A stretch of DNA of 32,000 nucleotides from Candidatus Hermodarchaeota archaeon. Its GTDB lineage: Archaea > Asgardarchaeota > Heimdallarchaeia > Hodarchaeales > Hodarchaeaceae. Both the position numbers and the translations under genes were made by a program. Shown one piece after another: positions 1 to 32,000 of this stretch. The stretch spans positions 9,139 to 41,138 of the forward strand of contig JBHLKY010000030.1 in NCBI GenBank assembly GCA_048886185.1, written 5' to 3'. Positions within the stretch are counted from its first letter, which is position 1, and every line of letters begins with the position of its first letter. Below the pieces are notes generated by a model that had not been told where the DNA came from, did no database searches, and saw only the letters and a list, made by a program, of their open reading frames with translations.

Positions 1-192
1 TGAATCAGGAATCGGAATGGAACCGTGTAAGCGATAATGTTGCTTTTCTGCAACAGTTCCTGCTCCCATGGAGAGAATTGTCATTCCGATAACACTTAAT
101 TTTACAGTGGTATCCTCTGATATTGGGGACAAATTCAAGAGTGGAAATGGTCCCATATCGGTCATTGTGGTTACAATGAGTCCAGAAATCAT
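1..192 (-). CDS. Longin-like protein, 5' part only (runs off the left edge; absent from the ORF track)
   Basis: Manual translation from ATG at 192 (AGGAG at 206-202, in-frame TAA just upstream) is open to base 1: MISGLIVTTMTDMGPFPLLNLSPISEDTTVKLSVIGMTILSMGAGTVAEKQHYRLHGSIPIPDS. The N-terminal strand followed by D-x-G-P-x-P resembles the start of longin/uDENN domains. It begins 20 nt after the stop of the 213..1169 gene. Confidence 0.6.
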   Translation of the reverse strand, partial: MISGLIVTTMTDMGPFPLLNLSPISEDTTVKLSVIGMTILSMGAGTVAEKQHYRLHGSIPIPDS

Positions 193-212
193 CCATTTTT
201 ACTCCTTTGCAT

Positions 213-1169
213 CTAGTTCGCCTTATATTTCAGCAAAGATGTTATTTCAGTTGATATTTCAAGACATACTTGTTCAATAGTAGAATAAGATTCAGAATTT
301 AATCTGAATGTCGATTCTATTCCAATTAATACTAATTTTGTTCCAATATTAACAAGTTGAGTAATCATTAAAAAGTCTTCAATTCGAAGAACATTTGTTT
401 TTGCCTCGGGGGCTATATCAAAAGCCTCATATTGGTCTAGCATCTTGATAATTTGAGGTCCGACTTTCTCTTGCCAACTTTGGTTTTTTCCTATTGCTAA
501 AAGAATCTTATGGCTTGGAGACAATAAAAAAGCTCCAGCGATGCCATATGTCTTCATTTTCTCTTCTAGTCTTTCTTTAATTCGACGTTTATTTACCAGA
601 TCTAGATTTAGTTGTGCTTCCAAAGGTCTATCTTGGGAGAATTTACTAAAATCAGCAGCTTTATTTATTATCTGAGTAAAGATTAGGTTGGTTAATCGTT
701 GTTCATCAGGCCCTTTCAATGAAACAATATAAGATGGGATTTCATTAGGAAAGAATTGTTGAAAGTTTTTGATGACTGTGTCTTTTATTTTGTTTCTTTC
801 AACCTCACTAGTTATTAAATGTCCACGGTTTAGTAAAAGAACAACTCGAAAATTTTTGTTTACACTACTAATATCTGCAGTTATCCTTTGAAAATCCGAT
901 GAGATCTCATCTAAAAGTTGATAGGAGATATCGTGTATGTAAATAAGCGTGTTTATTTTCATTAAGATCTTTTCACGAATAGAAGGAAGTAAGCTAGTAA
1001 TATAAGTCTCTTCTTTCTTTGAATGAGAGGGATTTAACCAATCATAGTAAAAAACGTTCTGTAATATCTTAAGATTTGGTTCTGTCCGTCCTAACTTCAT
1101 CATTTGGCTAAAAAGTAGGTCTTTTCCAGAATGAGATAACCCGGATAATGCGATGAGGTTTTGACGCAA
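213..1169 (-). CDS. Degenerate (pseudo) Rag-like small GTPase with C-terminal roadblock-like domain
   Basis: G1 GLSHSGKD; no DxxG (G3); G4 position NRGH; strand LIYIHDIS aligns with LVFICDIA of the neighbouring Rag. The C-terminal ~125 aa (helix, GIAGAFLLSPSHKILLA, strands, helix) has a roadblock pattern. TTG start with GAGGAG at 1180-1175. Confidence 0.7.
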   Translation of the reverse strand: MRQNLIALSGLSHSGKDLLFSQMMKLGRTEPNLKILQNVFYYDWLNPSHSKKEETYITSLLPSIREKILMKINTLIYIHDISYQLLDEISSDFQRITADISSVNKNFRVVLLLNRGHLITSEVERNKIKDTVIKNFQQFFPNEIPSYIVSLKGPDEQRLTNLIFTQIINKAADFSKFSQDRPLEAQLNLDLVNKRRIKERLEEKMKTYGIAGAFLLSPSHKILLAIGKNQSWQEKVGPQIIKMLDQYEAFDIAPEAKTNVLRIEDFLMITQLVNIGTKLVLIGIESTFRLNSESYSTIEQVCLEISTEITSLLKYKAN

Positions 1170-1179
1170 TGTGACTCCT

Positions 1180-2184
1180 CTAAATTGGTGTTTTGAGCAT
1201 TGATTCTAGCTGCATGGACAGAAGTTTAACAGTTTCTTCAATCTCTGCTAAATTTCTAGTTTCTAACATAGATTTTTCATCACTGGAGACTAGAATTAGT
1301 AAATGATGTGGTTGTAACTTAGATTTGTACATCATTACTGCTCCTAGCCTTTTTAATTCAGATTTCGATCCAGTGATTAATTTTAGATCTTTTGATTTAT
1401 CCAAAAGAGTCAATAGTTGTTGGATTTCACTATCTTCTAACTCGGAGGCATTAATTCTGAAATTGGGATCCTCCAGCGAAATTAGAATGACTTCATCTAA
1501 TCGGTTCATAAATTTAAGAGTGTGAAGTACCTGTTGAATAGGTCGAAGGCGAAGCCTTTGTTTAATCGCTTCTAAGTCTTCCTCTTCTTTCATGCTTTCT
1601 ACTTCAGGAATAACTTCACTAGCTTCTGCTGTTATCCGTTTAAATGCTTCATGGATCGAATTATCATAAATGGATGTTTGCAAAAATGTTATGTTTTTGT
1701 TTGATGCCGCATCTTGAAACATTTCCATAAGAAATTCCATTCGTTCAGCCCGTTGAGTAAGATCGGGCATGAGATCAGTCTTGTGCAGCAGGACATAGAC
1801 AGCAGGTTGTACATCAGACATCTCTTCCAAACGGCTGACACCTTCAACAAAGGCCTTGAGTGAAGCTGGAAATTTATCTGGAGTAGCAATATCACAGATG
1901 AAAACTAAGACCGCAACATTACTGAAGATGAATGAACTCATACTACTCAAAAAACGTTTTAAAAAAACCTCTTGTCCTCCTAAATCCATAACAGTGATGG
2001 GCTCGTCTGCAACCTGCTCAATCTGTCGTTCATAATTTAACGTCGCTGCATAATCCTTGGTTTCCTCTGGTGCCTTACCTTCAAAAACAACGTCACGAAT
2101 GGATGTTTTTCCCGCCTGCGAGAGTCCTAGTAAGATTATCTTCCGTGCGCTCTGCGTTTTCAGCTGTTTCAAGTAATGACTCAT
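1180..2184 (-). CDS. Rag/Gtr-family small GTPase with C-terminal roadblock-like domain
   Basis: G1 GLSQAGKTS, G2 AATL, G3 DLGGQ, G4 HKTD and G5 TSIYD match the RagA/Gtr1-type signatures (HKxD, TSIxD). ~140 aa C-terminal extension. GAGGA upstream of the ATG. Confidence 0.9.
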   Translation of the reverse strand: MSHYLKQLKTQSARKIILLGLSQAGKTSIRDVVFEGKAPEETKDYAATLNYERQIEQVADEPITVMDLGGQEVFLKRFLSSMSSFIFSNVAVLVFICDIATPDKFPASLKAFVEGVSRLEEMSDVQPAVYVLLHKTDLMPDLTQRAERMEFLMEMFQDAASNKNITFLQTSIYDNSIHEAFKRITAEASEVIPEVESMKEEEDLEAIKQRLRLRPIQQVLHTLKFMNRLDEVILISLEDPNFRINASELEDSEIQQLLTLLDKSKDLKLITGSKSELKRLGAVMMYKSKLQPHHLLILVSSDEKSMLETRNLAEIEETVKLLSMQLESMLKTPI

Positions 2185-2267
2185 GGCATCGTCCTCTCGA
2201 GATCTAACACCTAGAATTATCTACACAAGTTCAAGTGTAAAGTTTTAAGATTCATCAAATAAATCTT

Positions 2268-2275
2268 TTTATATA
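2268..2275. promoter_or_regulatory. Candidate archaeal TATA box (TTTATATA) in the divergent intergenic region
   Basis: TTTATATA at 2268-2275 between divergent genes starting at 2184 and 2380. The background is AT-rich, so support is weak. Confidence 0.3.
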
Positions 2276-2379
2276 ATTCTGTGTTATTAAAGGTATTAAC
2301 CATTAAATAAAAAAAAACTATTGGTTCGCGTGAAAATAAGGCGTTTCTTTTTTGATTCTAATGTTGGAGCGTTAATCTC

Positions 2380-2727
2380 TTGCAACAACGCAAACCGCCC
2401 GATATTTTGTGTGAGATCACATGTAGATCTTTTCGATGCAGTGAAAAACTCTTGTCGATTACATATAGTCGTGGTGAGAAGAAGATAATGTGCAGAATGA
2501 TTGAAGGCGACGAATGTATCGGTTATAAATGTAAGTTTGCTGTTTGTTTTGTTCGGCCTTCAGCTTTGGATGTTTCAACAGGTTCTTGTTCTCAAAAGCT
2601 GAAACGTCAGAGACCTCGACACACTCAAAAAGCTAGTAGTAAAGATACTTTTGACGATCCCTTGAAATATAAAAATCTACTTGACAAAAAGTTAAGAAAA
2701 AATTTCAAGCTCAAAGATTACTATTAG
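2380..2727 (+). CDS. Small Cys-rich putative metal-binding protein with basic tail
   Basis: Eight Cys (CEITCRSFRC, CRMIEGDECIGYKCKFAVC, GSC) and a Lys/Arg-rich C-terminal half. TTG start with GGAG about 10 nt upstream. Confidence 0.7.
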   Translation: MQQRKPPDILCEITCRSFRCSEKLLSITYSRGEKKIMCRMIEGDECIGYKCKFAVCFVRPSALDVSTGSCSQKLKRQRPRHTQKASSKDTFDDPLKYKNLLDKKLRKNFKLKDYY

Positions 2728-2790
2728 GATCTTTTCAGTAAGTAGATCTCTTTCTGTGTAATACTTTTCAATTTTACAAAGAGAGATTGA

Positions 2791-4272
2791 TTAAACTAGC
2801 TTGTGTGTGAAATGGTAAAATCCACTCGTTTCATATAGAAATAGGACTATGATGACTATAGCAATCAAGCTGAGTCCAAAACAGAAAGTAAAAAGACCAA
2901 TAATTCCTTCTGGGCCAAGGCCAACAAAATATCCTCCTATAATAGCGCCCATAATATTTCCCATAGCCATGAGTGATTGGGTAAAGCCCATCTCACGTCC
3001 CCGTTGCCCTGATTTGGTTACATCACTAACTAAACCAAGAGCAGCTGAAATAAAACAAGAAGCGGAGAGACCGTAAATGATAATCATTAAGACAACAAAG
3101 ATGTGAGGGATCGGGAGTGGATTTTCAGGGATAAGATTCAAGGAAATTGTATCTGTTAATGAGAATGGATTTTTTATCAGATTAGACAATTCAGAAAGTT
3201 CCCATACTTGATTTCCATTTACGGATTCATAATCAAGAATGGATGCAAGTGTTATTAACAACATACTGGTACCAATAACTCCAATTACCAAGAAGGGTTT
3301 TCGTCCTACGTTATCAGAAAGTTTACCTAATACTGGTTGCATTATTCCCATTATACAAATCGCAAGAAAGCCAATTACCGCAATAGCGGGTCCTACCTCT
3401 ATAACGAGGTCGAATATAATAGTAGGTGCTACAAAAGTGCTTGCTCCTATGAGTGTTGTATAAGCTAACCATGCAATGGCGAATTTACGAAACTGTTTGT
3501 CTTGAAGACTTTCTAGCATAGTTTTAAACGGATTTATATCAATCTCTGAATCCGTTACAGTTTGAGTGAAATCTGTTAGCATTATATCAGCTTCATCATG
3601 TGAGACTATATCTGTATGGGGTTCAAAGAACCTAAACACATAAATTGAAGTAGCCAAGAACATTATGATTGCAAAGAAGAAGAATGAGTCCTCTTTTAAA
3701 ATCGCCCATGCGAATAAAGCAAATGGATTCCCAATAGCTCCTCCAGCAGCTTTTGCTAAGTAGAATTTCCCCATTGTTTCACCATGCTTTTCTTCTGGGG
3801 ATAAATCTGCAATTACCGCTAATATGGGTCCAGAGATCATCGCAGCAGCTAACCCTTTCAACCCGTTCGAAAGGACTAGAACTAGAAAACTAAATGGTAG
3901 AGTCGCATAGTAAGGATACATAATGGGAAAAATAATAAAGGAAATACCTGCTAATGCTGTTCCAATGATTAAAAATGGTCGTCGTCCAAAACGATCGCTA
4001 ATTAATCCGAAAAATGACGCAGTTGATAATGAAACGATGTAGTAACTGGCTACAATTATTGCGGTTTCGATACCCACCGTACTCGTTCCACTTTGTTCTC
4101 CTAATTCCCGGAGGTATAGGGGTAAACTAAATCCTGCAGAAGCAAATGCACATTCCGTCACAGCCACTGCAATATAAAGAATCATACTTTGCTTCTTTAG
4201 CAAAAAGGTGATGGGTTGGCCAATGAAATGCAAGGTTTCCTTTGTATATTTTGATATTGTAAGGCGTGGCAC
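2791..4272 (-). CDS. Major facilitator superfamily transporter
   Basis: About 12 hydrophobic segments. MFS motif A occurs twice (GLISDRFGRR, GKLSDNVGRK), with repeated ADLSPEEKHGETMG / SDVTKSGQRGREMG loops. Substrate unknown. Confidence 0.92.
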   Translation of the reverse strand: MPRLTISKYTKETLHFIGQPITFLLKKQSMILYIAVAVTECAFASAGFSLPLYLRELGEQSGTSTVGIETAIIVASYYIVSLSTASFFGLISDRFGRRPFLIIGTALAGISFIIFPIMYPYYATLPFSFLVLVLSNGLKGLAAAMISGPILAVIADLSPEEKHGETMGKFYLAKAAGGAIGNPFALFAWAILKEDSFFFFAIIMFLATSIYVFRFFEPHTDIVSHDEADIMLTDFTQTVTDSEIDINPFKTMLESLQDKQFRKFAIAWLAYTTLIGASTFVAPTIIFDLVIEVGPAIAVIGFLAICIMGIMQPVLGKLSDNVGRKPFLVIGVIGTSMLLITLASILDYESVNGNQVWELSELSNLIKNPFSLTDTISLNLIPENPLPIPHIFVVLMIIIYGLSASCFISAALGLVSDVTKSGQRGREMGFTQSLMAMGNIMGAIIGGYFVGLGPEGIIGLFTFCFGLSLIAIVIIVLFLYETSGFYHFTHKLV

Positions 4273-4526
4273 AGCTCTCTTTTCCTTTATGAGGTATTTG
4301 ATTCTGATTAGCCTATTAAGTCAATGTATTGGTTTCGTGAACTTAATATTATCTTCTTCTTGCTTGTTTTATTAAGTTTGCATTACACTTCATAATACAG
4401 TTAAATTTTATCAAAATAAGGAAAATTTAAAATTCTTTGTACCTTAAAGAAAGCAAACGATCTTATTATCCAAATTTTCGCCAAAAAAGTATTAATCATG
4501 TTAATTTTCAAATTGAGGAGTTAAAC

Positions 4527-5429
4527 ATGAAAATTTCACTTGTTGGACTTAGTGGTTGCGGTAAAACATCAATCTATTTCACTACATTGGGTGGGATGGC
4601 TCCTATGGAGACCAGTGATTTCGGGCCGACCATTATGTATGAGGTGAAGTCCCATAATTACTTGGGTCTTCAAATATCCCTGTGGGACTTCGGAGGGCAA
4701 GAAAAATATAGGCAATCGTACCTCGAGACACCTAAACTTCTCGCTAACACCACGGTGTTGGTTTTAGTCCTTGATCTCCATCATCCTGAGGATTTTAAGA
4801 AAGCAGACGATTACTTTAGGCAGGTTTATTCCGCTATTAAAGAAAATGGAGGAGATCCTCGTTTAATAATTTTCTTTCATAAATATGATACAGAGCAATA
4901 TCTTAAGGAACAGCTTGAAGAGAATCTCGACAAAGCTAGAGAATTACCATTTGTCCGAGAACTTAATCCTGAATCCTTTGTTACATCTATTTATAGACAA
5001 GAGGAATTAAGTGAGGTTTTTCGTCAAATCTTGATTTCAGACTTTGATAAATTAAAAAATAGCGTTGAACACGCTCAAAACCAACTCATGAAGCTGAATT
5101 CAAAGATCATTGTGAGTGATGTGAATGGAAATGTTATTACTCATAGTATCAAGGGTTTTTCAACGGGAATCCAGCTTCGTGAAGATTTGCGTGATTATAT
5201 TCTTTCCTGTAATGTATTACGTGAAAATTTCCTCACAAGTGATTCAGCTTCTTTTTCTGCCATTTCTGATTCAAAGACATTAGAATTGCATATTTTTAAT
5301 TTTGTTCTAGCTGTACTCATTATGGTAGATAAAGGGGTAAAAGTTGATCCCCCTGAAGATATCGAAGCTTTGCTAAAAGATATGAAAGTGTTTGCAGAAT
5401 TAATCATTGAAGCTAGTAGAGAAGATTAA
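4527..5429 (+). CDS. Second Rag/Gtr-family small GTPase with C-terminal roadblock-like domain
   Basis: G1 GLSGCGKTS, G2 GPTI, G3 WDFGGQ, G4 HKYD, G5 TSIY, plus C-terminal IIVSDVNGNVI roadblock-like strands. Start moved from the track's 4437 to ATG 4527, which has GAGGAG at 4515-4520 and lies directly before the P-loop strand. Confidence 0.9.
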   Translation: MKISLVGLSGCGKTSIYFTTLGGMAPMETSDFGPTIMYEVKSHNYLGLQISLWDFGGQEKYRQSYLETPKLLANTTVLVLVLDLHHPEDFKKADDYFRQVYSAIKENGGDPRLIIFFHKYDTEQYLKEQLEENLDKARELPFVRELNPESFVTSIYRQEELSEVFRQILISDFDKLKNSVEHAQNQLMKLNSKIIVSDVNGNVITHSIKGFSTGIQLREDLRDYILSCNVLRENFLTSDSASFSAISDSKTLELHIFNFVLAVLIMVDKGVKVDPPEDIEALLKDMKVFAELIIEASRED

Positions 5430-5796
5430 ACGTCTAAGAATCGTTATTCAGTTATATTTCTAATTATCCCAGAAACTCACCTTTTTTCCTCAAGATTTCG
5501 CTTTTTTTGTTTGTAAGGCTCGATTCAATTTTAGATCTTGGATTACTTAACTTATGAGGTTAAAAAGCACCTGAATACTCTAAATAAGAGACATTTTATT
5601 GTTTGTACCTATTTTATGATAATTTAACTTTAAATCACTTGTAGAATAAATTTTTTAATTTATGTCAAGAAAGTAAGTCAAAATTTTCTTTTATTATCTT
5701 CTAAGCATCAAAGATTTCAAGGTTTGAAAAACTCACGAGGTTTTCCATAGAATTCTTAAAATCCCCCCGAAAATCATTTATTGGAGGCATTTCTAA

Positions 5797-6282
5797 TTGA
5801 TTGTTGAAGAAATAGGGAATACAACCCTTCAAAAGATATTTACATCAAAAAAGAGGAGTCGAAGTAGCTTAATCCCAATTTTACAAGACATACAAAGTGA
5901 ATTTGGGTATTTATCTAAAGAAAACATGATTCATATTGGGGAATATATTGGAATGTCATTTAACGAAGTTTATGGGGTTGCTTCATTCTATAAACAATTC
6001 AAATTTGTTAAATCTGGAAAACATATAATAACTGTATGTTTAGGAACAGCTTGCTTTGTAAAGGGCGGTCAAATACTCGCTGAAACTGTAAGAACAAAAT
6101 TAGGTATTAATCCAGATGAAACTACAGAGGATAGGTTATTTAGTTTTGAACGTGTTGCTTGTTTAGGATGTTGTGCCTTATCTCCAGTTGTTCAAATTGA
6201 TGGGGAAGTTTATGGAGAAATGAAACCAGCAAAATTACTTCGAATTATCAATAACATAATTAGGGAAGAAAATAATAAGTAG
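5797..6282 (+). CDS. nuoE: NuoE/HydC-family [2Fe-2S] subunit
   Basis: LIPILQDIQ, EVYGVASFY, CLGTAC and CLGCCALSP motifs. TTG start with GGAGG upstream. Confidence 0.93.
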   Translation: MIVEEIGNTTLQKIFTSKKRSRSSLIPILQDIQSEFGYLSKENMIHIGEYIGMSFNEVYGVASFYKQFKFVKSGKHIITVCLGTACFVKGGQILAETVRTKLGINPDETTEDRLFSFERVACLGCCALSPVVQIDGEVYGEMKPAKLLRIINNIIREENNK

Positions 6283-6293
6283 GTAACTGGATA

Positions 6294-8120
6294 ATGACCA
6301 AAAAAAATTCTTCTCTTAGAACAGTTCTAATTTGCCAAGGAACAGGATGTATCTCATCAAAATCAAATGAGATTAAAGAGGAATTTGAAGAACAGATAAT
6401 TGCGGAGGGTCTAGAAAATGAGGTGAAAGTAGACTTCACTGGTTGTCATGGATTCTGTGCTCAAGGTCCTATTGTGATAATTGAACCAGATGGAATTTTG
6501 TATTGTAAGATTAAAGTGGTAAATGTCAAAAACATTGTTACTTCACATTTGAAAAACATCCGGCCTGTTGAAGAATACTTTTACACCGATCCTAAATCTG
6601 GAAGGAGAATATCAAAGTATAAAGATATTCCTTTTTATAGTAAACAGACACGAATGATTTTAGGTAACTGCGGACACATTAATCCTGAAAATATTGACGA
6701 TTATTTGCACATTGGTGGTTATTCAGGACTTAAACGAGCATTGAAAACCTCTCCCGAAGAGGTTATTCAAATTATTAAAAATTCTGGTTTACGTGGGAGA
6801 GGAGGCGCAGGTTTCCCAACTGGCATGAAATGGGAATTCTGTCGTAATGCACCTGGAAACGAGAAATACATTATTTGTAATGCAGATGAAGGAGATCCTG
6901 GAGCTTTTATGGATCGTTCAATACTTGAAGCAGATCCACACAGCGTTTTAGAAGGAATGATTATCGGAGCATATGCCATTGGCGCTTCTAAAGGCATTAT
7001 CTATGTTCGTGCTGAATATCCTTTAGCAGTTAAGCGTTTTAGATTTGCTCTTGAAACAGCAAGAAAAAATGGATTTCTTGGAGAAAATATTCTAAATAAT
7101 GGATTTTCATTCGATATTTCCGTTCATGAAGGTGCAGGCGCTTTTGTTTGTGGCGAAGAGACAGCATTGATGGCCTCAATAGAAGGAAACAGAGGTAATC
7201 CACGACCTAGGCCACCATTTCCAGCAGAGTCTGGCCTTTGGGGTAAACCCACCAATATCAATAATGTAAAGACATGGGCTTCTACTGCGTGGATTTTTAA
7301 AAATAGTTGGGAGAAGTTTCACGCTATTGGTGTTGAACATGCACCTGGTACAGCGATTTTCTCACTAACAGGGAAAGTTAAGAATTTGGGCTTAATAGAA
7401 GTACCTATGGGTATCAGTATAAGAGAAATCGTCTATGAAATAGGTGGTGGTATTTTAGATGATAAGGAATTTAAAGCTGTTCAGACTGGAGGTCCTTCAG
7501 GTGGATGTTTACCAAAAAGTCATTTAGACTCCCCTGTTGATTATGAAAGCATGGCTACTTCTGGTAGTATTATGGGTTCAGGTGGAATGATTGTTCTTGA
7601 TGAAACTGATTGTATGGTAAAATTAGCTCATTATTTCATAACATTTACACAAGCTGAGTCTTGTGGGAAATGTGTCCCCTGTCGGATCGGAACAAGAGCA
7701 ATGTTGGTTATTCTAGATCGGATTATAAAAGGAGAGGGTGAAGACCGAGACCTCATGCTTTTAGAAGAATTAGCCAATACGGTAAAAATGGGATCATTAT
7801 GTGGGCTTGGCCAAACCGCACCAAATCCCGTATTAACTACATTGAAATATTTTCGTAATGAGTATCAGACCCATATTTTTGAAAAACGTTGTCCTGCTAA
7901 AGATTGTCAAGATCTGATTGAATACGTAATTGATGAAGCTATTTGTAATGGATGTACATTATGTGCCCGCAACTGCCCAATGAAGGTCATCACAGGGATT
8001 AAAGGAGCTACTCACATGATTGATACAAATAGGTGCATTAGATGTGGTATCTGTTTCAAAAGTTGTCCTAGAAACGCAGTGTACAAAAGGGATCGGTATC
8101 CTCAGCAGGTGAAAAGATGA
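6294..8120 (+). CDS. nuoF: NuoF/HydB-family FMN/NADH-binding subunit, long (bifurcating-type) architecture
   Basis: N-terminal [2Fe-2S] domain (CQGTGC, CHGFC); GLRGRGGAGFPTG; NADEGDPGAFMDR; GAGAFVCGEETAL; SCGKCVPCRIG/CGLG; HIFEKRCPAKDC; two C-terminal CxxCxxCxxxC motifs. Confidence 0.95.
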   Translation: MTKKNSSLRTVLICQGTGCISSKSNEIKEEFEEQIIAEGLENEVKVDFTGCHGFCAQGPIVIIEPDGILYCKIKVVNVKNIVTSHLKNIRPVEEYFYTDPKSGRRISKYKDIPFYSKQTRMILGNCGHINPENIDDYLHIGGYSGLKRALKTSPEEVIQIIKNSGLRGRGGAGFPTGMKWEFCRNAPGNEKYIICNADEGDPGAFMDRSILEADPHSVLEGMIIGAYAIGASKGIIYVRAEYPLAVKRFRFALETARKNGFLGENILNNGFSFDISVHEGAGAFVCGEETALMASIEGNRGNPRPRPPFPAESGLWGKPTNINNVKTWASTAWIFKNSWEKFHAIGVEHAPGTAIFSLTGKVKNLGLIEVPMGISIREIVYEIGGGILDDKEFKAVQTGGPSGGCLPKSHLDSPVDYESMATSGSIMGSGGMIVLDETDCMVKLAHYFITFTQAESCGKCVPCRIGTRAMLVILDRIIKGEGEDRDLMLLEELANTVKMGSLCGLGQTAPNPVLTTLKYFRNEYQTHIFEKRCPAKDCQDLIEYVIDEAICNGCTLCARNCPMKVITGIKGATHMIDTNRCIRCGICFKSCPRNAVYKRDRYPQQVKR

Positions 8121-9727
8121 CTAAATGGATGACTATCAACGGAAAACGTGTAGTGTTCGAGGAAGGAGAAACAGTACTCGAAGTTGCAACAAAAGCAGGG
8201 ATATATATCCCCACTCTCTGTGCGAGACCTGATCTTCCTTCAATAGGTGCATGTCGCCTATGTATTGTAGAAGTCGAAGCTGGTCGGGGATTTTCCAATT
8301 CTTGTACTTTACCAGCAAGAGAAGGAATGATTGTCAGAACAGAAACACCTAATATCAGAGCGATAAGACGAAACATTTTCCAATTAATTCTTTCGGAACA
8401 TCCTAGCTCTTGTATTGTATGTAATAATCAGGAGGAGTGTGAGGAAGTCCGTCATGGAGAGTACAAGGCGGGTCGAGTGATTGGTTGTTACACATGCAGT
8501 AATAAGGATCGATGTGAAATCAGAGAGCTGGCCGAATACTTACGAATAAAAGAAATCCGATTTCCAAAGTTGTATAAGAATTTGCCATTAGAACGGGAAG
8601 ATCCATTTCTTGTTCGAGATTATAATCTCTGTATTCTCTGTGCTCGATGTATTAGAGCGTGTCAGAATGTTTTGGGGCATAGTGCTATCACACTCACTAA
8701 ACGAGGTCATGATACAAAAGTAGGAACATTACTAGAAATCCCTCATCTTGAAAGTGGATGTGTATTTTGTGGGCATTGTATAGATGTTTGTCCGACAGGA
8801 GCATTAACTGCTCGAGGATCTAAGTGGTTTGGTACTCCTGATAAGTCAATAGAAACAACATGCGTTTTATGTTCACATAATTGTCAAATGGTCATCGATA
8901 TAAAATGGGATAAAGTTGTAAATGTTCATCCACCTTATGAGATGTCAGCTCGTCGTGAATATTGTGTTAAGGGCCGTTTTTGCATTCCCGCACTAATTAA
9001 CGGCCGAGATCGTCTTCAATATCCAATGATTAAGCGTACAATCATTAAAGAGGAACTCTTTCCTGCATCTTGGGAAGAAGCCATTAATTATGCTGCAGAG
9101 AATTTGAAAAAGTTTAAACCTGAAGAGATAGGTATTTTTATTTCTCCATTTTTAACAGATGAGGCTGTATTCATACTTAACAAGTTCGCTCTACAAGTAA
9201 GCGAGAATAATATTGCTTATGACGACAAAGCACTCCAAGATTTAGCAGCTCAAGGAATCAAATTATTATATGCAACACAAAGATCCAAAGAACTTCTTAA
9301 AATGAAGGATCTAGAATTCTTAATTCTTCAAGATATTTATTATTCTAACTATTGTGAAATAGCAGGGGTTATTTTTCCAATGACAGCTTTTACTGAAGAG
9401 GAAGGCACAAAAACAGGAGATGAATTCATGAGAAATCCAGTTAGACAGGCAGCTGAACCAGTTGGGCTTGCTCTTCCTAGTTGGGATATTACCAATCGTT
9501 TGGCAAAGGCTATGAACTTAGAAGGATTCTCATATAGCTCACTGAACGATGTTCAGGATGATATTGTGAAAGAAGATCCTATTGAAATCCCATTGGTTCC
9601 AAAATCTTCCCTTGAATACTTAGGAATTCCTTTTGTTGAGAAAGTAAAAGATTTTCAAACTTTTTTTAATGCTAAACGACTAATCCATAAAACAAAAGGC
9701 AAAGGTGAGTTCATTGTCAATTTATAA
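8117..9727 (+). CDS. NuoG/FdhA-like Fe-S subunit with truncated molybdopterin domain and no catalytic site
   Basis: PTLC..GACRLCIVEV..SC [2Fe-2S]; HPSSCIVC; CILCARCIRAC; CVFCGHCIDVCPTGAL; TTCVLCSHNC..CVKGRF. Only remnants of the Mo-bisPGD fold follow (ASWEEAI, LILQDIY, VIFPMTAFTEEEGT). No H-cluster motifs. ATGA overlap with the upstream gene. Confidence 0.85.
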   Translation: MTKWMTINGKRVVFEEGETVLEVATKAGIYIPTLCARPDLPSIGACRLCIVEVEAGRGFSNSCTLPAREGMIVRTETPNIRAIRRNIFQLILSEHPSSCIVCNNQEECEEVRHGEYKAGRVIGCYTCSNKDRCEIRELAEYLRIKEIRFPKLYKNLPLEREDPFLVRDYNLCILCARCIRACQNVLGHSAITLTKRGHDTKVGTLLEIPHLESGCVFCGHCIDVCPTGALTARGSKWFGTPDKSIETTCVLCSHNCQMVIDIKWDKVVNVHPPYEMSARREYCVKGRFCIPALINGRDRLQYPMIKRTIIKEELFPASWEEAINYAAENLKKFKPEEIGIFISPFLTDEAVFILNKFALQVSENNIAYDDKALQDLAAQGIKLLYATQRSKELLKMKDLEFLILQDIYYSNYCEIAGVIFPMTAFTEEEGTKTGDEFMRNPVRQAAEPVGLALPSWDITNRLAKAMNLEGFSYSSLNDVQDDIVKEDPIEIPLVPKSSLEYLGIPFVEKVKDFQTFFNAKRLIHKTKGKGEFIVNL

Positions 9728-10601
9728 TATCGTTAAAAAATATGAATGTGTTCCAAACATCCATAAGTTAATCATCTCAGTACCAGAAATAGCTAAAAAG
9801 GCCCAACCAGGGCAATTCGTACTCGTAATGGTAGATGAGAAATCTGAGAGAATTCCATTAACAATTGCTGATTGGGATGTGACTACAGGAACTATTACAT
9901 TATTTGTTCAAGAAGTTGGATTGTCTACAACAAAATTTGCTTTTATGGAAGAAGGAGATTCATTTTTTAGTATTGTGGGCCCCTTAGGAAAACCTGCCTA
10001 CCTGGATAAATTTGGAACTGTAGTATTGGGAGGTGGTTGTTTTGGGATTGGAGCTATCTATTCAATAGCTAAAAAGCTCAAGAAATTGGAAAATTACGTT
10101 ATCACTATAATTGAGGCAAGAAATGACTGGCTTTTGTATTTTGAGGATGAATTTCAATCTATAAGTGATGAAGTTATCGTGACAACTAGTGATGGGTCAA
10201 AAGGATCAAAAGGGTATATCTATGATGTTCTTGACAATATGATTACAGAAGGACGGGAAATTGATCATATAAAAGTTATTGGATGTAATGTCATGATGAG
10301 TAAGGTTTCAGCCCTCACTAAAGAAAAAGGTTCCATTCCAACCTATGCAACTGTCTCAGCAATTATGGTGGATGGTACTGGGATGTGTGGAGCTTGTCGT
10401 TTGACATATGATGGAAAAACAAAATTTGCATGCGTGGATGGCCCAGAGTTCAATGCACACAAAATTGATTGGGAGGAACTAATACAAATCCGAAATACAA
10501 CTTATATTCAGGAGGAAACCCTTGCTTTCCAAACTCATTCCCCACAATGTCTATCTCTAAAGAGATTTGCAGAAATAAAAGATGAAGAGGAATTATTTTG
10601 A
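9705..10601 (+). CDS. nfnA: Nfn small subunit (NfnA/SudB, PyrK-like FAD/[2Fe-2S] protein)
   Basis: AQPGQFV, ERIPLTIAD, GPLGKP, MVDGTGMCGACR, CVDGPEF. The true start may be TTG 9714, with GGTGA 5' of it. Confidence 0.93.
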   Translation: MSSLSIYNIVKKYECVPNIHKLIISVPEIAKKAQPGQFVLVMVDEKSERIPLTIADWDVTTGTITLFVQEVGLSTTKFAFMEEGDSFFSIVGPLGKPAYLDKFGTVVLGGGCFGIGAIYSIAKKLKKLENYVITIIEARNDWLLYFEDEFQSISDEVIVTTSDGSKGSKGYIYDVLDNMITEGREIDHIKVIGCNVMMSKVSALTKEKGSIPTYATVSAIMVDGTGMCGACRLTYDGKTKFACVDGPEFNAHKIDWEELIQIRNTTYIQEETLAFQTHSPQCLSLKRFAEIKDEEELF

Positions 10602-12331
10602 AGGCAAAGGAAAGAATGCAAATTTCTAGGGTGTCTATGCCAAGTCAACCTCCAGAGGTACGTGTTAAGAACTTCCGTGAGGTTCCTTATGGTTACACAG
10701 AAGAAATGGCTGTAGAAGAAGCCAACCGTTGTCTTGGATGTAAAACACCAAAATGTATCGAGGGGTGTCCTGTTCGTGTACCAATTCCAGAGTTTATCAC
10801 ATTAATACAAGAAAGAAAGTTTGCAGAAGCAGCATGGAAAATTAAAGAAACAAATGTCCTCCCAGCAATATGTGGACGTGTATGTCCTCAAGAGGCACAA
10901 TGTGAGGGAAAGTGTGTTCGTACGAAAAAGGGCGAATCTGTTGCTGTTGGTAACCTTGAACGATTTGTTGCTGATTATGAACGGTTAAAAGATATTGTTC
11001 CTAAAATAAATATCGTGCAAAAAAATGGGAAAAAAGTGGCAGTTATAGGGAGTGGTCCCTCGGGGTTGACTGTTGCAGGAGATTTAATAAAATTAGGATA
11101 TGAGGTAATCATTTTTGAAGCGTTTCACCTTGGTGGTGGCGTTCTTGTTTATGGAATTCCGGAATTTCGTTTACCTAAAGCAGTTGTGGAATATGAGATA
11201 CAGAATCTTAGCAAACTAGGAGTACAAATCTCTTATAATCATGTAGTTGGCCGTATTAAAACCATTGGGGAACTATTTGCTAATGATGATTTTGATGCTG
11301 TTTATATTGGTGTTGGAGCTGGTTTACCAGTTTTTATGAATATTCCAGGGGAAAACCTTATTGGGGTCTATTCTGCCAATGAATATCTTACACGCTCAAA
11401 TTTAATGAAATCATATCTTTTCCCCGAGTATAATACTCCTTTAGTAAGTGGAAAAGATGTTGTGGTCGTGGGTGGAGGGAATACTGCAATGGATGCTTCT
11501 AGAACCGCTATACGATTAGGGGCAGCTAATGTTTACCTTGTCTATCGTCGCTCAAGAGAACAGATGCCTGCGCGAACATTGGAGGTACATCACGCTGAAG
11601 AAGAGGGAATTCAATTCAAACTTTTATCTAATCCTGTTGAGATCATTGGTGACGAAAAAGGTCGAGTTAAAGCAGTTACTTGTCAAAGATATCGTCTTGG
11701 AGAACCAGATAAATCTGGAAGAGCTCGTCCTATACCAATAGAAGGTGAGTTCTTTGAGCTAAAAACTGATTTAGTCATTATAGCTGTCGGAACGGGGGCG
11801 AATCCTCTAATCACAGCCACAACACCAGATCTAGAAACTAATAAGTGGGGGTATCTCGTAGCAGACGAGATGGGCCGTACTAGTAAACCATTTGTATATG
11901 CAGGTGGCGACATTGTTACAGGAACAGCAACTGTAATTTCAGCAATGGGGGCGGGTCGTCGAGCAGCTCAAGCAATACATGAGGATCTCTTTCCAGTGGT
12001 CAAGGAAGAACCCGAAAGAATTCGAATAGTTTCCGAGATTATACAAGTAAAAGAAGCCATAATACATCCTGAATCTACAACAATGAAAATTATATTAGCC
12101 AATACATCAGGAAGAGATCTCAAGAATCTAAAAATTGTTGTTTCACATCTCTTTGATTTGTTTGAAGAACCCTTATTTAATACATCTGTCTCAAGCTGGC
12201 CATCAAATGAAGAGCTGGAACTTGATTGTCCCCGAATTCATAAAAATGAAAAAGAATATCTTTTATCCATAAGAGATTTAGACAGAAAATTGTTATCAAA
12301 GCGACTTGTTGCTGAAGAACTAATGAAGTAA
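10598..12331 (+). CDS. nfnB: Nfn large subunit (NfnB/SudA, GltD-like) with an extra ~110 aa C-terminal domain
   Basis: CLGCKTPKCIEGCPV, CGRVCPQEAQCEGKC, GSGPSGL, YGIPEFRLP, GGGNTAMD, YRRS, YAGGDIVTG. The core ends near AAQAIHEDL (~11990) and is followed by the extension. TTGA overlap with nfnA. Confidence 0.93.
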   Translation: MKAKERMQISRVSMPSQPPEVRVKNFREVPYGYTEEMAVEEANRCLGCKTPKCIEGCPVRVPIPEFITLIQERKFAEAAWKIKETNVLPAICGRVCPQEAQCEGKCVRTKKGESVAVGNLERFVADYERLKDIVPKINIVQKNGKKVAVIGSGPSGLTVAGDLIKLGYEVIIFEAFHLGGGVLVYGIPEFRLPKAVVEYEIQNLSKLGVQISYNHVVGRIKTIGELFANDDFDAVYIGVGAGLPVFMNIPGENLIGVYSANEYLTRSNLMKSYLFPEYNTPLVSGKDVVVVGGGNTAMDASRTAIRLGAANVYLVYRRSREQMPARTLEVHHAEEEGIQFKLLSNPVEIIGDEKGRVKAVTCQRYRLGEPDKSGRARPIPIEGEFFELKTDLVIIAVGTGANPLITATTPDLETNKWGYLVADEMGRTSKPFVYAGGDIVTGTATVISAMGAGRRAAQAIHEDLFPVVKEEPERIRIVSEIIQVKEAIIHPESTTMKIILANTSGRDLKNLKIVVSHLFDLFEEPLFNTSVSSWPSNEELELDCPRIHKNEKEYLLSIRDLDRKLLSKRLVAEELMK

Positions 12332-12454
12332 GTAATACAAGTTGGTTATTAGTGGTTATAAGGGAAACTGTTTAGAGACAACCGATGACTTTAATTTATT
12401 TTGATCTTTTTTGCCACTTATAGATAGAATGTTTGAATCATTTATTTTAGTTAC

Positions 12455-12874
12455 TTAATCTTCTTTTGATTTTAGTGAGAGGGATTCTAAGGAGTTGAAA
12501 GCGGCTAAAATATCGTAGGATGTTATTATCCCTACCAAATTATTGCTAACGGGATTTATTACAGGAATTCTTTTTATTCTATATTTAGACATTAGCTTTA
12601 ACGCGTCTTTAACGGTTTCTTCTGAAGAAATTGTAATAAGGTTTTTTGTTGCAATGTCCCCTGCTTTGACTGTACAAGGATCATTACAATTTAGCACAAC
12701 TCTTGCGATAATATTTTGTTTTGTTATTATTCCAAGATTTTTTTGATCTTTATAAACCAACACTGAACCTACTTTTTTTTCGACCATTAATTGAGCTACC
12801 TTCTCAACACTTTCATTGGGATTAACAGCTACAATCTCTTTCGTCATAAAATCTTTTACTTTAGTTCTATTCAC
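12455..12874 (-). CDS. Stand-alone CBS-pair protein
   Basis: VKDFMTKEIVAVNP..SVEKVAQLM..VGSVLV..GIIT and AGDIATKNLITI..ALKLM..IKRIPVI..GIITSYDI. GTG start 11 nt after the upstream stop. Confidence 0.92.
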   Translation of the reverse strand: MNRTKVKDFMTKEIVAVNPNESVEKVAQLMVEKKVGSVLVYKDQKNLGIITKQNIIARVVLNCNDPCTVKAGDIATKNLITISSEETVKDALKLMSKYRIKRIPVINPVSNNLVGIITSYDILAAFNSLESLSLKSKED

Positions 12875-12885
12875 GACATAACTTC

Positions 12886-13914
12886 CTATCCTTGAATTCT
12901 TTTTAGCATTATTGTTTCATTTTCGTCTTCAATTTTAAGGAAATAGATCATACCAGTTCCTTCAGAGGGTTCAAATTCAAAGGAAATGATTTCTTTTGGG
13001 GCCCATTTTCTTATTTCTGAAATAAGGACATCTTTTCCGAAAAATCCATGTGATTCATATATTTTGAGAAGAACATTTTCTAAAATGGTTGAACTAATGT
13101 TACGAACTGTGATACGAATGATTTTTTTGTCTTTAGGGGATTCAACTTGAATAATTTTTACACGTTTTGGTTCTGGTTTTAAGATTTCCTCTTTTTTACT
13201 ATCTGAAATCTCCTGTTGTTTTATTGTAGGTATTAAAAATCTTAATTTTTCTGGCCTTTTAGGTACTGAAGGGATACTAGGTTTCTGAAATTGATAGCTT
13301 TCTGAATTTGGTTTTTGCTCCAGTTCATTTTCTTTTAATTGTGCTTTAAGCTTTGTAATGGGGATTTTCGGAATTAAAGAATGATATTTACTCTCAAGGA
13401 GTTCTCTGATGTGTTTAGACCTTTCTATGACTTCTGGCTCTTTACTTTCCTCAAGTATATCTTCAATGAGGAAACGCAATCTTAAACTGACGTGATAATT
13501 TTCGAGGGTTATTTTAAATTGGTACAATATTTCCTGAGCGATAAAAGAAACCGATGAAGGGGCCTTGACGATCAAAATAAATCTATCAAGTTGCCATTTG
13601 GCAGATTCCATTCCTGAGCGTCTTTTAATTCTACGTGTTTCACAAAAAGATATTGTAGCACAGTAAATAACATCTCCTATCTCAAGATCGATGCTGGTAA
13701 ACTTATCTGTATCTAGGAATTTTTCCTGGTGCCACCATACTGGATGAATGGATAATATTTGTTTTTCATTTTCATCGGTCAATAATTCTTCTGGATATCC
13801 AAATAGTGGGACATGGCCTCTAATTTCGTCAAAAAAATAGAGAAAGAATCCATACGAATTGTCGCTGGCTAAAGAAACAATATTTTTTGTTGAGGGGATA
13901 TCCCCGTTACTCAT
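12886..13914 (-). CDS. Longin/uDENN-like protein 1 with C-terminal shared domain
   Basis: N-terminal GFFLYFFDEIRGHVPLFGYP fits the uDENN/longin start pattern (FDxxxG..YP). A Pro/Lys/Glu-rich linker precedes a C-terminal beta-rich domain. Paralogous to 14394..15341. Confidence 0.7.
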   Translation of the reverse strand: MSNGDIPSTKNIVSLASDNSYGFFLYFFDEIRGHVPLFGYPEELLTDENEKQILSIHPVWWHQEKFLDTDKFTSIDLEIGDVIYCATISFCETRRIKRRSGMESAKWQLDRFILIVKAPSSVSFIAQEILYQFKITLENYHVSLRLRFLIEDILEESKEPEVIERSKHIRELLESKYHSLIPKIPITKLKAQLKENELEQKPNSESYQFQKPSIPSVPKRPEKLRFLIPTIKQQEISDSKKEEILKPEPKRVKIIQVESPKDKKIIRITVRNISSTILENVLLKIYESHGFFGKDVLISEIRKWAPKEIISFEFEPSEGTGMIYFLKIEDENETIMLKRIQG

Positions 13915-13947
13915 GACTACGCCTTTCTCCTTTATTCTAAAATCTAA

Positions 13948-14151
13948 TCAATCTAAGCTGATTTTAAAGGATTTCTCTCTATTTATCACATTTACACAAA
14001 ATTTCGATTTTAATCTTTTTTGTTTTTCATGAGAGATTATGGAGAAATCATCCGACAATAATATGGGAGTTAATGAAAAAGGGATCTGATGACAATAATC
14101 AGGTAAGATTGACAATAAAAGCTCTTTTATTTGCTTATTGTCTAAAATCAA
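13948..14151 (-). CDS. Possible small hypothetical protein (67 aa)
   Basis: ORF on the same strand between the two longin-like genes, ending 33 nt before the next start. No motif and no convincing SD. Confidence 0.3.
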   Translation of the reverse strand: MILDNKQIKELLLSILPDYCHQIPFSLTPILLSDDFSIISHEKQKRLKSKFCVNVINREKSFKISLD

Positions 14152-14393
14152 CCCCTTTTTTAATCCTTTTCTACATAAAAGGCATATAATGATTTAATAG
14201 TCTTCTATAATGCTAGAGAAATATTTTTCATTTCTTCAGAGTAAAATTACGACAAAAAGGGGTAACCTCTTTACTCTATTAAACGTTTTTTCAAACAATT
14301 TCTAGTATCATATCTTGATCATTAAAGGAACTTCAAACAATGCAAAGAATATAAATTTCTAAAGATGATTTTATCATTGGAGATATACTTAAA

Positions 14394-15341
14394 TTAACTA
14401 GCATTAGTAGAAGCAATCTCAAGGGACTTTATGTCTATTGTTGTATTTCTACTAGTAATCTTTATCAAATACTTCCCAATTACGTCAGATTTGGAAAATT
14501 CTAGGATTATATCTTCTTTTAAAGGCCATTCTTCAAGTTTATGCTCCCAAATAGTTTCACTAAAAAACTCTGTTCTTCTTGACACATGAATCCTTATATC
14601 ATATAAATTTTCACTCTGATTAATTAATACTACCATTAATCTATTCTTATTTTCCTCTGTTGGTAAGACTCTCATGGTTATTTTTTGCTTAAACAAATCC
14701 TGAGCACAAAGACTTGTCTCTACTGGAATCATGGAGGAATTGACTCGACTTGGTATTATCTCTGTGCTAAAAGGCTCTATATTTTTATTAATTCCATAAA
14801 CAAATTTTTTCCAAATATTTTTAAGGGACAATTCGATTTCTACGGCTTTTTTTAGTAATTCATCGTGTTCTCGTTTTTTGATCGGATTTAATGCCAATTT
14901 TTCTCGTTGATATAATATCTCAAGATCTGAACCAATATCCGAATTTATTGTTGTTTTTAAATCAACAAATGCTTTAACGGGTATAGGATCACTATCTTTC
15001 CATTTTTTGATGACGATTCCATAGAGAGGGTGATCAATTGTTGACAACGATCCCTCTTGGGAATCTTCTTGAAGCTGAATAGCTGAGTAAACAAATTCTG
15101 AAAATTTTAAATCAATTCGAAAAGGAACATTTTCAATTTTCCACACACAATGAGTTTTTAGAATATTAATTTCATTTTGATTTTTTTTCAATTTTGATGG
15201 GTATGAAAAGAGGATACGAAGGCCATGAGTAGTATCAAAAGAACACAAAAAAAATCCTATTAGGCCAACTTTTGAGTCAAAAGTTTGCTTATCGGTTGCA
15301 GGTTCAATATCAGTATCAAATACGGGATCGATATTCATCAT
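14394..15341 (-). CDS. Longin/uDENN-like protein 2 with C-terminal shared domain
   Basis: GFFLCSFDTTHGLRILFSYP..NE..IL..H.VW..IDL..Y.A aligns with protein 1, and the C-terminal domain is also homologous. AGGAG upstream of the ATG. Confidence 0.7.
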   Translation of the reverse strand: MMNIDPVFDTDIEPATDKQTFDSKVGLIGFFLCSFDTTHGLRILFSYPSKLKKNQNEINILKTHCVWKIENVPFRIDLKFSEFVYSAIQLQEDSQEGSLSTIDHPLYGIVIKKWKDSDPIPVKAFVDLKTTINSDIGSDLEILYQREKLALNPIKKREHDELLKKAVEIELSLKNIWKKFVYGINKNIEPFSTEIIPSRVNSSMIPVETSLCAQDLFKQKITMRVLPTEENKNRLMVVLINQSENLYDIRIHVSRRTEFFSETIWEHKLEEWPLKEDIILEFSKSDVIGKYLIKITSRNTTIDIKSLEIASTNAS

Positions 15342-15704
15342 TTCTCCTTATGTTTCTAATTTATTGAAAAGAAATAATCCTTTTGAAATAGTTTACTCTC
15401 GTAAGTGTTAAACCTTTTCCACTTCAAAAGTTTTATTAAATAGTTTAAAAGCATGTTTAATAACGTAACAAGATTTTTAGTGACCATCTGATATTTTTAA
15501 TGTGGTTTTACAGCTCAACTATAGAAAAATCTATTTAATTATCGATAAAAACCTACTATTGTAGCATAGTAACACTATTTTTCCCCAAAACTACTACAGA
15601 AAATCCATTATCCTATGAAACAAAATTTTTTAGTATATTCTCATTTACTCACATCAGTAGAAACAATTCATCAAATAACTTTGGAACGTTTGGAGAAGAA
15701 CATT

Positions 15705-17534
15705 TTGAGTACACAAGTGTGGGATCTCATTGTAGTGGGAGGTGGGCCTGCTGGTCTTTCTGGTGCTATTCGTGCTGCAGAATTAGGCCTTCATGTCCTT
15801 GTCCTCGAGGCACGTTCTGGAGTCGCTACCGCAGGTAGTATGGTTGTGGATGGGTATCCTGGCTTTTTTAGTATTACTCGCCAAGAACTACTAGATAAGA
15901 TGGCTAAACAGGCGAAATATCATGCGACCATTAAGTATGCAGAGAAAGTTAGTAAACTTGAACTTCACGATCCTGTAAAAAGAGTTTACACACAGGTGAC
16001 CAAAGGAGAGTTCTTCACCGAAGAGTTCATATATGACAGTAGGGCTATATTAATCGCTACTGGGGTTCAACCAAGGAAACTTGATATTCCCGGTGAAGGA
16101 AAATTCTGGAATCGTGGTGTATATTACTCTCTTCCAGACGAAGATTACTCGGAAAAAAATGTTGCTATTATAGGGCATACAGCTTGGGCGGTTAGAAATG
16201 CACTTCATTATGATGCCATGGGCGCTCATGTTTACCTGATTACAAATAAGGAGGCAATTGATGTTCATCCTGCACTCATGAGAAGATTAAATGAGAGCTT
16301 TATTGAAGTTTTATACTCACATGAAATATTGTATTTTGAAGGTACAAATAAGTTAACTAAAACACGTCTTAAAAGTAGAGATGGAAAACAGTTTTCTATC
16401 CTTACTAACATGGTATTGATCTTAAGTAGCAAGAGTACAAATCGTGAATTATTCCTAGATGCTGGTTTAGAGACTACACCTCAAGGAAATATTATTGTTT
16501 CATCACCCAATCAGAACACAAATATCCCTGGTGTTTTTGCTGCCGGTAGTGCTATAAGAGGTGATTCAGTTGTGGGTGTGGGGGCTGCTGAAGGTATAAA
16601 AGCTGCAGAAGAAATATCTAAATATTTAGCTAGAATAGATGAAGAAAAGGAGGCTGAAGAACAACAAGAAAAGCCATCTCCTGTTCCTAGGTTCGTTGAA
16701 GGCAAATGTGTGATAGTTGAGAAAGAAGATCTTTCTCCAGAAATAGTCAAGTGGGTAGTTGAGGCACCTTTAATTGCAAAGAAAACTCAACCAGGCCAAT
16801 TTGTGATTCTCAGAGTAGATGCAAACGGAGAACGAATTCCTTTAACTATAGCAGATAATGACAAAAACGCTGGGACGATAACTTTGATTTTTCAAAAAGT
16901 CGGAAAAAGTACTAAATTAATGGGAACCATGAAAACAGGTGATCATATTCTTAATCTTCTAGGTCCCTTGGGAAAACCCGTTGAAATTGAGAAATGGGGT
17001 ACGGTGGCTGTTTTAGGTGGTGGTTGTGGTGTTGCCCCAGTACTACCTAAAGCTAAAGCACTTAAAGAGCGGGGGAATTATGTTGTGAGCATTATTTCAG
17101 CTAGAACTTCATCACTCTTGATTTGTCGTCAAGAGATGCAAGAAGCAAGTGATGAAATTCACATTGCTACTGATGATGGAACCTTAGGTCATCATGGGTT
17201 TGGACTTGATATCTTAAAACGTTTTGTGGAAGAAGGAAGACAGATAGATCATGTTGTAGCAGTTGGTCCTATTCCTATGATGAAATTCACTTGTGCTTTC
17301 ACTAAAGAACATAACATTCCAACAACTGTTAGTTTAGCACCTATCATGGTAGATGGGACTGGAATGTGTGGCTCTTGTCGCGTGACTGTGGGTGGTGAGA
17401 TTAAGTTTGCCTGTGTTGATGGTCCAAACTTTGATGGATTAAAAGTGGATTTTGAAGAATTAACCCTCAGATCAAGGGCTTATCTCTACGAGGAGCGAAT
17501 TTCAACAGAAAAAATGGCTCGTGAGAAATCTTAG
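15705..17534 (+). CDS. Fusion of a thioredoxin-reductase-like flavoprotein domain (no CxxC) and an Nfn small subunit
   Basis: N-half: DLIVVGGGPAG, ILIATG, IPGE..RGVYY, TNIPGVFAAG. Acidic linker EEKEAEEQQEKPSP. C-half: QPGQFV, ERIPLTIAD, GPLGKP, GGGCGVAP, MVDGTGMCGSCR, CVDGP. Start moved from 15615 to TTG 15705 (GGAG at 15692-15695). Confidence 0.9.
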   Translation: MSTQVWDLIVVGGGPAGLSGAIRAAELGLHVLVLEARSGVATAGSMVVDGYPGFFSITRQELLDKMAKQAKYHATIKYAEKVSKLELHDPVKRVYTQVTKGEFFTEEFIYDSRAILIATGVQPRKLDIPGEGKFWNRGVYYSLPDEDYSEKNVAIIGHTAWAVRNALHYDAMGAHVYLITNKEAIDVHPALMRRLNESFIEVLYSHEILYFEGTNKLTKTRLKSRDGKQFSILTNMVLILSSKSTNRELFLDAGLETTPQGNIIVSSPNQNTNIPGVFAAGSAIRGDSVVGVGAAEGIKAAEEISKYLARIDEEKEAEEQQEKPSPVPRFVEGKCVIVEKEDLSPEIVKWVVEAPLIAKKTQPGQFVILRVDANGERIPLTIADNDKNAGTITLIFQKVGKSTKLMGTMKTGDHILNLLGPLGKPVEIEKWGTVAVLGGGCGVAPVLPKAKALKERGNYVVSIISARTSSLLICRQEMQEASDEIHIATDDGTLGHHGFGLDILKRFVEEGRQIDHVVAVGPIPMMKFTCAFTKEHNIPTTVSLAPIMVDGTGMCGSCRVTVGGEIKFACVDGPNFDGLKVDFEELTLRSRAYLYEERISTEKMAREKS

Positions 17535-17548
17535 GAGGAACTAGAAAT

Positions 17549-18967
17549 ATGTCAACAAAAAAATCAAAAAGACAAAGAGTTCACATGCAAGCCCAAGACC
17601 CTGCCGAGCGAATTCGAAACTTTGAAGAGGTAACTTTAGGGTACACAGAGAGTGAGGCGATAGAGGAAGCTTCTCGCTGTCTCCAGTGTAAACGCCCACG
17701 CTGTATCCAAGGATGCCCTGTTAGTGTGCGAATACCCGAGTTCATTTTAAAGTTAAGGGAGGGTGATATTGATACGGCAAAAGAAATAATTTTATCTACA
17801 AATAGTCTACCTGCCATCACGGGACGAGTTTGTCCGCAAGAAAATCAATGTCAGGAGTTCTGCATTCACCCTAATGCAATAAGTATCGGTGCACTCGAAA
17901 GATTTGTTGCTGATCATGGAAAACGACCTGAAGTCTCCTCTCGTGAGAAATATCCAACTAAGGTTGCAGTAGTTGGATCTGGTCCATCGGGATTGACTTG
18001 TGCAGCTGAGTTAGCAAATCTTGGTCATGAAGTAACCGTTTATGAGGCACTACATGAGCTTGGTGGAGTTCTGAGATATGGTATTCCTGAATTTAGAATG
18101 CCAAAGAAGATAGTGAATGAAGAAATAGATTATGTAAGAAGCTTAGGAGTTAAATTAGATACAGATATATTGATTGGAAAGACATTAACAGTCGATGAGC
18201 TTCTAAATGAAAAAGGATTCAATGCTGTATATATTGCAGCGGGTGCAGGAACCCCCAACTTTCTTGGTATCCTAGGGGAGACCTTAAGAGGTGTTTTTTC
18301 CGCAAATGAATTTTTAACTCGCGTTAATCTTCTAAAAGGGTATGAATTTCCAGAATATGACACTCCTGTAACTGTTGGAGAAAAAGTTGCTGTCGTTGGG
18401 GCAGGAAACGTAGCAATGGACTGTGCGCGAACAGCACTCCGTTTAGGAGCTCGTGAAGTCGATATTATTTATCGTCGCTCTGAAGGGGAAATACCCGCAA
18501 GATTAGAAGAAATTATCCACGCGAAAGAAGAGGGAGTTGTCATAGGGGAGCTAACATCTCCGATTGAAATGCTTGGTAATAAAAAAGGAATGATAATTGG
18601 ACTAAAGTGTATTCAAATGACTTTAGGACAATTGGATGAGTCTGGTCGTCGAAGACCAATCCCCATCCCTAACTCCGATTTTATTTTCCCTGTGGATACT
18701 GTGATAGTAGCCATTGGTCAGCGACCCAACCAGTTAATAGCTCAAACCACTTCAGAGCTAGAAACTACAAAATGGGGAACTATTGTACATGAAAAAGAAA
18801 CAGGAAAGACTACTAAGGAACGTGTATATACTGGAGGCGATGTTGCTACTGGAGCAGCAACTGTTATTTTAGCTATGGAAGCTGGTCGAAATGCTGCTAA
18901 AGCAATTCATAAGATGATTCTTGAGAAAGATTTGGAAATTCAAACTGAGTTAATACAAACCGAATAA
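17549..18967 (+). CDS. nfnB: Second Nfn large subunit (NfnB/SudA, GltD-like), standard length
   Basis: CLQCKRPRCIQGCPV, GRVCPQENQCQEFC, GSGPSGL, YGIPEFRMP, GAGNVAMD, YRRS, YTGGDVATG. GGAGG upstream. Confidence 0.93.
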   Translation: MSTKKSKRQRVHMQAQDPAERIRNFEEVTLGYTESEAIEEASRCLQCKRPRCIQGCPVSVRIPEFILKLREGDIDTAKEIILSTNSLPAITGRVCPQENQCQEFCIHPNAISIGALERFVADHGKRPEVSSREKYPTKVAVVGSGPSGLTCAAELANLGHEVTVYEALHELGGVLRYGIPEFRMPKKIVNEEIDYVRSLGVKLDTDILIGKTLTVDELLNEKGFNAVYIAAGAGTPNFLGILGETLRGVFSANEFLTRVNLLKGYEFPEYDTPVTVGEKVAVVGAGNVAMDCARTALRLGAREVDIIYRRSEGEIPARLEEIIHAKEEGVVIGELTSPIEMLGNKKGMIIGLKCIQMTLGQLDESGRRRPIPIPNSDFIFPVDTVIVAIGQRPNQLIAQTTSELETTKWGTIVHEKETGKTTKERVYTGGDVATGAATVILAMEAGRNAAKAIHKMILEKDLEIQTELIQTE

Positions 18968-19073
18968 GCAAATTTAATCTAAAAATATATGTCTTATAAT
19001 CAACAGCTACCTTATATTGTGGATTAATTTAATAACCATATTCATGAGTGAATATTCCTAAAAGGTTAATTGG

Positions 19074-19571
19074 GTGGTGTTAATGAAAAATAAATGGCGA
19101 GTAATGCCCAAACGTGTAGGAAGGAGTCGAAAAATTCAAGTTAGGCAGTTTGAACCAGAAGAAATATGGATAGAATATGAACTAGATGTTGAAGATGCTT
19201 CATTAGCGAATGATGCTGTTCGAGAAGCAACTAAATTAGCAATTGCTTATCTAAATGAGGAGGAGGCCAAATTACGAGGTAAAAAATTTCCAAGGGAAGA
19301 GAAAATGGAAGAAAAACCTTTTATTGAATATTATCTTAAAATAACTGATGAAGGGAAGAACCTTGGTAATTTTCGTATAAAGCCATCAGATGACCCACAA
19401 TTCGCAAATTTCATACATTTATGGTTAGAAAAGGATCAACAAGAGTTTTATGTAGGTTTTTTACGCAAAGATACTGGAGAGTTCAAATTCAAGTCGAAAA
19501 ACAAAGAATTAATCCAAAAATATGGGATCAAGAAAGACCAACATTTTCAAATTGTTGAGTCTAAAAATTGA
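19074..19571 (+). CDS. Hypothetical protein, apparently two small domains
   Basis: Open 165-aa frame with protein-like composition. Start uncertain. No family recognised. Confidence 0.65.
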   Translation: MVLMKNKWRVMPKRVGRSRKIQVRQFEPEEIWIEYELDVEDASLANDAVREATKLAIAYLNEEEAKLRGKKFPREEKMEEKPFIEYYLKITDEGKNLGNFRIKPSDDPQFANFIHLWLEKDQQEFYVGFLRKDTGEFKFKSKNKELIQKYGIKKDQHFQIVESKN

Positions 19572-19766
19572 TAATTCATTTGGGAGCTTTCAGTTCTTCA
19601 GCTAGATTATGCAAGTGTAGTTTTCTTTTTGATTTCAGGGATTCTTAGGATTCGCCCAATTTTGAATAAAAATGAAACATGATTATGATTGTTAATAAAA
19701 TAATTAAAACATTGATTCAACATAATTTTATCAAATCCCTCAAGTTAGAAAGCAATATAACAAGTT

Positions 19767-20075
19767 TTATTTTGATATTTGTTTTAAAATATGTCTGAGA
19801 TTATTGATATAATCTTTAAAAGCAAGCTCGCCTTGTTTAGTTATTTCAACAATCTTCAATGGTCGTCCAGTAAGTATTGATTTACGTGTCTTTACATAAT
19901 TTACTCCTTCAAGTCTTTTTATGTGAAAATCTAAGTTACCAGGTGTTAAATGTAGGAGTTTTTGTAATTCAGTGAAACCAACATTTTTATGGGCATATAG
20001 GATTAACATAATTGGAAATCGAACTGATGTGGGAAAAATTTCATTATTTGGGGGTATACGATCAGTATTTTCCAT
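19767..20075 (-). CDS. Winged-helix transcriptional regulator (ArsR/MarR-like)
   Basis: VRFPIMLIL..FTELQKLLHLTPGNLDFHIKRLE..YVKTRK..EITKQGELAF. Confidence 0.88.
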   Translation of the reverse strand: MENTDRIPPNNEIFPTSVRFPIMLILYAHKNVGFTELQKLLHLTPGNLDFHIKRLEGVNYVKTRKSILTGRPLKIVEITKQGELAFKDYINNLRHILKQISK

Positions 20076-20094
20076 ACTATGAATCCCCTATGAA

Positions 20095-20829
20095 TCATTC
20101 TTGAAATCCAGAGTCTCTTTCGAGAATTAAATGTGCTTTTTTGATAAGATAATAACCACAGATAAAGTAACTTATTAAAAAGATGAATAGATTGCTTATA
20201 ATGCCTAAATTGAAAGGTATATATGATCCTTGAAAATTAATATTAATAAGGATCCAATTAAAATCAATTAATTCATCAAAAAAGTACAAAATCATAAAAA
20301 CACTGGCAAAAAAAATTAGAATTAATCCCAAATAAAGGATTTCTTTAAAGTTTTTGAATTCCACAATTTTTTTTAGAAAATAATACGAGATTAGGCAACC
20401 TAAACCTCCACTCCATAAATAATTGACTGTAAATTGAGAAAAAGGAGTTAATATTAAGGCAGAGGGAAAAACGTACATGAAAAATAATGCAAAACCCAGA
20501 AAAGCATACCGATGAAAATGTAGTCCATTTTCGTCAATGGTTGTCTTTTTGACAGAAAAATATGTTAAAATCGTGAGAAAAAAGCATAATAATAGAGGAA
20601 TAATAGTGGAGAATAGAAGTAAATAATAATAAAGATTTAAATTCCCAATGATTCGCAATGCCTTAAAGGGATCAGTAGGTTCATAAAAGAGGATATATTG
20701 TAAAATTGCAGCAATAAAATTAGTAACACCAATTATTATTATCATAAATCCCAATGATTTTCTTATTTGATATTCTTCAAATTGATACAAGAGTTGAAAA
20801 CCTTTAGTTACTTCTTCAATATCTGGCAT
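20095..20829 (-). CDS. Integral membrane protein (about 6 TM) upstream of the wHTH gene
   Basis: Multiple long hydrophobic segments. Its stop lies 19 nt before the regulator's start, suggesting an operon. Confidence 0.8.
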   Translation of the reverse strand: MPDIEEVTKGFQLLYQFEEYQIRKSLGFMIIIIGVTNFIAAILQYILFYEPTDPFKALRIIGNLNLYYYLLLFSTIIPLLLCFFLTILTYFSVKKTTIDENGLHFHRYAFLGFALFFMYVFPSALILTPFSQFTVNYLWSGGLGCLISYYFLKKIVEFKNFKEILYLGLILIFFASVFMILYFFDELIDFNWILININFQGSYIPFNLGIISNLFIFLISYFICGYYLIKKAHLILERDSGFQE

Positions 20830-21190
20830 TTAAATCACAAAACAAATCTTATGGAACAATCATTCTAAGTTTTATAAGATTATTATATTCTCTGTTTGCC
20901 AGAATAGAGTAGGTAAATGATACTAAATGGGTCCATCTTCAATTCAATCAGAGAAATACATAAAGTATTTGGTAATCTTTCTTGGGTTTTTTAAACCAAG
21001 TCAAAGAATAAAGAATTAATATATGGAATCAAGAGGGAACTACATTTACAAATTGTGATGCAATAAGATAATTCTATCAAAATCCAGAATTTAAGGCACA
21101 AAAAAGTAAAGATTTTAAAATCATGCAAACATTAATTCAATCGATTTCACTAATTAAGTTGTAATTCCAATTGAAATTTGAGTTGATAAT

Positions 21191-22108
21191 ATGAGTCATG
21201 TTCGTTCTGCTATTCGTGCTGGTAGTTGGTATTCGGGGCAGAAAGATCGTTTAGTTCAAGAGATCCATAACATGTACCTCCACGAAGTAGGTCCAGGGAG
21301 AAGACCAGTAGCGTTTAATCAAAGAAAAGAAGTTAAGAATGTTCTTGGGGTAGTTTCTCCTCATGCAGGTTATGCTTGTTCCGCCCCTACAGCTTCCCAT
21401 GGCTTTCTGGCAATAGCTGAAGATCGAAGAGAAGTCGATACAGTCATACTTCTTGGTAATAAACATACACACCGAGGGCCAGAAATTTCCGTTGCCTCTT
21501 TTGATGCCTGGGAAACACCCCTTGGCTTAGTTGGGGTTAATAAGTCGTTGTTAAAAAGAATTATTGAGAATAAACACCAATTGAGCAAGCAGCTCGCGTT
21601 AATGATTGATTTTGATGATACAGCTCATAAGGATGAGCATTCAATCGAATTGCAGATACCATTCATCCAAGATATATTTTCAAAGGTTAAAATTGCTCCA
21701 ATAGCCGTAGGTCATCTTCCAACAAACCTTACACAATCTTTTGGCTATTATTTAGCTGAAATGATAAAACAGGAGGGGATTGAAAATTCAACTGTAGCTA
21801 TTGCGAGCACTGATATGACTCATGGTAACTATTTTCCTATGTTAAATCATGACCAAGTTTCTTCACTCGATAGATTAGCTCTAGTTCCAATATTAAATCG
21901 CGATCCTGAAGCATTAGAGGACGCTGTCCAGAAAAATAATATATCAATGTGTGGTGTGGGGCCTGTAAAGGTTCTTCTTTCAATGACAGAAAAATTAGGA
22001 GCAAAATCCGCTAAATTATTAAATTATGCAACCAGTGGTTTGACTTGTGGTTCTAGAAGTGCTGTAGTTGGCTATGCATCAATTGCAGTTTTAAAAAGCG
22101 ATATTTAA
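21191..22108 (+). CDS. amrB: MEMO1-family protein (AmmeMemoRadiSam protein B)
   Basis: AGSWY, VSPHAGY, LLGNKH, WETPLG, EHSIELQIPF, ASTDMTH, SMCGVGP, YATSG, VVGYASI. Confidence 0.93.
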   Translation: MSHVRSAIRAGSWYSGQKDRLVQEIHNMYLHEVGPGRRPVAFNQRKEVKNVLGVVSPHAGYACSAPTASHGFLAIAEDRREVDTVILLGNKHTHRGPEISVASFDAWETPLGLVGVNKSLLKRIIENKHQLSKQLALMIDFDDTAHKDEHSIELQIPFIQDIFSKVKIAPIAVGHLPTNLTQSFGYYLAEMIKQEGIENSTVAIASTDMTHGNYFPMLNHDQVSSLDRLALVPILNRDPEALEDAVQKNNISMCGVGPVKVLLSMTEKLGAKSAKLLNYATSGLTCGSRSAVVGYASIAVLKSDI

Positions 22109-22137
22109 AAAACAACAGTATAAAAGGAAACGGTCCT

Positions 22138-23112
22138 TTGGAACCTCCCAATATAATCCTTGTTATAGGTAAAGTGGCTTACCATTTCGACTTCTCTATA
22201 AATAACGAATTTCTTACAATCACAGACCCTGATACTAAGAATCCTACTACAACTGCTGCTGATGTTAAGCGAATATTCAATGGAATGGGAGCAAATATTG
22301 CATATGGTTTAGCCATTCTCGGTTCTTCTCCAATCCTAGTAACGCAAGTGGGGCGTGATTTTGATTGGTTTTATCTTCCACATTTGAGAAGTGTAGGCAT
22401 TGACGTGAGACCATTTATTGACCCAGAAAAAGAAACAGCTTGTAAATACACGATAAAAGACAATCATAACCATATTATCAATATTTTTCAAGAAAATAGT
22501 TATCATTTCTTTGCTGAAAGAGAATTAGAAGCCAATTTAGATTTAAATGAGTTTCAAGACCTGAATGTTGTATTCATTGGAACAGGAAAAGTCGAAGCTG
22601 ATACAAAATTTGTTTCCAAGATTAATAAGCTAAATAAAAAACTTCCAATCATCTATTCTCCCGATTCTAATGTACATGAATTGACTAAGTGGAGAATAAC
22701 GCAAATATTCGATAAAATCTCAGTCCTAGTTTGTACAGAAGACGAACTGAGACTGATTGAAGATCGGATGAAACAACCATGCGATGAAATATTACAAAAT
22801 TCACAACGGTTAAAATATATTGTTTCAATGATACAGCGTTCACGAATCCTCATTTTTTCAAAGGAATTTAAACTAAAAATATCTGAAGGACCTGCAGAAG
22901 AAGTCCTTTCCGAAAATGCATGGTATGATGCTTTCCGTGCTGGACTTACATATGGTATTGCATTAAAGAAACCAATTGAGGAGGCAGCTAAAATTGCATC
23001 AGCTTTGGCATCCTACGCAGTTGAGACTCGTGAGAATCAAAAATATTCTCCTAGTCTAGAACAGGTATCACTTCGTGCTTTCGAGGTAAAAACAACACAA
23101 AAAGAGAAGTAA
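22138..23112 (+). CDS. PfkB/ribokinase-family protein, nucleoside-kinase-like, with degenerate anion-hole motif
   Basis: GMGANIAYGLAILG (signature 1), VGRDF, and C-terminal DAFRAGLTYG..AAKIASALASYAVE. The expected DxxGAGD reads ENAWYD. Confidence 0.78.
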   Translation: MEPPNIILVIGKVAYHFDFSINNEFLTITDPDTKNPTTTAADVKRIFNGMGANIAYGLAILGSSPILVTQVGRDFDWFYLPHLRSVGIDVRPFIDPEKETACKYTIKDNHNHIINIFQENSYHFFAERELEANLDLNEFQDLNVVFIGTGKVEADTKFVSKINKLNKKLPIIYSPDSNVHELTKWRITQIFDKISVLVCTEDELRLIEDRMKQPCDEILQNSQRLKYIVSMIQRSRILIFSKEFKLKISEGPAEEVLSENAWYDAFRAGLTYGIALKKPIEEAAKIASALASYAVETRENQKYSPSLEQVSLRAFEVKTTQKEK

Positions 23113-23138
23113 CTTCATAAGGAAAAGTTGAAAATATT

Positions 23139-24119
23139 CTAGGAAGAAAAATTCGGGACATAAGATTTTGCTAAATCATAATATTGGCTTGAAATTGTTA
23201 TCTGCTCTTCTTTTTTCTCTGCATTGGATTCATTCATGCCTTGAAATCCATAAACTTTTCCTCTGACATAAGCTCGATAACATTTAAAGAAGTCTACAAT
23301 CTCTATTAATAGCTCATCTCCACTATAATCTATATATTTGTCTATAAATTTTTTGGACAAATCAGACTCTCCCCAAAAGTCGAGATCCATTGCTAGAAAG
23401 CCTACATCTTCGCATACATCCCCATAGCGTAGTAAAGGGTTAAATTCAATGCAATCAAAAATTTTGATTTCATTATTTGGTAGAATGAAAATATTATTGC
23501 TACATAGATCGCCATGGTTATCTGTTATCCGATTATCATTAATACGTTCCTGAAATAACCCCTGATTTCCCCGCATGAACCCAAAGATATGATCTTGGAA
23601 TTCTTTGCTTTCGGTTCGAAATTGAGAGGTAGTTCGAAAGTTCTCATCCCATTTTTCCCATATATATTTCAATTTACCCCATTCAGGAACTTTTTTGGTG
23701 TTTTCATGAAAAGTGGCTAGAATTTTCGCAGTTTTCTCAATCGCAGAGGTAGAAATATCCTTTTTCATTAACAAATTTTGCATAAGACAACTTTCTGGAA
23801 GTTGTTTCATTTGTACTCCATACTCTATGATCTCTCCTGGTTCGTTGATTTTACCCTCTGAGTTTATTGAGAAGACATCAATATAGATATCAGGAGAAAA
23901 TCGTCTATTTAGTTTAAGTTCTTTATAGCAATATTTTTTTCGAAGATCTAAGGTTGAAAAGTCGAGAATATCTCCAAACTTAACTGGTTTTTTTACCTTA
24001 TAGGCAAAAGATCCTGTTAAAAATACCCATGAAATGTGAGTTTCTCGCACTTCTAGCGTTTCTACTGAGTAAATGGTAGCCAAAGCTTCCTTAAACATAT
24101 TAGGATGAAAAAGTGTCAA
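23139..24119 (-). CDS. Aminoglycoside-phosphotransferase-like kinase domain protein
   Basis: ETHISWVFLTG, AYKVKKPV, DFSTL, ELKLNRR, HGDLCSNNI, FDCIEFN, DVCEDVGFLAMDL. Confidence 0.88.
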   Translation of the reverse strand: MTLFHPNMFKEALATIYSVETLEVRETHISWVFLTGSFAYKVKKPVKFGDILDFSTLDLRKKYCYKELKLNRRFSPDIYIDVFSINSEGKINEPGEIIEYGVQMKQLPESCLMQNLLMKKDISTSAIEKTAKILATFHENTKKVPEWGKLKYIWEKWDENFRTTSQFRTESKEFQDHIFGFMRGNQGLFQERINDNRITDNHGDLCSNNIFILPNNEIKIFDCIEFNPLLRYGDVCEDVGFLAMDLDFWGESDLSKKFIDKYIDYSGDELLIEIVDFFKCYRAYVRGKVYGFQGMNESNAEKKEEQITISSQYYDLAKSYVPNFSS

Positions 24120-24648
24120 TATATGTTTTCACTTCCTGAAGAATAATTGCTAGATCCCTCCCTGTATCAATTTCTAAGTGAGGAATGGTTATAGGCTCAA
24201 ATCTCTCTTTGATTTCCAAGTAAATGCTGAAATCAGCATCACTGGCATCATTTCCATGTAATTTTCGTTTATCTATCCTTTGTTTAATTATCTCTTCTGA
24301 ACATATGGTTCTAATAACGATTAATTTCTCATTTAATTGTTGACAAATATCGAAAAGAGGCTGCCTTTTTGTTTGGGAATAAAAGGTACCATCTACTATT
24401 ACAGAGAGTTTTTGCTGGAGGAGAAAATCAGTAATTAGATATAATGCGTTATATACCAAATCGCGTTTTTCTTGTGTGTATAACTTGTCACCAAATGGGA
24501 CATAATTATGATGAGAGAAATCAAAGAGTTTTCTTCTTACTATATCGGTACTCAGATAAATTAGTTGAGCTGAAGGAGAATGAGACAGTTCTTTCGCTAG
24601 ACTTGTTTTACCTGTTCCTGGTAGGCCCAATATAACGATCAAAGGCAT
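24100..24648 (-). CDS. P-loop (AAA_33-like) predicted kinase
   Basis: GLPGTGKTS, STDIVRRKL, VIVDGTF, SDADFSIY. Overlaps the downstream kinase gene by 20 nt. Confidence 0.88.
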   Translation of the reverse strand: MPLIVILGLPGTGKTSLAKELSHSPSAQLIYLSTDIVRRKLFDFSHHNYVPFGDKLYTQEKRDLVYNALYLITDFLLQQKLSVIVDGTFYSQTKRQPLFDICQQLNEKLIVIRTICSEEIIKQRIDKRKLHGNDASDADFSIYLEIKERFEPITIPHLEIDTGRDLAIILQEVKTYIDTFSS

Positions 24649-24899
24649 TTATACCAATTCTCTCATTATGATAATCTAATCACAACACATTTTCTAAGAT
24701 GTGCCAGAATCAGTAGAATTTTTAATTCTGAAAATTTTTTTCTGTTGAGATGAATACACAAGAGACATCATTACCTATTTATTGTCTAAAAATCTCACAA
24801 TAAAATAACTACTCAGGTAGATCTCTGCCCTCTTCAAAATCCAACCCTATCTTTGTTTTTTGTGGAATTTCCACTTTAAAAGATTTGATAAACCAAACC

Positions 24900-25274
24900 T
24901 TATATTTGCACTCCTCTGTCTGCTGAACCATAGCACCAGAGTGATATTCTCTTGAAATCAACAAGTTCAAGTCCGATATCAAGTAGTTCTCTGCGAAGAA
25001 TCATTTTCAACCTGTTAATAATTATTGGACGTTGAGTTACAACGTCATCCTCATTAATATCACTGAGTACAAGATCAATATGACGTTGAACTTGAAAAAA
25101 CAAAAAAATATTAATAGCATCTAGTTCTAAAAGTCCTTTCGTCGTTTTTTTGATAAGTTCCAAGTCTACAATATGGTAGCTAAGGACTCCTCGAAAATCA
25201 ATCTCATTTTCATGGTGTGTGATTCGAGTATAGGAAAAATCTAGATTATAGATACAATGCTTTTGGACTTTCAT
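24900..25274 (-). CDS. Small protein resembling a stand-alone SPFH/band-7 core domain
   Basis: IDFRGVLSYHIVD ... VLSDINEDDVVTQRPIIINRLKMILRRELLDIGLELVDF follows the band-7 pattern (v.gv..YrI.D; l.el..R..I..l..l...Gi.i). No TM segment or coiled-coil tail. AGGAGG upstream. Confidence 0.55.
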   Translation of the reverse strand: MKVQKHCIYNLDFSYTRITHHENEIDFRGVLSYHIVDLELIKKTTKGLLELDAINIFLFFQVQRHIDLVLSDINEDDVVTQRPIIINRLKMILRRELLDIGLELVDFKRISLWCYGSADRGVQI

Positions 25275-25347
25275 TATGGATTTTTCCTCCTAGTTTTCTT
25301 GTAGAAAAAAATATTGATAATGGAAGGAGTTTTTCACTATATATAAT

Positions 25348-27120
25348 TTATGGAATGATTAGGTTTGTAAAAGTGAAACTATCAACATCCACAAGTCCTT
25401 TATCAGTAAGTTTTAAATGAGGGATAACAGAGAGTGCCAGGAAAGATAGGGCCATCAGAGGTTCATCAAACACAGTTATGTCTTTGAAAATATTTTGTAA
25501 CTCAATTAGCTGTTCATAAAGAACTGTATGTGGTTCTATACTCATTATTCCGCCATAGGGTAAAGGTACTTTTTGTGTTATGTCTTTTGTGATAACAACA
25601 TATCCTCCCCTAATTTGATGTAATTCCTCGACTGCTTTAATCATTATCTTATGGTCAGTTCCAGCTACGATGAGATTATGGCAATCATGGGCAACTGTGG
25701 TCGCCATTGCGAAGGATCTCGATGTAATACCAAATCCTTTGACAAAACCATTTGCTATGTTTCCATTAATTCCATAACGCTCTATTACTGCCAGTGATAG
25801 GATATCTTCTTCAGGTACAGGGTGTATCCATCCATCTTTCACTGGGAGATTTTCTTCGAGTGCTTCTGTGATGACTGTGCGAGGTAAAGCCCCAATAACT
25901 CTTACCCTATACACTCCATCTGAAAGAGATGTAGTGGCACGTAATGATTCTGGATTAATACCTTGTGGTAATTTAACAGTATTTATGGCCCAAGATGGAA
26001 ATTCAGGGTCAATAAAGCTCCAATTAAGCCTTTTATTCTTAAAGACGATTCTTCCTCCAAAAATTACTGTGTTAACTTGGAAATGTTTTAAGTCCTCAAA
26101 AATGACTATATCAGCTATTTTTCCAGGAGCGATACTACCAATAACATCTTCTAATCCAAAATATGTTGCCGGATTGATGGTGGCCATTTGTAGGGCTGAT
26201 AATACTGGGATTTTTTCATCAACAGCAATTCTCAATTGAGTATCTAAGTGCCCATTGTTTACTAGGTCAATAGCATTTCGATCATCAGATGCAATGAGAA
26301 TGTTTCTCAGGTCTAAGCCAGATTCTCTTACTGATCTAATTAAATTTCGAAAATCCTTTGCTAATGATCCTTCACGAGCCATTACTCTCATCCCTTTTCG
26401 TAATTTTTCTAACATTTCATCTGCTGTGGTACTCTCATGATCTGATTCGATACCAGCAGCTATATAGGCATCCAAATCCTTACCAGAAACACCCGGGCTG
26501 TGTCCATCAATAATATTTAGCTTTGAACCTAAAATGACCTTTGTTAAGACTTCGTCGTCTCTAAAAAGCACTCCTGGATAATTCATAACTTCTCCAAGTC
26601 CAAAGAAACGAGATTCTTTTTCAATGAGCTCTTTAATCGCGTTTGAGTCAATAACGTGTGCGGATGTCTCTAATCCTGGTGCTGCAGGAACGCAAGAAGG
26701 AATTTCAACAAGAAATCGTAATGGAAGATCTTTAGTTTGAGTCAGAAGAAGCTGAAGTCCCATTTCTCCCAAAACATTACCAATTTCGTGTGGATCTAAA
26801 AGCACAGTTGTTGTTCCGCGAGGAACTACAACCTTTGTGAATTCAGTTGGAGGTAGCATTGTACTTTCAATATGAAGGTGTGATTCGATAAGACCAGGAG
26901 AGATGAACTTTCCTTTGATATCAATAATTTCATTAGTGTTTTTAGGATCCAATAAGTTTGGTTCAGCTATATTTGCAATCCGATTACCACAAATCGTGAT
27001 ATCGGCTTTATATAATTCACGGGTGATGACGTTTACAAGTGTTCCGTTTCGAATTAATAAGTCAGAAGGAATTTCACCACGGGCACACGCTATCAAATTC
27101 TTAAGGTTTGAAATATTCAA
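25348..27120 (-). CDS. ade: Adenine deaminase
   Basis: PGLIESHLHIEST, DPHEIGNV, PSCVPA, GLGEVMNYPGV, DGHSPG, SDHES, REGS, SDD, QMATINPA, AHDCHNL, LSVIPHLKLTDKGLVDV. Confidence 0.95.
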   Translation of the reverse strand: MNISNLKNLIACARGEIPSDLLIRNGTLVNVITRELYKADITICGNRIANIAEPNLLDPKNTNEIIDIKGKFISPGLIESHLHIESTMLPPTEFTKVVVPRGTTTVLLDPHEIGNVLGEMGLQLLLTQTKDLPLRFLVEIPSCVPAAPGLETSAHVIDSNAIKELIEKESRFFGLGEVMNYPGVLFRDDEVLTKVILGSKLNIIDGHSPGVSGKDLDAYIAAGIESDHESTTADEMLEKLRKGMRVMAREGSLAKDFRNLIRSVRESGLDLRNILIASDDRNAIDLVNNGHLDTQLRIAVDEKIPVLSALQMATINPATYFGLEDVIGSIAPGKIADIVIFEDLKHFQVNTVIFGGRIVFKNKRLNWSFIDPEFPSWAINTVKLPQGINPESLRATTSLSDGVYRVRVIGALPRTVITEALEENLPVKDGWIHPVPEEDILSLAVIERYGINGNIANGFVKGFGITSRSFAMATTVAHDCHNLIVAGTDHKIMIKAVEELHQIRGGYVVITKDITQKVPLPYGGIMSIEPHTVLYEQLIELQNIFKDITVFDEPLMALSFLALSVIPHLKLTDKGLVDVDSFTFTNLIIP

Positions 27121-27148
27121 TTTGAATTGAGCTCCTATATTCTTTGGA

Positions 27149-28000
27149 TCACCGAAAAGATTTGAAGATCAGATCCCATAGCTCTTCTGTAGAAAGGGTC
27201 TTTCGCTTAATGATCTCCAGCTCAATCTTTGAATCTTCACATTCGATTCGGAAGTATTTCGAGAAGTTTTCAAACAAAGCTTGTTTTAACATGAGTGGTA
27301 ACGTCAAACGGAGAAAAGCTTTATTTCGTTCTGCTGTTTGTTCCTTATGATAATTAACAATGGTGATAAGATCATCTGTTCGTGCGATAAGTCGTTTAAA
27401 ATCTCCCCCAATGATATTTACAATCGATTCATCAGAATTTAAACCGCTATTGAGGTTCAACACTTCACTCATGGTATCTGACATAGGTTTTAGAACATTT
27501 TCAGAGAAAGAGGCAAGAGCTGTCTCAAGTTGTGATTCAAAATCAATTTCTAATAAACTGTTCAGTGCCACAAAATAGTCCTTCCTGAGCTGCCGAAGTT
27601 CAGCTGTTAAAGCATATAGCTGTTTATCAGAACCACGAATGGAGATAGGATAAAGGTTTCCCCGATAAAATTCTAGATATCCAGATTTCGGGGGATCAGA
27701 GGAAATTAGAGTGTATCCTCCAATTTTTTGAGCAAATTCTTCTAGCAATTCTATTGTAACTAGAGGCATTAATTCTAAAGGAAAATCATCATCAGGTTGG
27801 GTACGGAAATTTACATCGGGGAAGGGTTTGTTAAAACTTATCACATCGAAGGTTTTTATATTACCATCTGTCTCAATGATACAACTTACTTTTTCTGATG
27901 AGACATGTATAGTTTTCAATGCTTCAAATCCAGGAATATCCAGAGATTTCTCTATTGCGGCTCCCTCAATTGAGATAGGAGGGAATAGGGTAAAGTACAA
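27149..28000 (-). CDS. Hypothetical protein (283 aa)
   Basis: Long open frame; TTG start with GGTGA 7 nt upstream; stop 28 nt before ade. No family recognised. Confidence 0.75.
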   Translation of the reverse strand: MYFTLFPPISIEGAAIEKSLDIPGFEALKTIHVSSEKVSCIIETDGNIKTFDVISFNKPFPDVNFRTQPDDDFPLELMPLVTIELLEEFAQKIGGYTLISSDPPKSGYLEFYRGNLYPISIRGSDKQLYALTAELRQLRKDYFVALNSLLEIDFESQLETALASFSENVLKPMSDTMSEVLNLNSGLNSDESIVNIIGGDFKRLIARTDDLITIVNYHKEQTAERNKAFLRLTLPLMLKQALFENFSKYFRIECEDSKIELEIIKRKTLSTEELWDLIFKSFR

Positions 28001-28117
28001 TTAACTTTCACCATTTTAGCGTTTTCTATCAATGAATCTTTACCTGAATATAATGATAACTACTCACATATAAGGCTTCTTTTTACCTTTTATTGTATAG
28101 TCTTTGTACAATATTTC

Positions 28118-29923
28118 TTATTTTTTTAATAAATCTGCTAATCCACTAGATTCCAACCATTCCCTATCACTGCGTTTCATTCGAGAAAAAGCTTGTTTTT
28201 GTATTTTTTTCTCTGGGTGTTGAGTAATGTGTGATTCAATCAGTTGCTGTATCAAAGCTTGTGTTTCAGATATTGATATCTCATGAATTCTATCTGAAAA
28301 CCATGGTTCCAAGCTCTTAGTTCTTTTTTTTGAAAGCCATCGAAAATTCCCATCGAAACATACAGATATTCCCCAATCAGAGTTATTACGCTGAATTCTA
28401 CCATGAGCTTGTTGAATCGAAATTAAAACATGGGCCTCTAGAAACTGTGGATATTTCTTCGCTTTTTTCCGAATAATTGGATCATTTAACATGGGAAATG
28501 GCAACTTAGGAATTAAGCAAAGTCGTCCTAAATCATCATCTAAAGAAATCCCCTCCCATGCTGAAGGTGTAATAAGTACATCTCCTTGCTGCTGTGAAAT
28601 GAATCGCTTAATTGCATCGTCTGATTTACCAGCTGTGTGAGTAATAACATTAAGTGACCTTTTTTTTGTAAATTTCTCCATTAAGGACGCCAATTCAAAA
28701 CTGGAGGTTAAGATTAAACCGCGGAGGTGATGTTGTTTCATTAGATCAAGAAAGAGCTGCGATTGTTCCTCAATCGATTTATATGCTTTTTTCTTTTTCT
28801 CGCTGGTTGCTGTAGATAATTTCATCGCCTCTTTGAGTAGAACAAAAGGATGGTTTTTTTTCTCAAATGAAGAATCCTCATGAATGTAGTAACAATAATC
28901 AGGGTTTAAACCAAGTAATTGAGCCAGATATTCACCATCACCAATAGTAGCAGATAAAAACAGGCTCTTTTTTCCTCGAAATAACTTAGAAAAAATATAT
29001 GCAAGATCAAAGGGTTGTACAATTAGCTGAACTCGTCTGGTCTGCTTATTGCGCTGGAAAAAGAATGTTAAATCTGAAGATAATGGATTCTCAATTAAAT
29101 CAGAAAGTGCTGAAACCATCCCTGTAATCTTTTTTAATTCTCTTAACATTTCTGGTTTAATTGCCTGAGGATTATTATTTAAGATTTTAGCAATATCTAG
29201 TTCTCGCTCGGTCAAAATTAGGTTAAGCTGATTGAGGAATTGTAAACCCTCCTCTCTCTCTACTTCAAAATAAGATTTTGTCTGCAGTTGGTTCTTTTCC
29301 CATGAATTAAAAATACTTAGAAGATCTTGGTCTTCTGTGATTGTTTTTAAAAAAGAATGATTAACTTCCACTCGCAATAAACTCTCTAGGTTTAATAAAT
29401 TGTGAGCTTCGTCAAATATGCGAAAATTTACTTTATCCTCCCCTAGATCTACATATCTAAAGACCCACCAGTTTAAAATCCGAACCTGACTTCTTCGTAT
29501 CCGTCTTCGGGCTTTTAAAAGAGGACATTGGTTTCGTGACTGGCACCTCTGAACATAGTTAGGATCAAACGCACAGGGGGAGATACTGGCGCCTGACTTT
29601 ATTATAGGACAATAATAAGAGGATCTTCCTTTAAGCAGAGCAACAGAAAAGTCGTGCTTTCTGCCATATTCCCGCAAAATATTGTACCAAAAATCTTGGT
29701 GCATTCGATAAGGCACCAAAATATCAACCTTATCCGTTGGGTTGCTTGTTAACAGGTAATTTGACAAAATGCAAGCAGCTAGATCGGTTTTTCCTGATCC
29801 TGTCGGAAGTGCACAAAAAAACGAGTTATACTGCGACCATTTCTGTTGAATGATTTCAAAAGTACGTTGTTGTTGAGGACGAACTGTAGGATGAATTATT
29901 AATTCTGAAATGGAATTGTTCAA
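28118..29923 (-). CDS. DinG/XPD (Rad3)-family SF2 helicase with Fe-S motif
   Basis: Q motif RPQQ, Walker A PTGSGKT, KGRSSYYC-x11-C-x9-C-x5-C, DEAHNL, motif III LSATI, WEGISL, PKLPFP, motif VI QAHGRIQR. Confidence 0.92.
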   Translation of the reverse strand: MNNSISELIIHPTVRPQQQRTFEIIQQKWSQYNSFFCALPTGSGKTDLAACILSNYLLTSNPTDKVDILVPYRMHQDFWYNILREYGRKHDFSVALLKGRSSYYCPIIKSGASISPCAFDPNYVQRCQSRNQCPLLKARRRIRRSQVRILNWWVFRYVDLGEDKVNFRIFDEAHNLLNLESLLRVEVNHSFLKTITEDQDLLSIFNSWEKNQLQTKSYFEVEREEGLQFLNQLNLILTERELDIAKILNNNPQAIKPEMLRELKKITGMVSALSDLIENPLSSDLTFFFQRNKQTRRVQLIVQPFDLAYIFSKLFRGKKSLFLSATIGDGEYLAQLLGLNPDYCYYIHEDSSFEKKNHPFVLLKEAMKLSTATSEKKKKAYKSIEEQSQLFLDLMKQHHLRGLILTSSFELASLMEKFTKKRSLNVITHTAGKSDDAIKRFISQQQGDVLITPSAWEGISLDDDLGRLCLIPKLPFPMLNDPIIRKKAKKYPQFLEAHVLISIQQAHGRIQRNNSDWGISVCFDGNFRWLSKKRTKSLEPWFSDRIHEISISETQALIQQLIESHITQHPEKKIQKQAFSRMKRSDREWLESSGLADLLKK

Positions 29924-30013
29924 ACGATTTCCTCTAATTTATGACAGTTTTAGACTCATCTTCGTTACTCATGAAACCGAGAAGAGAAGAAAAACTAATT
30001 TAAATGGTTACTT

Positions 30014-30220
30014 TTAGAATTTATGGAGGACTTTTTTTAATTTCTTCGCTGTCTTTTTATTCATGCCTTTTGGGACTCGTGTGGAAGGAAAAAGCACTCC
30101 ATCAGTTGTCGGGCCTCCAACAGTTTTTTCTTTTTGTTTTTTACGTTTCCTACGTGAGGCGCGTTTGCGTTTTACCCTTAAAGGAGGTTTATTCATTGGG
30201 GACATGAATACCTTTTCCAT
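30014..30220 (-). CDS. Small, highly basic protein (68 aa)
   Basis: 24 of 68 residues are K/R against 3 acidic. Lies on the same strand between the TPR and helicase genes. Start may be 30220 or 30205. Confidence 0.55.
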   Translation of the reverse strand: MEKVFMSPMNKPPLRVKRKRASRRKRKKQKEKTVGGPTTDGVLFPSTRVPKGMNKKTAKKLKKVLHKF

Positions 30221-30260
30221 TTACCTTATGATTTCTATAATAATAAGTGTATTTTCACTC

Positions 30261-30968
30261 TTATTTTTTACGGAATCGGCTTAAAATTCGATTTAATAAT
30301 GATTTTTCCTGTGCTAGTTCTTCGATTTTTTTCTCCACATCACTATCTCGGTGATGGATAGCTTTAAGGTGTTCCAGGGCCTCCTTTTTCTTTCCATGTT
30401 CAATATAATACTCTGCCAAAAGTTTATTGGTTTCAGGATCATTAGGATTTAGTTTCTCGCTTTTAATCAATTTTTCTAAGGCTGCTTCAGGGTGGCCTTG
30501 AAGAATCAGAATTTCAGCTTGATGACAGAGCGCTTGGGGGAAATCAGGTTTCAGCTTGATTGCTAGATCGTATTTTTTAAAAGCCATCTTCAATTGTTCT
30601 TGCCTTTGTAGAACGATACCTGAATTGAAATGCGCCCATTCATTCTCCTCTACCATACTACTAAGATTATAATAATCCAAAGCCTGATGTAAATCTCCTT
30701 GATAGTAATAATAGTTCCCTAGACGAATAAATAAGCGTTGATCGAATAGTTCCTCAAGACGAGTGGTGTCATTACGGATTTCGTCTACATTAGATTCAAA
30801 TTTTTCTATTAAAAGTGCTAATTGATCTTGTTCTTGAGGTGATAACTCGTGAAGAGAAAGATTATCGCGAATTTCTTGAGTAATTCCAATTCTATCAAAA
30901 ATTAAGGACAAAGTTGTTTGTAAGTGGTAAATTTCTTGGAGGGATGTCACAATAATTCCACTCTTCAA
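30261..30968 (-). CDS. TPR-repeat protein
   Basis: About four TPR units (LGNYYYYQGDLHQALDYY; AHFNSGIVL..AFKKYDLAIKLKPD; ALCHQAEIL..AALEKL..LNPN; LLAEYYIEHGKKKEALEHL) after a helical N-terminus. Confidence 0.9.
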   Translation of the reverse strand: MKSGIIVTSLQEIYHLQTTLSLIFDRIGITQEIRDNLSLHELSPQEQDQLALLIEKFESNVDEIRNDTTRLEELFDQRLFIRLGNYYYYQGDLHQALDYYNLSSMVEENEWAHFNSGIVLQRQEQLKMAFKKYDLAIKLKPDFPQALCHQAEILILQGHPEAALEKLIKSEKLNPNDPETNKLLAEYYIEHGKKKEALEHLKAIHHRDSDVEKKIEELAQEKSLLNRILSRFRKK

Positions 30969-31328
30969 AAATCTAAATTATTCAATGCGATAATTATGTT
31001 TATCGGGAGTTATTTAATGAATGCTTGAAAATACTCCTTGATGAAGCTTTGATTCGAGAAGGATTCTAATTCTTTCAAATTACCTTAGAAAACTAAAAAA
31101 GAAGGTTTTCTCATTTCTGATCAGTGGTCGCTTTCAAATTCTCATTTAGAAGCAAAAAATGAACTGTATTAGTATTTAACTACCTATTTTAGATATTAGT
31201 TGAGATATTAGAATAAACAAACAAATTTAATACTTGTTTTTTTTTTATCTATCATAAGAAAAACACCGCGTAGAATTAGAATATTTTATTATTAGAGTTT
31301 AGAATCAAAATGAAAAGGATTGAGATTC

Positions 31329-31586
31329 ATGGTTGATGCTGTAGTATTATTATGTGTTTTTCCAGGGAAGGAACATCTTGTGCGAGAAGAAATTAAAAAG
31401 ATAGATCAGGTAAAAACGTGTCGTATTACTTTTGGGGAGTACGATCTTGTAGCTGAAGTCCAAACAGACCAAGTAAAAGCGTTGGGAACTCTCATGACCA
31501 AGAAAATACGAGCTATTGAGGGAATTACCAAATCCGTGACACTTATCATAAGTGAATCACTTGAAAATAATGCAAACCTGGTTTAA
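31329..31586 (+). CDS. Lrp/AsnC ligand-binding-domain-only protein
   Basis: AVVLL..PGKE..V.EEIKKI..V..ITFGEYDLVAEV..KIRAIEGITKSVTLI, with no HTH. ATG 31329 is preferred over TTG 31320 (AAGGA at 31315-31319). Confidence 0.9.
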   Translation: MVDAVVLLCVFPGKEHLVREEIKKIDQVKTCRITFGEYDLVAEVQTDQVKALGTLMTKKIRAIEGITKSVTLIISESLENNANLV

Positions 31587-31601
31587 TTTGCAGCACTCAA
31601 A

Positions 31602-31624
31602 GCTGCCTTTTTTTAGTATTTTTA
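31602..31624 (+). terminator. Possible oligo-T archaeal terminator after the Lrp-domain gene
   Basis: T-runs (gcctttttttttag-like tract, then tattttt) about 20 nt downstream of the stop at 31586. Confidence 0.3.
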
Positions 31625-31839
31625 GGATGGGAGAAGTTGCCACATATGAGTGAAAATGAGTCGATAATGATTATAGGTGCCCTATAGAGAAAGCTTATAT
31701 TTTTATTTTCAAAGTAAGAGGGAACCCCAAGCTCAAAGGGAATGCTATGAAGAAAGAACCCAAGAGTTATTTGTATTAAACAAGGTGTAAATAGAAAAAA
31801 TATCCTTCATCTTGACATAAAAAGATAATAGGTGATTTG

Positions 31840-32000
31840 ATGAAAAAAAATAGAAGGAATGTGCTTTTCCTAATAAATTTAATAGCCATTAGTGGAATGA
31901 TGGGATTTCCTGAAGTTACTAAAGCTGATATTGCTTTCAGGATCATAAATACTCATGAAACGCAACTGGTGATTTATACTTATGACAGTCTTCTTTATGA
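31840..32000 (+). CDS. Exported protein, 5' part only; probable ABC solute-binding protein (thiamine-binding ThiB/TbpA-like)
   Basis: GGTGA at 31831-31835. The frame is open to the window end: MKKNRRNVLFLINLIAISGMMGFPEVTKADIAFRIINTHETQLVIYTYDSLLY. Basic-then-hydrophobic leader; LVIYTYDS resembles the ThiB first strand LTVYTYDS. Confidence 0.5.
   Translation, partial: MKKNRRNVLFLINLIAISGMMGFPEVTKADIAFRIINTHETQLVIYTYDSLLY

Follow-up and report, generated by a model that had tools for sequence, protein, structure and literature searches.

Gene content of the locus

The window, a 32,000-nt stretch of DNA from a Candidatus Hermodarchaeota archaeon (GCA_048886185.1, contig JBHLKY010000030.1, positions 9,139-41,138, forward strand), belongs to a genome of the GTDB lineage Archaea; Asgardarchaeota; Heimdallarchaeia; Hodarchaeales; Hodarchaeaceae. 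Positions 1-18,967 were analysed, and the 4.84-Mb genome was searched across its 11,666 ORFs. A search for sequencing runs that contain positions 4400-14,000 returned DNA runs from sediment and estuary metagenomes and no RNA run. At the left edge, the minus strand encodes the opening 64 codons of the 264-aa longin-gelsolin protein Lon264 (1-192), a pseudo-Rag (213-1169) and the Gtr1/RagA-type GTPase Rag1 (1180-2184), all of which are assigned to module A. The gene for a small Cys-rich basic protein of 115 aa (2380-2727, plus strand) diverges from Rag1 and is followed by an MFS transporter (2791-4272, minus strand; Pfam MFS_1, E 2.4e-38) and by the Rag-type GTPase of module B, Rag2 (4527-5429, plus strand). 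Further along the plus strand lies a five-gene operon that opens with NuoE-like, NuoF-like (FMN, FeS) and truncated NuoG/FdhA-like genes (5797-9727) and ends with Nfn1, formed by NfnA1, a sulfide/dihydroorotate dehydrogenase-like FAD/NAD-binding subunit (9705-10601), and NfnB1, a GltD/NfnB-type flavo-FeS subunit of 577 aa (10598-12331) that carries a C-terminal domain, referred to here as the CTD. The minus strand then encodes a CBS-pair protein of 139 aa (12455-12874; Pfam CBS, E 2.6e-30, two domains), LonA (12886-13914) and LonB (14394-15341), the latter two each combining a longin with a CTD. Divergent from LonB, a TrxR-like-NfnA2 fusion and an NfnB2 without a CTD (15615-18967, plus strand) make up Nfn2.

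An earlier note on this DNA had listed GTPases, a pseudo-Rag, a transporter, a CBS pair, Nfn systems and longins, and all of these were found in the sequence. Its claim of three longin-like proteins stands for LonA, LonB and Lon264, which is partial in the window, and fails for ORF 2380-2727. The product of that ORF matches six congeners over its full length at 51-70% identity (tblastn) and has no Pfam match; it is ruled out as a third longin and is instead a conserved small Cys-rich basic protein.

Rag-type GTPases and module A

The genome contains 11 strong Gtr1/RagA-type genes, three of which lie, together with the pseudo-Rag, within 7 kb at this locus. The third of these is found by following the Lon264 gene, which extends left beyond the window (C30 8536-9330) and is succeeded by Rag3, a third intact Rag GTPase (C30 7592-8521). 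The Gtr1_RagA G domains of Rag1, Rag2 and Rag3 score 123.8, 74.2 and 118.9 bits, respectively, against a Pfam cut-off of 22 (E 9.5e-36 for Rag1 and 1.4e-20 for Rag2), and the G1 GxxxxGK[ST], G3 DxGGQ and G4 HKTD or HKYD motifs are kept across the Rag orthologues. Rag1 possesses GLSQAGKT, DLGGQ and HKTD, as in an intact GTPase, and Rag2 possesses GLSGCGKTS, DFGGQ and HKYD. The Rag2 ORF (4437-5429) opens with a TTG at 4437, and its orthologues begin at the ATG at 4527, making the latter the likely start; in an alignment of Rag2 orthologues (A3), the mean column identity is 66%. Judged from sequence only, Rag2 aligns to RagA over residues 7-264, reaching into the C-terminal, roadblock-like part. 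The best solved relatives of Rag1 are Gtr1 and RagA, the best PDB sequence matches of Rag2 are 8zla/9m28 and 8yl2, and the nearest relatives of both are Gtr1/RagA and solved Lokiarchaeota Rag-like GTPases. The Asgard structures 8yl2 (LokiRagO), 9m28 (LokiRagM) and 8yqg (Loki roadblock-longin) belong to the identical protein families; a literature search on PDB 8ZLA, 8YL2 and 9M28 found no relevant paper. The pseudo-Rag (Pfam Gtr1_RagA, E 1.6e-4) has degenerate motifs, with GKD in the P-loop (G1), HDISYQ for DxxGQ (G3) and NRGH for HKxD (G4), and these are identical in nine species.

The N-terminal domain of Lon264 (AF2 model, pLDDT 80.9) matches the Loki longin 8yqg with Z 12.9, C9orf72-SMCR8 with 11.7, Lst4 with 11.4 and the FLCN complex with 10.0; its closest longins, which include GATOR1, span Z 12.9 to 9.9, and adaptin longins score 8.1 or below. 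The C-terminal domain matches the Thorarchaeota gelsolin ProGel (Z 10.9). A D-x-G-P motif is invariant in 13 sequences of the Lon264 family, as are R85 and R91 within the family; Lon264 carries the GP motif described in PMC12290439, together with conserved Arg that may correspond to those of that description. The family is present in f1-f4, f6, f7, f9 and f22 and was not found in f12, f14 or f23, a pattern nearly the reverse of the range of Rag2 and the CTD, and in the congener G241 modules A and B lie ~800 kb apart. In module A, which forms an operon of its own, Rag-type GTPases are combined with a longin that bears the GP motif.

The CTD and its carriers

The CTD is a ~100-aa Ig-like beta-sandwich of seven strands in the AF2 model. 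Exactly three of the 11,666 ORFs carry it in a profile search, and all three copies lie within 4.7 kb: on NfnB1 (residues 476-576, 12023-12325, plus strand; E 5e-22), on LonA (residues 246-342, 12889-13179, minus strand) and on LonB (residues 215-313, 14403-14699, minus strand). The sharing of a domain between an Nfn system and the longin proteins, which the earlier note had proposed, is real, as pairwise BLASTP (E 2e-4 and 1e-3) and the profile (E 5e-22 to 4e-31) agree. Pfam gave no match to the CTD region of these proteins, and among 1.84 billion representative proteins the domain occurs in only 120 clusters. The profile also reaches multi-Ig proteins with Cep192_D4/ASH/CARDB domains (E 6e-12 to 2.5e-5), and the nearest structures (PDE-delta, glycosidase Fn3-like domains and HAP2 D3) indicate a generic Ig-like fold; in a Foldseek search of the LonA model against the PDB, the CTD likewise matched generic Ig-like domains only (PDE-delta, GH3 Fn3-like domains and archaeal pilins).

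The predicted complex of Rag2 with the NfnB CTD reaches an ipSAE of 0.44, against 0.00 for the best control, with at least 89% of contacts shared by three runs and a partner pLDDT of at least 75. Of 80 solved complexes, 58 attain this ipSAE mark, as do 2 of 110 mismatched pairs, and passes scoring 0.60 or below comprise only 7 of the 80 solved complexes plus both mismatches; the modelled complex thus lends weak support to docking on Rag2.

Longin proteins and the CBS protein

At E<=1, Pfam returned nothing for LonA, LonB or Lon264. LonA is laid out as a longin (~residues 19-119), helices, a disordered linker and the CTD (AF2 pLDDT 75.7). For its N-terminal domain Foldseek was of no help and VIA-align gave a longin match, the top hit being GATOR1 (8fw5_B, Z 10.3, rmsd 3.5 over 137 residues; 6nzd_H, 9.2), although GAP longins and non-GAP longins (Sec22, BLOC-3, CPLANE) score within one Z unit of each other. 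LonB is a paralogue of LonA by sequence comparison. LonA possesses a conserved Arg-rich loop, R-x-K-R-R-S-G (RRxKRRSG), which LonB lacks (alignment A1). Before strand 2, LonA has an R-G-H motif in which G is invariant and the next residue is H in the genus but Q in f14, and LonB has G-L. LonA has G-H at the site where GAP longins carry G-P.

Several features are shared with eukaryotic Rag/Gtr GTPases and their longin GAPs (GATOR1 NPRL2-NPRL3; FLCN-FNIP / Lst7-Lst4; C9orf72-SMCR8): the GTPases are of Rag type with an HKxD G4 and a putative C-terminal roadblock-like part, the archaeal longin folds are closest to or tied with NPRL2, FLCN, SMCR8 and Lst4, and a paralogous pair carries the Arg-rich loop on one member only. 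The models thus support a resemblance by fold of the archaeal longins to the FLCN/SMCR8/NPRL2 class. They differ in that no DENN or NPRL2-specific domain follows the longin, its place being taken by the Ig-like sandwich in LonA and the gelsolin domain in Lon264, and in the GH, rather than GP, of LonA. In addition, unlike in the eukaryotic Rag hub, no Ragulator-like anchor was identified here, and the flavo-FeS oxidoreductase and CBS partners have no eukaryotic counterpart.

The CBS gene lies directly downstream of LonA and adjoins LonA-like genes in f1, f12, f23 and f30. One of the 120 CTD-carrying clusters is a LonA-CTD-4xCBS fusion (P0029; hhalign probability 100, E 1e-41).

Conservation of module B across Asgard genomes

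In a survey of 301 Asgard genomes, the CTD is carried by 103, mostly in three copies each. Rag2 orthologues, defined by E<=1e-45, occur together with the CTD in the same seven families (f1, f12, f14, f22, f23, f29 and f30), and the remaining 22 families gave none; the one exception is f18, which has a CTD-bearing FrhB-type gene without a Rag2 orthologue at this threshold. The families are few and related, so these counts overstate the independence of the co-occurrence. In all 34 genomes checked outside the genus, a CTD-bearing gene either adjoins Rag2 or is found no more than ~2 kb from it. The partner is FrhB-CTD in 33 of them, next to Rag2 in 31 and ~1.3-2 kb away in G083 and G025, and on the short contig of G240 it is an arrestin-like CTD gene, a type that lies 0-7 kb from Rag2 outside the genus. 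LonA-like and CBS genes are usually within ~15 kb of Rag2 (up to ~60 kb in some f14 genomes), and in G297 all six genes form one string. The congeners G102 and G280 have a CTD-bearing FrhB-type gene without a Rag2 orthologue at E<=1e-45, and no full LonA was found in them; given that these two genomes and f18 keep the enzyme without Rag2, the enzyme can exist without the switch.

The FrhB-CTD/arrestin module of f12, f14, f22, f23, f29 and f30 shares with the present locus an orthologous Rag2 (43-51% identity), the CTD, a LonA-like longin, a CBS neighbour and three CTD carriers per genome. It differs in that here NfnB is the carrier in place of FrhB and LonB in place of the arrestin-like protein, and in that Rag2 is here not co-directional with the longin genes. 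A literature search on an Asgard neighbourhood of arrestin, small GTPase and F420 genes found nothing. Module B is conserved far beyond chance, with shared families, adjacency, gene fusion and domain-keeping replacement all in agreement.

Exchange of the CTD-bearing redox enzyme

The NfnA-like and NfnB-like subunits are encoded by adjacent genes and score above curated cut-offs, at 339.5 bits for NfnA1 and 391.1 for the other NfnA (PRK06222, cut-off 220) and at 590.3 bits for NfnB1 and 548.4 for the other NfnB (TIGR01316, cut-off 471.75). On these profile scores both pairs are assigned to the NfnAB type, with electron-bifurcating transhydrogenase activity as a putative function. As in NfnAB/Stn-type electron-bifurcating NAD(P)H-ferredoxin oxidoreductases, NuoE/F/G-like (HydBC-like) genes stand ahead of Nfn1, but NfnB1 has a C-terminal Ig-like extension of ~100 aa, which NfnB2 lacks.

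Within the genus, the locus carries FrhB-CTD in nine genomes and NuoEFG-NfnA-NfnB-CTD in nine. The present genome has no FrhB-CTD; conversely, the Nfn1 operon was not found in the three FrhB-type congeners searched, whose only NfnB homologue matches core residues only. The best explanation is that FrhB-CTD is ancestral within the genus and was replaced by the NuoEFG-NfnAB operon, with NfnB taking over the CTD, such that each genome keeps exactly one CTD-bearing redox enzyme. In the CTD tree, the NfnB1 CTD sits among FrhB-type CTDs (support 90/85); it nests among FrhB/arrestin CTDs, outside the longin CTDs, and the tree settles neither its sister group nor the ancestral locus type within the genus. 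That the NfnB CTD was left behind in place by a displaced FrhB gene is unlikely as a simple event, given that the CTD-coding ends of the two locus types face opposite ways. The variant of module B with NfnB and a second longin is specific to the genus. The swap from FrhB to NfnB with the CTD kept is a strong hint that the module needs the domain and not a particular enzyme.

Discussion

The region holds two separable Rag-type GTPase units. The earlier proposal of an integrated GTPase switch survives in the link between Rag2, the longin pair, the CBS protein and the flavo-FeS oxidoreductase, and is not upheld for the whole 19 kb as one circuit. Its statement that the window holds no TOR-like kinase is borne out, and in the whole genome no PI3K/TOR-type kinase was found above cut-off. 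We consider it evenly balanced whether the second unit, module B, is a conserved functional module that works through CTD docking, GAP-like longin action and CBS and redox inputs. The CTD would serve as a docking 'ear' that gathers its three carriers on a common partner, most likely Rag2, or on each other, and we infer that binding takes place through it. LonA, probably as a pair with LonB, would influence the nucleotide cycle of Rag2 in the manner of FLCN/NPRL2-type longins; an adenine-nucleotide input would come from the CBS pair, and the oxidoreductase would tie the switch to the ferredoxin/NAD(P)H pool. In the genus, the arrestin-like CTD protein may have been replaced by a second longin, LonB. 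Redox sensing by module B is plausible; a GAP-like action of the longins, and signalling in this direction, are likewise what we infer.

Signalling could also run in the opposite direction, with the Rag2/longin/CBS switch recruiting, assembling or gating the oxidoreductase at a membrane or cytoskeletal site, so that the energy state, read by the CBS pair, sets the amount of active bifurcating or F420-type enzyme. The redox partner is interchangeable between FrhB and NfnB with the CTD kept, as would be expected of cargo with an address tag; adaptor roles are typical of arrestin-like and longin proteins, the adjacent Rag operon ties a longin to a gelsolin domain and hence to actin, and some genomes hold FrhB-CTD without Rag2. 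Yet the module members showed neither a membrane anchor nor a targeting signal, and input and output look alike in sequence data; enzyme control of this kind is regarded as a credible but somewhat unlikely account.

The earlier note's broader circuit, in which the two Rag operons would act together with the MFS transporter and both Nfn systems, could draw on a gene order that is collinear over ~30 kb in most congeners and on the divergent promoters that separate Rag1 from the small Cys-rich ORF and LonB from TrxR-NfnA2. Within a single genus, however, collinearity is uninformative, and Rag1, the pseudo-Rag, Lon264 and Rag3 differ from module B in phyletic range, the two units being far apart in G241, where Nfn2 is also not beside LonB. 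The MFS transporter and the Nfn2 pair are neighbours within the genus only and are not near the module in other families, and a single circuit over the whole 19 kb is very improbable. Least probable of all is the absence of any functional link, with the CTD acting as a generic Ig domain for stability or oligomerisation and the clustering due to shared ancestry or island transfer, as the generic fold and a patchy range (present in f1, not found in sister families f2-f7) might suggest, since the members are rearranged (orders and strands differ between f1, f12/f23, f14, f22 and f30), fused and partly replaced yet stay together, the CTD is retained through non-orthologous replacement of its carrier, and there is exactly one CTD-bearing redox enzyme per genome.

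Dozens of small GTPases and of longin or roadblock proteins are found in Asgard genomes. In MK-D1, according to Tran et al. (2024, PMC10933270), genes for small GTPases generally stand outside operons that contain roadblock or longin genes, so that cognate pairs are unreadable from the genome; here, by comparison, there are two GTPase-longin arrangements, one of which is conserved across families. The question of which GTPases partner the FLCN/SMCR8-like Asgard longins (PMC12290439) thereby gains two candidate answers: a GP-motif longin-gelsolin protein inside an operon of Rag-type GTPases, and a Rag2 that is inherited along with a CBS protein, a redox enzyme and a pair of longins, the enzyme and longins being tied by a private CTD. 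The conserved functional module would provide an archaeal relative of the eukaryotic nutrient switch with a set of partners that can be tested. It is conceivable, though on balance doubtful, that the Rag nutrient-sensing hub had an archaeal forerunner in module B, which would sense redox and energy state through an ear-docked enzyme, a longin GAP pair, an adaptor and a CBS adenylate reporter; were this true, redox sensing would predate amino-acid sensing in the evolution of Rag signalling. If binding and regulation hold, energy metabolism would be connected with a eukaryote-type switch in those archaea that are most closely related to eukaryotes.

Gene content of the locus

A Rag-type GTPase is co-inherited in Asgard archaea with three carriers of a shared C-terminal domain (CTD) and a CBS protein, a pattern that includes gene fusion and domain-retaining replacement. 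The genome is 4.84 Mb in size and 96% complete, and an atlas search places it in the phylum Promethearchaeota (Asgard). The window makes up the right-hand 32 kb of the 41-kb contig C30, for which a gene map was built from an ORF listing together with Pfam and NCBIfam scans. The co-inherited set, here termed module B, comprises Rag2 (4527-5429, + strand), the CBS pair (12455-12874, -), the longin proteins LonA (12886-13914, -) and LonB (14394-15341, -), and a redox enzyme whose operon of five genes runs from NuoE-, NuoF- and NuoG-like genes to NfnA1 and NfnB1 (5797-12331, +). Unit A comprises Rag1 (1180-2184, -), a pseudo-Rag (213-1169, -), the longin protein Lon264, and Rag3, a third intact Rag-type GTPase that follows Lon264 to the left of the window. 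An MFS transporter gene (2791-4272, -) precedes Rag2, and a TrxR-like-NfnA2 fusion (15615-17534) with NfnB2 forms a second Nfn system, Nfn2 (15615-18967, +). The components listed in the earlier note are thus all present in the sequence, subject to corrections: the third longin, Lon264, is real, but only the first part of its 264-aa gene (L001 8536-9330 in contig coordinates) lies inside the window (1-192, -), with the rest to its left.

Several further features were recorded. A conserved, Cys-rich and very basic ORF of 115 aa (2380-2727, +) lies between Rag1 and the MFS gene, divergent from the Rag1 operon; it is matched over its full length at 51-70% identity in six congeners, is assigned to no family by Pfam, and may encode a small zinc-binding or nucleic-acid-binding protein. 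The NuoG/FdhA-like protein of 536 aa (8117-9727, +) possesses N-terminal FeS domains and the beginning of a molybdopterin domain and lacks the full catalytic part. The TrxR-like N-terminal half of the NfnA2 fusion lacks the redox-active CxxC, with GVYYSLPD replacing the CATC of thioredoxin reductase, and this CxxC-less half is kept across the genus. The remainder of the window (19074-32000) is collinear in the genus, has no relation to the finding, and encodes an HTH_34 regulator, a Memo-like protein, a PfkB kinase, an AAA_33/KTI12-like kinase, an adenine deaminase, an XPD-like helicase and several unnamed ORFs.

A C-terminal domain shared by redox enzymes and longin proteins

The CTD is an Ig-like beta-sandwich domain of ~100 aa. 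The tail of NfnB1 gave a weak but significant match to LonA and LonB in pairwise BLASTP, and when the three copies were combined in a profile, it retrieved exactly those three among the 11,666 ORFs of the genome (E 5e-22 to 4e-31), which bears out the earlier proposal that one Nfn system and the longin proteins have a domain in common. A search of 1.84 billion representative proteins with this profile yielded only 120 clusters, almost all of three kinds in which the domain is always C-terminal: FrhB-type enzymes (~500 aa), longin proteins (310-360 aa) and arrestin-like proteins (375-406 aa). Multi-Ig proteins with ASH/Cep192/CARDB domains make up the far end of the match list. The arrestin-like identity of the third carrier is a lead only, drawn from sequence character, a weak Arrestin_C match and atlas scores of 0.87. 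The NfnB copies group as a single clade among the FrhB- and arrestin-type CTDs (support 90/85), apart from the longin CTDs, in a tree of 91 CTDs. Conserved polar and aromatic positions (N, F-F-E and W-x-P-x-E) are common to all three carrier classes, which suggests a common ligand, for which Rag2 is the obvious putative candidate.

Distribution of module B in Asgard archaea

Collinearity extends over all 30 kb within the genus, and so synteny at this level is uninformative. The stretch from Rag2 to the CBS gene, however, occurs in two alternative forms: nine genomes, including that of the window, carry the NuoEFG-NfnA1-NfnB1-CTD form, and nine carry a single FrhB/FdhB-family flavo-FeS protein of ~491 aa with the same CTD. 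A search of three FrhB-type genomes found no Nfn1 operon (NuoEFG-NfnA1-NfnB1), and FrhB-CTD is absent from the genome of the window; each of these genomes therefore possesses exactly one CTD-bearing redox enzyme. Two congeners carry the CTD on an ORF of ~508 aa (G102:C4:41206-41508 and G280:C46:10527-10829), presumed from its size to be FrhB. Neither has a Rag2 orthologue or a full LonA or LonB at the thresholds used, and their arrangement looks like a reduced form of module B.

Of 301 Asgard genomes sampled, 103 have the CTD, mostly in three copies each. Rag2 orthologues (43-51% identity) occupy the same seven families as the CTD and were not found in 22 other families of the sample at E<=1e-45, and family f18 is the only one with the CTD but without Rag2. 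In all 34 genomes outside the genus with comparable coordinates, a CTD-bearing gene adjoins Rag2 or is no more than ~2 kb from it. In 31 of them Rag2 adjoins the FrhB-CTD gene; that gene is 1.3-2 kb away in two (G083 and G025, the latter with an arrestin-like CTD gene in between), and on the 6-kb contig of G240 only the arrestin-like CTD gene is visible beside Rag2. The arrestin-like gene is usually next in line, and LonA-like and CBS genes are usually no more than ~15 kb away, although in some f14 genomes the distance reaches ~60 kb or they are on a different contig. Genome G297 carries the string CBS, LonA-CTD, CBS, FrhB-CTD, Rag2, arrestin-CTD, and a complete LonA-CTD and four CBS domains are fused in the representative protein P0029. 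Gene orders and strands differ between families, so module B is not one frozen island.

Units outside module B

The earlier note had read the whole 19 kb as one Rag-like switch sensing redox and adenylate state, an interpretation that is partly supported: the observation itself is confirmed, and co-occurrence and synteny across Asgard genomes hold for Rag2, the CTD carriers and the CBS protein but not for the rest. The case for a single circuit is weakened by the range of Lon264, whose family is found in f1-f4, f6, f7, f9 and f22 and not in f12, f14 or f23, nearly the reverse of the Rag2/CTD pattern; by congener G241, where the Lon264 operon lies ~800 kb from the Rag2 module; and by the MFS transporter and Nfn2, which accompany module B in the genus only, Nfn2 not being found beside LonB in G241. 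Rag-type genes adjoin two of the six Lon264-type longins in the genome of the window, so unit A looks like a separate functional unit. In every congener examined, Rag3 is followed by a 183-aa protein that belongs to no known family (L001 6922-7473, -) and may be the fifth gene of the Rag1 operon.

Rag-type GTPases

Rag1, Rag2 and Rag3 far exceed the Gtr1_RagA gathering threshold; their G1 and G3 motifs are intact, and G4 is the HKxD typical of Rag proteins. Among solved structures, those nearest to them in sequence are yeast Gtr1, human RagA and two Lokiarchaeota Rag-like GTPases. The pseudo-Rag retains the P-loop lysine, while its motifs have degenerated to GKD, HDISYQ and NRGH; these are identical in nine species, which makes it a maintained pseudo-GTPase. 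The genome encodes 11 strong Rag-type genes and ~25 other small GTPases, and we agree that proximity alone is weak evidence. The lack of a TOR-like kinase, noted for the window, extends to the whole genome, where none of PI3K/TOR type exceeded the cut-off, in accordance with Liu et al. (10.1101/2020.10.19.343400). One congener has a second Rag2-like paralogue (G256:C1:1525212-1526135, 58% identity), with no CTD gene within 9 kb.

Longin proteins

An AlphaFold2 model of LonA from 28 homologues (pLDDT 75.7) shows a beta-beta-alpha-beta-beta-beta-alpha longin core (residues 19-119), followed by four helices, a disordered linker and a seven-strand sandwich (residues 252-341). In a Foldseek-independent search, its top match was the GATOR1 chain 8fw5_B (Z 10.3, rmsd 3.5 over 137 residues), with Sec22, BLOC-3, CPLANE, the SEA complex, VAMP7 and the FLCN complex trailing it by about one Z unit at most; by this model the longin fold is certain, and the subclass, GAP or other, is not. 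An R-x-K-R-R-S-G loop, absent from LonB, is retained across LonA orthologues, even distant ones; they also have an invariant Gly before strand 2, reading G-H instead of G-P.

For the Lon264 model (pLDDT 80.9), a Lokiarchaeota longin ranks first (Z 12.9), ahead of C9orf72-SMCR8 (Z 11.7), Lst4 (Z 11.4), the FLCN complex (Z 10.0) and GATOR1 (Z 9.9), whereas adaptin, VAMP7 and TRAPP longins score no higher than Z 8.1. Its C-terminal half is a gelsolin domain, best matched by Thorarchaeota ProGel (Z 10.9). The family has an invariant D-x-G-P and two invariant Arg, features reported for GAP-class longins and their Asgard look-alikes (PMC12290439).

Proposed mechanism and relation to known systems

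The predicted complex of Rag2 with the NfnB1 CTD reached an ipSAE of 0.44 (best control 0.00), with contacts agreeing by at least 89% between runs and a partner pLDDT of at least 75. Of 80 solved complexes 58 attained that ipSAE mark, as did 2 of 110 mismatched pairs; both mismatches, but only 7 of the solved complexes, did so with an ipSAE of 0.60 or less. This controlled prediction lends weak support to binding. By analogy with FLCN/NPRL2, LonA and LonB would act on the nucleotide cycle of Rag2, and the CBS pair, also by analogy, would bind adenine nucleotides. The CTD-bearing enzyme could be either the sensor input or the regulated target, which sequence cannot tell apart. G102 and G280 (FrhB presumed) and family f18 have a CTD enzyme without Rag2, and the enzyme therefore does not strictly need the Rag2 switch.

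Rag-like GTPases, longins, and NPRL2-like and FLCN-like proteins are already known in Asgard archaea, with most such genes published as lying outside conserved neighbourhoods; in MK-D1, longin and roadblock genes generally do not share operons with GTPase genes (PMC10933270), and the partner GTPase of GP-motif longins was stated as unknown (PMC12290439). A literature search found no paper on the redox-enzyme link or the shared domain. New from the window are a variant in which NfnB stands in for FrhB and a longin for the arrestin-like protein, and next to it a Rag operon with a longin-gelsolin gene, in which the fusion of an FLCN/SMCR8-like GP-motif longin to gelsolin suggests that a Rag-type switch is linked to actin. 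We infer the mechanism; the locus itself represents a variant form of Rag/longin regulatory system, one coupled to a redox enzyme.

Follow-up and report, generated by a model that had tools for sequence, protein, structure and literature searches.

The locus lies at one end of a 32,000-nt stretch of contig JBHLKY010000030.1 (here called the window) from an archaeon of the order Hodarchaeales (Heimdallarchaeia). Its features, all on the minus strand, are collected in Table 1. Synteny across the genomes compared revealed four co-oriented genes, A-B-C-D, as the conserved unit, with D located outside the window. The cassette is conserved in one genus-level lineage: gene order is the same in all of the 19 other genomes as far as contig ends permit, C directly follows B in every genome compared, and A and D are never adjacent but always have B and C between them (20 genomes). 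The preliminary description had recognised a two-gene unit of A and B. The tight adjacency of these two genes was indeed found genus-wide (20 genomes, with calls limited by contig ends), whereas the extent of the unit has to be corrected to four genes. Their co-orientation, together with spacers of 10 nt between A and B, 20 nt between B and C and 14 nt at the third junction, suggests co-production of the four proteins. The 20-nt spacer upstream of C contains an AAAGGAG motif. The AT-rich region upstream of A is the probable promoter region of the cassette, and the divergent small Cys-rich gene beside A is kept in most genomes compared.

Table 1. Features of the cassette within the window (positions count from the first nucleotide of the window)
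Feature	Position	Strand	Basis or remark
Gene C, first 64 codons of 264 aa	1..192	(-)	continues past the window start, G000:C30:8536-9330
Gene B, predicted Rag-shaped pseudo-GTPase, 318 aa, TTG start	213..1169	(-)	motifs, AF2 model, Foldseek, dN/dS
G4-equivalent of B, NRGH, residues 114-117	819..830	(-)	aligned with HKMD of RagA
P-loop of B, GLSHSGKD, residues 10-17	1119..1142	(-)	column counts in 83 family members and alignment
A-B junction	1170..1182	(-)	read from sequence: TAG AGGAG TCACA TTG
Gene A, Rag/Gtr-family GTPase, 334 aa	1180..2184	(-)	Pfam, profile, translated G motifs
AT-rich region upstream of A, probable promoter	2185..2379	(-)	common to the divergent small Cys-rich gene; sequence only

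At the A-B junction the TAG stop codon of A (1182-1180) and a GAGGAG motif (1180-1175) have one G in common, which bears out the overlap noticed earlier. A 5-nt spacer leads from this motif to the TTG start codon of B (1169-1167), and the gap between the two genes is 10 nt. This 10-nt spacer with its TAGAGG core was found at 15 of the 18 junctions that could be read, that of the window being one of the 18. Its retention goes beyond chance, as many of these orthologues are saturated at synonymous sites relative to each other (dS > 1). B starts with TTG or GTG in all orthologues, and in two genomes (G016 and G001) the A-B spacer measures about 120 nt. The spacing suggests that translation of B is coupled to that of A.

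Genes of the cassette

Protein A comprises a G domain (residues ~1-189) and a roadblock-type C-terminal domain (~190-334). It reaches 123.8 bits against Pfam PF04670 (Gtr1_RagA, cut-off 22), and the profile of its family finds Gtr1 at E 1e-18 and RagA at E 2e-14. The complete set of five G motifs reported for this gene in the preliminary description was confirmed by translation, and each motif aligns with its counterpart in Gtr1: G1 GLSQAGKT (20-27), G2 Thr48 (ATLNY), G3 DLGGQ (67-71), G4 HKTD (134-137) and G5 TSIYD (170-174). Orthologues of A in the other genomes compared show 77-90% identity, with the tail evolving about five times faster than the G domain (Kimura distance 0.386 vs 0.075), unlike the two domains of D, which have similar evolutionary rates. 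The fast rate of the A tail would be in keeping with its following a partner that itself evolves fast. D itself is a second intact Rag-like GTPase (PF04670 118.9 bits; RagA E 1.6e-18), and a close paralogue of it (260 bits) is encoded at another place in the genome. Both A and D are slightly nearer to RagA/Gtr1 than to RagC/Gtr2, so the pair does not correspond to the RagA/RagC split.

Protein B likewise consists of a G-like domain (1-185), in which beta2 and switch I are missing, and a roadblock domain (186-318). Its best 44 Foldseek matches, obtained with the AF2 model (pLDDT 79.6), are RagA/C, Gtr1/2 and Loki Rag-like chains, matched over the full length and headed by RagC, RagA, Gtr1 and Gtr2 at E 2e-12. 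The tail (191-312) is modelled as alpha-beta-beta-alpha-beta-beta-beta-alpha, matches MglB with a TMt of 0.62-0.65 and aligns with the tail of A in hhalign. Pfam assigned no family to the tails of A and B when these were searched on their own, nor to C and E. Against PF04670, B reaches 21.6 bits, just below the cut-off of 22, and 22.1 bits when neighbouring residues of the frame are included.

Regarding the nucleotide-binding motifs of B, an intact Rag set of G1-G5 is not present; GKD, DWLN, NRGH and SLKG are found in its place. Among 83 family members G10, S12, H13, S14, G15 and K16 of the P-loop are invariant, and position 17 is D in 79 members, N in three and E in one. N, R and H of the NRGH motif are also invariant, as is S-L-K-G. 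DxxG occurs nowhere in the translated sequence of B, and compared with RagA in a profile alignment B is short of about 14 residues of switch I and beta2. The sequence YIHDIS falls on strand beta4 in this alignment, which places the true G3 position at D43-W-L-N46, followed by an insert. The losses of G2/beta2, of the Gly of DxxG and of the Asp of NKxD are conserved over the 83 members. Sequence and RagA alignment thus agree with the GKD, the missing DxxG and the NRGH at G4 that had been read from the window, and the structural matches agree with the claim that the second gene keeps the G-domain fold. Judged by its model, B is a pseudo-GTPase that retains this fold and has lost part of the G motifs. 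The designation as a dead GTPase holds for the switch motifs. B may nevertheless bind nucleotide or phosphate, given that GxxxxGK, N-R-x-H and S-L-K-G do not vary; the pattern suggests a retained ligand site.

Of the 21 genomes that represent the genus, 20 contain B, each with an intact frame. In the single genome without B, gene A is cut at a contig end, and the absence is explained by this contig break. The presence in nearly all genomes, a low dN/dS of 0.07-0.2 and the invariance of the altered motifs argue that B is not decaying but is functional and under purifying selection. The G-like domain is the more conserved part of the protein (Kimura distance 0.50 vs 0.74 for the tail). In profile-profile comparison B aligns with A at E 4.6e-5 over 253 columns, tail included, and with D at E 0.07. 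A search of the whole genome with the B profile matched B and A only, and among 1.84 billion representative proteins the sole full-length match outside the family was an A-type protein. By these comparisons B is closest to A, and as A is its sole detectable relative, B is probably a diverged, lineage-specific tandem copy of A. Orthology of B with the degenerate second gene of a cassette in family f4 was considered and rejected, as hhalign gave no link (E 0.07), and an apparent B-C fusion in L033 was ruled out by a stop codon.

Gene C encodes a longin domain and a gelsolin-like domain. Its beta1-beta2 loop contains a GP motif, and an Arg loop with R85 and R91 is invariant. The AF2 model (pLDDT 79.7) is matched in Foldseek by a Loki longin (8yqg, E 9e-6), by chains of the GATOR1 complex (9o5d, 7t3b) and the FLCN-FNIP2 complex (6ulg), and by Thor ProGel (7c2f). 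With its GP motif and conserved arginines C resembles the GAP longins of FLCN/NPRL2 type, and it is a probable regulator (GAP) of A and/or D.

Proposed pairing of the tails and alternative arrangements

We propose that A and B, tandem paralogues within the A-B-C-D cassette, form a heterodimer that is joined by the tails and has one switching subunit, with C as a probable regulator of A and/or D; the chances of this reading stand about even. A would be a working switch of Rag/Gtr type. B would go back to an A-like copy. In it the phosphate-binding loop and the roadblock tail would have been retained, whereas switch I/beta2, DxxG and the Asp that specifies guanine were lost, and without these it would not function as a GTP/GDP switch any more. 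The two proteins would most likely be joined via their two roadblock tails, as are RagA:RagC or Gtr1:Gtr2, and the 10-nt junction and the weak TTG start would keep the synthesis of B matched to that of A. C would probably act as GAP of A and/or D.

The pairing was addressed by complex prediction, in which the roadblock tails of A, D and B were folded together and B was scored. B obtained an ipSAE of 0.46 (runs 0.46, 0.46 and 0.62), compared with 0.01, 0.00 and 0.11 in the controls; in the best of these (0.11) A was replaced while B and D stayed. Contact agreement between the runs is 95% or more, and the partner pLDDT does not fall below 81. Among 80 solved complexes used for calibration 58 attained the mark, as did 2 of 110 mismatched pairs, with only 7 of those solved complexes but both mismatches at or below 0.60; the present prediction is a three-chain job, and the calibration was of another kind. 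Since solved Rag heterodimers exist in the family, memory may account for part of the score. The prediction thus lends weak support to the heterodimer of A and B via roadblock tails that had been postulated from the sequence. The drop to 0.11 with A replaced indicates that the score of B depends on A and not on D, a preference that concerns B and says nothing on the choice of A between B and D. Covariation of tail rates (mirror-tree) was rejected as evidence for A:B pairing. Although the naive partial correlation was 0.75 for the tails of A and B and 0.19 for those of D and B, the specificity was lost with fast controls (E and C) and distance correction (0.31 vs 0.43).

In an extended form of this proposal, which we regard as doubtful, B is permanently liganded and non-switching, the dimer is a single-switch device, C is the GAP of A, and the cassette represents a minimal pre-TOR module. 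If this were true, the invariant P-loop Lys of B, together with the Asp that replaces Ser/Thr and the N-R-x-H that replaces N-K-x-D, might bind a non-guanine nucleotide, and a minimal module of Rag and longin GAP would have existed in archaeal relatives of eukaryotes before TOR signalling.

We consider it unlikely that the real Rag-type heterodimer is A:D, both subunits being active as in RagA:RagC, and that B is an accessory protein, such as a decoy, a scaffold or a Ragulator-like adaptor docking on the A tail or on C. D is an intact Rag-family GTPase of the same cassette, and the cassette of a sister family (G023) consists of an active Rag-like gene, an active D-like gene and a longin gene without any pseudo-GTPase. 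There the two fully active genes overlap by 10 nt with the longin next to them, an active:active pair that may be the ancestral state. The published operonic pair of MK-D1 is also described as two Rag-like GTPases (PMC10933270). Against this, A and D are set apart by B and C in all 20 genomes, the predicted docking of B needs the A tail and hence the very surface that D would need, and D may pair with itself or with its close paralogue.

That the three Rag-like proteins build a higher-order hetero-oligomer, e.g. (A:B)2 or A:B stacked on D:D in the way that Rag tails sit on the roadblock dimers of Ragulator, and with C bound to the G domains, appears quite improbable. Co-orientation and short spacers suggest co-production of the components. 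Eukaryotic roadblock dimers stack on Rag tails, and 6u62 is among the Foldseek matches of B. By the PDB title of 8yl2, a Lokiarchaeal RagA-like GTPase was crystallised as a homotetramer. The low score of B with D once the A tail is replaced speaks against such an assembly. Very little likelihood is left for a B that works solely through its roadblock tail and serves A or D as GAP or GEF in the manner of MglB. The GAPs of MglA are roadblock dimers, and the tail of B matches MglB; the G-like domain, however, would then be a structural remnant, of which neither its conservation above that of the tail nor its invariant P-loop, NRxH and SLKG would be expected. Finally, we give practically no credence to B as a decaying pseudogene or annotation artefact, as the public gene call (P0004, 296 aa, beginning at Met23 with the P-loop left out) and the Pfam score just below cut-off might suggest, since this reading is refuted, short of proteomic evidence, by the intact frames, the low dN/dS, the invariant positions held by the N-terminal 22 residues and the conserved TTG/GTG start.

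Comparison with known systems

Eukaryotic Rags are obligate heterodimers (RagA/B with RagC/D) formed through C-terminal roadblock domains, and together with longin GAPs (GATOR1, folliculin) they constitute the nutrient switch of TORC1. The proteins described here share with Rag/Gtr heterodimers the combination of a G domain with a C-terminal roadblock domain, and a pairing by tails is weakly predicted for A:B. A has the HKxD and TSI[WY]D motifs of the family, and longins of FLCN/NPRL2 type, which are regulators in eukaryotes, are represented here by a neighbouring gene. In contrast to B, which is without switch I, DxxG and the Asp of NKxD and is probably a lineage-specific copy of A, both subunits of Rag/Gtr work as GTPases and signal by being in opposite nucleotide states, and the eukaryotic setting of Ragulator, TOR and lysosome is absent here. 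The MglA/MglB system differs in having a stand-alone roadblock homodimer and an MglA-type GTPase, whereas the roadblock of B is fused to a G-like domain and A and D are of Rag type, which places the cassette outside this class.

Pseudo-GTPases paired with active relatives are found in the IRG family, in which 'GMS' proteins regulate 'GKS' GTPases, among non-hydrolysing septins, and in the tubulin dimer with alpha-tubulin. As proposed for B, a paralogue with a non-canonical site is kept there as the obligate partner or regulator of the active one. These examples belong to unrelated lineages and to other folds or subfamilies, and none is known to be a G-roadblock protein of Rag type.

The closest published case is an operonic pair of Rag-like GTPase-roadblock genes in MK-D1 ('Ca. 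Prometheoarchaeum syntrophicum'), for which AlphaFold predicts a heterodimer via the roadblock domains (Tran et al. 2024, PMC10933270). It has in common with A and B the Asgard host, two adjacent co-oriented GTPase-roadblock genes and a predicted tail heterodimer, weakly so for A:B. In contrast to the present locus both of its members are described as Rag-like GTPases; a degenerate partner, a longin in the operon or a fourth gene is not mentioned, and GTPase genes of MK-D1 are generally not found in one operon with roadblock or longin genes (PMC10933270). The profile search with B returned its own family only and gave no sequence relationship to the MK-D1 pair. Of the asymmetric arrangement, which the preliminary description did not recognise as described, the operonic Rag-like pair as such had already been published (PMC10933270). 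Our literature search found no description of a pseudo-GTPase Rag partner or of an A-B-C-D cassette. Asgard longins of 'FLCN/SMCR8-type' with a GP motif have been reported in an article whose available text leaves their target GTPases open and gives no gene context (Traffic 2025, PMC12290439). C resembles them in the GP motif, the invariant arginines and the matches to GATOR1 and FLCN-FNIP2 chains, and differs in its position between Rag-like GTPase genes and in its gelsolin-like C-terminal domain.

The conserved linkage within the cassette names candidate GTPases for such FLCN-like Asgard longins, in an order for which the closest relationship to eukaryotes among archaea has been proposed (Eme et al. 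2023, as cited in PMC12290439). The four proteins are all small and look soluble, which makes binding, nucleotide and GAP assays feasible. A Rag-type pair with a conserved pseudo-GTPase would be an independent case of a duplicated dimer partner in a non-switching role, and a natural series on which this change can be studied extends from two active partners in the sister family via a half-degenerate partner in another Heimdallarchaeial family to the fully degenerate one found here. With this cassette, a proposed archaeal counterpart to the Rag switch of eukaryotes and to its regulator can be put to the test.

An intact Rag-type GTPase gene and its degenerate neighbour

We found that positions 213-2184 of the window are filled by two genes on the same strand, A and B (see the table). 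The translation of A, an active GTPase of the Rag/Gtr type with a roadblock tail, contains GLSQAGKT, T48, DLGGQ, HKTD and TSIYD, and hence all five G motifs that the preliminary description had assigned to it. A matches Pfam Gtr1_RagA with 123.8 bits (cut-off 22), and a profile of its orthologues retrieved Gtr1 (E 1e-18) and RagA (E 2e-14) with all motifs aligned. The dN/dS of A is 0.02-0.04 in 7 of 8 pairs and 0.25 in a near-identical pair with a dS of only 0.06.

B reaches only 21.6 bits against the same Pfam model (cut-off 22). It was said to keep the fold while reading GKD, lacking DxxG and carrying NRGH at G4, and each of these features was recovered: the P-loop is GLSHSGKD, DxxG is absent, and NRGH aligns with HKMD of RagA in the profile alignment. 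The same alignment identifies YIHDIS as strand beta4, which refines the G3 position to D43-W-L-N46. Between the P-loop and G3, B has about 14 residues fewer than A, which means that it lacks switch I and beta2. These degenerate motifs are fixed in their turn: G10, S12, H13, S14, G15, K16, N114, R115, H117 and S150-L151-K152-G153 are invariant in all 83 members of the family, and position 17 is D in 79 of them, with three N and one E. The names carried by relatives of B assign the organism to Hodarchaeales (Heimdallarchaeia). Of the 21 species-level genomes in its GTDB genus, 20 contain B (dN/dS 0.07-0.2), and in the sole genome without it A is truncated by the contig end. The public call of B (P0004, 296 aa) begins at Met23 and therefore misses the P-loop. 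The presence of invariant residues before Met23 shows translation of the longer frame, and the conserved start 22 codons upstream of this Met, TTG or GTG in all orthologues, is the better gene model.

An AF2 model of B built on the family alignment (pLDDT 79.6) predicts a five-stranded G-like domain without beta2, followed by an alpha-beta-beta-alpha-beta-beta-beta-alpha tail. In a Foldseek search of the PDB the best 44 matches were RagA, RagC, Gtr1, Gtr2 and Lokiarchaeal Rag-like chains, full-length and with a best E of 2e-12; next came the roadblock dimers of MglB, which match the tail at TMt 0.62-0.65. The junction reads TAG-AGGAG-TCACA-TTG on the minus strand, with 10 nt between A and B, and the proposed overlap of the stop of A with GAGGAG consists of one shared base, the G of TAG. 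Of the 18 junctions that could be read, 15 share the 10-nt spacing; one genome has 13 nt and two have about 120 nt. With motifs and junction as read, the initial observation is therefore correct, and the interpretation attached to it is partly supported.

Among 1.84 billion representatives the B profile retrieved its own cluster with fragments thereof, one full-length A-type protein (E 9e-4), one eukaryote-like RagA fragment and nothing else. In the organism's own genome it matches B and A only, and in profile-profile comparison its alignment with A spans 253 columns, those of the tail among them, with an E of 4.6e-5, against E 0.07 for D. Judged by these matches, B is most simply a fast-diverged tandem copy of A.

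Conservation of the cassette and its relatives

Beyond the window start the contig continues from B to C, a longin and gelsolin-like protein gene, D, a 183-aa protein and a peptidase-like gene. D, the last gene of the cassette, encodes a second Rag-family GTPase, intact and likewise ending in a roadblock tail (dN/dS 0.02-0.11). The order A-B-C-D, and with it the A-B adjacency whose survey had been suggested, is retained in each of the other 19 genomes as far as its contig reaches. The B-C spacer measures 18-47 nt (83 nt in one genome) and the C-D spacer 14-19 nt in 14 of 17 measured junctions and 34-35 nt in two; in G006, one of the genomes compared, C has an in-frame stop and the latter junction is unreadable. 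This single TAA (L050 / L089, G006:C98) may stem from a sequencing error, mark a pseudogene or reflect recoding.

Features of the cassette and related loci (G000, the organism's own genome; C30, the contig carrying the window; L013, a locus; G023, a genome of the sister family)
Feature	Position	Strand	Description
A	window 1180-2184	minus	334 aa; co-oriented with B
B	window 213-1169	minus	318 aa, TTG start
C	window 1-192 (first 64 codons), continuing to G000:C30:8536	minus	264 aa
D	G000:C30:7592-8521 (L013:7592-8521), outside window	minus	309 aa, PF04670 118.9 bits
183-aa protein	G000:C30:6922-7473	minus	3' of D; no Pfam match
Cys-rich protein	window 2380-2727	plus	115 aa; divergent from A
MFS transporter	window 2791-4272	minus	
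Gtr1/RagA-family GTPase with C-terminal domain	window 4437-5429, probable start 4527	plus	PF04670 74 bits
Close paralogue of D	G000:C19:91392-92318		260 bits to D profile
Second Rag-longin linkage	G000:C28:5783-7747		301-aa and 344-aa proteins, convergent
G023 cassette (L105/L107)	G023:C631:1158-5502		two active Rag-like genes, C-like longin

The 183-aa gene lies 78-152 nt after D in 13 of 14 measured genomes; its product (36-61% identity) evolves faster than any other in the set, and the next gene encodes an M50-like membrane peptidase. On the other side, the Cys-rich protein holds the same position in most genomes compared (51-70% identity) and may be a regulator of the cassette. The further GTPase, divergently placed past the MFS transporter, carries GLSGCGKT, DFGGQ, HKYD and TSIY.

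Across 83 genomes from the class, B occurs only in this genus, as does C in its full-length form. In G023, of a sister family in the same order, two Rag-like genes, both fully active, share a 10-nt overlap and precede a C-like longin, the first encoding 362 aa with a long low-complexity insert and the second a D-like protein of 308 aa (188 bits); no pseudo-GTPase is present in this cassette. Four genomes of another Heimdallarchaeial family (G031, G082, G079, G037; loci L100-L103) have a parallel four-gene cassette, in which an Arf/Sar-like G-roadblock protein (WDLGGH, NKSD) is followed by a half-degenerate sister copy that retains GKT and NKRD with DLGK in place of DxxG, by a C-like longin matched in both domains (75-78 bits) and by a small Rab-like GTPase of 175 aa. 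We found no sequence link between B and the DLGK gene. What recurs in these three kinds of cassette is therefore a pair of G-roadblock genes with a GP-longin, the second partner being anywhere from active to fully degenerate.

Pairing of the roadblock tails

This theme supports reading neighbouring G-roadblock genes as partners. We predicted a complex in which the tails of A, D and B compete, with B as the scored partner. B obtained an ipSAE of 0.46 (runs 0.46, 0.46 and 0.62; verdict 'weak support'), against 0.01 and 0.00 when it was swapped for unrelated proteins and 0.11 when A was replaced with B and D kept; the runs share at least 95% of contacts, with partner pLDDT of at least 81. In the calibration, whose set-up is unlike a three-tail prediction, 58 of 80 solved complexes reached the mark, as did 2 of 110 mismatched pairs; 7 of these solved complexes and both mismatches did so at ≤0.60. 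As the Rag family has solved heterodimers, memorisation by the predictor may contribute to the score. In the model the placement of B depends on A and not on D, a relative result that says nothing on whether A favours B over D. The claim of an A:B heterodimer through the roadblock tails is weakly supported, and the recurring theme is also compatible with A:D as the real pair, the less likely reading.

In A the G domain is almost frozen and the tail changes about five times as fast (Kimura distance 0.386 for the tail vs 0.075), while both domains of D are alike (0.229 vs 0.218). A fast A tail is compatible with, though no proof of, tracking of the fast-evolving B. Rate covariation was discarded as pairing evidence, its specificity being gone after proper controls. 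Our best reading, to which we give an even chance, is that A and B form a Rag-type heterodimer in which only one subunit switches, within a regulatory cassette of Rag-like GTPases and a longin.

The longin protein and comparison with known systems

In the model of C (pLDDT 79.7) a gelsolin-like domain comes after a longin domain whose first hairpin carries a GP motif, and R85 and R91 are invariant, features in which C resembles the NPRL2/FLCN longins. Among the structures that match it are a Lokiarchaeal longin (8yqg), chains from GATOR1 and one from the FLCN-FNIP2 complex, Thorarchaeal ProGel and the gelsolin-like domain of Sec23, a protein that is itself a GAP for Sar1. C is a candidate GAP and belongs to the 'FLCN/SMCR8-type' Asgard longins; a 2025 survey did not settle which GTPases are their clients (PMC12290439). 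At the second Rag-longin linkage in this genome, the 344-aa protein convergent to the Rag-like GTPase carries a C-like longin domain (48 bits).

That Asgard archaea have Rag/Gtr GTPases is well established, and PDB titles describe crystals of Lokiarchaeal Rag-like proteins in monomeric and homotetrameric form. We found no description in the literature of a pseudo-GTPase partner or of the A-B-C-D cassette. One operonic Rag-like pair has already been published for MK-D1, with an AF2 heterodimer via roadblock domains (Tran et al. 2024, PMC10933270).

Follow-up and report, generated by a model that had tools for sequence, protein, structure and literature searches.

The window analyzed here is a 32,000 nt stretch from Candidatus Hermodarchaeota archaeon (GCA_048886185.1, contig JBHLKY010000030.1, positions 9,139–41,138). 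As Table 1 shows, it holds a NuoE/F/G-NfnA-NfnB gene set, whose NfnB ends in an extension of ~95 aa (the tag), and two longin-fold proteins, lonA and lonB, which end in the same domain; each carrier has a single C-terminal copy. By its predicted domains, Fer4_20 (2×[4Fe-4S]) and the FAD/NADPH-type Pyr_redox_2, and by its adjacent NfnA-type partner, the tagged enzyme is assigned as an NfnB. The partner is an upstream 298-aa protein with a DHODB_Fe-S_bind domain, and it matches the NfnA portion of the TrxR-NfnA fusion encoded elsewhere in the locus. The catalytic core of the tagged NfnB shares 51% identity with NfnB2, which has no tag. Beyond the proteins singled out in the first-pass annotation of this DNA, the window includes two further members of the module, one particular Rag-type GTPase and a protein with a CBS pair.

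Table 1. Features of the locus, with positions counted from the first nucleotide of the window
Feature	Position	Strand	Basis or remark
Rag/Gtr1-type GTPase	4437..5429	+	Pfam Gtr1_RagA E 1.4e-20; flanks tagged-enzyme slot
NuoE-, NuoF-, NuoG-like genes and NfnA-like gene	5797..10601	+	Pfam
NfnB-like ORF, tag carrier	10598-12331	+	577 aa
NfnB/GltD-like catalytic core	10598..11983	+	Fer4_20 Pfam E 4.5e-42, Pyr_redox_2 E 1.9e-40
NfnB linker, ~17 residues, low confidence	11984-12034	+	AF2
Ig-like tag of NfnB, residues ~480-577	12035..12328	+	Ig profile residues 480-571, E 1e-21
CBS-pair protein, 139 aa	12455..12874	-	Pfam CBS E 2.6e-30
lonA (protein 1) ORF	12886-13914	-	342 aa
Ig-like tag of lonA, residues ~247-342	12889..13176	-	Ig profile E 1e-31; AF2 strands 252-341
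lonA longin-fold domain and helical region, residues ~17-199	13318..13866	-	AF2, VIA-align
lonB (protein 2) ORF	14394-15341	-	315 aa
Ig-like tag of lonB, residues ~217-315	14397..14693	-	Ig profile E 2e-31
lonB longin-fold region, residues ~21-181	14799..15281	-	Full-length profile homology to lonA
TrxR-like-NfnA fusion and untagged NfnB2; conserved left flank of locus	15615..18967	+	Pfam, synteny
NfnB2 (second NfnB, untagged)	17549-18967	+	472 aa

The C-termini of NfnB, lonA and lonB are one homologous domain, as the first-pass annotation had proposed from a gapless alignment of NfnB (from residue 502) with lonA (from residue 272). That alignment is exact, with 13 of 69 identities at the positions listed, and only 0.09% of shuffles reach this number at fixed register. 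With the C-terminal segments, BLASTP gives E 2e-5 for NfnB against lonA (26% identity over 102 aa), 2e-4 for NfnB against lonB, and 1e-4 for lonA against lonB. Comparison of the family profiles with hhalign is likewise significant throughout, from E 6e-8 to 2e-10: the NfnB extension matches the lonA domain with Prob 94.7 (E 6e-8) and the lonB domain with Prob 96.4 (E 1.2e-9), and the two longin-borne domains match each other with Prob 96.9 (E 2e-10). The tag of an FrhB-like enzyme found in relatives matches the combined tag profile with Prob 97.7 (E 2e-12). NfnB2 stops before the domain, in line with the earlier remark that the second NfnB lacks it.

A β-sandwich had been suggested for this domain, and AF2 agrees: it models the tag of NfnB at pLDDT 82 and that of lonA at 75–95 over the block, and both are predicted to have the same fold, seven-stranded, two-sheet sandwiches of ~90–100 residues, as expected of an Ig-like fold. 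Searches with VIA place the tag near many Ig-like domains (Z 9–10, rmsd 2.4–3.4 over 85–98 residues), including GH2 Ig domains and DUF3244 at Z 9–10 and a Methanosarcina surface-protein domain at Z 8.9, while the ESM Atlas returns CARDB/DUF11/NEW3 clusters at TM 0.61–0.74 and the tag profile weakly matches multi-Ig surface proteins (E 1e-5 to 1e-4). In the comparison with adaptin-ear/GAE domains, BBSome chain 6vbu_9 scores Z 8.7, inside the crowd of Ig-like matches, and Pfam GAE_BBS1 reaches E 0.015 on a single arrestin-like carrier and no other. A β-arrestin entry returned by Foldseek (9dnm_A) has an rmsd of 25 and is meaningless. Since the fold is very common and unrelated Ig-like domains score Z 8–10, structure is uninformative on the partner of the tag. 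In hmmscan of 138 tag sequences against Pfam no member passed threshold, with no match to CARDB, DUF11 or NEW3; the best recurrent family, Por_Secre_tail, was seen in 20 of the 138 at a best E of 0.0027, under its cut-off. When the PDB was searched by sequence with profiles of lonA and of the tag, nothing matched at E ≤ 1. The domain thus matches no Pfam family and has no PDB sequence match, which fits the initial failure to recognize it as a described one.

The tag is almost confined to Asgard archaea. A profile search for other carriers, a check that the first-pass annotation had called for, found 64 matches among 1.84 billion representatives, nearly all of them longin-Ig, FrhB-Ig or longin-Ig-CBS fusion proteins, and the NfnB fusion is present in 11 loci; this is far from a ubiquitous module fused to NfnB in one genome only. 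Among the tag matches in these searches, no NfnB-like protein was seen besides the slot NfnB described below. A search of the whole genome of origin (4.84 Mb) finds exactly three copies, those of NfnB, lonA and lonB; a weak fourth match (C13:122553, E 0.31) was lost once the profile was built from 138 sequences. Three copies are also the rule in the genus, being present in most of its genomes and lying on one contig in 18 of the 20 loci fetched. Six-frame genome searches detect tagged NfnB in 10 of 22 genomes of the genus, this one included, and in one further MAG; a word-indexed protein search returns just 5 such clusters and understates the spread. In a survey of 301 genomes, the tag and the Rag subfamily both occur in families f1, f12, f14, f22, f23, f29 and f30, the tag occurs without the Rag subfamily in f18 and once in f3, and the Rag subfamily is present in no further family. 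Other Asgard families also have arrestin-like carriers (Pfam Arrestin_C sub-threshold, E 0.004–0.075), of which there is none among the three tag copies of this genome. The CBS protein is tied to the proposed tag assembly by a fusion protein of Helarchaeota, longin-Ig-CBSx4 (P0168). The sequencing runs that contain the locus are all sediment or estuary DNA metagenomes, with no RNA run listed.

We compared 22 Hodarchaeales-type loci, which have one frame (NfnB2, TrxR-NfnA, lonB-Ig, lonA-Ig, CBS, an exchangeable slot, Rag GTPase, MFS); the synteny and co-occurrence counts that follow come from related genomes and are not independent observations. The slot is filled in 11 of the 22 by a one-gene tagged FrhB-like enzyme with FrhB_FdhB_N/C and 2×[4Fe-4S] domains, and in 11, our own locus included, by the NuoEFG-NfnA-NfnB operon, a co-directional five-gene block with the tag on NfnB. 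The block is kept in all 11 NfnB-type loci, in which it follows the Rag gene save where the contig ends first, and the 11 FrhB-type loci have an equivalent layout of Rag and tagged enzyme. The CBS gene lies between lonA and the tagged enzyme in 20 of the 22, the loci examined have a Rag orthologue next to the tagged enzyme or its operon, and NfnB2 is never tagged in the loci compared. Six loci of five further Asgard families have FrhB-Ig immediately beside the Rag orthologue and another protein with an Ig tag. Two genomes of the Hodarchaeales genus studied here (G014 and G015) have FrhB-Ig beside a shorter Rag-like ORF with no detectable lonA/lonB pair, so the longins are not required for the tag to be kept. 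Compared with the FrhB/Rag/arrestin-like/longin loci of other Asgard archaea, the enzyme here is the NfnB of a five-gene operon and the longin carrier is doubled.

NfnB is probably not the original carrier of the tag. A tagged FrhB/FdhB-like flavoprotein occupies the same slot in half of the genus, and further Asgard families have it there too. The genome of origin has no FrhB-Ig orthologue, its best match to the FrhB core being 28% identical. In the tag tree, the NfnB tags group together in a single clade (UFBoot 100), with the FrhB tags of Hodarchaeales as its sister (81), and they are 30–36% identical to FrhB tags vs 23–24% to those of lonA and lonB. By this phylogeny, the NfnB tag appears to derive from an enzyme-type tag and not from the neighboring lonA or lonB tags. 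The NfnB of the NuoEFG-NfnAB operon would then have taken over both the slot and its enzyme-type tag from an FrhB-like enzyme of the kind seen in the other Asgard families surveyed. The tree of the frame genes indicates at least two enzyme swaps, with key-node support of 38–70%, and so does not fix their direction or exact number. Tagged NfnB genes are intact in 11 of 11 cases (577–578 aa), and the median dN/dS is 0.11 for the tag vs 0.05 for the NfnB core; purifying selection thus acts on the tag, with omega at about 0.11.

The two longin proteins had been described as longin/uDENN-like. The longin fold is borne out by the lonA model (VIA Z about 10), while the likeness to uDENN is not established. 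Over model residues ~19–190, VIA-align gives 8fw5_B Z 10.2, 3egd_C Z 10.0, 6nzd_H Z 9.9 and 8adl_S Z 9.6, and Sec22, VAMP7 and AP sigma longins score about as well (Z 9–10) as the GATOR1/FLCN-complex chains. Because the Sec22/VAMP7 matches reach Z 9.1–10.0, the likeness is one of longin fold, not of subfamily. The two are paralogous over their full length (hhalign of lonA against lonB, Prob 99.2, E 3e-19, 282 columns), and neither the full proteins nor their C-termini have a significant Pfam match. NPRL2-like and FLCN-like longins have already been reported from Asgard archaea (10.1101/2020.10.19.343400; PMC12290439); lonA and lonB have no DENN or NPRL2-type C-terminal domain, the Ig-like tag standing in its place. 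Longin GAP subunits carry a catalytic arginine finger beside a GP motif in the β1-β2 loop (PMC12290439). The lonA consensus is DExxGHxPLF, in which G33-H34-x-P36 is invariant and the preceding arginine is not conserved, and in lonB only a Gly of this loop is invariant. GAP activity is therefore not implied, as neither protein has a conserved arginine in the β1-β2 loop. In a later loop of lonA, R95 and R99 are invariant and K97 nearly so.

Taken together, the data suggest that the tag is a lineage-restricted Ig-like β-sandwich that may mark membership of one gene module: lonA and lonB (by fold, an NPRL2/NPRL3- or FLCN/FNIP-like pair), the CBS-pair protein, the Rag-type GTPase and one low-potential flavin/iron-sulfur oxidoreductase. 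We give about an even chance to the reading that the tag is a module-specific docking domain that places the flavoenzyme in a Rag/longin/CBS signaling assembly. What speaks for docking is the homology of the tags, their fold, narrow distribution and fixed synteny, the retention of the tag through an enzyme swap, and purifying selection; from these we infer physical binding and the direction of signaling. The carriers could be joined tag to tag or through a shared partner such as a Rag dimer, the enzyme would read the ferredoxin/NAD(P)H (or F420) redox state and the CBS protein the adenylate state, and both would be coupled to the GTPase switch; alternatively, the switch would control the enzyme. 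A complex prediction for lonA, lonB and the NfnB tag scored 0.01 and is counted neither for nor against assembly. More doubtful is the fuller proposal of a physically assembled sensing hub in Hodarchaeales and several Lokiarchaeia-type lineages, in which the Rag GTPase would sit under an NPRL2/3-like longin heterodimer, with two inputs, CBS as the sensor of adenylates and a docked oxidoreductase, either electron-bifurcating or of the F420/ferredoxin kind, as the reporter of the redox state of the cell, and with all parts held together by a private Ig "ear". Such a hub would be a prokaryotic forerunner of Rag nutrient sensing, with a sensor enzyme exchangeable as a cassette.

It is also conceivable, if rather unlikely, that the tag binds a small ligand, a lipid or the membrane, and that a single signal co-localizes or co-regulates its carriers, which would then form no complex. 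For the lonA model, Foldseek places PDE6-delta, UNC119 and RhoGDI, lipid-binding Ig-like sandwiches that handle small GTPases, among its top matches (E about 1e-4), and the conserved aromatic pair and Trp of the tag (FF...W) could line a pocket. However, the TM by target for these chains is low (0.35–0.46), they fall outside the top 50 of exhaustive VIA-align searches, and the tag has ~95 residues vs ~140–150 in PDE6-delta. That the tag is instead a generic appendage for stability or homo-oligomerization, spread by local recombination as a common domain without a common function, would suit the presence of all copies within a few kilobases, where shuffling between neighbors is easiest, and Ig-like add-ons are common on prokaryotic enzymes. 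We regard this as improbable, since the arrangement is conserved over distant Asgard families, the NfnB tag is of enzyme-type descent and survived the enzyme exchange, purifying selection acts on it, and NfnB2 of the same locus never carries one. A regulatory lid inside each carrier, which might for example gate the longin face that binds the GTPase or, in NfnB, the NADPH/ferredoxin sites, and would give parallel regulation without assembly, seems slightly less likely still. The flexible linkers (pLDDT < 50 for NfnB ~469–478 and lonA 201–245) would permit such intramolecular docking, but one homologous lid would have to suit three or four folds that are unrelated to each other (NfnB, FrhB, longin, arrestin-like), and in the AF2 model of lonA (pTM 0.56) the tag is not confidently packed against the longin domain.

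Small GTPases and longin or roadblock proteins number in the dozens in Asgard genomes, and the lineage studied here is often placed closest to eukaryotes. Which GTPase pairs with which longin or roadblock protein can seldom be read from gene order in these archaea (PMC10933270). Here, a defined set of candidate partners, namely a Rag GTPase, two longins, a CBS protein and a redox enzyme, is put forward by strict synteny, by phyletic patterns that match and by a rare domain shared among several of them. The exchange of FrhB for NfnB in nature, in which the tag was kept, comes close to a built-in control, and speaks for a module whose need is for a tagged low-potential flavoenzyme rather than for one particular enzyme. 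If binding is confirmed, a eukaryote-style GTPase switch would be tied to energy and redox metabolism. The module would then also be a tractable in vitro system for the role of Rag and longin proteins before lysosomes and TOR, and it already offers a testable set of partners for an archaeal relative of the switch with which eukaryotes sense nutrients.

Among known systems, the tag resembles prokaryotic Ig-like/E-set domains (CARDB PF07705, DUF11, NPCBM_assoc/NEW3, DUF3244, GH2/GH3 Ig) in being a seven-stranded sandwich of ~90 residues. Its members all fall under the Pfam thresholds of those families, however, and its carriers are soluble redox enzymes and signaling-type proteins, whereas the usual carriers of such domains are glycosidases and surface proteins; in all of its carriers it is a lone C-terminal copy, and its loci are Rag-linked ones of Asgard archaea. 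The enzyme is similar to NfnAB and to electron-bifurcating transhydrogenases of the HydABC/Stn type in its NfnB/GltD domain set, its NfnA partner and the NuoE/F/G-like subunits of its operon, and the alternative carrier of relatives is akin to the FrhB/FdhB-family flavoproteins; the tag itself sets the slot NfnB apart from the other NfnB-like proteins, none of which was among the tag matches in the searches made. Finally, although lonA and lonB differ from the longins of GATOR1 and FLCN-FNIP in lacking a DENN/NPRL2-type C-domain, a conserved loop arginine and any Pfam or PDB sequence match, and although the tagged redox enzyme and CBS protein have no eukaryotic counterpart, the predicted structure matches GATOR1, SEA and FLCN-FNIP2 chains at Z 9.6–10.2, and the locus, as in eukaryotic GATOR1 NPRL2-NPRL3 and FLCN-FNIP, pairs paralogous longin-fold proteins with a Gtr1/RagA-family GTPase encoded beside them.

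The NfnB-like ORF of the window ends in a domain of ~95 aa (the tag) that recurs at the C-termini of two neighboring proteins, lonA and lonB. All three ORFs are present as the first-pass annotation had described them, and its ungapped alignment of the NfnB extension with lonA is exact, with 13 identities over 69 residues, each where it had been placed; at fixed register, 0.09% of shuffles reach as many. The second NfnB (NfnB2) does lack the domain, its ORF stopping before the domain start. BLASTP among the C-terminal pieces gives E-values of 2e-5, 2e-4, and 1e-4, and domain-only profiles score Prob 94.7 (E 6e-8) for the NfnB extension against the lonA domain, Prob 96.4 (E 1.2e-9) for the NfnB extension against the lonB domain, and Prob 96.9 (E 2e-10) for lonA against lonB. 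On these profile scores the three-way similarity is well beyond chance, and the homology claimed for the three segments holds. Pfam covers NfnB only up to about residue 460 (Fer4_20, Pyr_redox_2) and returns nothing for lonA or lonB. The lonA and lonB families, each with 60–70 relatives, are paralogous over their full length (hhalign Prob 99.2, E 3e-19, 282 columns) and lie adjacent in many MAGs, as consecutive locus tags show; the relatives are all labeled Hodarchaeales, Heimdallarchaeota or Promethearchaeota, save two likely mislabels.

Table. Features of the window, of lonA, and of relatives' loci (L handles; nucleotide positions unless residues are given)
Feature	Position	Strand	Remark
Degenerate Rag-like protein	213-1169		E 1.6e-4, under cut-off
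Second Rag-like GTPase	1180-2184		Gtr1_RagA E 9.5e-36
ORF without family	2380-2727		115 aa
NuoG-like subunit	8117-9727		536 aa
NfnB-like ORF	10598-12331	+	577 aa
CBS protein	12455-12874
lonA	12886-13914	-	342 aa
lonB	14394-15341	-	315 aa
NfnB2	17549-18967		472 aa, ends ahead of tag
lonA longin-type alpha/beta domain	residues 19-140		AF2
lonA helical region	residues 142-199		AF2
lonA disordered linker	residues 201-245		AF2
lonA seven-stranded sandwich	residues 252-341		AF2
Arrestin-like carrier beside Rag	L008:7070-8242
Arrestin-like carrier beside Rag	L009:2902-4032
Arrestin-like carrier beside Rag	L010:11726-12922
Arrestin-like carrier beside Rag	L011:12420-13592
Arrestin-like carrier beside Rag	L012:5736-6869
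Arrestin-like carrier beside Rag	L014:6734-7921
Arrestin-like carrier beside Rag	L017:2040-3209
Tag and CBS in one ORF	L017:4983-6335		interrupted by contig end

As the table shows, the AF2 model of lonA, built from the lonA alignment (pLDDT 77.5), has four parts. The NfnB extension, modeled with a combined 138-sequence alignment, has the same seven strands (pLDDT 82) preceded by a short low-confidence linker. The tag carries a conserved FF hairpin and a Trp. By structure search the sandwich falls within a crowd of widespread Ig-like folds at VIA Z 8–10, with matches to Ig domains of GH2/GH3, DUF3244, ASF1, transglutaminase C-domains, and a Methanosarcina surface-protein domain. In the ESM Atlas, three clusters of Asgard proteins of ~345 aa (TM 0.82–0.89) and an FrhB_FdhB cluster of 299 members (TM 0.79) come closest; CARDB/DUF11/NEW3 clusters are further away (TM 0.61–0.74). 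No tag sequence reaches the Pfam threshold, and no solved chain gave a sequence match with either profile. The N-terminal domain of lonA resembles the longin domains of GATOR1, FLCN-FNIP2, and SEA complex chains (Z 9.6–10.2), and besides these Sec22, VAMP7, and AP-3 sigma (Z 9–10); on the strength of the model, the longin fold alone can be claimed for it. In lonA an invariant G-H-x-P occupies the site of the GP motif of eukaryotic GAP longins, but no conserved arginine is found there, and neither lonA nor lonB conserves an arginine in the beta1-beta2 loop, the place where FLCN and NPRL2 have theirs. A later, Arg/Lys-rich loop (residues 93–102) is invariant in lonA at R95, R99, G101, and M102, and nearly so at K97; lonB is without it.

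Searched exhaustively with an HMM, 1.84 billion representatives yielded just 64 proteins at E <= 1e-3, which custom profiles and Pfam sort into longin-tag proteins, FrhB/FdhB-like flavoproteins of 494–510 aa with the tag C-terminal, fragments, a few weak matches in giant multi-Ig surface proteins, and P0168, a 641-aa Helarchaeota protein that naturally fuses longin, tag, and four CBS domains. NfnB-tag proteins are absent from this list, presumably because untagged NfnB proteins represent those 50% clusters; six-frame searches recovered them. The P0168 fusion supports a physical link for CBS and, along with a tag-CBS ORF in a relative's locus (L017, Table), would connect the CBS protein with the proposed assembly of tagged proteins.

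All 21 other genomes of the same GTDB genus carry the tag. Most have it in exactly three copies that share a contig, two of them in reading frames of ~310–370 aa and one in a frame of ~581–588 or ~492–509 aa. We retrieved 20 genus loci, annotated them with profiles from the window's genes, and considered them alongside two MAG contigs and the window itself. One shared frame of fixed genes emerges: NfnB2, TrxR-like-NfnA, lonB-tag, lonA-tag, CBS, a variable slot, Rag GTPase, MFS transporter, a small ORF, and further Rag-like genes. In the window the Rag GTPase lies at 4437-5429, and the second Rag-like GTPase (Table) is its paralogue. Comparison of the slot (window 5797-12331 with L005:11516-12991 and loci L018-L037) reveals two contents, either a lone FrhB-like gene with a terminal tag (11 loci) or a block of five genes, NuoE-NuoF-NuoG-NfnA-NfnB, in which NfnB bears the tag (11 loci, the window among them). 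NfnB2 is untagged in every locus examined, and the window's genome has no tagged-FrhB orthologue, its best FrhB-core match being 28% identical. What distinguishes the proteins of this one conserved, Rag-linked locus is a private Ig-like domain. A low-potential flavin/iron-sulfur oxidoreductase is invariably among its carriers, and this enzyme was exchanged while tag, slot, and neighbors remained.

Several further features of the locus were observed. The TrxR-like-NfnA fusion (639 aa) and untagged NfnB2 (together window 15615-18967) sit beside lonB in 17 of the 20 genus loci retrieved, in the window, and in both MAG contigs, so a second Nfn-type system is held in fixed synteny there. The right-hand frame (window 213-2727), also kept in relatives, adds three genes (Table). 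The NuoG-like subunit has a short Molybdopterin match only, its best stretch being residues 299–372 against profile positions 1–78 of 353, and it resembles a truncated subunit of the formate-dehydrogenase/HydA type. In two genomes of the genus, G014:C46 (L030) and G015:C4 (L031), FrhB-tag adjoins the MFS gene and a Rag-like ORF that is shorter than usual (232 aa), with no lonA, lonB, or CBS gene nearby and no second tag copy genome-wide. The 5.9-Mb genome G018 has five tag copies, two of them in extra lonA-like genes off the main locus (C6:393588-393869, C41:247102-247374).

The tag on NfnB might be a copy of the adjacent longin tag or might derive from the enzyme it replaced. A tree of 82 tag domains groups the NfnB tags in a single clade (UFBoot 100) whose sister is the Hodarchaeales FrhB tags (support 81), with separate clades for lonA, lonB, and arrestin-type tags; mean identity of the NfnB tags is 30–36% to FrhB tags and 23–24% to the neighboring lonA/lonB tags. 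The tree and the identities rule out a copy of the longin tag and place the NfnB tag in the enzyme-side lineage. Such descent would match carry-over during enzyme exchange, with an enzyme-type tag passing to NfnB as NuoEFG-NfnAB replaced FrhB. The frame-gene tree requires at least two enzyme exchanges within the genus to account for the pattern of locus types, the nodes key to their direction having 38–70% support. NfnB-tag genes are intact in 11 of 11 cases (577–578 aa), and median pairwise dN/dS is 0.11 for the tag versus 0.05 for the catalytic core. The low ratio and the intact genes indicate that the tag is kept by selection.

In a phylum survey of 301 genomes, the tag occurs in Asgard families f1 (20/20), f12 (5/5), f14 (65/68), f18 (3/3), f23 (6/6), and f22, f29, and f30 (1/1 each), and was essentially not detected in the remaining 22 families searched (e.g., 0/76, 0/19, 1/29). 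Labels of tag-bearing representatives include Helarchaeota, Sigynarchaeota, and Promethearchaeota. At six loci, from five of the tag-bearing families beyond the genus, FrhB-tag directly adjoins an orthologue of the Rag GTPase encoded in the window (E ~1e-76 to 1e-99; paralogues ~1e-16 to 1e-22). Encoded alongside is a 376–398-aa protein that ends in the tag (E ~1e-6 to 1e-7) and has sub-threshold Arrestin_C matches in its middle; the Table lists seven such proteins next to Rag genes of other Asgard families, and none was found in the window's genome. Within a few kb, most of the six loci also have genes for a CBS protein and for a longin-tag protein. Searched at E <= 1e-50 in the same sample, the Rag subfamily is found only in f1, f12, f14, f22, f23, f29, and f30. 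These are the tag families, except that f18 and a single f3 genome have the tag without this Rag. The co-occurrence is clear at the family level, although related genomes do not count as independent samples. The patchy distribution of tag and Rag suggests loss or transfer. Within the window's own class, both were found essentially in its family alone, and the other carriers all belong to other classes, under the three labels named here.

The first-pass annotation had read the domain as a docking or co-assembly tag tethering the enzyme to putative GTPase regulators; its observation is borne out, and its interpretation is supported in part. We infer that the tag mediates assembly, which could proceed by tag-to-tag contact or through binding of the tag to a common partner. 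Such assembly might couple the Rag switch to the redox state of the enzyme and to adenylate sensing by the CBS protein, or the Rag switch might control the enzyme. In it lonA and lonB may act as GAP, GEF, or scaffold. The locus is of high interest because it names concrete candidate partners that can be tested, and because nature has already run a swap, FrhB versus NfnB.

Published work has documented longins of the NPRL2-like and FLCN-like types, as well as Rag-family GTPases, in Asgard archaea (10.1101/2020.10.19.343400; PMC12290439; PMC10933270), where genes for GTPases and their regulators generally lie outside operons, making cognate pairs hard to predict (PMC10933270). Our literature search found no paper on the tag domain, on its occurrence in either FrhB or NfnB, or on the locus. 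In the Hodarchaeales form the longin is duplicated into a pair, no arrestin-type carrier is seen, and FrhB is replaced, cassette-like, by NuoEFG-NfnAB. We class the system as a whole as a Rag GTPase with putative longin regulators, in which the tag domain is undescribed and a redox enzyme is an unexpected member.

What the first reader, a model, noticed from the sequence alone, without database searches (positions are those of the whole stretch)
12886..15341. Paralogous longin/uDENN pair with an Arg-rich loop in only one member, suggesting a GAP-like heterodimer
Seen: the N-domains align (GFFL..FD...G...LF.YP..L....NE..IL..H.VW..IDL......Y.A). Between the predicted last two strands, protein 1 has ETRRIKRRSG (Arg run at 13618-13635) while protein 2 has no Arg (LQEDSQEGSLSTIDHP). 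Established: Rag/Arf GAPs (NPRL2-NPRL3, FLCN-FNIP, SMCR8-C9orf72) are longin heterodimers in which one partner supplies an arginine finger from the beta4-beta5 loop. Inference: an archaeal equivalent that may act on the Rag-like GTPases encoded ~8-12 kb away.
Basis: partly seen in the sequence, partly recalled or inferred. Interest (0 to 1): 0.8.

Follow-up and report, generated by a model that had tools for sequence, protein, structure and literature searches.

The report
Asgard longin pair beside Rag GTPase
Two neighbouring sister genes of a Hodarchaeales (Asgard) archaeon encode longin-fold proteins, only one of which keeps a strictly conserved arginine loop; they belong to a gene module kept across Asgard archaea with a Rag-like GTPase, CBS sensor proteins and a redox enzyme, so they are a credible but untested off-switch for that GTPase.

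Summary

- The pair is not detectably homologous to FLCN, NPRL2 or SMCR8 and has no DENN domain. The heterodimer model gives only weak support, and GAP activity is untested.
In relatives the pair sits about 2 kb from one particular Rag ortholog, and CBS / longin-bS / FrhB-bS / Rag recurs in 8 further Asgard families.
- The same bS domain ends the neighbouring redox enzyme (NfnB-like here, FrhB-like elsewhere). First readers of this scan noted this on the same stretch, and I verified it.
- An independent tandem duplication in another family also produced a copy with a degraded loop.

Asgard GAP-type longins are already published, but I found no description of this family or module. The genome also encodes a separate folliculin-type longin protein as a rival GAP candidate.

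The parts
12886..13914 (-). P1 (P0001, 342 aa): longin domain, helical hairpin, disordered linker and C-terminal beta-sandwich (bS). This is the Arg-loop-bearing paralog.
13591..13638 (-). P1 b4-b5 loop (residues 93-108) holding T-R-R-I-K-R-R-S-G-M. R95, R99 and G101 are invariant. This is the candidate arginine finger.
   Evidence: Alignment A1. Strand limits from the model. The motif S-x-R-[KE]-K-x-R-[AS]-G is kept in distant Asgard members.
13813..13830 (-). P1 b1-b2 hairpin D29-E30-x-x-G33-H34, invariant. It occupies the position of the 'GP motif' of eukaryotic GAP longins.
   Evidence: The GP motif is described in PMC12290439. Its spatial proximity to the Arg loop is inferred from longin topology and was not measured.
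12889..13176 (-). P1 C-terminal beta-sandwich domain (bS), residues about 247-342.
   Evidence: Model strands 252-341. Ig-like matches. HMM hits. Atlas structural match to a cluster of FrhB-like Asgard proteins, TM 0.78 over 91 residues.
14394..15341 (-). P2 (P0002, 315 aa; probably 314 aa starting at 15338): same architecture as P1, with an acidic, variable b4-b5 loop.
15027..15074 (-). P2 loop equivalent to the P1 Arg loop (residues 90-105, LQEDSQEGSLSTIDHP). It has no conserved Arg and low model confidence.
14412..14696 (-). P2 C-terminal bS domain.
12455..12874 (-). CBS-pair protein (139 aa), 11 bp downstream of P1 on the same strand. Probable operon partner.
   Evidence: Pfam CBS, E 2.6e-30. 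It follows P1 in every relative examined. It is fused to P1-type proteins in other Asgard lineages (P0144, L047, L048).
10598..12331 (+). NfnB/GltD-like oxidoreductase (577 aa) with an extra C-terminal bS domain at about 12041-12304.
   Evidence: Pfam domains end at residue 453. bS HMM hits have genome-wide E 1.3e-6 and 3.1e-9, and this is one of only three bS proteins in the genome.
5797..10601 (+). NuoE/NuoF/NuoG-like and NfnA-like genes forming one redox operon with the bS-tagged NfnB-like gene. This block takes the place that FrhB-bS holds in other genomes.
   Evidence: Pfam. Comparison with L004-L009.
4437..5429 (+). The 'module' Rag/Gtr-like GTPase with a C-terminal extension. Its ortholog sits next to the bS-tagged redox enzyme across Asgard, making it the predicted client of P1/P2.
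   Evidence: Pfam Gtr1_RagA, E 1.4e-20. Motifs GCGKT, DFGGQ and HKYD. Orthologs at E 1e-107 to 1e-129 in other families.
213..2184 (-). Two further adjacent Rag-like genes: 1180-2184 is strong, and 213-1169 is weak and possibly degenerate. They are alternative clients.
   Evidence: Pfam. The same arrangement occurs in L004-L006.

Best explanation
P1 and P2 belong to an Asgard-specific family of longin-domain regulators of a Rag-like GTPase.

Shown:
- Both have a longin fold, a helical hairpin and a C-terminal Ig-like beta-sandwich (bS).
- They are full-length paralogs.
- P1 carries a strictly conserved basic loop (R95-x-K97-x-R99-x-G101) in the b4-b5 hairpin, next in the fold topology to the invariant D-E-x-x-G-H b1-b2 hairpin. 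P2 has lost both features.
- The genes sit in a module conserved across Asgard families. It contains CBS-pair proteins, one particular Rag ortholog and a redox enzyme that ends in the same bS domain.

Inferred:
- P1 and P2 pair through their longin domains to form a platform that cups the Rag G-domain. P1 inserts an arginine (R95 or R99) into the nucleotide pocket and stimulates GTP hydrolysis, as FLCN-FNIP, NPRL2-NPRL3 and SMCR8-C9orf72 do.
- Lineages with only the P1-type gene would use a homodimer.
- The shared bS domain brings the longin proteins and the redox enzyme (and, in other lineages, an arrestin/Vps26-like protein) to a common partner or to each other.
- The CBS proteins supply an adenine-nucleotide input.
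- The module would then couple redox or energy state to the Rag switch.
For: - Loop conservation. R95, R99 and G101 are invariant in 42 orthologs. The motif is kept in P1-type proteins of about ten Asgard families.
- Recurrent asymmetry. The P2-type clade is split from the P1-type clade with support 100/98. A second, independent tandem duplication inside family f20 (support 99/97) produced copies that lost R99, G101 and H34 in 4 of 5 cases.
- Linkage in the own group. P2-P1-CBS-redox(bS)-Rag is present in all 7 loci of this group.
- Linkage elsewhere. In 10 of 11 loci from 8 other families, longin-bS lies within 10 kb of a Rag ortholog.
- Fusions. P1-type proteins are fused to four CBS domains (P0144, L047, L048). 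A longin N-domain is fused to an Lrp/AsnC ligand-binding domain (P0157).
- bS distribution. Only three proteins in the 4.84 Mb genome carry bS, and all three are in this locus.
- Heterodimer model of the N-domains. ipSAE median was 0.42 against a best control of 0.00. That mark was reached by 58 of 80 solved complexes and 2 of 110 mismatched pairs. At 0.60 or under, only 7 of those 80 solved complexes and both mismatches reached it, so the tool's verdict is 'weak support'. The runs agree in at least 58% of contacts and the partner pLDDT is at least 76.
- Mechanistic precedent. One longin subunit supplies the finger in SMCR8, FLCN and NPRL2 (PMC8213707; PMC9473554).
Against: - No sequence homology to FLCN, NPRL2 or SMCR8 by any search.
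- The GP motif is G-H or G-L here.
- The loop is long and carries several basic residues. It could bind something other than a nucleotide, and its residue-level equivalence to FLCN Arg164 was not established. The only alignment that pairs R95 with the ARG motif of the genome's folliculin-type protein is non-significant.
- The module Rag has its own DxxGQ glutamine.
- The genome has a separate Pfam-Folliculin protein beside a roadblock gene, which could be the real Rag GAP.
- Gene order across the 20 kb around the pair is conserved within the order, so synteny within the order carries little weight.
- In the large family f20, longin-bS is not next to FrhB-bS or the module Rag.
- In this genome P2 and P1 are 479 bp apart and may be transcribed separately.
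Confidence: 0.45

Rival explanations
1. P1/P2 form a longin platform that binds the Rag-like GTPase but acts as an exchange factor, an anchor or a scaffold rather than a GAP. Mon1-Ccz1, BLOC-3, CPLANE, TRAPP and Ragulator work this way. The basic loop would serve binding or membrane attachment.
Against: The fixed spacing R-x-K-x-R-x-G, invariant over about ten families, and its loss in independently arisen second copies fit a catalytic element supplied by one subunit. Its position next to the b1-b2 hairpin mirrors the GAP longin pocket described in PMC12290439.
Confidence: 0.25
2. P1/P2 are regulatory or assembly subunits of the bS-tagged redox enzyme (NfnB-like or FrhB-like). They would be joined to it through the shared bS domain and tuned by the CBS protein. 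The Rag would be an upstream switch or merely a neighbour, and the basic loop would bind a cofactor, a nucleotide or the CBS protein.
For: bS is shared only by P1, P2 and the redox enzyme in this genome. FrhB-bS accompanies longin-bS in 10 of 11 loci from 8 further families. CBS fusions exist. The Atlas structural match links bS to a cluster of 299 FrhB-like Asgard proteins.
Against: I know of no case of a longin domain regulating an oxidoreductase. The Rag ortholog is as constant a neighbour as the redox enzyme. In family f20, longin-bS persists without FrhB-bS nearby.
Confidence: 0.17
3. P1/P2 are membrane-traffic-type adaptors, like SNARE longins or the small and medium adaptor subunits (a longin followed by a beta-sandwich). 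They would have no direct action on a GTPase.
For: Sec22 and VAMP7 longins and the AP sigma and mu subunits are among the top structural matches. The layout of a longin followed by a beta-sandwich loosely recalls the mu subunits (2xa7_M and 1w63_M, aligned over 188-203 residues but with rmsd above 16 A).
Against: There is no SNARE motif, no transmembrane segment and no other adaptor subunit in the conserved module. The matches to mu subunits have very high rmsd. The module constants are a Rag, CBS proteins and a redox enzyme.
Confidence: 0.08

Closest known systems
Eukaryotic longin-domain GAP heterodimers: FLCN-FNIP1/2 (Lst7-Lst4), NPRL2-NPRL3 of GATOR1/SEACIT, and SMCR8-C9orf72
   Different: No detectable sequence homology. 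The C-terminal part is a helical hairpin plus an Ig-like beta-sandwich, not a DENN domain or the NPRL2/3 C-terminal domains. The motif reads G-H or G-L instead of G-P. The loop is longer and has two invariant Arg residues. The partners are CBS proteins and a redox enzyme rather than DEPDC5, WDR41 or Ragulator. Activity is untested.
Asgard 'FLCN/SMCR8-type' and 'NPRL2-like' longin proteins (PMC12290439, Traffic 2025; Liu et al., bioRxiv 10.1101/2020.10.19.343400)
   Same: Asgard longins proposed as possible GAPs for Rag or Arf-related GTPases on the basis of an Arg finger plus a neighbouring Gly motif. They are present in Heimdall-group genomes.
   Different: Those proteins are recognised by folliculin or NPRL2 models. 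This genome has one, P0139 (PF11704, 27.8 bits; FDEEHGP and ARG motifs), beside a roadblock gene. P1/P2 match no such model and do not align with that family. The bS domain, the CBS/redox/Rag module and the catalytic/non-catalytic pair are not mentioned in the passages I read. The sequence list of the Traffic paper is not held, so overlap cannot be fully excluded.
Longin GEF complexes (Mon1-Ccz1, BLOC-3/Hps1-Hps4, CPLANE Fuzzy-Inturned, TRAPP core)
   Different: They promote exchange rather than hydrolysis and have no arginine finger. They are multi-longin or multi-subunit assemblies.
MglB (roadblock) with MglA, the bacterial roadblock GAP
   Same: A prokaryotic dimeric platform of the roadblock/longin superfamily that regulates a Ras-like GTPase encoded nearby.

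Membership tests
Longin domain fold (roadblock/longin superfamily) | Five-stranded antiparallel sheet in the order b-b-a-b-b-b-a(-a) | tested here: met
Longin-domain GAP complexes (FLCN-FNIP, NPRL2-NPRL3, SMCR8-C9orf72) | Sequence membership in the Folliculin, NPR2/NPR3 or SMCR8/C9orf72 families | tested here: not met
   No Pfam or NCBIfam hit at E up to 10. No PDB sequence hit. PF11704 and PF06218 searches of the genome do not hit this locus. hhalign to the Heimdall folliculin-type family gives probability 1.7% or less.
Longin-domain GAP complexes | Conserved arginine finger in a longin loop of one subunit only | tested here: inconclusive
   An invariant R95/R99 lies in the b4-b5 loop of P1 only. 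Residue-level superposition on FLCN Arg164, NPRL2 Arg78 or SMCR8 Arg147 was not possible with these tools.
Longin-domain GAP complexes | GP motif at the b1-b2 loop of the catalytic longin (PMC12290439) | tested here: not met
   P1 has an invariant G33-H34 (G-Q in some lineages) and P2 has G40-L41. The Gly is kept but the Pro is not.
Longin-domain GAP complexes | Heterodimer through the two longin domains | tested here: inconclusive
   ipSAE 0.42 against a best control of 0.00. The tool rates this as 'weak support'.
Longin-domain GAP complexes | C-terminal DENN domain (FLCN, FNIP, SMCR8, C9orf72) or NPRL2/3-specific C-terminal domains | tested here: not met
   The C-terminal part is a helical hairpin, a disordered linker and an Ig-like beta-sandwich.
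Longin-domain GAP complexes | Stimulates GTP hydrolysis by a Rag/Arf-family GTPase | not testable with these tools
   Needs purified proteins and GTPase assays.
DENN/uDENN proteins | uDENN longin followed by core DENN and dDENN | tested here: not met

The most novel reading that the evidence does not exclude
An Asgard-wide Rag-GTPase signalling module in which one small beta-sandwich 'tag' gathers three kinds of protein around a single Rag ortholog, together with CBS nucleotide sensors. The three are a longin-type GAP (P1, with a non-catalytic sister P2 in some lineages), an arrestin/Vps26-like protein, and an F420- or NAD(P)H-linked redox enzyme. This would be a prokaryotic forerunner of Rag/GATOR/folliculin nutrient sensing that reads redox or energy state rather than amino acids. 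It would have evolved a catalytic/non-catalytic longin heterodimer at least twice.
Probability: 0.3. Interest if true: 0.9.

Novelty: new variant of a known kind. Interest (0 to 1): 0.72.

Why it matters
How the Rag, GATOR and folliculin branch of eukaryotic nutrient signalling arose is an open question. Asgard genomes hold many Rag-like GTPases and many longins, but published work notes that clients and regulators can rarely be matched from gene order (PMC10933270).

This family is an exception.
- One longin family with a conserved arginine loop, one specific Rag ortholog, CBS sensors and a redox enzyme travel together across Asgard lineages.
- They share a private docking-type domain.
- That gives a defined, small set of soluble proteins with which to test whether archaeal longins are Rag GAPs and what signal they read.
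- The repeated origin of an active/inactive pair offers a natural experiment on how the asymmetric eukaryotic GAP heterodimers evolved.

Tried and rejected
- Pfam and NCBIfam scans of P1 and P2 returned nothing at E up to 10.
- PDB sequence profile searches returned nothing for P1 and only chance picornavirus VP3 hits for P2.
- Foldseek on the whole models was dominated by the Ig-like C-domain (PDE6D, UNC119, FlaG, glycosidase FnIII domains). I treat the PDE6D/UNC119 resemblance as generic Ig-fold similarity, not as evidence of GTPase binding.
- hhalign of both families against the genome's folliculin-type protein was not significant, either as a single sequence or as a 22-sequence alignment.
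- The NPR2 family search of the genome found no match.
- I tested whether the roughly 390-aa bS protein next to the Rag in other lineages is a divergent P2. It is not: only its bS domain aligns, and its N-part resembles arrestin/Vps26 by Atlas features, which is a lead only.
- Rfam found nothing in 12300-15700, including the 479-bp P2-P1 spacer.
- The supplement of the Traffic paper with its 15 Asgard longin sequences is not held, so direct overlap could not be checked.
- I considered a dual-finger (Arg plus His/Gln) mechanism like that of TBC RabGAPs, because of the invariant G-[HQ]. I did not pursue it because the module Rag keeps its own DxxGQ.
Full report
**What is there.**
The stretch holds two genes on the minus strand. 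P1 is at 12886-13914 (342 aa) and P2 at 14394-15341 (315 aa, probably 314 aa starting at 15338). They are separated by a 479-bp AT-rich spacer with no Rfam match. A CBS-pair gene follows P1 after 11 bp on the same strand (12455-12874).

**Paralogy.**
BLASTP aligns the N-termini (49% identity over 39 aa, E 9e-9) and the C-termini (33% over 51 aa, E 1e-4). Each protein has 60-70 orthologs in Hodarchaeales/Heimdall-group assemblies. All are annotated as hypothetical, and their locus tags are consecutive in at least a dozen assemblies. Profile-profile comparison of the two ortholog alignments gives probability 99.2%, E 3.5e-19, over 280 columns. The proteins are therefore paralogous over their whole length.

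**Fold.**
AlphaFold2 models built on these alignments have mean pLDDT 73.6 and 75.6. Both show the same layout: b-b-a-b-b-b followed by long helices, a disordered linker, and a seven-stranded beta-sandwich.

An exhaustive structural comparison matches the N-domains to longin domains.
- For P2: a chain of FLCN-FNIP2-Rag-Ragulator 10.9, GATOR1 10.4, Sec22 10.3, a Lokiarchaeal roadblock-longin protein 9.9, C9orf72-SMCR8 9.3.

GEF-type longins (BLOC-3, CPLANE, Mon1-Ccz1, TRAPP) and adaptor sigma and mu subunits score within about 1.5 Z units of these. The fold is clearly longin, but it does not say GAP rather than GEF or adaptor. The C-domain is a generic Ig-like sandwich.

**The asymmetric loop.**
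ETRRIKRRSG is residues 92-101 of P1. It lies between model strands b4 (82-92) and b5 (109-119). R95, R99, G101, M102 and W107 are invariant and K97 is nearly so among 42 orthologs of 41-54% identity. The corresponding P2 loop is acidic, variable and modelled with low confidence.

The b1-b2 hairpin is also invariant: D-E-x-x-G-H in P1 and D-x-x-x-G-L in P2. Published work describes a 'GP motif' at exactly this hairpin, next to the arginine finger, as the hallmark of eukaryotic GAP longins and of some heimdallarchaeial longins (PMC12290439). In a longin sheet (strand order 2-1-5-4-3) the b1-b2 and b4-b5 hairpins emerge side by side. This is an inference from topology, because I could not inspect the model coordinates.

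**Not a recognisable folliculin/NPRL2 relative.**
- Pfam, NCBIfam and PDB-sequence profile searches are empty.
- A profile of both N-domains searched against 1.84 billion representative proteins found only 56 relatives. Of the 24 whose sequences I read, all but one weak, probably spurious hit are this longin (+ beta-sandwich) architecture or fusions of it, and the named ones are Asgard. None was shown to be a folliculin/NPRL2 relative.
- The genome does encode a true Pfam-Folliculin protein elsewhere (P0139, 437 aa, with FDEEHGP and ARG motifs) beside a roadblock gene. It also has weaker folliculin-type matches inside two giant ORFs.
- Neither P1 nor P2 aligns with that family, even profile against profile.
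- The only alignment that pairs P1 R95 with that family's ARG arginine is non-significant.

**Genomic context.**
This is the strongest new evidence. In six loci from other genomes of the same group the order is [two Nfn-like genes] P2, P1, CBS, [FrhB-like or NuoEFG/Nfn-like redox block], Rag-like GTPase, MFS transporter, and then further Rag-like genes. Where the redox block is a single FrhB-like gene, the pair is only about 2 kb from the Rag. The 7-10 kb distance in this window is due to a larger redox operon. Because the whole 20 kb is collinear within the group, I looked further afield.

The family occurs in 161 of 400 Asgard genomes sampled.
- It is present in 18 of 21 genomes of the own genus.
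- It is absent from the roughly 90 other genomes of the same class.
- It is present in all sampled genomes of six other families and in 120 of 135 genomes of a large family (f20).

I fetched 26 loci and annotated them with HMMs built here.
- In 10 of 11 loci from eight further families, the longin gene lies within 10 kb of an FrhB-like gene. The same holds for a Rag ortholog (E 1e-61 to 1e-129 against a model of the module Rag).
- The typical order on one strand is CBS, longin, double-CBS, FrhB-like, Rag, plus a protein of about 390 aa.
- Two assembly loci from other lineages show the same pattern.
- In three lineages the P1-type protein is fused to four CBS domains. In one, a longin N-domain is fused to an Lrp/AsnC ligand-binding domain.
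- In f20 the longin gene stands without FrhB or the module Rag nearby.

**A shared private domain.**
Full-length profiles of P1 and P2 also hit the neighbouring redox enzymes. The match is to a C-terminal extension of about 90 aa that Pfam leaves unannotated.
- In this window the carrier is the NfnB/GltD-like protein (10598-12331, extension at about 12041-12304). In other genomes it is the FrhB-like protein.
- In the whole 4.84 Mb genome only three proteins carry this beta-sandwich, and all three are in this locus. Only two carry the longin N-domain.
- The ESM Atlas structural search independently links the P1 sandwich to a cluster of 299 FrhB-like Asgard proteins (TM 0.78 over 91 residues).
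- The roughly 390-aa protein next to the Rag in other lineages ends in the same domain. Its N-part resembles arrestin/Vps26 by language-model features, which is a lead only.
- First-stage notes of this scan had already pointed out the shared domain on this same stretch. I confirm it here and extend it to other lineages.

**Evolution of the asymmetry.**
P1-type proteins from all lineages keep F-D-E-x-x-G-[HQ] and S-x-R-[KE]-K-x-R-[AS]-G-[LM]. In a maximum-likelihood tree, the P2-type proteins form one clade separated from all P1-type proteins (support 100/98). This clade holds the own group plus three relatives from other assemblies. Within f20, the second copies of tandem pairs form their own clade (99/97), which indicates an independent duplication. 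Four of those five copies have lost R99 and G101, and all five have replaced the His. The root is unknown and the P2 branches are long, so the order of events is not settled. Two separate origins of an 'intact plus degraded' pair are nevertheless what one expects if the loop is a functional element needed in only one subunit of a dimer.

**Heterodimer test.**
A complex prediction of the two N-domains gave ipSAE 0.51, 0.39 and 0.42, against 0.00 for three controls. The tool classes this as weak support. The mark was reached by 58 of 80 solved complexes and 2 of 110 mismatched pairs. At 0.60 or under, only 7 of those 80 solved complexes and both mismatches reached it. The runs agree in at least 58% of contacts and the partner pLDDT is at least 76. 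Likeness to solved longin dimers could contribute to the score.

**Reading.**
The most likely account (about 0.45) is that P1, with P2 where it exists, is a longin-platform regulator of the neighbouring Rag ortholog (4437-5429 in this window; motifs GCGKT, DFGGQ, HKYD). It would act as a GAP through R95 or R99, in the manner shown structurally for SMCR8 and FLCN (PMC8213707, PMC9473554).

The rivals are:
- a GEF or scaffold role for the same platform (0.25);
- a role as regulatory subunits of the bS-tagged redox enzyme (0.17);
- a trafficking-adaptor role (0.08).

The genome's separate folliculin-type protein is a competing GAP candidate for the Rags.

**Novelty.**
That Asgard archaea have GAP-like longins with an arginine finger is published (PMC12290439; Liu et al., bioRxiv 10.1101/2020.10.19.343400). 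Other follow-ups in this scan have met folliculin-type and NPRL2-like examples. In the held literature I found no description of this family, its beta-sandwich tag, the CBS/redox/Rag module or the twice-evolved asymmetric pair. I therefore class it as a new variant of a known kind.

Noticed in passing
G000:C6:92774-95968 (L001:625-1938, minus strand): The same genome encodes a 437-aa protein (P0139) that passes the Pfam Folliculin cut-off. It carries FDEEHGP and DDPEARGRNR motifs. A roadblock/LC7-like gene (P0140) lies two genes upstream. About 74 orthologs occur in Hodarchaeales/Heimdall assemblies. This is probably the class of Asgard GAP-type longin already published.
   Followed up: partly
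G000:C13:6409-6672 and 11083-11277 (L002, L003): Weak Folliculin-family matches (19 bits, below the cut-off) lie inside two very long open frames of 3793 and 1565 aa. Other follow-ups in this scan describe folliculin-like tails on giant surface proteins of Hodarchaeales.
   Followed up: no
L045:13761-14918, L044:3073-4248, L046:4703-5914, L048:4865-6049, L061:16923-18098, L062:2739-3893, L010:12528-13688: In non-Hodarchaeales Asgard lineages a protein of about 390 aa sits next to the module Rag. It ends in the same beta-sandwich domain. Its N-part resembles arrestin/Vps26/Spo0M by Atlas language-model features (score 0.91), with no Pfam hit.
   Followed up: partly
P0144; L047:9178-11112; L048:8780-10711: Natural fusions of the P1-type protein (longin, beta-sandwich, intact Arg motif) with four CBS domains. 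One source labels its organism Helarchaeota.
   Followed up: partly
P0157 (297 aa, metagenome): A longin N-domain of this family with an intact Arg motif is fused to an Lrp/AsnC ligand-binding domain (PF01037, E 8.8e-9) in place of the beta-sandwich. Such domains usually bind amino acids.
   Followed up: no
window 213-2184 (minus strand): Two Rag-like genes lie 10 bp apart on one strand. The first (1180-2184) is a strong Gtr1/RagA match. The second (213-1169) only just misses the cut-off (21.6 against 22 bits) and may be a degenerate partner, recalling Rag heterodimers.
   Followed up: no
window 13915-14393: The P2-P1 spacer is 479 bp here, against about 110 bp (20 bp in one case, 560 bp in another) in relatives. 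It is AT-rich, has no Rfam match and holds only a 67-aa ORF of doubtful reality. P1 may have its own promoter in this genome.
   Followed up: partly
P0017 / P0094 (KPK88146.1, KPK88147.1): One ortholog pair is deposited under 'Bacteroides sp. SM23_62_1'. Given the family's strictly Asgard distribution, that 55-kb contig is probably mis-binned.
   Followed up: no
window 19074-19571, 20095-20829, 23139-24119, 2380-2727: Four further conserved ORFs in the syntenic block have no Pfam match. A first-reader note counts a third longin-like protein in the window. The HMM of the P1/P2 N-domain finds only two in the genome, so any third would belong to a different longin class.
   Followed up: partly
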